A DNA stretch of 64,000 nt, from the NCBI GenBank assembly GCA_904063045.1, contig CAJFCJ010000007.1, forward strand, positions 3,417,404-3,481,403. The letters are read 5' to 3'. The position numbers and the translations under genes are program-made. Shown here piece after piece: positions 1 through 64,000 of the stretch (position 1 is the stretch's first letter; every line of letters begins with the position of its first letter). The notes under the pieces are model-generated. The model was given only the letters and a program-made list of their open reading frames with translations. It searched no databases and was not told the DNA's origin. Origin of the DNA: Dimorphilus gyrociliatus (Eukaryota > Animalia > Annelida).

Positions 1-17
1 ATTTAAACTGTACTTAC

Positions 18-80
18 CCGTACAACAGCAACAAAGAAAGTAATAATACACGCGCTACTAAAGACTTGATTTATCTTCAT
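18..80 (-). CDS. Probable first coding exon (signal-peptide-like) of a gene continuing off the left edge
   Basis: ATG at 80 reads MKINQVFSSACIITFFVAVVR (21 codons, hydrophobic core) and is followed directly by a consensus GTAAGT donor at 17-12. Confidence 0.5.
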
Positions 81-379
81 TGTTTAATAGTGTTAACTGC
101 ATTGGCAGTTATATATACCTATAGCCGTGTCATCCGAGAAAAGTCCATATTTTATTATTTTTACGAATATACATAACGAAATAACTAAAACAGCCACAAG
201 TATCGCCGAATACAGTTTTATATTCCAAAAAGAAATCAATTTGGAGTAACAAACGGAGAAACAATATCGCAAACACAAGCTTACACAATAATTTAACTGT
301 TCTTTTTTTAAATCTGATTTCTTTAATCGTCCAGTTATACAAATACGACGAAGTGGCTCTCTTTTTTTTTTTTCACTTT

Positions 380-2020
<1,641 letters not shown>

Positions 2021-2381
2021 TTAAAAATGGCCAATGAGTGTACCTATGCGAACCTCCTCGTGTAAGAAAAGGCTCGTTTTTTGGCGCACAATTACATTTA
2101 ATTAATTTTATATTTTTAATATATTAACAACCTTAGATATTTTACAATCAGATATTTGGTTTATCAATGGTGTAGAATGTTCGGCCAGCAGTCAGCGAGC
2201 CGATTTCCTCAACGATACGACGAGGTTCATCGAATATGGCGTTCTATGGTGGAAAGTACGAAAATGATACCGCATAATTTTTAGATTTTAATAAAAATTT
2301 TACCACTATACACATAATATACACGATTTATTTTCAATTAGGACTTAAATGAAATATAAAAATATTATCATTATTTTCGTA

Positions 2382-2396
2382 GTTTAACCTAGCAAC
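2382..2396 (+). promoter_or_regulatory. Candidate RFX X-box near the start of ciliary gene CCDC113
   Basis: GTTTAACCTAGCAAC contains the RFX half-site CCTAGCAAC, about 15 bp upstream of the ATG of a ciliary gene. Confidence 0.4.
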
Positions 2397-2410
2397 CAAC
2401 AGCTTTAAAG

Positions 2411-3858
2411 ATGGCGGAATCGATAGAAACAGCAAGCGTCGACACAAGTACTGAAAATAAGGATCAATGTGAGGATTTTTTCCTCAAAAGTGGCCAATTT
2501 GATGAATTATTTGAACATATTCGTCGAACAAAGTAAATTTGATCACAAACTATTATGTATTTCAAGTAAAATCGTCCAATAATTTTAGAGAACACAACGA
2601 TGCACTCGCAATTGAAACAGAAATGTTTAAAAAATTCCTTGAGAGAGTATCTCCTCTTGATGCTACTTTAGATACAAAATGGAATATAGCTCCACAGCCA
2701 CCACCTGGTCAAGACCAATTGAGTACGATGCCTGGCAGTAGAGCGTCGCGAAAGAGATCAAAATCTAAAGTTGGAGCAATAGATAAAACTCATAAACTAT
2801 CTCCTGAACAAAAGTGCGAAATTTCCCAAAGAGAAACGGATGAGCTGAAATCAGAATTAGTCCGTCTTAAAGAGAAAACATCAAAAGATATAGATCTTTA
2901 TAGAGTAGGTCTCTTATAGTAATGCAATCTTTATAATATTTTACATGCTATATCTTTTAAAGGCAATGATGGATGAAGCGGAAGAAAGGGAAGCTGAAAT
3001 AAATAGAGCAAGATATGAATTCGAAAGAGATATTGAAAAAGGAGCAAGAAACGCAAGAACCAACAAAGTCGTTGGAGAGAAAGTTCGACGTTACTTGGAA
3101 GAATATTTGAAGAGAAGAAATGAAAAAATTGATAAATTAAAGTTAAAAAATTCAACTCTAAAAGGTCAAAAGAAAAAATTATCTATGCAATTAAAGCAAA
3201 AGGAAGAAATGGGCGAAGTTTTGCACGAAGTTGACTTTAATCAACTTAAAATAGAAAATCAACAATATATAGAAAAGATCGATGAACGTAATCAAGATTT
3301 ATTAAAGCTAAAGATGACTGCTGGTAACACGCTTCAAGTACTTAATGCTTATAAAGTTAGTTGCGAATTATTTAAGCGAATAACTGTTATAGTTCTATAA
3401 TATGAATTATCTTGTTTAACAGCATAAACTACAAGAATGTACAGAGTTATCGAAAAGATTAGAACAAGAGGCTAACTCACGGAAAGAGCTATTGGAAAGA
3501 ATTGATTGTGAAACAAGTCAAGTTGAAAAGGAGCGAAACAAGGCCGAAAGTATTAATAAAAAACTTAAACAACAATTAGACGATTATAAAGTACCAGAGG
3601 TAATGGACTATGTGACAGAGAAGGCTGATGTTTACGAACTGCAAAAGAAAGTTAAAAGTTGGGAAAGAAAATTAGAAATTGCAGAGGTTAGCTTTAAACA
3701 AAAATTATTTTAATAGTCTAATATATTAACATCATTTGTAGATGGCTTTAAAAATTCACAAGAAAGATTGGACTCGTTTACAAATGACTAATCAAAATAA
3801 TCCCTGGTACGCTTCTGTACCTGCTCCGCCCGCGCAACAAAAAGTTCAAACACAATAG
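2411..3858 (+). CDS. CCDC113: Coiled-coil domain-containing protein 113 (CFAP263), ciliary
   Basis: Spliced segments ALAIETEMFKK, LSPEQKCEI, KLKLKNSTLKGQKKKLSMQLKQKEEMGEVLHEVDFNQLKIEN, AGNTLQVLNAYK, PEVMDYV, SWERKLEIAEM match the CCDC113 family as recalled; about 6 exons. Confidence 0.88.
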
Positions 3859-4703
3859 CAAAAGTTTTGAAAGTACTATCCAATTTGTTTGCACACAAAG
3901 GAAGCATATTTATATCTTTATAATATGTAATATTTAAATATAAACTGAATCACTTAACAAAATACACTATTCGAAAGTGATTATATATACTTTATGTTAT
4001 TCTTTCCCATATTTCTTGAAAAGGACATGGTTTCCTGCCTTAAAAACATAACATTAATATGGGCCTTGTTTTCTTTATATACTTTTAAATATCTTAAGGA
4101 GTTATTTATTGATAAAAATTCATGAAAAACAAGTAAAACTGTTTGATGTTGCTCCAGTTATTTGATAAATAGAAATCATTAAAAATATTCCAACCCTGGT
4201 ATAACATAAAAAGAAGAAAAAAAAAACATAAAAAAATTGAAAACAACAATAGCAAATCAATAATACTATTTTATCGATAGGTATCAATAGTGAGTTGATT
4301 ATTGTACTCCTGAGACTGTCACAGCTGTCGCCTAGTTTCGATTTAACTAAGCCTAGCTAAAAATACATAGTTTCTATAATAAATAAAACTCTTTTTACTG
4401 CTTATGATATACTAAACATCTGAGATAAAGGCATTATTTCCATAACCCATTTTGTAGTAAAGATTACATATTTAATTTTTAAACTACAAAATATTTTTGT
4501 CTAGTTTTTACAATAATGTTTGTATTAGTTACCATATTAGTATACTGATAAGGTACAATTTTTGCCCTGTTTTTTAACCTTTAGATATATATATGTAATA
4601 CAAGTTCAAATTATTCCATATATAGTCAGTCATATGCTTTGAAGATTCCTTCAAAATCAGAGACAAACAATAGGAACCAACAGAAGACCAAATTAACTTT
4701 CCT

Positions 4704-6779
4704 TTATTGATTTAAATTATTCATCCTTTGTCTCAAGTAGGGGCTAAACTTTTTTAATAAAAAATTCGTCAAGGCTGCAGAGTGCTTAAAGAATCCTATT
4801 TCGCAATTCCTGTAACGAAAAGCGCATTTGTTTAAAAGTTTGATGGTATTACAATAAATAATAGGAAATACATACAGGTTCTCTTCAATAGGTTTCGCCT
4901 CATTAGCGCTTAGGATAAATAGAGGAAAGAACAAAGAAAATATGCACCCACTGTATTTTTTTTAATAATGTAGTTAACTGTTATAGACTAATATTAAATT
5001 CATCAGATTCTTATACATACCTAACAGCTGTACTTGAAAAGTATAGAGTAATGAAAGTCAAAGGAGATCCAAAACCGATGAAATATGGCCAGTTCTGTTC
5101 TGTATACTTTTTCCTTTTCTGTATTAACCAGCCTAGAAGAAGTAAATATTTTTTTTATAACAAAGCGCATCCATTATGAATTGTCGTCGTATTTTAAAAC
5201 GCTTTATAAATAAAGTAAAACAACATAAACAATCTCTCTTTTTAACGAAAAATATCTTTTTTAGTTGTTCTATATTTAACTTTAAAGAAACTAGTAAATT
5301 GATTAATCTTATATCTAGAAAGATAAGAACAATTTATCTTCGATATACAACTTAATGCGTTATCTGTAAATAAAAAGGAAATTTAACGGAAATTACTTAA
5401 TACAGGAAAAATGTTGTTAAACTAATAAAAAATAAAGTGACCTTTCGACTCAATAATATTTGTAAATTAATAAAGTATATTAAGTTATCTAAATATAAAT
5501 AGAAAGTTTATAAATTATTCTATAGACTTGCTTTATTCATTATTTAAATTGCTTTTTTGTAACATTTTACCTTGATTAATCCATCTATATTCAAAGGCAT
5601 AGAATCCGTATAAGATAGAAACATGTAAGCATTGAAGAATTGTTCTGACGAATTTAAATGGAAGTAGACACCAGACGAATGACTTCAAGTAAAAGAATTT
5701 CATTAAGCAATGGTATTGAAATTGATGTCTTCTTTACCTGAACGAGGAACAATGATTGCATAACTAAGCTGAAAACAGTGTCCGACAAAGAATCACTGAT
5801 TTTATGCTGATTTGACGCTCTCCCGCGTTGAACCCTATAAGCTTCATCTGCAATATCCTAAGATGAAAGGAAAAATTGTAATTAATGAATTATCATATTT
5901 TCTTAATCAGGCTTAATCCATATAATATATGCAATAAATAAATGTATAATTAAATCTAAGATATGACCAATTTGCGCCATCTTGTTGATTTATTTTAAAA
6001 TAATATTTGTCACTTACTTGAAACCAGAACGTGTTGAGAACTTTACTAATAATAAACAAAGGCAAAATCCATAAAGCACTTATGGACCACGACAAGAAGT
6101 TAGTTAGAAAAGACCAAAAGAAATTATCACGGTTTAAATTGCCTAGAAAATAAAAATTATCAATGAATTAAATGTTTTTCGTAGAAATCTTGTAATTAGT
6201 AATTTTACCAAAAACCAGGGAAGTTAAAGATTGGAGATTTGGCAGTAGCAGGTAATCGAAAGCTAATAAACTAACCTATTTAAAAAAAAATAAAAGATAA
6301 AATGTTAACATGAAACATTTTCGTTCTATTTTTTCCAAATTTAGAAAACTTTATTTTTAGTACTCACTAAGAATATTCCGCCATTCCATATACAACAGTC
6401 TACGACCCTTCTCCATATTTTTGGAGTTTCACTATAACATAAGTAAGATGAATGTTAGTGTTATTATGTAATAGTGTTTATATTTATAATTTACTTGTGC
6501 GTTTGTACAATGCCAGATTCTTGCAATCTTTCCCTCCGTCTTTGCTCTAAAACAGATCCTGTCCGAATCTGATGTTTTTCTGTATTCTTTAATTTATTCG
6601 TTTCATCTAATTTTAATATTACCACCGTGCCTATTGAAAAATAATTTGTACTATTAACAATGACCTACTTAAATCCCCCAACACACATAAATATTATGTT
6701 TTAGTAAACCTTGTAAGGCGTCTTTTGCTCCAAATAAAAATAATCTCAAAATTTTTTGGCATTTTTCAACGACATTCAT
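4704..6779 (-). CDS. EI24: EI24 autophagy-associated transmembrane protein
   Basis: Spliced reading: MNVVEKCQKILRLFLFGAKDALQG-TVVILKLD ... VDCCIWNGGIF ... [25 protein letters not shown] ... YAFEYRWINQG ... EQNWPYFIGFGSPL ... FFPLFILSANEA. All are EI24 hallmark motifs. Confidence 0.92.
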
Positions 6780-7097
6780 TTTATCACCTTTTATATTTAT
6801 TGTCTAATGTCGATTTCGAAATTTTTCTTGTCAACATTTGATCGTTGTCTGCTATTTTCTACCAGTTTATTCAGAGCCAATTCCTATTTTACCAAATATT
6901 TGAAAACTTATAGATTTCTAAAGTTTGGATTAGAAAAAAAAGGGTTGATTTTTATAGGAATATTTTGTTTATTCTACTCGAAATTGTAATGAAAAATATA
7001 CTTCTTGCACACTTAAGGAGTAAAATGAAACACAAATGTAATTTAGAATAGTCGAGAAAATATCGTAGAGTTCCATATTCAAGCATTCTCATCGATT

Positions 7098-8559
7098 TTA
7101 CTGAAGCCTTTGAGTCATTGCCGACCCAAGAAGGCCAGCTTCTTCAAGAGTCTTATCTTCCTCTGAGTAGACTTTGTTCGGAAAAGTTGTCATTAGAACG
7201 AAATTTGCTTCTGCATATTCCTGTCTTTCAGATCGAACGAAATCTTTTAAATCCCCGACTGTATGACTGGTATTTAGTTTAGCAATCAGTCGTGAACCAT
7301 TTGCTAGACGTATTTGAATATTAGTCGTTGGCTTTGACGGATCTACTTCGGGCTTTCTGACTGAATCGACGGATGAACCTATATTACTAGAAGCAGCTTC
7401 GGGTGCAGACACTTCACCTCCTAAAGCTTGACCATAACCAGTAAATGCTTTACTGTTGGTTGAAGAGCAGAATTAAGAAAGAGCGAATTTAAAAAAAAAA
7501 TATTCTCTTAATGAATTATACAAACACTGTTTTCTTTTTGGAAACGTATTCTTCTTCTCTGTGATCTTCCATATCGAGGAAAACTTCGCCACCTTCTGCT
7601 TTGTTTATTAATTCTTGAGGGATATGTCCACTGGATATATCACGTAGAAATTTTGCGTTCTCAGGATTGGTAAATGGCCTCAATTCGTCATCATCTCCAA
7701 CTATAAATCCATTTTTGTACATTTTCAATATAACTTTCATGTTCTTTTTCATTCTACGCCCTCGAACAACTTCCGACTGCTCAGTTTCCGACTGACCTAA
7801 CCTGATAAGATAGTTTTTTCTATCAGGCTATAGAAATAGAATATAAAGACTATTATCACCTGTAGCCTGTTCCATGAAAGGCAGACGAGCCACTGGCCGT
7901 AGGTGCACTATCAGTAACTTCGACCGCGCCGTGTTCTCGAGCACTTTTGAAGATATTCTTAACCAAGTCTTTTTTTTTAGGTGGACCAAGTACTTGTTGT
8001 CCAGTCCCTCTCTCTGAGCCTGAAACAAGCTATTTTTATTGATTGAAGAGCCCTAATTGGAAAAGTGTACCTCCGGCATAATAAGCCTCTCCTTCTTCTT
8101 CACCGCTATCGGAAGAATTAGCCTCTTGATTTCTTAGAGCAGAAATAGATCCAAAACGGCTTTGAAAGAATTAATTTACTATAATTTGATTATGTATGGC
8201 TAAGTTATTAATTATACCTAGTTGGCTTAGGTGGATTTTTAATTTTTTCCGGCTCTTTTACTGGCTCTATTCGAACAGGTGGATCATTTCCTGCACTTGC
8301 AATATTTCTAAATTCTTCTCCTGATTCATCTTCTTCCATATTACAAAATCCATCGAGAGCAGCCTAAAAATATGAGAATATATAATCGTTGAGTCATTAG
8401 AGAACGTATTATCGCTCAACAATATATTGTATTCAAACAAACCTGTAGGTCACCGCCGTATGCTTCTAAAAGTCTAGAAGCCTCCTCTTTAGAGACATTA
8501 GTGATCTCTGAGAATGTTTGGACATCATTTTCGTTATCAAATTGCGAGTTGTCAGCCAT
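7098..8559 (-). CDS. NSFL1C: NSFL1 cofactor p47 (UBA-SEP-SHP-UBX p97 adaptor)
   Basis: N-terminal MADNSQFDNENDVQTFSEITNV (UBA-like), SEP domain LKMYKNGF...LRPFTNPENAKFLRDISSGHIPQEL, SHP box FTGYGQALGG, C-terminal UBX TTNIQIRLANGSRL...TFPNK...TLEEAGLL. Confidence 0.93.
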
Positions 8560-8724
8560 TTATTTGAATTTATAATAGAGCGTTATTCTTTTTATAGAAA
8601 GTCCAATACAGAATGTTTTGCTAAAAAAGCGAACTTTTCGTCGATAAATAGATGCGCATTCTGAGAACGTTTAAAATGTTCTAAGAGAATATCTTCATTC
8701 AGAATAAACTTTTAATAGAGATAT

Positions 8725-8766
8725 TCTAATAATAATAATCATAATAATAATAATAATAATAATAAT
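8725..8766. repeat. (AAT)n microsatellite
   Basis: About 14 nearly perfect AAT units. Confidence 0.9.
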
Positions 8767-9054
8767 TAAAGGAATAGATAAAGGACGCGATATTGGTATC
8801 AATCTATAGCCAATCACTAAAGAACAGACCTTATAGTCTTAATAGACATTAGGACATCTAAACTTTTATCATTAATTCCTATTGTAGATATTATCTAGAG
8901 TTTAAAATTACATTATAGGCTTCTTCGGCTTTTAATAAAACTTTTCAAGTTTAAAAGTGAAAATTCAATACAAAGTTCATCTTGTTAAACTTCTACTATT
9001 TTGTATTAAGAAAAGAAGATGTGTATAAAAAAAATAAAGCGAAAGATATATAAT

Positions 9055-9094
9055 TTCTTCTTCTTCTTCTTCTTCTTCTTTTTCTTCTTCTTCT
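9055..9094. repeat. (CTT)n microsatellite
   Basis: Run of TTC units downstream of the SDR stop codon. Confidence 0.85.
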
Positions 9095-9146
9095 CTACAT
9101 TAAGGTATTAGGATAAATATTCAAATTCTTTCATTAAACAGGCAAA

Positions 9147-10409
9147 TCATTCGGCTTTCGTCTTCGGGAAGAAACCTTCTCTCATAAATTCGTCCAATTT
9201 AATTAGAGCTCTCATTGGAATGTATCTAAAAATAGTTTTAATTATTAAATTAATAAGAATTTAGTGAAATAGTAAAATACATACAATTTTAAGAAATATA
9301 CTAAGCTTAGCAAATAACCAGGAATTGATACCATGAATTTATTACGTAAGGTAGCGTCAACTATAACTGAGGCAACGTGTTCAGGTGTTAAGAGAACGTC
9401 GGTTCTAAAAAGGAATAATTTAAATATGTTGTTTAATATACGAAAAGTAGTATACAAACTTATAATTAGAATGATCCAATACATTAGAAATCAAGTGTGT
9501 ATCAACAAACATTGGACATATGCATGTCACGTGGATATCGGTAAATTTTTCTAACTGAAGTTCGTGTTTAAGTGATTCACTTAGGCCGACTACTGCAAAT
9601 TTTGAAGAGCTGTTTAAAAATATATTAGAAAATTAGATAAAAGAACATAACGTATAGGTAACCAACCAGTAGTCAGTTAACATAGATTTACCAACTACAC
9701 CAGCCATGGATGCAATTTCTACAATATGTCCACTCCTTCTCTTCTTCATACCGGGGAGAACGTGTTGAATAAGCTAATTGGATTATATAAGCGTCTTATT
9801 AATCCATTGTATCTTTCATAAATATATATTTACTTACCCAAAAATGACAGATAATATTAAGGTGAAAGGTTAGCTCTATTTCTCTCTGGCTTAAATCAGA
9901 GATTTTTCTAACAGGCATAACTCCGGCATTGTTAACTAGTATATCAACTTGGCCTACGTCTTCCCATATTTTTTCGAATAGTAAATCAACCTCCGACTTA
10001 CTGGTAATGTCGCATACATAACTATAAACAGTTCCGCCTTTTTCTTCGACTGCCGTTACAACTTTATTTAAAAGTTTCTTATTGACGTCGACAAGAATCA
10101 CTTTAGCCCCTTCTGCAGCAAATTGTAACGATTCTTGGAAACCAATACCGCCACCTGCACCGGTAATCAAGGCAACCTAAAATAAGATTAATTCAATTAA
10201 TAATTATTCCTTTTATTTACAAAAATGCATCAACAATTCTCTTTAGACAAATTTAGCTTGAGAGGCAGGTATGCTAGTTCGTCTCTTATTTATCTTTGAC
10301 CCACTTAGTATTTTTGATACAATTTGTGTCTGAGCAATTAGCAACAGCTACTAGTACATTGAATTTTGTGGTCTATATACATATGTAAATATATATATTG
10401 AGAAGATAG

Positions 10410-10440
<31 letters not shown>

Positions 10441-10595
10441 AAAAAAAACAGAAGATTAAATAGTCCCTTAAATTGCCCTACCTGCCCTGCTATACTCTTC
10501 CTTGGCCTTGGGACAATCATTCTATAAAGAACTTCAAAGTATGAGAAAATCAGGGTTGCGAGTACCATCGGTACTTCAGTAATTTTTCCGAACAT
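9147..10595 (-). CDS. Short-chain dehydrogenase/reductase, SDR16C-like (RDH10/DHRS3/HSD17B11/SDR16C5 group)
   Basis: N-terminal membrane anchor, then ALITGAGGGIG (Rossmann TGxxxGxG), VDILVNNAG, HIVEIASMAG and a YxxxK catalytic motif split by an intron (DY..SKFAVVG). Ends PMRALIKLDEFMREGFFPKTKAE*. Confidence 0.9.
10405..10441. repeat. (GATA)n/(GA)n compound microsatellite in SDR intron 1
   Basis: gatagagatagatagatagatagagagagagagaga. Confidence 0.85.
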
Positions 10596-11077
10596 CTTTA
10601 CTGTTCAAAGTATTTTCTACGAATAACTCTTATCTGAAGAATCTATAAAATATAGCGATAGATTATGCTATTTTACCGTCTTGCAGACTGCCTATCAAAG
10701 TTCAAGGTCACACAAGGAATAATTTCCTTAAGTTGCTTATACACATAACCAGTCTACATGAAAAAATAGTGAACAACTAGTTTTGTAATATTAATCAAAA
10801 TCTGTATTACTTATGAACCTTTAATGGAAAGTTAAATAATGGCAAAAAAAGCAATTTCCAAGAAAAACATAATTAACTATTATGGAAATAAAAAGATAAT
10901 AGTTATCAGAAATGGTGAATATTTAATAATAAACGGTTCGGAACTAAATTATCAAGTAATTTATGATATCTCCTGACAAAATAATGATTTTCAACAAAAT
11001 TTATTAACAACATACTGATAAAATCAATATATCTATGTACATAATCTGAATAAAGTTTTACAGTAACTTCTTTTCAA

Positions 11078-14000
11078 TTACTTGCTGGATTTTTTGTGTT
11101 TTTTATGCTTTTTAGCTTTTTTGTGTTTTTTCCTCTTTTCCTCGTCGCTATCTTCATAATTAGGAACGAACTTTGATTCATCTGTTTTAAAAGGCAAATT
11201 TTTAGTTAAATTGTTACTTAGTCTAATTTACATAAATGTTACAAGGCTATGTTTTTTTTTAGAATATATCAAATGAACTTATTCTTGCACATAAAACTTT
11301 CAATCTAACTTAGAGTCTATGTAAAATTTCAGGTTATTTAATAAAGATAATAATACGTTTAAATATTATTGACAAGTAATGAGTTGTGTGATTAAAGGAA
11401 TTATCGAATGATGGGTAATTCGTTCTTCAATTTAGAGTTATATCTAAAAGCTGTTACACCTAGAAGACCTACAGTGGTAAAAATATAAATAAAGTAATTG
11501 CCGTGACAAATGAGATGATTTTTATCATCCTTTTTATCCCCTCTTCTTTCGTCTCGTTTTTCGTCACGTTTTGATTCTCGCTTATCTTTACGTTCATCTC
11601 TTTTCTCTTCCCTTCTCTCCTCTCTTCGATCATCTCGGCGATCGTCCCTTCTTTCTTCGGGCCATTCTTCTCTTCGACGATCTCGTTTTTCCTCCCATCT
11701 GTCCTCTCTGCGCTCATTCTTCCTCTCAACACGTCTTTCATCTTCAAACCTCTCTTCCCTTCTTTCCTCTCTTCTTTCTTCTTCTCGCCTGTCTCTTCTA
11801 TCGTCTCTCCTCTCCTCCTTTCTGTCTTCCTCTCGCCTGTCTCTTCTATCGTCTCTCCTCTCCTCCCTTCTCTCTTCCTCTCGCCTGTCTCTTCTGTCGT
11901 CTCGCCTCTCTTCCCTTCTTTCCTCCTTTCTGTCTTCCTCCCGCTTATCTTTTCTATCGTCTCGTCTCTCCTCCCTTCTTTCGTTTCTTTCGCGACCCTT
12001 CTTTTTGTCTTTTTCAAGTGGAAGAGGATCAGGAGTATCTTTTGGGTCTTTTTTAGATTCTTCTGATTTTTCAACTTTTCTCTCCTCCTTTTCAAGTTCT
12101 TTCCTATCTTCTACAGACTTTCGTCTTTTCTCATCTATTATCAAAAGTTATTAATTACAGCTTTAAAGGATATTAAAAATATGTTTCTAATATTCTTACC
12201 TCTCTCCGAGGAATCTGATTTTCTTGAGCGTGATCTTTTTTTCTTTTTCTTCTTTTTATCGGAAGAGGAATCACTTGATTTTTTAAGATATTCCATAAAA
12301 TCAGCCATAAATTTTGGATCCATTTGTAAATTGTCTTTTTTATTACCCATTCTCGATCTGGACCTAGATCTAGACCTGGACCAAGATCTTGATCTTGATC
12401 GTCGTCCTCTAGATCTTGATCTGGATCTAGACCTTTTCCTATAATGCCTTGGAGATCTTCGTGACCTAGAGGGTGAACGTTTATAATAAGGAGGTGAGAA
12501 ATATCGGCTTTTCGGAACAGGCGATCTAGATCTCCTAGGAGATCGAGACCTTCCTGGAGAACGTGATCTATATGAAAAAGGAGAGGGAGATAAAGAGTCT
12601 CTATTTTGTGTGGCTCTCTGCTGAAGTGCCATTTCGCACTCTCTTACAAACTCAGCACTCTTATCAATTTCCTTTCGCTTTTCACGCTCCTTCATTAAGC
12701 GCTGTTTTTCATAAAACTCTTCTTTTGATAGGGGCGGAGTTACAGGTCTCAAAGTTCCTGTTGATGGCCATGGTGTTCCGATAGGCCTTGGTGGCACTAT
12801 TGGTTGTTGTGGCAGTAAGTTGGGGCCAGTTCCAGTGTGTATAAAATTTCTAAATAGATTCAGAATTCCGAGTGGTGATGGGTTGTTAATCACGGGTCGA
12901 TACATAGGATTCACCGTTGAGTATGGGACAATACCTGATAAATAAGAATACTTAAGAAAGAACTTTTGTATTTGTATCTTCTTATTGCATCGGAATTTAA
13001 AAAAGGAATAAATGGAATAAACTCTTGGTTACTACTTTTAGTTTATTTTTTTTAACAAAGGTAAGGACTATCACAGATGAATGCTTTGATAACTTACCCG
13101 GAGTAGGTACGACTACTGAAGTATTTGTCGATATTGTGTTTACTACAGTAGATACTGGGGTTTCTTGAGTAGTGGAACTAACGTCTTCTCTTGGACTATC
13201 TCCCTCAGGAGGTGTCCCTACGGAATTGGGTGACTGGTTTGGACTATTCTTTGCATTTTTCTGCAGAAGTTTGATAACTGGTTTGTTAGGAAGTGTAAAA
13301 CCTGGGGGGAGTTCATCTTTCTTTTCCAAGTAACCGTTCTTGCTTCTGAAATTCTCAACGACTTTTCGAATGTTTTCATTGGGAACTAGACCATCTGTTG
13401 GAGATATTTTAGTCTTTTTGCAATTAGGACATTCGTGTGTCTCGGTTTCAAGTAATCTATTTCGAATACATTCATCACAGAAGCTTTTGTGGCAACACAC
13501 AGTTATAACAGCATCCTTCATTAAATCATTGCAAAGAAAACATTGCAACTCAGCAGGAATTTCTTGTTCGATAACTGGTTCCACCTCCGATTCATTTCCT
13601 GGGAAGAATGGTGGTTTTTCTTTCTTGCCCGTCGCGTAAGCAACACTGAAATAATAATCAATAAGTAACTTATCTAATGAACTCTTTAACATAAGTAAAT
13701 ACTTACGCATCTAGTTTATTAACAACAATATTCCCCTTGTCTGTAACCATAGCTCCAGGCGGTAGATTTTTGCTATCAACATCCACAGGTTTCATAAAAC
13801 TCATAGGTATACCCGTAGGTCTTTTTATTCTTGAAGGTGCCTCATTAGAAGAAGTGTTCTCCCTTCTTGCAGCCACACATTGCCATTTGTAATGACCTCG
13901 TTTATTACAATTATGACAAACATAGGAATCATAAGGCTTTTTCGTTCTGCTGTATTCGGATGGATTGTACATGGAAGTCGATTGTTGTATAGCGGCCCAT

Positions 14001-14911
14001 ATTTTCGATTCTTCAGAGGCGTTTGCTTCAGCTAAGTTAAGCGTCTAAGGATAATTTTGATTTTATAGGATATGCTAAAAAGAATAAAATCTATATATTC
14101 ATTATTACCTTTTTTAAATCTTCTTTACGTATACCATCTCCCTGTTTTGAATAAATTGTAAAAGTGCAATAGTAATATATTTACATCACTAAAAGACTGA
14201 GATGGAACCATATGGATGGTAGCTGTATCTCCATTGTTACTATTACCCTAATTCGAATGAAGAGCGTACATTTTAATTGATTTATACGCATGTTGAAACC
14301 TGATTCTTTAACTATCATTTTCGAATTATTGTGATAGCTTTGAAAGCATATTCCTACAACCTGTGGTTCCATCTCAAAGTAATTATTGTAAATATAATTA
14401 TTAATATATTTTTAATAAGACAGATTTATGAAATTATGAGATCAACCCATTGATAACAGTAAAAAATATGGCATATTTCCTGCTTAAATGTTGTGAATTA
14501 ACTTAAACTAAAGTTCTTTGGTCCAAAACTGATTGTAATCATGTTAGTTCACGTTGCATGAGAAATTAGTTCATCTTTGAGGGTATAAGTAGAAACGTTT
14601 AGAAGATCAAACGCTTCTGAAGAAATGTAGGGTTAAAGAGATAATCCAAATCTACTGCATTTGATTATTGAAAATAGAGCTCTAAAAGGCTACTCTTCTT
14701 AGAGGAAATGTTTTCGAAGAATTCACGGAATTAAGTTTTGTCAAAACTTTAAAACGTTATTTGATAGTCCAGGCCAGTCATCATTTCCAAACTTATTTCC
14801 ACCGACTTACTTACTTTTATAGGCCTGAAGATGTTTGGCGGTTAATTAAGGCATAAATTATGCCACCACCTGGGTTTTATTCGGCCTTTTAAAATTTCAA
14901 TACATATATAG

Positions 14912-14944
<33 letters not shown>

Positions 14945-16260
14945 TGTATATTACAAATGTACGTGACGAAACATCACACAGAGTTTTTTCAATTTTTTTT
15001 TTCAACATAAGAGTCAGTAAAAAAGTTCACAAGAAACGTATAGTCTTTTTTTTCCCTAGGCAAACTGTATCCCTTGGAAAATGTTCATATTCAGTTCATA
15101 AATTCAAGTGTGATAAAACATTTCTAGAAGTGTTTCTTCTTTCCTCCATTCTCCAATGAACATCACATACATTAAGTTTTACGTTTTTAAAATAACTCGA
15201 CATAAATCTGTATTCATTTGAAGAAAAGAAAATAATGAAAGTATACTCACAATTATCGTCGGTTCCCTGTTTGAAAGAAGATAGTTTAATTAAAACGTCA
15301 TTTAGAATGTGAACGCCAGATAGAACGTCCTCTCGCATTTGATCAAAAACAAAGCTAAGAGTTGTTTTCCATAAAGGGGACAAATTAGAGCCTTGTATCC
15401 TCTTAACTTTTTAATTAAACTTACTTTGCTTTAATTGAAGAAGCAGAAAAAATTGGTTTCCTGGAGATTACGACCGAAGAATTTCTTGGTATTTGTTCAT
15501 CATCGTTTGTGTAAACTGTTTGCGTAAAAAAAATGTTCCGTATTTCATTCAATTCAAATATTTATTTTTGGATTCTTTAATGAAGCACATGGTTAAATAT
15601 AATTTAAAACCAAGTTGAAATGAATAGCACAATTGTACGTCACAAAAATGAAGTTGCGTAATAACAGACATTTTGAAAAATATATATGTACGCATCTGAT
15701 AAGTGTAATAGCAATATACGTCGAATATATATGTTTATTTACAAAACATATATTCTTTACATAGGTATACATATATATATATATATATAAATATCTCTAT
15801 TTTGAGCGATATTTATATATACATATGTATGTCTTTATTTATACAAAACACTGCATTTTTTCCATAAATGAACTGATAACAGCATATTGACAAATTGAAC
15901 GTAACGCAAAACCCTTAAGCGACTCTTAGCACTAGCGTTGCTAGACATAAAAGACTATGCAATATATAATATTGACCGTGCGAGTTTTACAGAATTTGTC
16001 GAATATCTTTTATATAACGAGTTAAAACAGAATATGCTCTTATTAAGGTTAACCTGTTGATGTAATTAAAATTTAATTGGAATTTTATTAATACCTTCGG
16101 AAGGGTTTGACGAACTGACAACCTCCAATTCAGGGTTATTCGCCAACTTGATTTTAGCAGCTACCAGCTTTTTGAGTTCACCTAACGAAATATGAGATCC
16201 TTCAAAAGATATAGAGTCAAATTCTTTTTGACTTTTCAATCTGAAGTGGACACATGACAT
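11078..16260 (-). CDS. RBBP6: E3 ubiquitin ligase RBBP6 (DWNN, Zn knuckle, RING, Pro-rich, RS, RE-rich, Lys/His tail)
   Basis: DWNN MSCVHFRLKSQKEFDSISFEG (16260) plus YTNDDEQIPRNSSVVISRKP (about 15425-15514); NLAEANASEE; CHNCNKRGHYKWQC knuckle; RIKRPTGIPMSF; YATGKKEKPPF; RING CFLCNDLMKDAVITVCCHKSFCDECIR...CPNC; RS tract; last exon KKHKKAKKHKKHKKSSK* at 11078-11183. The donor joining the RE-rich exon to the last exon is not resolved. Confidence 0.95.
11760..11990 (-). repeat. Coding minisatellite (48-60 bp units) in RBBP6 encoding RREERRDDRRDRREE repeats
   Basis: Near-identical blocks tcgcctgtctcttctatcgtctctcctctcctc at about 11785, 11833 and 11881, with a variant at about 11941. Confidence 0.8.
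14903..14946. repeat. (TA)n microsatellite in an RBBP6 intron
   Basis: Interrupted TA run. Confidence 0.8.
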
Positions 16261-16959
16261 GTTTTACCGGCAGAATTTTGGCTTGTTTTAGAATGTGAAA
16301 GCCATACAAAGATGGCTGCCGTTTTCACGTTCGAGTCTGGCGAGATTGGTACGATGTTCCGATTTTATCGAAACGTTCCACTAAAAAATATCGTATCGAA
16401 TTGTATAATCGATCTCGATATAGAATATTTATTTGAATAGTTCAATCTATTTTTACGCTTATAAATATATATGTAATTTTTATAAGAGGCTTTGTTGATC
16501 TATATTATATATTCTAAATTTAAATTGCCCTTTTGTTGACTAAACTTGACTTGGCTAATGTTATCACGATCATTAAACTAAAAATTTCGATTAAATATTT
16601 ACAAATACACCTTTTATCGATCAAAGTTAGCTTTCGACACATTTAAGAAATAAATTCTTTGTCAAAATATCGCTCTAAAGTAATCTTTTACCATAGAGTT
16701 TTGGCGCAAAAATTCAATTTATAATAATAATGGATAAAAGAAGAAATACTTTGCATAAAGAGAAAGTGAAACATTCTATTAGGATAAATTACAATAACAA
16801 GGTGAACTCGAATAAAAATTTTTTATTGAAAATTCTACTTAGAACTTGAATAAATAAACAGAGAAAAAAGTTCTATGCATTTTATCGCCAGTCGGCGCAA
16901 GTTGGTTTTACTGGATATAGGCATATCTGTCAAAAAAAAAAAAGATTTTCATAAAAATC

Positions 16960-19900
16960 ATGGACGTGGAAAAGACTCTATCATCTCTCGGTAGTTGGGG
17001 AAGATTTCAAACAATACTATATTTTACATCAGCCATTATTAGTACATTCCCATCTTCATGGCACATGTTGGCTATTGTAATGATTGGTAAGTTGAAAAAA
17101 GCAAAACTTTCTTTATATTCATCTATTCATATATTTGTTGTACATTTTGTACCCCAATGTCTTCTTTTCTCTTCTATAACAATAAGACATTTTAAAGATA
17201 TATATATATATATACGATAAGTAGTAAAATTCGTCTTAAAAGTACTAATCGAAAAAGTTCTCTTCTATAAAACTATGTTCAAAATTTTATGCAAATTAAG
17301 GAGACTTTAACGTTTTTTATATAAAGTGTCTCAAATTTATATATATATATATATAAAATATTCGGCAAGAACGGAAAAAGAGAGAAATAGAGTAAAATTT
17401 CCCTATTTGCATGAAAGAATTGCGCTAGGTCTAAGCGACAATGAAGTATGATTCGATAATAGCTATAGAAATCAACTACAATTCAAGTGTTTGTGGAAAT
17501 CGTCAGACTAACGCAACGTATATTGAGTTTTTTTTCGTTCATGCGTTTAAAGAGGTCTCTTTATCCCAGATAGTTATATTATAAGCATCCATTTTACCGC
17601 TATACAAATTCAAGATATTCTTTTTATATGAAACGTCAAAATATATTTTGATAAAGGAGTTAATAATTAGTAAAAATATATTATTTCTTTTATTCGTTTA
17701 ATCTATTCACGATTTTCTCTCTATCTTCTATTTCTTATTCTTCTCCATTCCTTAGATAAGTTTCCCTAGACTGATTGCTTTTTTATATATATTCACTAGA
17801 TGTTGTTTTTTCTTCAACCAAAGTTTAACATGCTATGTGGTCTCGATTATAATATGGAATTCCATCATTTGTATTGTTATCTATGCTTCTTTACTTATAC
17901 TTTTGCGTGCAGAAAAAAAAAATATTTAATGGGGAAGATACAAGTAGATTTCATTAACTTTTAGTTATAATTACTAAGTAATTTCTCTCTTAAATCTTTC
18001 ATACAATAGGATATATTATCAATAAATTACATATACTCATCTCTCTATAATTATAATTTCTCAATAGCTTTCATATTTTCATATATAATAAAAAAAACCT
18101 AATCCTATTCTATTCAATCTCACCTCCTTTTCAACCATACATGCACATAGAGACACTCACCTTACCTCATTTCACCTAACACTCCCCACCCCCCGTCTCT
18201 TTTTCTTTTCTTTTTCTCTTCCCCTCTCCCCCCCTCCCCTTTCTTTCGTTCATAGGCCTAATTTTGTAATTTAAGTATTCATACAAACGATTTAGAATGT
18301 TGTTTTTTTGTAAAATATATATATATTACTTATATTTTGTTTATATAGAGTATATATACATATATATTTTTCAAGTTTATTATATTTCTCAGGTATGGAA
18401 CCAAGTTATAGATGTAAATTACCACCTAATACACTTCCCAATGAAAGTATACCCATATCCGAAGATGGTAATGGATTGGACAAGTGTTCAGTCTATACGA
18501 ATTATAGTAACGCAGAGTAGGAGTTTTTACATTTATCAATCCTTATTTAATCATTTCGATTGCTTTTAACTTTATTAATAGTTTGACCAATAAAACTGAA
18601 AAGTGCCCTAATGGAACATCTTTCAGCGGATCAGTTTTTTCTATTGTAAATGAGGTCAGGAAAAAAATTGACCTAAAAGTTAAAAACCTTAATATAAATC
18701 TTTCGTTTACAGTGGGATTTAACCTGTGATAAGGCCTATTTGGTTGAATTGTCACAAACTATATTAGTGGTTGGCGTAATTGTTGGAGCGATGCTCTGCT
18801 CGAGTCTCAGCGATAGGTTATTAACAACAAACAGAGAGCGAATGAATAAACAATATTATTATTTAAACTACTTAGATTTGGGAGGAAAGTCGTCTTTCTT
18901 TCATCCATGTTAGCTGAATCGGTACTTGGATGCCTTGTAACATTTATGCCCAACTATTACTCTTTCGCAGTTGTAAGATTCTTTATTGGAGTCGTCCAAC
19001 AAGTAAAACTATAAACATATCAAGTGCAACTGCTTCATAATCATTAAAAACAATCTATAGGGAATGGTAGTTGCCGGGTTCGTTTATCTTTGCGAAATAT
19101 TTCCAGCCTCAAAAAGGACCATACCAGCTCTCTTTATGCAGGTAAAGATTTCATTTTTTTGTCCCATACAGGTATAAACGGGTAATGTAAATATTATTTA
19201 TATTACAGATTTTTTGGGCCATTGCCATATGTGTTCTATCTTTAATTGGATATTCAGAAAGAAATTGGAAAAATTTCATGTACATCATTAGTGTGCCGTT
19301 ATGCGTTGCTCTTCCATTATTTTGGTTAGTTAGATTATGTACTGTAAACATATATGGTACATTCTCTCCTCGTATAGGTTCCTACCGAGTAGTTTGCCTT
19401 GGTTAGTTGCGAAGAAGAGGTACGAGCAAATTCAAAATTACGTCAACAAGGTTGAAAAATATAATAGGATAGCATTGCCGGAAGATCTGCAAAACGTTAG
19501 GAAATCTTATGAGGTTTGTGAATTTTTCATAAATCTCCAGAGACTAATTGACAATAAATTACATAATAATTAAGGGTAAAGGAAATGAGGCTCTCATTAA
19601 GGGTGGTGATGATTCTTCAAACTATACAATATTGGATTTATTTAAATCTAGCAAATTGAGATTAAACTGTCTTATCATGTGTTATATATGGTGCGTAAAT
19701 TCTTTGGTTTATTACGGATTATCGTTAAGTACTTCGAGCTTGGCCGGTGATCCTTACCTGAATTTTTTCCTCTCCGGTTTGGTTGAGATACCTGCTTATA
19801 TAGTATCGGCATTTGCCCTTCAATAGTATGTATCTTTATAATTGTTATATCGGTCCTGTTGTAAATGTGTTCACTTACTGCAAAAGCTTCGGACGACGCT

Positions 19901-20440
19901 GGCCAATTTGTATATTTCACACAATAGCTGGAATGTCTCTTCTCATTGCCATATTCCTACCCGGAGGTAGAGCTGAGACTGTTCTGTCCATGATAGGAAA
20001 GTTTGGAATAACAGGATCTTTCGGCTGTATATTCCTTTGGACACCGGAAATAGTTCCTACTACACTTCGAAGTCAGGGAATAGGTATTGCCTCCGTAGGC
20101 GGTAGAGCAGGGAATATTGTAGCTCCATTTTCTTCCTACGTTGTAAGCTCTTTCAAATTAATTAAAAATTCTACTTGTATTGACTGTTTCTTCTTCTTTT
20201 ATCTAGGTTAAAGTTATACCATGGCTACCAGGAGTTATCTTTGGCGGCATGTCCCTAGTAGCAGCTGTTTTAACGCTATTCTTACCTGAAACTCTAAACA
20301 GACCACTTCCTCAGACGATAGAAGAGGTTGAGGGATGGACAAGAACTTTAACAAAAGAAGAAAAGATGAAAGCAAAAGCTAGGGAATTAGGTAGGAATGA
20401 GGAAGAAATGAAAGAATTTCAAAAGCCAATAGATACCTAA
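16960..20440 (+). CDS. SLC22-family organic cation/anion transporter (Orct-like)
   Basis: LGSWGRFQ, SYRCKLP extracellular loop, CPNGTSF...SIVNEFDLVC, DRFGRK, YLCEIFPAS, PSSLPWLVAKKRYE, VYYGLSLSTSSLAGDPYLNFFLSGLVEIPAY, FGRR, WTPEIVPTTLRSQG, FLPETLNRPLPQTIEE. Confidence 0.93.
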
Positions 20441-21310
20441 ATAGAGAAATTGGCTTATGCTGCAACTCCAGGGAATTTCTTAATAATGTTTATCATAGTT
20501 TATGTATACTAATTGAAAAAAAATGTATCGTTCGTTAAGCATCTAAAGGTGGAATTATAGCAAGTAGAATATTACGTTAATAAATTTGAAATTACCTTTA
20601 TGGAGGTCAATTTGTAGTATTTCAAGAAAAAGAAAAAAAAAACATTCGTTTTGTTTACGTTATGGAGAAAACTAAGAAACAATCCTTTACTTTTTTTTTA
20701 TTTTTTTAAAAAAGAAAAAACTTTTTTTTTAATAAAAAAAAAAAGTTCTTTGTCCCTTTTCTCGTTCATAAAAATAACATAAGAGATAAGTAAAATTGGT
20801 AAATAATTAATTAATATTATTATTATCACAATAATATAAAAAAATATGTAAAAAAATATTTCCAAAATACAGATTTTAATTTGTTTTTCTTTTTTTTATA
20901 AATGTTGTATGATAAACGATATAAAAAAAAAGAAAACCTGACAAATACACTTAAGTAAATGAAATAACTTTGTGTTATTTTGTTTTTCTTCCTCTCCTTC
21001 TTCTTATATGTTAATATGATTTAGGCCTGTACAGCAATATATAAAAAGAAAGAAAGGAAGAGAGAAAAACAAAGTAAACAAACAAAATTGGTAAAGGTGA
21101 AAAAAAGTTGAAAAAAAGTTCTATTATTTATATATATATATATAATTAAGTTATTTCTCTATTTCATAATTTTAATAATTCTCACTTTTTCCTGAATTTG
21201 AGCGAATTTTTTAACAGGTACAAAAAAACGTATAAATGACAATATTGTGTAACATTTGAAAACAAAAAAAAAGAAAAAAAGAGGAATTTCGATCACTTGT
21301 TTGTTTCTCT

Positions 21311-21342
21311 TTTTCTTCTTCTTCTTCTTCTTCTTCTTCTTT
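21311..21342. repeat. (CTT)n microsatellite in the presumed EcR 3' UTR
   Basis: About 10 CTT units. Confidence 0.85.
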
Positions 21343-21425
21343 CAAACAATTAGTCATATTTTTAATTTAGATACCATCTAATCTTTTCTCCCACCAAACA
21401 ATATGAAAAAAAAAAGTAACCAGTA

Positions 21426-22836
21426 TTACAAACTTTGTAGGTTGTTGTTGGCATTACTACATGTTGGAGATGAAGAATCTTTTTGGCGATTTTCCGTTGA
21501 ATCGGTTACGTCAAAATATTCTTCTAGTAGAGGTGGGAGTGATCCCTTTTCCACCTTGAGCGAAAACATGACTTGAGAATGTTCGGCTGCTAATTCACGC
21601 AATCTACATAATTGCATAATCAATTTAGCAAAAAAATACGATTTTTTAGATCTTCTGAATCTATCATATTCCTGCAGGGCCTCAGCATATTTTTCCTGGA
21701 GTTCAATAACAGCTTTTGGAAATTTTAAGCCAGGACGATCTAAAAAAAGAATAGAAAAGAGAGCTACAGTTACAGGTTAAATATCAATATTCTTAAAATA
21801 ACATACCTGTAAAGATACTAATGGCTGTAACCAGAGCGTATTCTGCATTATCTACCCGTAATTGTCCCATACCACCACAAAATTCAAACATACTCGAAAC
21901 AAAGGAATGAAGACCTGCCATTGACATACTCTGTTGAGTATGAGCTATACCGTCGGCAAAGACCACTGTATTTGTTTCTGTATCATATCTTCTAGCAGTT
22001 CTTAACATCATTACCTCACAAGCGGAACCTTTCAAGAGAGTAATTTGATCATCTCTGTTCAGATCCAGGAAGCCAGGTAGATGTTTAGCAAAATCAACAA
22101 TTAAATGAGTAGTTAGTATGGTCATTTCGGCCATATTTTTAAATAGAGCATCTGACATATCTTTTGGCCTGCCTTGATCACTAACCCTTACTCTAGAAAT
22201 TTTTTCGATATCATCCTTGGTCGGTAGTTCAAATCTATCCTGAAAAAAGACTAGTTCCTCTATTAGTTGGCGACATTCTTTCCTGACGTGAGTCATTGGA
22301 TTGGAGATAGGGCTTTGATAATTTTCATCCGACACGATTGAATTAGAGTCAGGACTAAATTGCTCTACGGAACTAGTTATCGAACCCTTGCGTCGTTTGT
22401 CTTTCCTTCGAGCATCACGAGCTTTGCATTGTTCATCAGACAGAAGACACTCTTCTTTCATGCCTACCTCTTTACACCTACGCAAACGACACGATTGACA
22501 GCGTCTCCTCATCCACATGTCCATTTCACAATTGCCGCCATTTTTACATTTATACTTAGCGTCTCTTGTAATTGATCTTCTGAAAAAACCTTTACATCCT
22601 TCACACGATAAGGCGTTATAATGATAACCTGAGGCTCGGTCCCCGCAAACGAGACATAATTCTTCTTCCCTACTTCTAGCTCCAAAGTTCGACGATTCAC
22701 TTTTCATTCGTTTCTCGGCTACATTTTTGTTATCTTCATCGTCGGTATCCTCCTTAATCTCTTTTTTAATCTTATCTTTCCAAGTCGGGGAGGTTCCCGT
22801 TGTTTTTTCGTGCCACCAACTATCGTTACCGCTCAT
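21426..22836 (-). CDS. EcR: Ecdysone receptor-like nuclear receptor (NR1H), 2 coding exons
   Basis: DBD CLVCGDRASGYHYNALSCEGCKGFFRRS...CEMDMWMRRRCQSCRLRRC. LBD MTILTTHLIVDFAKHLPGF...DQITLLK...EVMMLRTARRYD; after a short intron DRPGL...LPPLLEEYFDV. Probable non-coding upstream exon ends at a GTAAGC donor near 23787. Confidence 0.9.
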
Positions 22837-23165
22837 AACACAATTAATTCAAGATCCCAAGCCTGTTCTGAAATTGGCAAAATGCCATTATTATAGCCCA
22901 AAAATAGCTATAGCTATAACTACAATTATACTTATATATATATATATATATATAAGAATTAAAAGAGTAGAAAAACTATAAAAATAAGGTGGAAGAGGCT
23001 AAGAATAACAGGAGTGTAGGAGGAGTAGGAAAAAGAACACGAAATGACTTCCAATACACTCATACTAAGTTGATAAAGGTAAGTATCGGATTAATTAATT
23101 AAATTCGCCGTAGGTAAACCATAAAGGAAAATGAATAGAAGAGGAAAAGATAAAGATATAGTTAG

Positions 23166-23208
23166 ATAGACAGAGAGAGAGAGAGAGAGAGAGATAGATA
23201 GATAGAGA
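23166..23208. repeat. (GA)n/(GATA)n microsatellite in EcR intron 1
   Basis: gacagagagagagagagagagagatagatagatagaga. Confidence 0.85.
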
Positions 23209-24371
23209 AAGACATAATTAATACAAATATACCAAAAATGAAAGGCTAAAATTAATTGTTTAAATAAATTGTTTTCTGCGTTAAAATCAATAAATTATTA
23301 CAATATTTATATGAATAAACAAGATATTATTATTCTTACTAGTTGAAATGATAGTTTAGAGACGAAATTGTTGTTATAAATATATCGTAGAAATCAAAAA
23401 GAATAAACAATTTTATTTAGGTCATATAGAAGAATAATAGAGAATATATCAAAGAGGTGGTAGCTACTGGATGACTACGTAGAATTATGTGTTTAATACG
23501 TACATTGCTTAGTAGACATATGTATTTATAGAGCTATGTAGATATATGCTATATGTACAGATACGTTTATATGGATATTACAAAAAAATTAGCCAGCAGA
23601 TTGAGTCATTTACTTAGAATAAACTGGTTGTTGAGAATATGCCAAACCGTTCTATTCTATTTCACTCGTCTTGTACTTAGAATATTTATAAATACTCACA
23701 ATAAACATGGTAAAAAACTCTTACAAGGTCGAACTAATTGTCTCCTAACTGTATATTTGTAGATACGACTTTATCGAATATGCTTACCTATTAAATCGTT
23801 TGTAATTATGGAATTCTGCAACTTTACGGGTAAAATATTATGCATAGTAGCAAAGAGAGCGCCGGGAAGTTATAGTATAGAGAAAAAACGTCAGCAAGAG
23901 CAGGCAGAGCCACCTTTCGCTAACAATCATGAATATTAATGACCTAATGTTGAGGCCTGCTATAATAGACTAAGTAGCGTTTTGAGATTGATTAGTGTTA
24001 GTCTACTCAAGCTCCAATCGTACACAATTTGGCCTTGAATATAGGTATTGAGATAAAACAACGCTCTTTTTGTGCCTCTTATCTATACCAACCCAAATAT
24101 TGCTTATTAATACGTAGTTTAGATTATAGGAAGGGTGGCTGGCTAATCATCTTTGTATTAATTAGAGAATCAGAGACATGCTGTTCGTGGGGCCTATCTA
24201 GTACTCTTTATGTTTTTCTAGGTTACATTTTGTAAACAAGAAAATCGAATCTGGTCTAAATTTGGCGCTAAAGTTCACCAGTTTTGTTTCTCTCCCCATT
24301 AACGTTTTACCGGAAGTTATTTTTTTGTTATTTAGTTTTGCGCCCAAGCTTGACTAAAATTTTTATATCTT

Positions 24372-25967
24372 ATGGAAAAGCTTACTCCTAGATCTAGGAG
24401 GAAAGGAGCACTTCCACAAGGAAATTTGGTGGTGGATGAATCAATTAGGAAATCCGAACTTGAAGAGGATTCTCTACCAAGCGAACGTTGTATTGACCGC
24501 ACACCGTTGTCTCCAAAGCCGGAAATTCTTACCGATCTCGACCTAAGCGACGAAGAAAACGGTAAAGTGAAACCCGTTGCTGTATGCCATTTACCCCGTT
24601 CAGCCGTTAAAACCTTAACCGAAACTAATGAAATTCAACAAGCGGTAAAAACCGCAAACGATTCAACAAGCATTCTAATCGACGTCGAAGTTCACGAAAC
24701 TGGTGAAAATGACACCAATACAAAAGCATTAGTTGTTCGCGAATCATCTAGCTCCGTTAAGGTTATTGCAAATGGATGCAAAACAGAAACAAATCTATTT
24801 AGCGTTATAGAAGAGCTGCATGCCAGCGATGCTTCCATGGAAGCAAATAGAACTGCACCTGTTATAGTTAATGAAAAACTGGCTACTAAACCCAAAATAA
24901 AATCTAGTACGCCTAGTACAGATTCTCGGAAGAAAGTAGGCACAAGACAAAAGTCAACGCCAATTATGGCTAAAAAATTTAGTAGTCCTATTCAAAGGAG
25001 TACACCGCAACGTTTACAACGTTCCGAGAGTGAGGATAAATCCAAGGCCATTAAGAAAAAAGGAAAGGTTGTATCCTCTCGCTATCGAACACCTTTAGTC
25101 GGTACTGAAAGAGTTGCGAATAATACAATATCTTCGCTGAGAAGTAAACCGAAATCAGCCAGCCTAACGGAAATGCCACGATCAACAAAGAATCCTGTTA
25201 TAGTTTCCTCTGAAAGGATACCATCAAAACGCGTTGGAACTTCGACCCCTAATACGTCGAGTGCGCAATTTAATATATCAGATACAAGCGCAATTCTCGA
25301 TTGTAATTTTGACGTTTCGGAATTAAGTAAAATACATTCAATATCAGACCAGTCGAAAAATCAGGATGAAGTCTCTCAAATAGAACTCGATCTTATCTAT
25401 CATCGCTATCTTCAAATTGTTTATTTATTAGAAAAATGTAAATGTTCGTTCGAAAGTCAGGAAAGGCAGGCTATGGCTCAATTAGACACTTTATTTTTAA
25501 TGGTAGAGGAAAAGAACGAAAGACTATATCAATTAAGAACGGAAGTTGAAAATTTGAAATCATACAATCTCGTTCAGAAATCTGTTCAATCTCAGTTAAA
25601 AAGTCTAGCTACTGTTGATAATTTAATAACAAAGGCTACGGATCAGTTAAATACAATGGAAGAATGTTTAGAAAAGAGCGCTAACCAAATTCATACTAAA
25701 GAGGTGATTATTCCAAACGATCAGGAGAATTTTCACAAAAATATAACTAAATGCTTATTGCAAATGGAGGAGACATTGGAGGACATTGAAAGGATAACGA
25801 AGCCAATCGCAGCAGAGTTTTGTAAAAGATTGTCATGTTGTTATGGGCATGTTGTAGATCGTGTTCAAAATGACAGAAAAGTCTCCTTGGAATGTCAAAT
25901 TTTATTAGATAATCTATCGGATACATGTCAACAAGAGTTATCATTAAGAGCTCAAGCTCTCCTTTAA
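24372..25967 (+). CDS. HAUS8: HAUS augmin-like complex subunit 8 (Hice1)-like, single exon
   Basis: 531-aa ORF. Basic Ser/Thr-rich N-terminus with GKVVSSRY (cf. HAUS8 GRVIESRY) and a coiled-coil C-terminus with LEKSANQIHTKEVII (cf. LDTTRHELPVRSIHL). Identified by eye from recalled motifs. Confidence 0.62.
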   Translation: MEKLTPRSRRKGALPQGNLVVDESIRKSELEEDSLPSERCIDRTPLSPKPEILTDLDLSDEENGKVKPVAVCHLPRSAVKTLTETNEIQQAVKTANDSTSILIDVEVHETGENDTNTKALVVRESSSSVKVIANGCKTETNLFSVIEELHASDASMEANRTAPVIVNEKLATKPKIKSSTPSTDSRKKVGTRQKSTPIMAKKFSSPIQRSTPQRLQRSESEDKSKAIKKKGKVVSSRYRTPLVGTERVANNTISSLRSKPKSASLTEMPRSTKNPVIVSSERIPSKRVGTSTPNTSSAQFNISDTSAILDCNFDVSELSKIHSISDQSKNQDEVSQIELDLIYHRYLQIVYLLEKCKCSFESQERQAMAQLDTLFLMVEEKNERLYQLRTEVENLKSYNLVQKSVQSQLKSLATVDNLITKATDQLNTMEECLEKSANQIHTKEVIIPNDQENFHKNITKCLLQMEETLEDIERITKPIAAEFCKRLSCCYGHVVDRVQNDRKVSLECQILLDNLSDTCQQELSLRAQALL

Positions 25968-25990
25968 AAACCAATAACATTAGGATAGAT

Positions 25991-28900
25991 TTAGAATCCA
26001 GGTTTTTTGGATTTTTTCGGACTAAAAGAAGATTTAGACGCTTTCATCATCCAATGTGGTATCTTTCGCTTTGTCGGATTGTTCGTTGAATTAGACGAAC
26101 TACATTGAGATAGATTTGAACGGGCAGGATGCTAAATATGAAAAAGAAAATTAGCATTTGTTTTTTATTCTACTTTTGTACCAAAGATTCTTCGATGATA
26201 TAAATAAACATCAACGTAAAAGTAATTAAATTGTCTCGTTTCCCGGCCTACCTCTTGCTCAAATTTATTCTGTAGCATAGCAATAGTCAGCTGAATTTGA
26301 GAGTAGGTGATACTTTCCGGTAGTTCTTGTTTTATGAGACCAATACGAGATATATCTTGTTTTTTTTTAAGAAACAAGAAATATTAATTCAATATTTACA
26401 GATGAAAAAATTGAAATGTATTGACAATTACCAGAATTTATGGGTGGTTTTCGGATTACATCCGTAATTGTATCAATGATACTTTGTCCTACTTGTAACC
26501 TATCCATATCTATTGGTAACCCAATTTTTATAGCAGAACTAAGATGCTTGCTTATTGTTTCCTCTTTTAAATTTCGTAATCTACAAATAGCTTCTAGCGA
26601 TGTTTTCTCAATTTGAAACAATTCGTAACTTGCTCTTTCTGTTTCACTTAACATTGCCATTATTTGGTGAGTTTTTCCCTATAAAGTTTTTATTTAAACA
26701 TCATTCCTTAATTGTTTAGTTATTCAGTAATTGGAACTCACTTCGTCAATTTTATCTGTACAATGGTCTTTCGAACAACTTACGATATTCGTAGTTAATG
26801 ACCTTTCCGTTGCAAACTCTTGAATATGTATTAGAAACTTGTTACCGTGTAAGTTGGCAACCTGTTCCGATAGCTCTTCAACGTACACCAAATACCAAGA
26901 CTCTGTTGGCCTAGAAAAAGAGTTCTTATTATATATTCGTAGTTTTTAAATTATATTTCCTAGTATTATACCGTATTTTTGAGAGGCTCATTAAACATTT
27001 ATTAGAGCATATTCTATAAGGAGGGACGTCCATTTCAGAGGCAATGTTACCACGTAATTTCAATAAGGAGCCATATAATTCTACCTGTGAGAAAGAACGA
27101 ACGGAAGTTAATTATGTTTCTCCTCATTAAGAGCGAAAGATGATTCTTACCCTAATTTTTTCCTCTTTCTCATCAATCACTTTACTTCCAACCCCGGAAG
27201 TTGAACTCTTTACATTTGGTATCAGGGGTAGAATACTGAAAATTCCAAAAGGAAATATTAATGTGTATAAAGATAGATCAATTCCAGCAATTTTGCCTAA
27301 CCGGCTTTCGTAGGTAAGAGTAACAGATTCATGTCTCTCCTTCTCAAGCGATAGTAACTCCGCCGACGTTTCGAGAAGTAGGGAAGGATTAGGATCTTTT
27401 GCAACCTTGTCCAACCATATGGATCCCCGATTACTTACTTCAAATGTACCACCAAAACTACTGGCTACTAGAATCTCATTTAAAAATCCGTTGTCTGTTA
27501 ATAAATAGCCAAAGGCTCTCCACCACTTTTCAGATATTTTTCTGTAAGAGGGCAAAATAATTAAAATATATATAATATTAATAATTTCATTGTGCATACT
27601 TTCCGCAGCCGTGTAGTTCGTGTTTATGATATTGAACAGGTAATCTTTTACTAAAAGAACCCCTAAGTAGTAAAATTGGAATTCCTAAACCGAAACTCTC
27701 ACCAGTAGCCTAACCCAAATAACGGACAAATTTCAATTAAATACTTAAATAATCCTTTTAATCGATTATCATATACTTTAATTGCCTCAAGTAATTGTTT
27801 AGCTTCTTTACCATAATCCGACTTTCCTTTGTCTATACTGTCCTCATTTCCCGACTCTTTTCCCTTAATTCTATATAAAAAATATGTATATATGAAACAT
27901 AATTCTATAAAAAAGATAGATTAATATATTAACTTTCTTAAACAATTATCGCAACAAAGCTGTGAATTGAGTTTTGACGTTTTTACATTTTCAGTAAAAT
28001 GTAATAAAAGCTGTTTCCTACGGCAAGATGTTGTTGATAAATAACGTTCAATAGTTTTTAACATTTTCACTTTATGAGCTTTAAAAGTTGGATTGGTAAG
28101 ATCTTTTAGAAAGTATCTACATAAAAAAGGTAAATAAACAATAATTTAAGAGAACCTTGAATAGGCTTTTTTAGCAACACTTTATATTAATATAACCTGC
28201 TAGTATTAAAATCTTTTCTTGCATAAAACACTCGGCATTTACTTTGTAAGCCATCGCGACCCGCTCTACCAATTTCTTGATAATAAGATTCAATATCTTT
28301 CGGAGCTATCGTGAGAAATATTTTGATTGAGAAAGAAGAAAAAATTTTCAAACTTTCAAATTGATATCCTTACCTCCATAATGAATAATATTTCTTACAT
28401 CGGGTTTATCAATACCCATTCCAAAGGCTACAGTGGCAACAATAGCCTACAGTAGAAAATTGTTTTCAACTAGTTAATGGAATTGCTTTCATTTATAGAT
28501 ATTCAATTTACTTGAACTTTATCATTAACAAAATCTCTATGGGCTTGTCTTCTTTCAGGGTAACTAAGACCAGCATGATAGAGCGAGCAAGATAAATTTA
28601 ATTCTATAGAGTAAGATGAAAATACAAATGAAAGAAAAGTTGTAAATTTTGTTAATGTAACCTTTCAATTCTGAAAATACATCCTCGGTGGCTTTCTTAG
28701 TTGGACAATAGATTATAGTTGACCCTGGGAATTTAAAAGAGTGTTTGTCATCTTCTATTAATTCATTTTTAAAATCTGCAACAATGCTTTCTCCTTTCAT
28801 CATTACGGATAAAAATAAATTTGGCCTTAAAGAAATGAATTAATTAAGTATTCTGTTTAATTTGTTAAATATAGATTTCTACCTATCAAATGAAGTACAA

Positions 28901-30435
28901 ATTTGAACTGCATTTTCCAATCTTAAATTTCTACATATATCCTCACGAACTTCATTTGTTGCAGTAGCAGTTACAGCAATCATAGGCGTTCGCAAACCCT
29001 TACGACATTTACCAATATTTCTGTAAGCTGGCCTGAAATCATGACCCCATTGTGAAACACAATGAGCTTCATCAATCGCAATCAAGTCAAGGCCTAGTAG
29101 AAATGTGGTAAAAGTTTAAAAATCTTTGTTTAGTAATTGAATAAAACTTGCCAACGGCCTTATCTATTTCTTTTAAAATATTCTTTGAATATCCCAAATA
29201 TTCGGGAGTTGAGTAGACCAGTCGATATTTACCGCTATAAATCATTGAACTATATAATACTTTTAATAGAATTTCCTTGAATTCTTACGCCATAATTTCT
29301 CTTTCTACGTCCTCAGTTCTCTCTTGAGAAGACCCTAATATACAGGCTTCAATTCCCACAGAACTATTTTTAGAAAGATTAGATGATAGTATAACTTAAT
29401 AAAATTTCTACATTAGTTTTTTTTACTTAAGTCCAAGAACTTGATCTTCCATTAATGAGATAAGTGGAGATATTACTACAGTAGTGTTTCTCGTAAAAAC
29501 AGATGGATATTGAAAGCAGAGACTTTTTCCATAACCTTGTAAAAATTCTTTCAAATAATTAAATAATAATAATAACAATAATAAAACCTGTTGCCATAAT
29601 AACACAGTGATCTCTCTTATCATTTAAAACGCTATTTATTATCCTCCATTGAATACTGAAGAGAAGGTAAATAATAAAAATAACTTTATCATTAGATTCA
29701 ACAGAGAAAAATATACTAAACGGCCTAAAATCTGTAAAACCAAAATATTTTCGTAAAATTTGAAGATATAACGGATTACTTGGTTGCTCAGCAATTTCAT
29801 CTCCTGATAGAATGTCTGTATCATTTTCATCTTCCGTATCGCTATCTTTAATTTCGACAAAAGATTGTTCAATTTCACTAATTTCCTGTATTAATAAACA
29901 ATGTTTATTTCGCGAAATTTAATCATAATTATAAAGTTAAAAATATTCGTACATGTAGAATATTTTCTTCAAAATCTTCTTCAGAGTCTAAAAGATTCAC
30001 TTCAAATTCTGTAATTTCCTAAAATATTTAACAGTGTCATAATTAATTGATTAATTAATTAATTAACTAACTAACTTGAGAAAAACTATCATAAGAATTG
30101 TTTAAGTTACATTCCGTTGTATTAAAATTGAATTCAATTGAAGAAACCGATTCTTTTTGTTCCCTATCTTCTTTCTTTTCATGTTTTATTATTTTCACGT
30201 CTGACGGATTAGCTTTAAACTTTTGAATATTATTTTTGAATGCCTGACACAATTCTAAACATTCTTCCAATGATTTTTCAGTATATTTATCCGCTAAATA
30301 TATAAATAATAAAGTTATGTAATTCTTATGCAAAACATCTCTACCTTCATTTTCGATTTTATCAAGCTGTTTTCCTATATTTTTAATTGTTGTCTTAAGT
30401 TGCTGTTGTATGCTATTTATTACATCGTTATTCAT
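25991..30435 (-). CDS. WRN: Werner-type RecQ helicase (helicase, RQC, HRDC, HTH, NLS) with no exonuclease domain
   Basis: [93 protein letters not shown] zinc site [17 protein letters not shown] (ASEMDVPPY), HTH ([12 protein letters not shown]), C-terminal KRKIPHWM...KKPGF*. Confidence 0.9.
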
Positions 30436-31037
30436 CTTTTGAGCGATAATATAACGCTTTAGGAATATAAACAACAATTAATTGACAAACATCTACTTTC
30501 TAGAGTTATTCCTGCCGCATTCACGTCCGGCTTATATTTAAAGAGGGGTATCTATTCTAAAAAGAACAAGATTATAGATTTGATTGTTCGATTTGCCGTA
30601 GATTACTGTTGCAACGTTAGCTGTCTCCCTCTAGTGTGTATAATTATAAAATGATCCTTACTACAGAAAGGTGATTGCTCTATCGGTGAGACGTAATCTA
30701 AAAATAATAGATATAACTGAACGCTAAGTGGGTGTTGAATGCGTCTATACAAAAGTATTGTTTTACTTCTTCGATATTAAATATCAATTATTATTTGATA
30801 TATTCCGTAAACACGTGTTCCTTACGCAATAAGTCATAGCTATTTTTTTTAAGGAAACGTGATTCACACGTTCTTAGGACGCCATATCGTTAGAGGACAC
30901 ACATGAAAATATGTATTCTATATTCGTCAGAAACGCAACGATTTGTATCATATAAATTATCTATTTTTCATATTATTAACATCGAGATAACAGAATTAAT
31001 GACGATGTCGATAGTATGATTCCCTAAGCAATTCTCT

Positions 31038-31415
31038 TCATTTAGTTGACGAGAGTAAATAAGCGATCAAATCTTTTCTTTCCTTTTCTTTCTTTAAACC
31101 AGCGAAAATCATTTTTGTTCCTGGGATGTACTTTTTAGGATTTTCCAAGTAGACCATCAGAGTGTCCTCTCCCCAAATGATTCCTATTTTGGAGAATACA
31201 TGTTAATTAAAATTGTCAATTAATATGACTGATCAGTAATTCTCACCCTTGTTTTTGTTATGCTCAGTGTAGCTGAAACCAGGAGCTTGACCAGTTTTAC
31301 GTCCTATAAGTCCGTGAAGGTTAGGGCCGGTTTTATGCTTTCCTCCTTTCTCAACGGTATGACACTGGGAACATCTTTGAACAAAGATCTTTTTGCCTTT
31401 TTCAACGTCTCCCAT
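31038..31415 (-). CDS. CYCS: Cytochrome c (2 coding exons plus a 5' UTR exon near 31670-31700)
   Basis: [35 protein letters not shown] (CxxCH heme motif). Exon 2 reads [32 protein letters not shown]...[10 protein letters not shown]. Confidence 0.98.
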
Positions 31416-31932
31416 TGTGAGTTGTGTTCAAATATGTTGAGAGCTGTGTCGAGAATGAACGTTTGAAGTAAAATGATTCAAGGACCAAATGTCATTGACA
31501 TCATTGCATAAAACAAACGACCTGATTGACCTCTATACTTGATCAACAGGAAAATAAAAGTAAATAAACAGTTAAAACTAGTTTGTATTATATCTTGATG
31601 AGATTTAGATGAGCCAAAAGTAAAGAAAATGGTAATATCTTATAAAAATTCACAAAAATCGAACACTTACCCTCGTGAGCGAACCACCTTGCGGCAATAT
31701 GGCTGAATTTATCATTATCTTTTCGTATTTTTTTTCATATGAAAATTTTTTCTAGTAAGCCTTAAATCTATAAACATATTTATTGTAAAAATTATAAATT
31801 AATAAATAAAATACGAAAATGCTCTTAATAGAAACTGGTATATGTCAATAAATGTGTGTTTTGCCTAATATTTACTTCCAAAACTTTAGTATTTATAATC
31901 GTTAGCTAATTATATATCGGATTGTTTAATAA

Positions 31933-32965
31933 ATGAGTGGGAATACAAGACGGAGGGGGGTAGGCGCTATTAAAACAAAAACCGTTCAAGCGGTAAGTTA
32001 ATTCTCCAATAATTAATAAAGAGCGATCATTAGTTGCTTTTCAATTTTAGTCTAAATTCAAAGAGAAAGGAACGGAATTAGCGTCTGAAGAATTAGAGAA
32101 AGTAAGAATTATATGTTTATTTAAGAAAAATATAAATCAAATAACAATAATAAATAATTTCAGCTATCGACTCAATTAAATGCTTTTAAAAATAATTTAG
32201 AAGATTTTGCAACAAAGCATAAACAACAAATAAAAAAGAATCCAGAATTTAGAGGACAATTTCAAGAAATGTGCGCTTCGATTGGAGTAGATCCTCTAGC
32301 CTGTAAGTTAAAGAAAGAGAATAGACGATGAATAAATGATTTTTCTTAAAACAAATATTTAATTATAGCCAGTAAAGGTTTCTGGTCAGAAATGTTGGGT
32401 GTAGGTGATTTCTATTATGAAATTGGTGTACAAACTATTGAAGTTTGTTTAGCTAATAATCAAACTAACGGCGGTATAATGAAATTAGACGAACTACATT
32501 CAAAATTACTTAAATCAAGAAAGCAAGATGTTAGTTTGTAAGTATAATCTCTATTAAATAATAGAGTTTGTCGATTATGTAACATTTATGTTTTTTATCC
32601 ATTTAGATCTGATTTAAAAACTGCTATAAAAAAATTAAGAAGTTTAGGAAGTGGATTTCAATTAATAAAAGCTGGAAAGAATTTTTTTGTTCAATCTGTA
32701 CCTGGAGAGTTAACAATGGATCATACAATTATCTTGGAAAAAGCACAAGAGAAAAATGGCCGTATTTCAAAATCAGATATTGGATGGGAGAGAGAAAGAG
32801 TCGATAGGGCAATGGTATATTATAAACATATTAAACAAAATTCTTTAATTTTATTCTAAATATTCAAAATTCCAGGATTATCTGGTAAAGGAAGGTATGA
32901 CCTGGGTTGATGATAAAGCTAACGAAAGATTATATTGGTTTCCTTCAATGTTCTCAATAGAATAG
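31933..32965 (+). CDS. SNF8: ESCRT-II subunit SNF8/VPS22/EAP30
   Basis: Missing from the ORF track because of its small exons. Spliced reading: RRRGVGAIK, QLNAFKNNLEDFATKHKQQIKKNPEFRGQFQEMCASIGVDPLA, KGFWSEMLGVGDFYYEIGVQ, VQSVPGELTMDHT, LVKEGMTWVD...YWFPSMF. Confidence 0.95.
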
Positions 32966-33427
32966 GCCTGTATAGCGGAAGGAATGAACAACCAATAAAG
33001 GAATATTATATAATAATATTATTAATGTATTAACTGAATTTTTTAATACAAAAATGAACAAACCTCAATGAATGAATGGTTGTATTCGACTGTAAAAGAT
33101 TATGTATATCTTATATGAAAAAGAAAATACTATCAGATGTTAAATCTTTCAAATATTTAACTTTTCCCCAAGTTTTATTTGCATTTCCTCATTCTAATTA
33201 AATAACGTCTGCGTAGTCCTATATTAACGTATTTCTTGTAGAATTGTATAAAATATCTAAAATTAAATCAATAGAATTTTACTATGAGACAGTGGAAATG
33301 TGTTAATTAATGTTAATATCCTTTACATGTATATCGCTTTATCTCACGCTCAGATTATTAATAATATCGTAATTATTATCTAGATGGGGTATATGATTGA
33401 TAGATAGATTAGGGAATTAGAAACTAT

Positions 33428-33438
33428 GTAATAATAAC

Positions 33439-33473
<35 letters not shown>
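33428..33473. repeat. (AAT)n microsatellite
   Basis: About 15 AAT units upstream of the mucin gene. Confidence 0.9.
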
Positions 33474-33475
<2 letters not shown>

Positions 33476-33756
33476 GAAATGAGATAATAATCTAAAATCT
33501 AGTGTTAGGGTTAGGGTAAAGATAGATCTGTACTTAAGTAATTGTGACAGTGATTTAGTTGGAGGAGGAGAGGGAAGAAAAAAAAATCAAAAATTGTATA
33601 TTTGCGCATAACTAAAGATCGAAATTAAAAAAATGTATAGGAGAGGCTAAAAAACACTTGTTAATCAAACAAACAGTAGAGGATATCGTTAAGAAACACA
33701 TGATTACAAATAGTTAAAGTAAACTTTTATTGACGGTTTATCGATACTTGAAAGCG

Positions 33757-33781
33757 TATATAAGAAGCAATAGCATCAGTT
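33757..33781 (+). promoter_or_regulatory. Possible TATA/Inr core promoter of the giant mucin-like gene
   Basis: TATATAAG at 33757 and TCAGTT at 33776, about 160-180 bp upstream of the ATG. The spacing of about 21 bp is shorter than canonical. Confidence 0.25.
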
Positions 33782-33935
33782 AAACTTCGGCACTCGGCTC
33801 AATAAGCCTTTTCGTTCCCTTCTTCCTCTATTCTGATCAGCAACAGAAATCTTTAAGAAAGGAGAAGAAGAATAGACGAAGATTAAACTCTTTTTAATTA
33901 ATATTCTTCCCCATAAAATTAATCCAGGAAGTAAA

Positions 33936-36900
33936 ATGATGGGCCCGTGGCCCCTTCAATGTCTTATTTTGTTGTTGGTGACAATACCAGCAGCATTGAC
34001 AACCGATAACGATGGGTAATTTCATTTGATAAGTTATAAGAATGATAAAAAAACAATCCCCCTTCCCTAAGGGGAAAAAAGATAAACCATGCTTTCTTAA
34101 TAATAAACTTATCTATATAAAAATATATATATATACTTTATATATGAAAAAACTCGTACAGCACTCCGACACTACCCAAGAATCAATGTGAATTTAAAAC
34201 GACGAATATTGTCCCGGAAATGGTAAAAGTTACTAAATATGAAGAAAAAGATTTCGTTGACTGTGATGAAGCCACCCAAAAAGGATGGCGGATTAAGGAT
34301 CAACGGGGTCCGTCTGACAACCCGTACTGTTTAGTGGATGTGTAAGTGTTTTACATCTACTATTAAAAACACTTATAACACGTGTCGTTAGAAAAAAGAA
34401 AAGTATTATTATTTCATTTTTTCAGCCCCGTCACAAAGCTTGAAGAGCAAAATGTGACAAAGACTACTACAACGGTACGGTGCTGCGTTGGTTGGACTGG
34501 TGATGACTGCTTAACGGCAGTTTGCATGAAAACTTGCCAGAATGGCGGTAATTGCGAATCACCTAACAAATGCGACTGCAGCGGAACTGGATATGTTGGG
34601 GAACAATGCGAAACTCGTAAGAATAGAGATAGATAGAACTCGAGAGAAAGAGGAGAGAGATTAATCACTTTTTTTTTGTTTTTTTCTAGCTGTCTGCAGC
34701 AAGTCCTGCGGTAGTAATGGGATTTGTTCAGCTCCTGAAACGTGTACCTGTTCAGATGGGTATACAGGAGAACAATGCGACACACCAAACTGCCCAGGCT
34801 GTGATGCTTCAAAAGGTACTTGCGTCAAACCTAATTTGTGCGTATGCAAAGAAGGTTGGAAAGGAGTAAAGTGCAATGAACGTAAGTTAATCATTGATAA
34901 ATTCTGGCATTCAAACAAAACTATTGATTAAACTATCAATAAATATATATATATATAACAAATTGCGTACTTTTTATAGCATCCTGCTCAAGTGACTGTT
35001 TGAATGGAGGAACTTGTGTTGCCACAGAAACCGGAGGAAAATGTAAATGTTCAAAAGGATGGTCTGGTGATGACTGTAGTCAGGGTAAAATTTTTATAAT
35101 ATATCTCATATTTGAACTATTAATAATGAAGAAACAAACAAAAAACAGCTCTATGTCCAAACGGATGCTTCAATAACGGAAAGTGTATATCACCCAATCA
35201 TTGTTCCTGCCCTGAAGGTTTTTCCGGCCCAACTTGTGGTCTACGTGTAATTTCGAACGATAACGTCAACAACGTTAAAGGTAATTTATTAAATAATCCT
35301 ATATTTAAAATTATATTTTTACTTTTTCAGTTGTTGGATCAGCTCTCTACGAAGATCACGGATCTTGTACTGCTTGGGGAACTAAGCATTTTATAACTTT
35401 CGACAAAAGAGCTTTCACATTTGCAGGAAAAGGAACTTATACACTTGTTCAAGATTGTAGTGGTTCTGCTCAAGCTAATTATCAAGTATACATTAATCAA
35501 ACATATTCATGTGCAGAGGATACTGGCTGTAAAGCCGCTTTGAAGGTAAACTATATCTATATAATATAAGAGACGGCAGACAAACGGAAAGATTAAACGT
35601 TTGCAATAAATTTAGGTCACAAGCGGAAAGCAAGTTGTTATTATTGCACCCGAAGGAACTTATGTTGATGGTGTCCTTACACAAACTCCAACTACCGTTG
35701 GAAAGATTGTTCTTAGTCGTTCTGCAGAATATACAGTAGTAAAAGGACTCGATGGTTAGTTAAGAGAATATCTTTTAGATTACATTGGTTAATGATTGTT
35801 TTCCCTCTCTTCAGAATTGAAAGTAACTTATGACGGAAGTTCAACAGTTAGCGTTTGGGCTCCTGACACAATGAAAGGCAAAGTATGCGGTCTTTGCGGA
35901 AATTTCAACGGAAATTCAACAGATGAATATACAACTATTCAAGGAAAACTTTTGGACAATTACGTTGAATTTGGCAACTCTTGGATCGATCCTACAGAAG
36001 AGAGAAATATTGAAGCTGTTAAATTGCCAGCCGCTTCCGCTTGCTCTACACTCAGCATTGAAGAAGTTAATGAAATCAAAGCTCAATGTAAAGTTTTAGA
36101 ACAGACTGGTTTAGCATTTGCAACTTGCGGAAATGCTGTTGATGCCGGATATTATATAAATATATGCGTCAATGATTTATGTTCATGCAAAGCTGAAGGA
36201 TCCAACAATTGCGCAATGAAACGTTGCGATATTTTCCAACAATATAGTAGAATTTGCTCCCAAAAGGGAATTGTTCTTAATTGGAGAACTGCAGATTTTT
36301 GTCCAGCACCACAATGCGAAAATGGAAAAATTTTCAAGGAATGCGGATTGGACTGCGGTCAAGAATGCGGTAGTCAAGGATTTGAAAATGAATGCAGTTC
36401 TGTACAATGTGTTGACGGTTGCTTCTGTCCAGCTGGAACACTTTGGGATGGCGACAAATGCGTTAAGAAGGAAGAATGCTCTTGTAAAAGAAAGACTGGA
36501 GGCAAATCCTACGCCGTAGGTGAACATTATACAAATGATTGCGAAAAATGTACATGCAGCCCTGGAGGTTTGTGGAAGTGTACACCAACACCAAATTGCG
36601 TGGGACGTTGTCAAGTTAGCGGAGATCCTCATTATAAAACATTCGACGGTCGTTACTTTTCATTCAACGGTCAATGCGAATACGTATTGACTATGCCAGG
36701 AAGAGGCGTTTCACTCTCTACTCCCTTCACTATCTGGGTTGAAAATACAATTTGTAAAACAACCGAAGATTCAGTTTGCACAAAAATGGTTACAATTCAA
36801 ATAAAGAAAAACGGAAAGGAATACTTACTTAGATTGAAGAAAGCTTCAGTCGAATTATCGGGAACAAAAGTCGCTTTACCATTAAATATGGATGGAATAT

Positions 36901-39638
36901 ATGTTAGACACGTTTCAAGTATCTTGACAAGATTAACAACAGACATTGGTTTGGAAGTTCTTTGGGACGGTGGATCAAGAATTGAAGTTATTGTTGACAG
37001 TAAATACAGAAACAAACTTATGGGTCTCTGTGGTAACTTTAACGGAAAGATCACAGACGATTCAATGACAGCTTCAGGCGATGATGTTAAGAATGTTACC
37101 CAATTTGCTAATGATTGGAAAACTAGCGCAGAATGTAAGACTTCCTTTTCCGGTATCTATGAGAGCGCCTGTACACAAAGCATCCAATACGCCGCCTTTG
37201 CCAAAAAGACATGCTCTGCATTGACTGAAGGAAAATTCAAGGCTTGTAATGATGTTGTCGATCCAAAAACCTATATTCAACAATGCGAACACGATATTTG
37301 CACTTGCGGAAGCCGAGAAAAGACTACACACGACTGCGAATGTACAGCAATGGCTAGTTATTCAAGAGCTTGTGCCCTTAAAAGAGTTATTCTTGATTGG
37401 AGAAGCGATAATCTATGTAGTAAGTATTTCCTTTTACCTTCGTTGAGCCTACTTTAAAAACCCGCTCTTTAATCTTTTCGTAGAAATATCCTGTACAAAG
37501 GGACGAGTCTATAAAGAATGTGGAAAGAATTGCGGTACAACTTGTAGAAGTGTACAGCCAGAGAATTGTAAGGAAGAATGTATCGAAGGTTGCCAATGTC
37601 CTGATGGACAAAAATGGGATGATGAATCTCAATCATGCGTTATTGAAAGCGAATGCAAGTGCTACTTTAAAGGAGAGACATACAGTCCAGGCACTAAGAG
37701 AGTGGACAAATGTAATACTTGTAAATGTATTAATGGCGATTGGACCTGTACTAAAGAGGATTGTACAAGTAAGTTAATCCTCTATTTGTTGGTGTTTACG
37801 TTATTAAATGTTTTTAAAATCCATTTTATAGCTACTCAAGTTTGTCCAGCCGGTAAAGTATGGAATAGCTGTTCCGATTGTGAAAAGACATGTGATAATA
37901 TGCACATTTCTTGCCCAACTGCTTCTTGCCGAAAGGAAGGATGTACATGCCCAAAGGGAAAAGTCCTTTCTGCTGATGGAAAATGCATCACTCCTGACCA
38001 ATGTCCTTGTCACTTTCAAGGAAAGAGTTACAAAGATGGTTCAGTTATCAAGAGAGACTGCAATCATTGTTACTGTTCTAACAGCAGCTGGGTTTGTACA
38101 ACAAAGAACTGCCCAGGATTGTGTCAAGCTTACGGAGATCCTCATTACATCACTTTTGATGGTAAAGCTTACGAATTTCAAGGAGCATGCAGCTACGTTC
38201 TAGCTGAAGATTTCTGCGGTGGAGCCGGAACCTTCAGAGTTACAGTGGAGAATGTTCCTTGCGGAGCAGAAGGACTTTCGTGCACAAAGAGCGCCAAAGT
38301 TATACTCTACGATACAGTTATTCATTTTGTTAGAGGTACCGCCCCAATCATATCAAAGAATCCACTTGCCGGACCAAATACACCAAAAGCTAAATACGAA
38401 TTCAAGGAAGCTGGCGTTTTCATTATTATGACTACACCACATGGCTTGACTATTCAATGGGACAAGGGTATGAGAATCTACGTCACACTAGCCCCATCAT
38501 ATATGGGCAAGGTTTGCGGTATGTGCGGTAACTTCGACGGCAAAGCTGACAACGACTTCCGTGCTAGAAGTGGCCAATTGGAAGATAAAGCCCTTATTTT
38601 CGCCAACAGCTGGAGAGTTAAGGAATCTTGTCCAAGTGTTAAGAAAGACGCAACCAATCCATGCGATAAGAGTCCAGAAAGAGAAATGTGGGCCAAGCAC
38701 GCTTGTAACATTTTAAGAACTCCAGCTTTCAGTAAATGTCATGATGCTGTTGAAGTTGAAAGATACTACAAAGATTGCGTTTGGGATTCGTGCGGTTGTG
38801 CCAGAGGAGGAGATTGCGAATGTCTCTGTACAGCTGTAGCTGCTTACGTTAAGGCTTGTAATGAAAAAGGCATCCCAATCAAATGGAGAAGTGAGAACCA
38901 TTGTCGTAAGTATTCGTTTTCAAACAAGATAAACTGAGAAGAACATTATCTATCTATTCAATTGTAGCAATGGAATGCGACGGTGGAAAAACTTACAAGG
39001 CTTGCGGAACATCATGCCCTAAACATTGCTACGATTCTGCATTGAAAAGAAAGGAAGGATGTACAACAACATGCGTTGAAGGGTGTCACTGTCCAGAAGG
39101 AACCGTTCTTCACAAAGGACAATGCGTTAAGCACCAATCGTGTACTTGTACTGATCCTTTAACAAAGAGAGAATACGCTCCACTTACGAAAGTAGCTAGA
39201 GGATGTGACCTTTGGTAATATATATATATATATATGAATGACATTCAATAATTTCGTATCTTTTCTCCGTTTAGCGAATGTGTTGGTGGTGAATTTAAAT
39301 GTAAGCGCAATCCATTCTGTGGTGTTGAACAAACAACAACAACAACACCAGGACCAACCACTCGTAAGTTTCATCAATGATTTCTTTACTATAATGAATG
39401 AATGAATGACTAAACCTTTTCATATTTCTTTCAGAATTCTGCGGTGGAGAAGATAAAATGTCTTGTAACAGTCCAACAGGAACTTGCGCTACAACTTGTA
39501 ACGGTATTAGAGAATGTATGCACCCTAATGACGAAGACAATTGTCGTAAGTAAAAACAATAAAGAGTTTAAAGATATTGATAAATGTTTAAACTTTGTCA
39601 AACTGTTTCCATTAGCAACGACAACTGAGAGTACAACT

Positions 39639-39675
<37 letters not shown>

Positions 39676-42600
39676 CCACTACACCAGAACCAACAACAAC
39701 AACAACAACACCAACCACAACAACTGTCCCAACAACAACTGCTTTGGTTTGTGATGCTATGACTCAAGTAAAGTCAGCCTGCAAAGTGAAATGTCCAAAA
39801 ACTTGCGATTATGAATCAAAAACTACTCCTTGTAAAGACTCAAGTGAAGTTCATACTTGCAAGGAAGGTTGCGAATGTAAATTAGACCATGCTTGGCAAG
39901 GAGATAGATGTATCAAGGAAGACCAATGTAGCTGCTACGATAAGACTGAAAAAGTTCGTAGATCTGCCTATGAAACATGGAGATCTGGTTGCGAAAAATG
40001 CGAATGTAAAAACAACAAGGTAGTCTGTAAAAAAGACTGTTCTGATGAACCTTGTGGAGAGGGTTTGAGCAGAGTTAGCGTTGCTGGAGAATGTTGTCCA
40101 GTATGTATGAAAACTACCACCGAATCTGGACCTACAACAACAACAGTAGCAACTACTACACCAGCTCCAACAACAACTCCCGAACCAACCACAACTGTTA
40201 CAACTACCACTGTTACTCCTGCCTGTCCAATTAAGGAAGGTATGGATAATCCACTCCTTATTCCAAACGAAAGAATCAGATCTAGCCCAAAAATGAGCGA
40301 CAACAATGATATAAGACCAAGCTCTGTATCAGGCTGGAAGATACCATTGAAGGAAGCTATCGACGAAAAGCCATGGGTTGAAATTGATCTAGTTGAAAAA
40401 TCTGAAACATTGAACCCAGTTCCAGTGGATCGTGTTCAAATTACTGGAATAGCCAAATATACTGTTTTGTATAAAGTAGATAGTAGAGCTGATAAATGGA
40501 CTCCATACACTGAGAATGGAGTTTCTAAACAATTTGATCCAACCGATGATGAAGTTGACAGATTCCGTCCAACATTTGCAGCTGAATCAATTAAAATAGT
40601 ATTCAACGTTCCATTGAGAGGAGGCGATGTTGTTATCAAGGCAGAGGTTTTCGCTTGTTTCCATGAACCAGCCTCCACAACCACTCCCCTTACCACCACT
40701 ACCACCACTGATACCACAACCACCCCTATCCAAACTACCACCTCACCCGTTGAAACCACCTCTAAAGGTCCCATGTGTCCACTTATTGAAGGTATGGGAT
40801 CTGATCAACCAGTGTTTATCCCCGATAGTAGAATTAGCTCTGTTCCCTCTGATGACGGAACCCCAGCTTTGGCTAAGCCAACCAATGAAGGTTCTTGGAA
40901 GCCTTCTGCCAAGGGTTTAACAAAGCCAATTCTCATAATTAATTTGGTAAGACCAGACGAAAAGGTTGAACCAATATTCGTTGATGCTGTTGATATTATT
41001 GGCAACGTAAAGACTTTCACAGTCTCTTACAAAGCTGATGAAAATTCACCAACTTGGACTGACGTAACAGAAGATGGAAAGCTTAAAGAATTTGATGGAA
41101 CAAATGGAAAAGTTCAATTCCAACCAACAATTCAAGCTGAAGTTATTGCTGTAAAACTCCTCCAAACAACTGATGATGATGAAAAATTTACAGTAAAAGC
41201 AAAGGTTTTCGCCTGTTTCCATGCAGAAGTAACAACCACAACAGCAACTCCAACAACAATTACAACCACAACTGAATCTACTACCACCACAGCAACGGAA
41301 ATTGTAACAACAACAACAGTTGTTACCACAACCGTTCCAACAACAACAGAAGCATTCTGTCAAAAACAAGACATCTTGGTCAGACCAGAAGACTTTAAAT
41401 TGCAAGCATACGGAAGTGATGATCCAACAAGCAACTTGTACACAGTCAACAATGTCTGGAAATCAAAGACAGCTGATGAGGTTAAAATGGTAAGTGCTAG
41501 TTTGTCATTCGACATGACTGACGAACCAACAATCACTGACCTCACTGTTGATATTCGTGGCGCCGATGCAATTGATGTACAATTTGGAGAAGGAGATTCA
41601 GCCATTACAAAGAATGTTGCAATTTCTTCAAAGAATATCTGGACATCTCAATCAGTAAATCTTCCTAAAGGAATGATAACAAGAAGTGTAAACGTTGTTT
41701 TCCATATGCCATCCAATGCACTCTCCGAAAGCTTCATCGAAGTAAAGAATCTTAGAGTAAAGGCTTGCTACAAACCAACAATTGGAACAACAACAACCGT
41801 TTCAACATCTCCCGTACCTACAACAACAGCTACTACTACTCCCGAACCAACAACCACAGCTACTACTACTCCCGAACCAACAACAACAGCCAGTACAACC
41901 ACTGCTACAACTACAACATTGCCACCATTGGGCGATGGTTGCGAACATTTAGACTCTTCAGTATCTGAAGATAAATTGGTTGCAAGTTCAAATGTACCCT
42001 TATCGGATGCACGTATGGCTCTTGAAAAATCAAATGAAGAATACTCAGTTTCATCAGAAGATGACGTTCTATTGAGCTTCAAGATCAAGTCTAGCGATAT
42101 TGTTAAGATTACATCGGTTTCATTCGAAGTTAAAGGAGCCAGTAATGTTGTACTTGGTTTTGATGGATCAAACGGTGAAATAAGCGCACCAGCCAAGAAT
42201 ATTCCAAGAACTGATGTATTTAATACAATCACTAGTACCTCAAAAATTGTTGCCAATATCCTCAAGATCAAACTTTCACCTGGCACATCTGTTCAAGTGA
42301 AAAACTTGTATATTAGAGCCTGTTATGAAACACCAACTCAAACAACAACCGTTGAAATTAAAGATCAAACACCAACTTTCCCAGTCTTTACCGATTCAAC
42401 AACTCAACCTGAACCAACATGCGGCGTCACAGGACAAATGTATGGTTTGTGTACATGCACTTTGACCTGCGCAGATATCATTTCTGGACGTGGATGCAGC
42501 ACTTGGAAATCTACAGCTGATAGCCAAGGAAAATGTTGTAAATGTCCAATCGGACAAGTTGTTAAGGATGGAGTTTGCGTAAATGAAAAGGAATGTACTT

Positions 42601-45600
42601 GTAAAGATAGTGAAAGCGGCGTTGAAAGAGCTTATGGAAGTACTTTTATCGAAGAAGGTACTCATTCCAACTGCAAGAGAGAATGCGTTTTTACAACAAA
42701 TTGCGAAAAGAAATGCACTTACACTTGCTCTCTTACATGCGGAGAAGGCTTCAAGCTGTACCAACCAGAATCTGGCTGCTGTGAATGTCTACCAACAACA
42801 ACCGTTCCAATTACAACAACTGCAGGAGTTTGCACTTGTCCAACAGGCGCAAAGGCTTGCGACAATTGCTCAAAATGTTTCACACCAGATCTTGTATGCG
42901 ATAGAAGAAACGACTGCAATGATATGTCTGATGAGAAAGATTGTCCATGCTATTCTAATGGTAAAACTATCAAATCTGGAGAGACATTTGAAAAGAATGA
43001 ATGCTCTAAATGTATTTGTAAGTCAGGAGTGAGTGACTGCAAGAAAACTTGCTCTATTACAAGTTGCTCAGATGATCAAGTACTCAACCTTTACGCCAAT
43101 GATGAAGAAAAATGTTGCGCTTGCGAAGCTGCCGCAACAACACCAGAACCAACAACCGTAGGAACAACAACACCAGTCTGCAAAGAAGGTGAAAAGGTTG
43201 TCGTTAACGATTGCTTCAGTAAACTTTGTCAAGAAGGTCAATGGCAACAAGTTGCCGACTGCAATAAAAAATGTGGAGAGAATCAAAGACGAGTTGTTTA
43301 CGAAACTGGCGCTTGTTGCGCTTGTGAAGATATTACAACAACAACAACAACAACAACTGTTCAACCAACAACAACAAAGGAAATGTGTCCAGCTAAACTT
43401 CCATTTACAGTTTGCATAAAGACATGTAAATTCTGTCATTTTATGGATCCAGATTGCGTTGAGACAACAAAGGCTAAATGCGTTTCCGGTTGTGATTGTC
43501 CACTAGGTCAACTCCTTCAAGGAGAAGTATGCGTTCCAATGGCCGATTGTTCTTGCAGAATGCCAGATACAAATGAAGCTCTTCCAGTAAGTATTTCAAT
43601 GGAAATTTTACGTTAATTCTATATAAATATATATATCCATTGTATTTAGGCTGGAAAATCTCTTACCTATAAATGTAATGTCTACACTTGTATGGACAAC
43701 ACTTTGAAACAAGCTCCAGTTGTCTGCAAAAAATGTGGTGAAAATGAAAAGGAAGTGACCGTTGAAGGTGAATGCTGTCCAAAATGCGAAGCAATTCTTC
43801 CAACAGAGCCTACCTGCACTGGTGATAAGGAATACACTGCTTGCATGTGTGTACAAACATGCTATACAAAGAATGACAAAACTTTCATTTGTCCAACTGC
43901 CGAACTCTGCAAACCAGGTTGCCAATGTAAGGCTGGTTTTGTTGAAGATTCAAATGGAAAATGTATACCGGAAACCGATTGTGCATGCTTTGATCAAACT
44001 TCAAATATTTGGAGGAAATTGGCCGATACATGGGATGTTCAAAAGAAAACTTGTACAGCAACAGAAAACTGTTCATGTACAAAAGATGGAATCAAATGTA
44101 GCATCAGCTGCGGTGATCTTAAATGTGTTGATGTAAGTTTTCAACATTGTCAACATTCTTTAAATATTTTATTATCATCATTACTATTATTTAATTAGGA
44201 CAAACCAGCAACCGTTGACGCAGCTGGCTGTTGTTCTTGTTTGAAGGATAGAGAGCTTACTACAACAGTTAAACCAGTTTGTACAAGAAAAACAGTTCTT
44301 TGCAATTTGCCATGCGACGTTCCACCAACAATGACATGCGAACAGTATATGAAATCTACTGGTGTTAAGGCACCAGGCTCTCTTGTTGTCTTGCCACCAA
44401 ACCCTACATTCTGTGCTTGTCCTCCAATTGGAGGTTATATGCCTGAATTACCTATGGACATTTCTTTGATAACACAGTATAACTTCTGTATTAAGAGACA
44501 AAAGTGTACTTGCTCTTATCAAGGTCAAACTTATCCTGTAAGTATTTCGTAATTAATTACTCAGCTTTCAGTCTAACATCAATCAATCATTTCATTCAGA
44601 ATGGAGCAACATTCCCTGAAAAAACTGCAGATGGAGCATTTATCAATTGTAGAACATGTAAATGTACAGACAGTGCCATTCAATGCGATGAAGTTGAAGG
44701 TTGCGTTACAACTACAACTACAACAGCCGCTCCTACTACAACAGTTACAACACAAGTTCCATGCGAACTTACAGGATGCGTTGAAGGAGATGTTTGCCAC
44801 AATGTTGATGCTAAATGGAAGATTTCCGATTGCGAAACTTGTACTTGCACTGGACCAAACAGTAAGAGATGCGAAAAGATCAGTTGTCAGTCCTTGGATT
44901 GTCCAATCGCAAAGGGTCTTGTTGCTGTTACTTTACCAGATATTTGCTGTCCAGTCTGCAAAGATATCTGCGTTGGTGAAGCTTTAAGATGCGACGGAAA
45001 ATGCGATTGTCCAAAGCAATCCTGTTCCGATGAATCCGAAGAGCTTTGCAGTTAGTATTGAAAGAAATTGATTAGAATTAGAATAATTATCATACGTTTC
45101 CCCTTATAGAAAAAGATCCACCAAAGCCAAAATGCACAGACGAATATGAGAAACCATCAGAAAACTGCAATGCCGAAATTTTTGTTCGTTCAAGAGTTTG
45201 CCATTCTAAAAAGGATATGAAATATAAATCTCCTCATTGTTGCGAATGTGAAAAGGGAACAGTTTTCAACGGTGAAAAATGTATTCCAATGGATAAATGC
45301 GAATGTATTGATGAACTTGGAAAATTACATTCACCAACTGATAAATGGTCTGATTCGAAAAATAAAGATTGCGTTTCTCATTTGTGTATTAAAAATTCTA
45401 TTGAGACAATTGACGCAAGTAAAGATTGCTCTGAAATTCTTTCTTGTAAAGAGGTAGGAATCAGATTATTCAATAAATTTCATTATATGTTTAAAATTCT
45501 TTAAAACAAAAAGGGTGAAAGAGGTCCAGTTAAAGTTGATGGAGAATGTTGTCCAAAATGCCTTGGTAAGAGTTTTAACCTCATTTATACTTACTTATTT

Positions 45601-48600
45601 AATCAATATTGTTTTTTCTAAAAGCTATTGAAACTACTGTTCCACCACCAACAACAACTGCTGAACCAACAACTACAACAACAAGTAATAATTGCGCAAT
45701 AATATAATATATCATTGTTTTTTATTATTATCTTTTATCTTTACAGAGTGTATAAACAATGCCAAATGTGAATGTCAAGAAAGTTGTACAGACTCTGAAG
45801 CTTGTAAAGATACGCCAGCTTGTTGCCCAGATTTTAATTGTGCAGAAGGATACAAGAAGAACGAAGATGGAGCTTGCATTAAGGAAGCTGATTGTATTGC
45901 TATCAAAGAAACATTTATCCGTAAATTAAATTTTAATATAACAACGCCATAATAATATTCAACTTTTCAATATTAAACAGCCATCTGCAGTTACCCAACA
46001 TTGGCTACTCCAGGAGCTGTTGAATCAATCACAGCCACATCTGTCTGGTCAGAGAATGGTAAAGCCCATGATGCAAGCAATGTCATCCCAGGATTACCTG
46101 GTTGGGTAGCAGATTCAGATAAAGATGATGCTATGGAACTTGTCGTTAAATTCACTCTGCCAACTTTTGTAGCTGGTTTAAGTGTCAGAATGGCTGGAAT
46201 AAAAACATTCCAAATTTTCTATTCCAACGACGGTACTGATTGGGTTCCCTATAAAGAAGTAGGAAACACACCAAAGGTATTTTTTCAACTTTATTGAATT
46301 TTAGTATATTAATATCAACATTTTAAAGGTTTTTGAAAAAGTATACTTTCCAAGTGGACAATATGTACACATTTACTTCCAACAAGCCTTCTTTGCTAAA
46401 CTTGTTAAATTTGACATCATTGAAGAAGAAGTACAAAAAGTTGGAGCAAAAACTTTCCCAAAACTCAACATGGATGTTTTGTCCTGCCATATTCCAATGT
46501 TTGCTGATGCGGAATGTATTGAAAAGGATGGAATGGACTCACCTTTATATTTACCAAATAAATATATTAAATTATCTCCAACACCAGACGGTTTTACCTC
46601 TGATATTGTAAGACCTTCAGGTTCAGGATGGAATATTCCAGCAGTCTTTGCAAGTAAACCCACAATAACTGTACAACTTTCACCTGACTATAACAGGAAA
46701 TCAATTATTGTTGATAAACTTGTCATCACTGGAAATGGAGAAGTAGACACATTGGCCTATAAACCAAATGTTGAATCAGACTTTTTATTGATAGGAAAGA
46801 AAAATGTCGGGGTAAAAACCAAAATTTTACATTAAAATCATTTAAACATAATAACCTTAACCTTTGCATATAGACAATTGGTTCATCCCAAGAAGGAAAA
46901 GTTATTTATAATCTCTCAAGAAAGATTAAAGCTACTGACCTTCGAATAACCTTCAAAATTCCATCAATCAAGAAAACTGATGTATCCATAAAATTCTCAG
47001 TATTCGCTTGTTTTGATTCCGTACAAACAACAACAACTACTACTACACCAATGCCAACAACAACTACAACACAGGAAACAACTACACCAATGCCAACAAC
47101 AACACAAGAAACAACTCAAGCTCCAGTTACAACAACAACGCAACCTGACACAACAACTGCTGTAGTAATAACATCAACCAATCCAACAACAGGACAAACA
47201 ACTGTTCAAATATGTAAATTTGAAGAAGGCATGAATGAACCACAATATATCCCTGATACATCAATCTTTACAAGTACACTAAGTGAAGACTCTAAAGACA
47301 ATCCAAAAACCAATTTAAGGCCAGATTCCATAAAACCATACTTAATGGAAAAATCTCAATCTAACAGTGCAGATATAGATGATAACCCATTTGTTGCAAT
47401 TGATCTAACACCTATTGATTCTGAAAACGCACCTTTTGTTGAGAAAGTAAAATTCCCACAATCCAATATTGGTACTGTAACAATCCAGCGTAAAATACCA
47501 GATGGTGAAAAAAATTCTGGACAATATCAAACAATTGCTGAAAAGGCTACTCCAGACACATCTGATGCAACAATTAAGTTTCCAGAACCAATGAAAATGA
47601 GTGAAATAAAAATAATTTTCTTGACAACAAATGATGCAGAAAACACATTCAAAATTAAAATTGCAATTCATGCATGCTTCACAGTTAAGATCACAACCAC
47701 AACTCAAGGACCAACAACAACAACAACCCAACAACAAACAACCCAAATGACAACAACAGTCCCTGAAACAACAACAATCACAGTACCATCTACAACAACA
47801 ACTGAAGTACCTACCACACCTAAAGAAACCACAACTGAAGCTGCACCAACTACAACAACAACTACAACAGCAGCACCAACAACAACAACCACTCTTGTAT
47901 CTACAACAACAATGTCAGTTAAACCAACTGAAGGTACAACAACAACACCTGCCGTTATTGAAACAACCACAACTACTGCAGGAACAACAACCAAAATCTG
48001 TCCATTCCAAGAGACAATGGACAATCCTGCTGTAATTGGTCAAGGCCAAATCAAGACTAGCCCATCTGAAGAAGGTTCAAATGATAAGGTTCGTTTGGAC
48101 AAGGAAGGATGGACACCAAAGGTTCCAACCAGCTCAACTGAAGAAAAACCATATGTTGATATTGACCTCGATGTTGGTGATGACAGTAATGAACCATATG
48201 TTGAAAAGGTCATTATTAAGGGCAATACTCAGATAGTATCAGTATACAAAAAGAATGTCAATGATGATGATTGGACTGGAATTGTTGAAGATGTTGAAGT
48301 TAAGGAAAATGGAGAAGTTGTCTTCCCCACAGTTGTAAAGGCCGATTCTATAAGAATTGTACTTGTTAAACCTGAAGATAATGAGGATGGTTCTCCAGTA
48401 ACTAACTACAGAGTTAATGTTGGAGTACATGCTTGTATCACACCAACTAGTAAGTAGTCAATTGTGCTCAAAATTTTCTTTTCATTTGTTAAAGAACAAA
48501 CATTTAATTTTTAAATTTTTTTCAGTGACTACAACAACATCAGCTCCAACAACAACTATGACTACAACTACACCTGTAGCTACAACAACAACAGAAGCTA

Positions 48601-51600
48601 CTACAACAGCAGCTCCTACAACAACAACTACTACAACAGCTGCTCCAACAACTACAGCTGGTACAACAACAGAAGCTACAACAACAACAACAATGAAACC
48701 AACTGAAAGTACAACTTTGAGTACAACAACTACTACTAGCACAACAACAACAACAACTGCTATGGTAACAACTACCACAACTCCAGCAGAAACAACAACA
48801 GTCAAGATCTGTAACTTTGAAGAAGGTATGGATGAACCACAATTTATCCCAGCTGGACAACTTGAATCAAGCCCAGATACCACTGACAAAGAAAACAACC
48901 CATTGACAAACTTGAGACCAAAGAGTGGAAAGGCTTTCGTATTGCCTGTTCCAAAGAAGGACTCTGATGAAAAGAAACCATTTGTCACAGTTGACTTGAC
49001 ACCAACTGATGATACTGCTGCTCCATTTGTTGAGAAGGTACGCTTCCCAGAATCAAACATTGGAAAGGTTACAATCAAGAGATTGGTACCAGCCAGTGAA
49101 AAGAATGCTGGACAATATGAAACTGTTGCTGATAATGAAACACCAACTGGTGATGATAATACAATCAAATTCACAACACCAGTCCGCATGGATAAGATCC
49201 AAATCATTTTGGAAGAACCACAAAATGATGATGATACTGAATACAAACTTCATGTTGCTATACATGCCTGCTTCAAGGTTAAAGTAACAACAACAACTCA
49301 ACCACCAACAACAACAACTACAACAGCTGCACCAACAACAACTACTGAAGCTACAACAACAACAGCTGCACCAACTACAACAACAACTACAACAGCAGCA
49401 CCAACAACAACTATGACCACAACAGCTGCACCAACAACAACTACTGAAGCTACAACTACAATTACTGTTCCATCAACAACTACAGTTACTACAACAACAA
49501 CTACAACACCAGCACCAACCACAACTGAAGCTACAACAACAGCACCAACTACAACATCAACAACAGCAGCTCCAACCACAACAAAAACTACTACTACTAC
49601 CACAGCAGCACCAACAACAACTACTGTTCAATCTACAACAACAATGTCAGTTAAACCAACTGAGGGTACAACAACAACACCTGCCATTGTTACAACAACA
49701 ACAACTGCTGAAACAACAACAACTAAGGTCTGTCCATTCAAAGAGACAATGAAAGATTCAACAATCATTCCAAAGAAACTTATTAAGACAACTCCTGAAG
49801 ATGGAGAAGATTCAAATGATAAGGTTCGTTTGGGTAAGGAAGGCTGGATTACAAATGTTCCAACATCCAGTGATCAACCTAAACCAACTGTTGAAATTAA
49901 ATTGAATCGCCAAGATGATCCTGAAGATCCCTATGTTGAAAAGGTTATTGTTAAGGGAAATGCTGGCAAGGTATCTATATACAAGAAAACAAGAACAGAT
50001 GATGATTACACACCAATCCAAACTAATGTTGATGTACCAAAAGAAGGTGGAGACATTGTCTTCCCCAAGGTTCAAAAGATCAACACTATCAAGATTGTAT
50101 TGGAAGAACCTACATTGAATGAAGATGGAACCCCAGCAAAGAAATACAAGGTCAACATTGGAATCAGTGCTTGTATCTCATACACTGGTAAGTATTAATA
50201 TTAATTGTTTTCCAACATTTTCTAATCTAATCAACTTATTTACACTTATAGTTACAACAACAACAACCACACCAACTCCAACAACAACAACAGAAGCAAC
50301 TACAACTATGGCACCAACAACAACAGAAACAACAACAACAACAGCTGCTACAACCACAACTGCTAGAACAACAACTACAACTTCTGCAACAACTACAACA
50401 ACTGCTATGGTAACAACTACCACAACTCCAGCAGAAACAACAACAGTCAAGATCTGTAACTTTGAAGAAGGTATGGATGAACCACAATTTATCCCAGCTG
50501 GACAACTTGAATCAAGCCCAGAAACCACTGACAAAGAAAACAACCCATTGACAAACTTGAGACCAAAGAGCGGAAAGGCTTTCGTATTGCCTGTTCCAAA
50601 GAAGGACTCAGATGAAAAGAAACCATTTGTCACAGTTGACTTGACACCAACTGATGATACTGCTGCTCCATTTGTTGAGAAGGTACGCTTCCCAGAATCA
50701 AACATTGGAAAGGTTACAATCAAGAGATTGGTACCAGCCAGTGAAAAGAATGCTGGACAATACGAAACTGTTGTTACAAGCCAAAAACTTGATGATGATA
50801 ATACAATCAAATTCACAACACCAGTCCGCATGGATAAGATCCAAATCATTTTGGAAGAACCACAAAATGATGATGATACTGAATACAAACTTCATGTTGC
50901 TATACATGCTTGCTTCAAGGTTAAAATAACAACAACAACTCAACCACCAACAACAACAACTACAACAGCTGCACCAACTACAACTACTGAAGCTACAACA
51001 ACAACAGCAGCACCAACAACAACCACTACTCTTCCATCAACTACAACAGTTGTTGTTACAACTCCATCTACAACTATGCAATCAACAACAACAGCTACAA
51101 CAGCAGCACCAACAACAACAACTGAAGCTACAACAACAACAGCTGCACCAACTACAACAACAACTACAACAGCAGCACCAACAACAACAACCACTCTTGT
51201 ATCTACAACAACAATGTCAGTTAAACCAACTGAAGGTACAACAACAACACCTGCCGTTATTGAAACAACCACAACTACTGCAGGAACAACAACCAAAATC
51301 TGTCCATTCCAAGAGACAATGGACAATCCTGCTGTAATTGGTCAAGGCCAAATCAAGACTAGCCCATCTGAAGAAGGTTCAAATGATAAGGTTCGTTTGG
51401 ACAAGGAAGGATGGACACCAAAGGTTCCAACCAGCTCAACTGAAGAAAAACCATATGTTGATATTGACCTCGATGTTGGTGATGACAGTAATGAACCATA
51501 TGTTGAAAAGGTCATTATTAAGGGCAATACTCAGATAGTATCAGTATACAAAAAGAATGTCAATGATGATGATTGGACTGGAATTGTTGAAGATGTTGAA

Positions 51601-54600
51601 GTTAAGGAAAATGGAGAAGTTGTCTTCCCCACAGTTGTAAAGGCCGATTCTATAAGAATTGTACTTGTTAAACCTGAAGATAATGAGGATGGTTCTCCAG
51701 TAACTAACTACAGAGTTAATGTTGGAGTACATGCTTGTATCACACCAACTAGTAAGTAGTCAATTGTGCTCAAAATTTTCTTTTCATTTGTTAAAGAACA
51801 AACATTTAATTTTTAAATTTTTTTCAGTGACTACAACAACATCAGCTCCAACAACAACTATGACTACAACTACACCTGTAGCTACAACAACAACAGAAGC
51901 TACTACAACAGCAGCTCCTACAACAACAACTACTACAACAGCTGCTCCAACAACTACAGCTGGTACAACAACAGAAGCTACAACAACAACAACAATGAAA
52001 CCAACTGAAAGTACAACTTTGAGTACAACAACTACTACTAGCACAACAACAACAACAACTGCTATGGTAACAACTACCACAACTCCAGCAGAAACAACAA
52101 CAGTCAAGATCTGTAACTTTGAAGAAGGTATGGATGAACCACAATTTATCCCAGCTGGACAACTTGAATCAAGCCCAGATACCACTGACAAAGAAAACAA
52201 CCCATTGACAAACTTGAGACCAAAGAGTGGAAAGGCTTTCGTATTGCCTGTTCCAAAGAAGGACTCTGATGAAAAGAAACCATTTGTCACAGTTGACTTG
52301 ACACCAACTGATGATACTGCTGCTCCATTTGTTGAGAAGGTACGCTTCCCAGAATCAAACATTGGAAAGGTTACAATCAAGAGATTGGTACCAGCCAGTG
52401 AAAAGAATGCTGGACAATATGAAACTGTTGCTGATAATGAAACACCAACTGGTGATGATAATACAATCAAATTCACAACACCAGTCCGCATGGATAAGAT
52501 CCAAATCATTTTGGAAGAACCACAAAATGATGATGATACTGAATACAAACTTCATGTTGCTATACATGCCTGCTTCAAGGTTAAAGTAACAACAACAACT
52601 CAACCACCAACAACAACAACTACAACAGCTGCACCAACAACAACTACTGAAGCTACAACAACAACAGCTGCACCAACTACAACAACAACTACAACAGCAG
52701 CACCAACAACAACTATGACCACAACAGCTGCACCAACAACAACTACTGAAGCTACAACTACAATTACTGTTCCATCAACAACTACAGTTACTACAACAAC
52801 AACTACAACACCAGCACCAACCACAACTGAAGCTACAACAACAGCACCAACTACAACATCAACAACAGCAGCTCCAACCACAACAAAAACTACTACTACT
52901 ACCACAGCAGCACCAACAACAACTACTGTTCAATCTACAACAACAATGTCAGTTAAACCAACTGAGGTACAACAACAACACCTGCCATTGTTACAACAAC
53001 AACAACTGCTGAAACAACAACAACTAAGGTCTGTCCATTCAAAGAGACAATGAAAGATTCAACAATCATTCCAAAGAAACTTATTAAGACAACTCCTGAA
53101 GATGGAGAAGATTCAAATGATAAGGTTCGTTTGGGTAAGGAAGGCTGGATTACAAATGTTCCAACATCCAGTGATCAACCTAAACCCAACTGTTGAAATT
53201 AAATTGAATCGCCAGATGATCCTGAAGATCCCTATGTTGAAAAGGTTATTGTTAAGGGAAATGCTGGCAAGGTATCTATATACAAGAAAACAAGAACAGA
53301 TGATGATTACACACCAATCCAAACTAATGTTGATGTACCAAAAGAAGGTGGAGACATTGTCTTCCCCAAGGTTCAAAAGATCAACACTATCAAGATTGTA
53401 TTGGAAGAACCTACATTGAATGAAGATGGAACCCCAGCAAAGAAATACAAGGTCAACATTGGAATCAGTGCTTGTATCTCATACACTGGTAAGTATTAAT
53501 ATTAATTGTTTTCCAACATTTTCTAATCTAATCAACTTATTTACACTTATAGTTACAACAACAACAACCACACCAACTCCAACAACAACAACAGAAGCAA
53601 CTACAACTATGGCACCAACAACAACAGAAACAACAACAACAACAGCTGCTACAACCACAACTGCTAGAACAACAACTACAACTTCTGCAACAACTACAAC
53701 AACTGCTATGGTAACAACTACCACAACTCCAGCAGAAACAACAACAGTCAAGATCTGTAACTTTGAAGAAGGTATGGATGAACCACAATTTATCCCAGCT
53801 GGACAACTTGAATCAAGCCCAGAAACCACTGACAAAGAAAACAACCCATTGACAAACTTGAGACCAAAGAGCGGAAAGGCTTTCGTATTGCCTGTTCCAA
53901 AGAAGGACTCAGATGAAAAGAAACCATTTGTCACAGTTGACTTGACACCAACTGATGATACTGCTGCTCCATTGTTGAGAAGGTACGCTTCCCAGAATCA
54001 AACATTGGAAAGGTTACAATCAAGAGATTGGTACCAGCCAGTGAAAAGAATGCTGGACAATACGAAACTGTTGTTACAAGCCAAAACTTGATGATGATAA
54101 TACAATCAAATTCACAACACCAGTCCGCATGGATAAGATCCAAATCATTTTGGAAGAACCACAAAATGATGATGATACTGAATACAAACTTCATGTTGCT
54201 ATACATGCTTGCTTCAAGGTTAAAATAACAACAACAACTCAACCACCAACAACAACAACTACAACAGCTGCACCAACTACAACTACTGAAGCTACAACAA
54301 CAACAGCAGCACCAACAACAACCACTACTCTTCCATCAACTACAAAGTTGTTGTTACAACTCCATCTACAACTATGCAATCAACAACAACAGCTACAACA
54401 GCAGCACCAACAACAACAACTGAAGCTACAACAACAACAGCTGCACCAACTACAACAACAACTACAACAGCAGCACCAACAACAACAACCACTCTTGTAT
54501 CTACAACAACAATGTCAGTTAAACCAACTGAAGGTACAACAACAACACCTGCCGTTATTGAAACAACCACAACTACTGCAGGAACAACAACCAAAATCTG

Positions 54601-57600
54601 TCCATTCCAAGAGACAATGGACAATCCTGCTGTAATTGGTCAAGGCCAAATCAAGACTAGCCCATCTGAAGAAGGTTCAAATGATAAGGTTCGTTTGGAC
54701 AAGGAAGGATGGACACCAAAGGTTCCAACCAGCTCAACTGAAGAAAAACCATATGTTGATATTGACCTCGATGTTGGTGATGACAGTAATGAACCATATG
54801 TTGAAAAGGTCATTATTAAGGGCAATACTCAGATAGTATCAGTATACAAAAAGAATGTCAATGATGATGATTGGACTGGAATTGTTGAAGATGTTGAAGT
54901 TAAGGAAAATGGAGAAGTTGTCTTCCCCACAGTTGTAAAGGCCGATTCTATAAGAATTGTACTTGTTAAACCTGAAGATAATGAGGATGGTTCTCCAGTA
55001 ACTAACTACAGAGTTAATGTTGGAGTACATGCTTGTATCACACCAACTAGTAAGTAGTCAATTGTGCTCAAAATTTTCTTTTCATTTGTTAAAGAACAAA
55101 CATTTAATTTTTAAATTTTTTTCAGTGACTACAACAACATCAGCTCCAACAACAACTATGACTACAACTACACCTGTAGCTACAACAACAACAGAAGCTA
55201 CTACAACAGCAGCTCCTACAACAACAACTACTACAACAGCTGCTCCAACAACTACAGCTGGTACAACAACAGAAGCTACAACAACAACAACAATGAAACC
55301 AACTGAAAGTACAACTTTGAGTACAACAACTACTACTAGCACAACAACAACAACAACTGCTATGGTAACAACTACCACAACTCCAGCAGAAACAACAACA
55401 GTCAAGATCTGTAACTTTGAAGAAGGTATGGATGAACACAATTTATCCCAGCTGGACAACTTGAATCAAGCCCAGATACCACTGACAAAGAAAACAACCC
55501 ATTGACAAACTTGAGACCAAAGAGTGGAAAGGCTTTCGTATTGCCTGTTCCAAAGAAGGACTCTGATGAAAAGAAACCATTTGTCACAGTTGACTTGACA
55601 CCAACTGATGATACTGCTGCTCCATTTGTTGAGAAGGTACGCTTCCCAGAATCAAACATTGGAAAGGTTACAATCAAGAGATTGGTACCAGCCAGTGAAA
55701 AGAATGCTGGACAATATGAAACTGTTGCTGATAATGAAACACCAACTGGTGATGATAATACAATCAAATTCACAACACCAGTCCGCATGGATAAGATCCA
55801 AATCATTTTGGAAGAACCACAAAATGATGATGATACTGAATACAAACTTCATGTTGCTATACATGCCTGCTTCAAGGTTAAAGTAACAACAACAACTCAA
55901 CCACCAACAACAACAACTACAACAGCTGCACCAACAACAACTACTGAAGCTACAACAACAACAGCTGCACCAACTACAACAACAACTACAACAGCAGCAC
56001 CAACAACAACTATGACCACAACAGCTGCACCAACAACAACTACTGAAGCTACAACTACAATTACTGTTCCATCAACAACTACAGTTACTACAACAACAAC
56101 TACAACACCAGCACCAACCACAACTGAAGCTACAACAACAGCACCAACTACAACATCAACAACAGCAGCTCCAACCACAACAAAAACTACTACTACTACC
56201 ACAGCAGCACCAACAACAACTACTGTTCAATCTACAACAACAATGTCAGTTAAACCAACTGAGGGTACAACAACAACACCTGCCATTGTTACAACAACAA
56301 CAACTGCTGAAACAACAACAACTAAGGTCTGTCCATTCAAAGAGACAATGAAAGATTCAACAATCATTCCAAAGAAACTTATTAAGACAACTCCTGAAGA
56401 TGGAGAAGATTCAAATGATAAGGTTCGTTTGGGTAAGGAAGGCTGGATTACAAATGTTCCAACATCCAGTGATCAACCTAAACAACTGTTGAAATTAAAT
56501 TGAATCGCCAAGATGATCCTGAAGATCCCTATGTTGAAAAGTTATTGTTAAGGAAATGCTGGCAAGGTATCTATATACAAGAAAACAAGAACAGATGATG
56601 ATTACACACCAATCCAAACTAATGTTGATGTACCAAAAGAAGTGAGACATTGTCTTCCCCAAGGTTCAAAAGATCAACACTATCAAGATTGTATTGGAAG
56701 AACCTACATTGAATGAAGATGGAACCCCAGCAAAAAATACAAGGTCAACATTGGAATCAGTGCTTGTATCTCATACACTGGTAAGTATTAATATTAATTG
56801 TTTTCCAACATTTTCTAATCTAATCAACTTATTTACACTTATAGTTACAACAACAACAACCACACCAACTCCAACAACAACAACAGAAGCAACTACAACT
56901 ATGCACCAACAACAACAGAAACAACAACAACAACAGCTGCTACAACCACAACTGCTAGAACAACAACTACAACTTCTGCAACAACTACAACAACTGCTAT
57001 GTAACAACTACCACAACTCCAGCAGAAACAACAACAGTCAAGATCTGTAACTTTGAAGAAGTATGGATGAACCACAATTTATCCCAGCTGGACAACTTGA
57101 ATCAAGCCCAGAAACCACTGACAAAGAAAACAACCCATTGACAAACTTGAGACCAAAGAGCGAAAGGCTTTCGTATTGCCTGTTCCAAAGAAGGACTCAG
57201 ATGAAAAGAAACCATTTGTCACAGTTGACTTGACACCAACTGATGATACTGCTGCTCCATTTGTTGAGAAGGTACGCTTCCCAGAATCAAACATTGGAAA
57301 GGTTACAATCAAGAGATTGGTACCAGCCAGTGAAAAGAATGCTGGACAATACGAAACTGTTGTACAAGCCAAAAACTTGATGATGATAATACAATCAAAT
57401 TCACAACACCAGTCCGCATGGATAAGATCCAAATCATTTTGAGAACCACAAAATGATGATGATACTGAATACAAACTTCATGTTGCTATACATGCTTGCT
57501 TCAAGGTTAAAATAACAACAACAACTCAACCACCAACAACAACAACTACAACAGCTGCACCAACTACAACTACTGAAGCTACACACACAACAGCAGCACC

Positions 57601-60600
57601 AACAACAACCACTACTCTTCCATCAACTACAACAGTTGTTGTTACACTCCATCTACAACTATGCAATCAACAAACAACAGCTACAACAGCAGCACCAACA
57701 ACAACAACTGAAGCTACAACAACAACAGCTGCACCAACTACAACAACAACTANNNNNNNNNNNNNNNNNNNNNNNNNNNNNNNNNNNNNNNNNNNNNNNN
57801 NNNNNNNNNNNNNNNNNNNNNNNNNNNNNNNNNNNNNNNNNNNNNNNNNNNNNNNNNNNNNNNNNNNNNNNNNNNNNNNNNNNNNNNNNNNNNNNNNNNN
57901 NNNNNNNNNNNNNNNNNNNNNNNNNNNNNNNNNNNNNNNNNNNNNNNNNNNNNNNNNNNNNNNNNNNNNNNNNNNNNNNNNNNNNNNNNNNNNNNNNNNN
58001 NNNNNNNNNNNNNNNNNNNNNNNNNNNNNNNNNNNNNNNNNNNNNNNNNNNNNNNNNNNNNNNNNNNNNNNNNNNNNNNNNNNNNNNNNNNNNNNNNNNN
58101 NNNNNNNNNNNNNNNNNNNNNNNNNNNNNNNNNNNNNNNNNNNNNNNNNNNNNNNNNNNNNNNNNNNNNNNNNNNNNNNNNNNNNNNNNNNNNNNNNNNN
58201 NNNNNNNNNNNNNNNNNNNNNNNNNNNNNNNNNNNNNNNNNNNNNNNNNNNNNNNNNNNNNNNNNNNNNNNNNNNNNNNNNNNNNNNNNNNNNNNNNNNN
58301 NNNNNNNNNNNNNNNNNNNNNNNNNNNNNNNNNNNNNNNNNNNNNNNNNNNNNNNNNNNNNNNNNNNNNNNNNNNNNNNTAAAGAACAAACATTTAATTT
58401 TTAAATTTTTTCAGTGACTACAACAACATCAGCTCCAACAACAACTATGACTACAACTACACCTGTAGCTACAACAACAACAAAGCTACTACAACAGCAG
58501 CTCCTACAACAACAACTACTACAACAGCTGCTCCAACAACTACAGCTTACAACAACAGAAGCTACAACAACAACAACAATGAAACCAACTGAAAGTACAA
58601 CTTGAGTACAACAACTACTACTAGCACAACAACAACAACAACTGCTATGGTAACAACTACCACAACTCCAGCAAAACAACAACAGTCAAGATCTGTAACT
58701 TTGAAGAAGTATGGATGAACCACAATTTATCCCAGCTGACAACTTGAATCAAGCCCAGATACCACTGACAAAGAAAACAACCCATTGACAAACTTGAGAC
58801 CAAAGAGTGGAAAGCTTTCGTATTGCCTTTCCAAAGAAGACTCTGATGAAAAGAAACCATTTGTCACAGTGTCACAGTTGACTTGACACCAACTGATGAT
58901 ACTGCTGCTCATTTGTTGAGAAGGTACGCTTCCCAGAATCAAACATTGGAAAGGTTACAATCAAGAGATTGGTACCAGCCAGTGAAAAGAATGCTGGACA
59001 ATATGAAACTGTTGCTGATAATGAAACACCACCAACTGGTGATGATAATACAATCAAATTCACAAACACCAGTCCGCATGGATAAGATCCAAATCATTTG
59101 GAAAACCACAAAATGATGATGATCTGAATACAAACTTCATGTTGCTATACATGCCTGCCTTCAAGGTTAAAGTAACAACAACAACTCAACCACCAACAAC
59201 AACAACTACAACAGCTGCACCAACAACAACTACTGAAGCTACAACAACAACAGCTGCACCAACTACAACAACAACTACAACAGCAGCACCAACAACAACT
59301 ATGACCACAACAGCTGCACCAACAACAACTACTGAAGCTACAACTACAATTACTGTCCATCAACAACTACAGTTACTACAACAACAACTACAACACCAGC
59401 ACCAACCACAACTGAAGCTACAACAACAGCACCAACTACAACATCAACAACAGCAGCTCAACCACAACAAAAACTACTACTACTACCACAGCAGCACCAA
59501 CAACAACTACTGTTCATCTACAACAACAATGTCAGTTAAACCAACTGAGGGTACAACAACAACACCTGCCATTGTTACAACAACAACAACTGCTGAAACA
59601 ACAACAACTAGGTCTGTCCATTCAAAGAGACAATGAAAGATTCAACAATCATTCCAAAGAAACTTATTAAGACAACTCCTGAAGATGGAGAAGATTCAAT
59701 GATAAGGTTCGTTTGGGTAAGGAAGGCTGGATTACAAATGTTCCAACATCCAGTGATCAACCTAAACCAACTGTTGAAATTAAATTGAATCGCCAAGATG
59801 ATCCTGAAGATCCCTATGTTGAAAAGGTTATTGTTAAGGAAATGCTGGCAAGGTATCTATATACAGAAAACAAGAACAGATGATGATTACACACCAATCC
59901 AAACTAATGTTGATGTACCAAAAGAAGGTGGAGACATTGTCTTCCCCAAGTTCAAAAGATCAACACTATCAAGATTGTATTGGAAGAACCTACATTGAAT
60001 GAAGATGAACCCCAGCAAAGAAATACAAGGTCAACATTGGAATCAGTGCTTGTATCTCATACACTGGTAAGTATTAATATTAATTGTTTTTCCAACATTT
60101 TCTAATCTAATCAACTTATTTACACTTATAGTTACAACAACAAACCACACCAACTCCAACAACAACAACAGAACAACTACAACTATGGCACCAACAACAA
60201 CAGAAACAACAACAACAACAGCTGCTACAACCACAACTGCTAGAACAACAACTACAACTTCTGCAACAACTACAACAACTGCTATGGTAACAACTACCAC
60301 AACTCCAGCAGAAACAACAACAGTCAAGATCTGTAACTTTGAAGAAGGTATGGATGAACCACAATTTATCCCAGCTGGACAACTTGAATCAAGCCCAGAA
60401 ACCACTGACAAAGAAAACAACCCATTGACAAACTTGAGACCAAAGAGCGGAAAGGCTTTCGTATTGCCTGTTCCAAAGAAGGACTCAGATGAAAAGAAAC
60501 CATTTGTCACAGTTGACTTGACACCAACTGATGATACTGCTGCTCCATTTGTTGAGAAGGTACGCTTCCCAGAATCAAACATTGGAAAGGTTACAATCAA

Positions 60601-63600
60601 GAGATTGGTACCAGCCAGTGAAAAGAATGCTGGACAATACGAAACTGTTGTTACAAGCCAAAAACTTGATGATGATAATACAATCAAATTCACAACACCA
60701 GTCCGCATGGATAAGATCCAAATCATTTTGGAAGAACCACAAAATGATGATGATACTGAATACAAACTTCATGTTGCTATACATGCTTGCTTCAAGGTTA
60801 AAATAACAACAACAACTCAACCACCAACAACAACAACTACAACAGCTGCACCAACTACAACTACTGAAGCTACAACAACAACAGCAGCACCAACAACAAC
60901 CACTACTCTTCCATCAACTACAACAGTTGTTGTTACAACTCCATCTACAACTATGCAATCAACAACAACAGCTACAACAGCAGCACCAACAACAACAACT
61001 GAAGCTACAACAACAACAGCTGCACCAACTACAACAACAACTACAACAGCAGCACCAACAACAACAACCACTCTTGTATCTACAACAACAATGTCAGTTA
61101 AACCAACTGAAGGTACAACAACAACACCTGCCGTTATTGAAACAACCACAACTACTGCAGGAACAACAACCAAAATCTGTCCATTCCAAGAGACAATGGA
61201 CAATCCTGCTGTAATTGGTCAAGGCCAAATCAAGACTAGCCCATCTGAAGAAGGTTCAAATGATAAGGTTCGTTTGGACAAGGAAGGATGGACACCAAAG
61301 GTTCCAACCAGCTCAACTGAAGAAAAACCATATGTTGATATTGACCTCGATGTTGGTGATGACAGTAATGAACCATATGTGAAAAGGTCATTATTAAGGG
61401 CAATACTCAGATAGTATCAGTATACAAAAAGAATGTCAATGATGATGATTGGACTGGAATTGTTGAAGATGTTGAAGTTAAGGAAAATGGAGAAGTTGTC
61501 TTCCCCACAGTTGTAAAGGCCGATTCTATAAGAATTGTACTTGTTAAACCTGAAGATAATGAGGATGGTTCTCCAGTAACTAACTACAGAGTTAATGTTG
61601 GAGTACATGCTTGTATCACACCAACTAGTAAGTAGTCAATTGTGCTCAAAATTTTCTTTTCATTTGTTAAAGAACAAACATTTAATTTTTAAATTTTTTT
61701 CAGTGACTACAACAACATCAGCTCCAACAACAACTATGACTACAACTACACCTGTAGCTACAACAACAACAGAAGCTACTACAACAGCAGCTCCTACAAC
61801 AACAACTACTACAACAGCTGCTCCAACAACTACAGCTGGTACAACAACAGAAGCTACAACAACAACAACAATGAAACCAACTGAAAGTACAACTTGAGTA
61901 CAACAACTACTACTAGCACAACAACAACAACAACTGCTATGGTAACAACTACCACAACTCCAGCAGAAACAACAACAGTCAAGATCTGTAACTTTGAAGA
62001 AGGTATGGATGAACCACAATTTATCCCAGCTGGACAACTTGAATCAAGCCCAGATACCACTGACAAAGAAAACAACCCATTGACAAACTTGAGACCAAAG
62101 AGTGGAAAGGCTTTCGTATTGCCTGTTCCAAAGAAGGACTCTGATGAAAAGAAACCATTTGTCACAGTTGACTTGACACCAACTGATGATACTGCTGCTC
62201 CATTTGTTGAGAAGGTACGCTTCCCAGAATCAAACATTGGAAAGGTTACAATCAAGAGATTGGTACCAGCCAGTGAAAAGAATGCTGGACAATATGAAAC
62301 TGTTGCTGATAATGAAACACCAACTGGTGATGATAATACAATCAAATTCACAACACCAGTCCGCATGGATAAGATCCAAATCATTTTGGAAGAACCACAA
62401 AATGATGATGATACTGAATACAAACTTCATGTTGCTATACATGCCTGCTTCAAGGTTAAAGTAACAACAACAACTCAACCACCAACAACAACAACTACAA
62501 CAGCTGCACCAACAACAACTACTGAAGCTACAACAACAACAGCTGCACCAACTACAACAACAACTACAACAGCAGCACCAACAACAACTATGACCACAAC
62601 AGCTGCACCAACAACAACTACTGAAGCTACAACTACAATTACTGTTCCATCAACAACTACAGTTACTACAACAACAACTACAACACCAGCACCAACCACA
62701 ACTGAAGCTACAACAACAGCACCAACTACAACATCAACAACAGCAGCTCCAACCACAACAAAAACTACTACTACTACCACAGCAGCACCAACAACAACTA
62801 CTGTTCAATCTACAACAACAATGTCAGTTAAACCAACTGAGGGTACAACAACAACACCTGCCATTGTTACAACAACAACAACTGCTGAAACAACAACAAC
62901 TAAGGTCTGTCCATTCAAAGAGACAATGAAAGATTCAACAATCATTCCAAAGAAACTTATTAAGACAACTCCTGAAGATGGAGAAGATTCAAATGATAAG
63001 GTTCGTTTGGGTAAGGAAGGCTGGATTACAAATGTTCCAACATCCAGTGATCAACCTAAACCAACTGTTGAAATTAAATTGAATCGCCAAGATGATCCTG
63101 AAGATCCCTATGTTGAAAAGGTTATTGTTAAGGGAAATGCTGGCAAGGTATCTATATACAAGAAAACAAGAACAGATGATGATTACACACCAATCCAAAC
63201 TAATGTTGATGTACCAAAAGAAGGTGGAGACATTGTCTTCCCCAAGGTTCAAAAGATCAACACTATCAAGATTGTATTGGAAGAACCTACATTGAATGAA
63301 GATGGAACCCCAGCAAAGAAATACAAGGTCAACATTGGAATCAGTGCTTGTATCTCATACACTGGTAAGTATTAATATTAATTGTTTTCCAACATTTTCT
63401 AATCTAATCAACTTATTTACACTTATAGTTACAACAACAACAACCACACCAACTCCAACAACAACAACAGAAGCAACTACAACTATGGCACCAACAACAA
63501 CAGAAACAACAACAACAACAGCTGCTACAACCACAACTGCTAGAACAACAACTACAACTTCTGCAACAACTACAACAACTGCTATGGTAACAACTACCAC

Positions 63601-64000
63601 AACTCCAGCAGAAACAACAACAGTCAAGATCTGTAACTTTGAAGAAGGTATGGATGAACCACAATTTATCCCAGCTGGACAACTTGAATCAAGCCCAGAA
63701 ACCACTGACAAAGAAAACAACCCATTGACAAACTTGAGACCAAAGAGCGGAAAGGCTTTCGTATTGCCTGTTCCAAAGAAGACTCAGATGAAAAGAAACC
63801 ATTTGTCACAGTTGACTTGACACCAACTGATGATACTGCTGCTCCATTTGTTGAGAAGGTACGCTTCCCAGAATCAAACATTGGAAAGGTTACAATCAAG
63901 AGATTGGTACCAGCCAGTGAAAAGAATGCTGGACAATACGAAACTGTTGTTACAAGCCAAAAACTTGATGATGATAATACAATCAAATTCACAACACCAG
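33936..64000 (+). CDS. Giant secreted gel-forming mucin-like protein (SCO-spondin/hemolectin/otogelin-type D1-D2-D3 head plus PTS/discoidin repeats), 3' end outside the window
   Basis: Signal peptide MMGPWPLQCLILLLVTIPAALT; EMI-like end (RCCVGWTGDDC) plus 5 EGF repeats; VWD1 (WGTKHFITFD...CGLCGNFNG), VWD2 (SGDPHYKTFDG...MGLCGNFNG), VWD3 (YGDPHYITFDG...CGMCGNFDG), each with C8 and TIL; TIL/VWC modules; LDLa motifs; Thr-rich tracts; repeated Cys-bracketed beta domains. GT-AG introns keep the frame through about 52.9 kb. Confidence 0.9.
35331..39215 (+). other. D1-D2-D'-D3 region: three VWD-C8-TIL assemblies
   Basis: Cysteine spacing and the TFDG, CGLCGN and WR..C motifs typical of vWF/mucin D assemblies. 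Confidence 0.9.
40224..42323 (+). other. Four non-identical discoidin-like domains (40224-40658, 40776-41216, 41358-41768, 41940-42323) separated by Thr-rich linkers
   Basis: Each starts with Cys and ends in AC(F/Y), about 130-150 aa. The first two show C..EGM..P..IP..RI.S...W...PW.I.L...KW...K.F...A..I.I, the F5/8C pattern. The last two are more divergent. Confidence 0.6.
42830..42946 (+). other. LDL-receptor class A module (a second LDLa-like motif lies near 44965-45050)
   Basis: CPTGAKACDNCSKCFTPDLVCDRRNDCNDMSDEKDC; the second reads LRCDGKCDC...SDESEELC. Confidence 0.75.
45986..47011 (+). other. Two further discoidin (F5/8C)-like domains, the first close to consensus
   Basis: FQIFYSNDGTDWVPYKE...PKVF at about 46210-46340 matches the F5/8C signature Y.V.YS.DG..W..Y...KVF. 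Confidence 0.75.
47840..64000 (+). repeat. 3,302-bp intragenic higher-order tandem repeat (exon A 1,662 + intron 64 + exon B 1,500 + intron 76), about 4.9 copies in the window
   Basis: Exon A starts at 48526, 51828, 55126, 58415 and 61704. Exon B starts at 50252, 53553, 56845, 60132 and 63429. Both introns are sequence-identical between intact copies. Confidence 0.95.
57753..58379. other. Assembly gap (627 N) inside the repeat array
   Basis: Run of n. It sits where the second domain of the third exon-B copy is expected. Confidence 0.99.

What the first reader, a model, noticed from the sequence alone, without database searches (positions are those of the whole stretch)
39444..64000. Giant mucin with a beads-on-a-string body of about 26 compact discoidin-like domains alternating with poly-Thr tracts
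Seen: after a vWF/mucin D1-D2-D3 head, the protein alternates Thr-rich O-glycosylation-type tracts with roughly 135-155-aa domains opened by Cys and closed by AC. About 26 copies are visible, about 9,200 aa are estimated by hand, and the gene has not ended. Established: in MUC2/MUC5AC/MUC5B the PTS is interrupted by CysD domains, and hemolectin and SCO-spondin carry only one or two F5/8C domains. Inference: these domains are shortened F5/8C (discoidin) folds, since the 45986-46487 copy keeps YSNDGTDW and the others align to it by eye. They may occupy the CysD position as a multivalent lectin or cross-linking array, i.e. a distinct gel, adhesive or cocoon mucin design. I cannot check whether it has already been described.
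Basis: partly seen in the sequence, partly recalled or inferred. Interest (0 to 1): 0.85.

Follow-up and report, generated by a model that had tools for sequence, protein, structure and literature searches.

The report
Giant worm mucin with discoidin beads
A tiny marine worm has an intact-looking gene for a roughly 14,000-residue mucus-type protein in which about 42 small discoidin-fold beads are strung on threonine-rich stretches; ribbon worms, flatworms, molluscs and a sea squirt have similar designs, so it is an under-described variant of known invertebrate mucins and not a one-off.

Summary
Real, with corrections. The gene starts at 33936, not 39444, and 25 GT-AG exons give 4,291 stop-free codons: signal peptide, EMI-like, EGF, three VWD-C8-TIL units, Cys-rich modules, eight beads. 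The 26 visible beads are only 11 distinct sequences. From 48450 a 3,302-bp unit (4 beads, 2 phase-1 introns, 1,054 aa) repeats near-identically; frameshifts look like long-read errors (102 indel bases, 9 substitutions). The 627-N gap matches the 625 bp missing from one period; continuity is unproven. The public assembly shows 8 units, about 42 beads, about 14,100 aa. AlphaFold models of two beads are discoidin (F5/8C) folds (Z 13.8-15.5), not CysD. A related genome carries the same unit as a circular contig, and half-units are homogenised within each species. Beads lack spike 3 and the CBM32 His, so 'lectin' is unsupported. VWD2 and VWD3 group with Macrostomum, Octopus and ascidian Clavelina proteins, apart from hemolectin and SCO-spondin. 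F5/8 domains in lophotrochozoan mucins are published (PMC4948705); I found no description of these arrays. This scan noted a similar gene elsewhere in this genome (s1-080540).

The parts
33936..34015 (+). Exon 1: start codon and hydrophobic signal-peptide-like segment
   Evidence: judged by eye, no signal-peptide predictor run
34162..35280 (+). Exons 2-6: EMI-like segment and EGF repeats
   Evidence: EGF Pfam hits; EMI-like from cysteine pattern only; exon chain
35331..36600 (+). D1 assembly (VWD1-C8-TIL) and following Cys-rich module
36606..37419 (+). VWD2-C8-2, with a GDPH motif
38116..39214 (+). VWD3-C8-3-TIL3; GDPH motif; keeps the DCECLC cysteine motif of C8-3, lacks the TIL3 insert with the second interchain Cys of MUC2
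40224..42329 (+). Beads D1 (40224-40664), D2 (40776-41222), D3 (41358-41774), D4 (41940-42329) with Thr linkers
   Evidence: Pfam F5_F8_type_C E 8.5e-7 on this ORF; dN/dS 0.14 or less against L001
42417..45920 (+). Cys-rich middle: TIL, VWC and LDLa-like modules, partly shared in order with Octopus, Macrostomum and Clavelina proteins
   Evidence: LDLa-like by cysteine pattern and BLAST, not detected by Pfam here
45986..47014 (+). Beads D5 (45986-46490) and D6 (46515-47014), each split by a phase-0 intron; D5 is the most canonical
   Evidence: Pfam F5_F8_type_C E 1.9e-7 for D5; introns
47213..48442 (+). Beads D7 (47213-47683) and first A (47999-48442)
   Evidence: model of A pLDDT 88, discoidin fold
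48450..51751 (+). First, error-free tandem unit: intron 76 bp, exon 1662 bp (Thr, bead B 48810-49277, Thr, bead C 49731-50180), intron 64 bp, exon 1500 bp (Thr, bead B' 50455-50919, Thr, bead A 51301-51744); both introns phase 1; 1,054 aa
   Evidence: model of B pLDDT 95.7, discoidin fold Z 15.5
51752..64000 (+). Units 2-5 of the array, near-identical to unit 1 apart from single-base indels; continues past the window (8 units to about 74800, then B and a divergent A at 76023-76463, then TIL/VWC modules)
57753..58379 (.). Assembly gap of 627 N; 625 bp are missing if exactly one period is continuous, hiding one A bead

Best explanation
A functional, secreted gel-forming mucin of a spiralian 'discoidin-bead' type. 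Shown: one stop-free exon chain from a signal-peptide-like start through three VWD-C8-TIL units into the bead array; beads of discoidin fold with one Cys at each end; a 3.3-kb two-exon unit that repeats and is homogenised within species. Inferred: the head packs and polymerises the protein in gland granules as in MUC2 and vWF, with at most one D3 interchain disulfide; the Thr tracts are O-glycosylated, stiff and hydrated; the acidic, aromatic-poor beads, which have lost a ligand loop, act as disulfide-closed nodes that break up the brush and give weak multivalent self-contacts, the role CysD plays in vertebrate mucins; unequal crossing-over of symmetric phase-1 exon pairs changes length without breaking frame. 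Likely product: ciliary-gliding or feeding mucus from epidermal or pharyngeal glands.
For: Exon chain; head domains; folds; intact colinear orthologue at 72-75% nucleotide identity with dN/dS 0.14 or less for D1-D4, and 0.22-0.44 for array beads in a second genome; circular one-unit contig in that genome; B/B' 92-99% identical within species but about 61% between; loss of spike 3 in all spiralian beads aligned; the same layout in other spiralians and Clavelina; CysD needed for MUC2 filaments (PMC7599080).
Against: No expression, localisation, glycosylation or binding data. The C-terminal cystine knot was not reached. Array beads evolve fairly fast (dN/dS up to 0.44-0.5), which fits a spacer as well as a binding surface. 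Self-association is by analogy only.
Confidence: 0.6

Rival explanations
1. The beads are a multivalent lectin or ligand array that traps microbes, food particles or matrix glycans.
For: The fold is shared with CBM32 and discoidin I; four bead types are kept in fixed order between species; D5 is near-canonical.
Against: Spike 3 is cut by 4-6 residues, the His after the conserved Trp of CBM32 is absent from all 11 types, B, D4 and D7 have no Trp, and aromatic counts are 7-13 against 12-21. Spikes carry ligand binding in discoidin domains (PMC6497308).
Confidence: 0.2
2. It is a cocoon, fibre or adhesive protein rather than a gel: GDPH self-cleavage in VWD2 and VWD3 gives disulfide-linked fragments that aggregate, as reported for sea star Sfp1.
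For: GDPH in VWD2 and VWD3; second D3 interchain Cys missing, as in SCO-spondin and hemolectin; the animal lays cocoons (PMC5101659); a VWD x3 + LDLa protein is in limpet pedal adhesive mucus (PMC7333891).
Against: Large Thr-rich fraction typical of hydrated mucins; orthologous heads occur in Octopus, a flatworm and an ascidian, which argues against a cocoon-specific role.
Confidence: 0.15
3. The long array is mostly an assembly artefact (one or two units copied many times), or the frameshifts are real and the array is dead.
For: Copies are nearly identical, introns included; a gap lies inside the array; 7 of 8 units carry frameshifts as assembled.
Against: 102 indel bases against 9 substitutions, 67 of 81 deletions in homopolymer runs (background 50%), 74 distinct positions, densest next to the gap. 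An independent assembly of a related genome holds the same unit in frame as a circular contig with a 55-bp terminal overlap, so it is tandem there too. The copy number 8 itself remains unverified.
Confidence: 0.05

Closest known systems
Lophotrochozoan F5_F8-containing mucin-like proteins (Lang et al. 2016, PMC4948705)
   Same: Three VWD-C8-TIL units, PTS and F5_F8 domains; the paper calls F5_F8 characteristic of the group.
   Different: The paper's text describes CysD inserted near the F5_F8 domains and no long arrays; here there is no CysD, and about 42 divergent beads, of a type Pfam detects in only 4 of 76 sequences. Its supplementary figure S4 could not be read.
Clavelina lepadiformis LOC143445613 product (P0199, 6,276 aa, uncharacterised)
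   Same: VWD2 and VWD3 group with the window's (99/95, 99/96); shared order of TIL, VWC and LDLa-like modules; 8 F5/8C domains between Thr tracts.
   Different: Its F5/8C domains are canonical with spike 3; it ends in a cystine-knot-like domain, which I could not check here.
Hemolectin/hemocytin
   Same: EGF, three VWD-C8-TIL units, then F5/8C domains; no second D3 interchain Cys.
   Different: Separate clade in both VWD trees; nesting with mollusc hemolectins rejected (p-AU 6e-9); hemolectin has 2-5 canonical F5/8C and two further VWD units, not seen in the parts reached here.
SCO-spondin
   Same: EMI-like start, three VWD units, LDLa-like and F5/8C modules.
   Different: No TSP1 repeats found; large PTS content; separate clade.
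Vertebrate MUC2/MUC5AC/MUC5B
   Same: D1-D2-D3 head, C8-3 cysteine motif, PTS broken by small globular domains.
   Different: Globular domains are 2-Cys discoidin folds, not CysD; second interchain Cys absent; GDPH in D2 and D3. A sister relation is only weakly supported (86/58, 88/77) and the alternatives are not rejected (p-AU about 0.10).
Unnamed spiralian bead proteins: Macrostomum PAA50248, Octopus XP_052827192, Capitella ELU10543, Liolophura XP_064614628, Lineus XP_064639835, Potamilus KAK3603587
   Same: Same divergent two-Cys beads between Thr tracts (3-13 per model); near-identical tandem copies in Lineus and Liolophura too.
   Different: Fewer beads in the available, mostly partial models; Lineus and Potamilus heads fall outside the window's clade on long branches; the Capitella and Liolophura fragments have no head.

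Membership tests
Gel-forming mucin (VWD-C8-TIL x3 + PTS + CK) | Three N-terminal VWD-C8-TIL units after a signal peptide | tested here: met
   signal peptide by eye
Gel-forming mucin (VWD-C8-TIL x3 + PTS + CK) | Extensive PTS regions | tested here: met
   linkers 64-73% P+T+S, no Cys
Gel-forming mucin (VWD-C8-TIL x3 + PTS + CK) | D3 interchain cysteines (MUC2 Cys1088 and Cys1130) | tested here: inconclusive
   C8-3 DCECLC motif kept; TIL3 insert with the second Cys absent; matching of residue numbers to motifs rests on my own knowledge
Gel-forming mucin (VWD-C8-TIL x3 + PTS + CK) | C-terminal cystine knot (and VWD4) | not testable with these tools
   Only the first 920 bp of the next 878-aa gene model were fetched; its precomputed Pfam list shows TIL only; TIL/VWC then more Thr-rich sequence in a relative
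Gel-forming mucin (VWD-C8-TIL x3 + PTS + CK) | Secretion, O-glycosylation and gel formation | not testable with these tools
F5/8 type C (discoidin) domain | Beta-sandwich fold with terminal Cys pair | tested here: met
   pLDDT 88 and 95.7; best matches neuropilin, DDR, CASPR2, factor V/VIII C2, Z 13.8 and 15.5, rmsd 2.7; both Cys invariant in 76 sequences
F5/8 type C (discoidin) domain | Pfam PF00754 above the gathering score | tested here: inconclusive
   D5 and the D1-D4 ORF pass; array beads do not; 4 of 76 family members hit
CBM32 / galactose-binding discoidin lectin | Ligand loops and the Trp-His sugar-binding motif | tested here: not met
   His absent in all 11 types, spike 3 shortened; role of the His is from my own knowledge
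CysD (Mucin2_WxxW) | About 100 aa, many Cys, WxxW motif | tested here: not met
   two Cys per bead, no WxxW, no Pfam hit
Hemolectin/hemocytin | VWD domains group with hemolectins; 3+2 VWD layout | tested here: not met
   no VWD in the downstream models' Pfam lists
SCO-spondin | TSP1 repeats and grouping with SCO-spondins | tested here: not met
   no TSP1 in Pfam scans; separate clade

The most novel reading that the evidence does not exclude
An unrecognised, bilaterian-old mucin orthogroup (annelid, flatworm, cephalopod, ascidian), distinct from hemolectin and SCO-spondin and possibly sister to vertebrate MUC2/MUC5, in which a Pfam-invisible discoidin subfamily without its third ligand loop does the cross-linking job of CysD, and whose length is tuned by concerted evolution of symmetric exon pairs.
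Probability: 0.3. Interest if true: 0.7.

Novelty: new variant of a known kind. Interest (0 to 1): 0.5.

Why it matters
Invertebrate mucus, trail and adhesive proteomes are full of unannotated 'mucin-2-like' or 'SCO-spondin-like' fragments. A bead profile would let them be assigned, and single 150-aa beads can be expressed and tested for self-association or binding. It also offers a second, independent solution to how a mucin brush is punctuated by small domains, and a clear case of concerted evolution in a coding array that includes introns.

Tried and rejected
The spliced model was built only inside a script to count codons and stops; it was not sent to any search tool, and all searches were done piece by piece by reference. 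Single-bead sequence search of the PDB found nothing real; profiles gave only weak F5/8C hits, so structure prediction was needed. Bacterial RTX-type hits in the profile search (P0038, P0093) vanished with a better profile and were dropped. The first VWD2 tree mixed D2 and D3 domains and was redone. The first AU tests left Clavelina out of the group and were redone; with it, the placement next to hemolectin or SCO-spondin is not rejected. No vWF, otogelin or cnidarian rows were in the trees; Lineus was left out of the final tree and Potamilus out of the AU tests as long branches. Attempts to reach the 3' end gave only TIL/VWC and Thr-rich sequence. Paper searches for the homologues' accessions and for this architecture found nothing beyond Lang 2016; Lang 2007 was not held. 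I recall ascidian endostyle 'vWF-like' genes that might match the Clavelina protein, but found no text to test this.

Full report
Source. The gene model P0003 encoded in this window lies on assembly GCA_904063045.1, record CAJFCJ010000007.1. From my own knowledge, and in line with earlier notes on this genome, this is the annelid Dimorphilus gyrociliatus. Short introns of 50-146 bp fit a compact genome.

Observation. The gene begins at 33936 with a hydrophobic leader; 25 exons joined at GT-AG introns give 4,291 codons without a stop up to 48449 (a local count only). Pfam finds EGF, VWD, C8, TIL and VWC in the head. Twenty-five complete two-Cys domains and one cut domain lie between 40224 and 64000, with Cys-free linkers of 49-66% Thr. 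In-window length is about 9,250 aa.

The array. From 48450 the DNA repeats with a period of 3,302 bp. One unit has two exons (1,662 and 1,500 bp, both multiples of three), two phase-1 introns, four beads (B, C, B', A) and 1,054 aa. So the 26 visible beads are 11 distinct sequences. The public contig holds 8 units, then a B and a divergent A bead, then TIL/VWC modules: about 42 beads and about 14,100 aa, split by the annotation into at least seven models. Against the clean first unit, the others show 81 deleted bases, 21 inserted bases and 9 substitutions in about 23.5 kb; 67 of the 81 deletions are in homopolymer runs against a 50% background, at 74 different positions. This is the pattern of unpolished long-read consensus, not of a decaying gene (inference).

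The gap. The left flank ends at unit position 2727 and the right resumes at 51, so one period lacks 625 bp; the gap is 627 N. This agrees with continuity but does not prove it: extra whole units would look the same, and the flanks are the most error-rich parts.

Independent support. L001 (Logan SRR23372229) is a colinear, intact orthologue of 35300-46805 at 72-75% nucleotide identity, with dN/dS of 0.14 or less for D1-D4 (synonymous sites near saturation). L005 (ENA ERZ23486848), 77% identical, holds exactly one unit with the same bead order and intron positions, in frame, with a 55-bp exact terminal overlap. That is how a short-read assembler collapses a near-perfect tandem repeat (inference). 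B and B' are 92-99% identical within each genome but about 61% between them, while A and C pair with their counterparts across species (for the tree the two ends of the circular contig were joined locally). The unit therefore predates the split and is kept uniform by concerted evolution.

Fold of the beads. AlphaFold models of A (pLDDT 88) and B (95.7) match neuropilin b domains, DDR1/2, CASPR2, factor V/VIII C2 and discoidin I best (Foldseek E about 1e-5; Z 13.8 and 15.5, rmsd 2.7). They have two Cys and no WxxW, so they are not CysD. Aligned with canonical F5/8C domains from Clavelina and hemolectins, all spiralian beads lack the TQG-loop (spike 3) by 4-6 residues, carry 7-13 aromatic residues against 12-21, and are mostly acidic. 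The His of the CBM32 Trp-His motif is absent. Spikes mediate discoidin ligand binding (PMC6497308). A lectin role is thus not supported, though not excluded.

Relatives. A profile search found 162 proteins. Beads between Thr tracts occur in Capitella (11), Lineus (13), Liolophura (7), Macrostomum (5-6), Potamilus (12 Cys pairs), Octopus (3 or more) and an unnamed Logan genome; Lineus and Liolophura also have near-identical tandem copies. Pfam recognises only 4 of 76 beads. In a tree rooted between D2 and D3, both domains put the window with Macrostomum, Octopus and the ascidian Clavelina (99/95 and 99/96), apart from hemolectins and SCO-spondins. Nesting with mollusc hemolectins is rejected; the deeper position of the clade is unresolved. 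The Clavelina protein has the same module order, 8 canonical F5/8C between Thr tracts and a cystine-knot-like end. Lineus and Potamilus heads lie elsewhere on long branches, so more than one spiralian mucin lineage may carry beads.

Mechanism. Shown: architecture, fold, selection, concerted evolution. Inferred from MUC2 (PMC7599080): head-driven packing and polymerisation; here the C8-3 motif is kept but the TIL3 cysteine insert is missing, so head-to-head linkage rests on one disulfide at most. GDPH sites in VWD2 and VWD3 may self-cleave (own knowledge of FCGBP and Sfp1). I think it most likely (0.6) that the protein is a secreted mucus scaffold whose beads are structural, weakly self-associating nodes. 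Rivals: lectin array (0.2), cocoon or adhesive fibre (0.15), artefact or dead array (0.05). The animal has ciliary-band and pharyngeal glands and lays cocoons (PMC5101659).

Novelty. Lang et al. 2016 state that F5_F8 is characteristic of lophotrochozoan mucin-like proteins, so the kind is known. I found no paper on the divergent bead family, the long arrays or this orthogroup, within a library that lacks most subscription journals. This scan noted a comparable gene with more than 60 beads on another piece of this genome (s1-080540, not checked by me). Verdict: new variant of a known kind, interest 0.5.

Noticed in passing
window 21429-22848 (-): Nuclear receptor with C4 zinc finger and ligand-binding domain, ecdysone-receptor/LXR-like by eye.
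   Followed up: partly
window 27130-30477 (-): Exon pieces that look like a RecQ/WRN-type helicase, by eye only.
   Followed up: no
window 681-14044: Ordinary-looking genes by eye: CK2 alpha (681-1415, -), CCDC113-like (2515-3397, +), UBX protein (7101-7472, -), short-chain dehydrogenase (9802-10176, -), RBBP6-like (11404-14044, -).
   Followed up: no
window 16921-20208 (+) and 24372-25967 (+): SLC22-like transporter exons; a single-exon 531-aa coiled-coil ORF with no significant Pfam hit.
   Followed up: partly
L003/L004 (window 49151-77462): The public annotation splits this one gene into at least seven models (6030, 667, 177, 98, 1760, 596, 2706, 878 aa), several with out-of-frame poly-Gln stretches caused by the indels.
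   Followed up: partly
P0009, P0011 (JGI contigs): Bead-family domains joined by short linkers that are not Thr-rich, so the bead also occurs outside a PTS context.
   Followed up: no
L007 1737-7950: Orthologue-like gene in another animal with a near-canonical bead, TIL modules and further beads each split by an intron at the same place as window D5/D6.
   Followed up: partly
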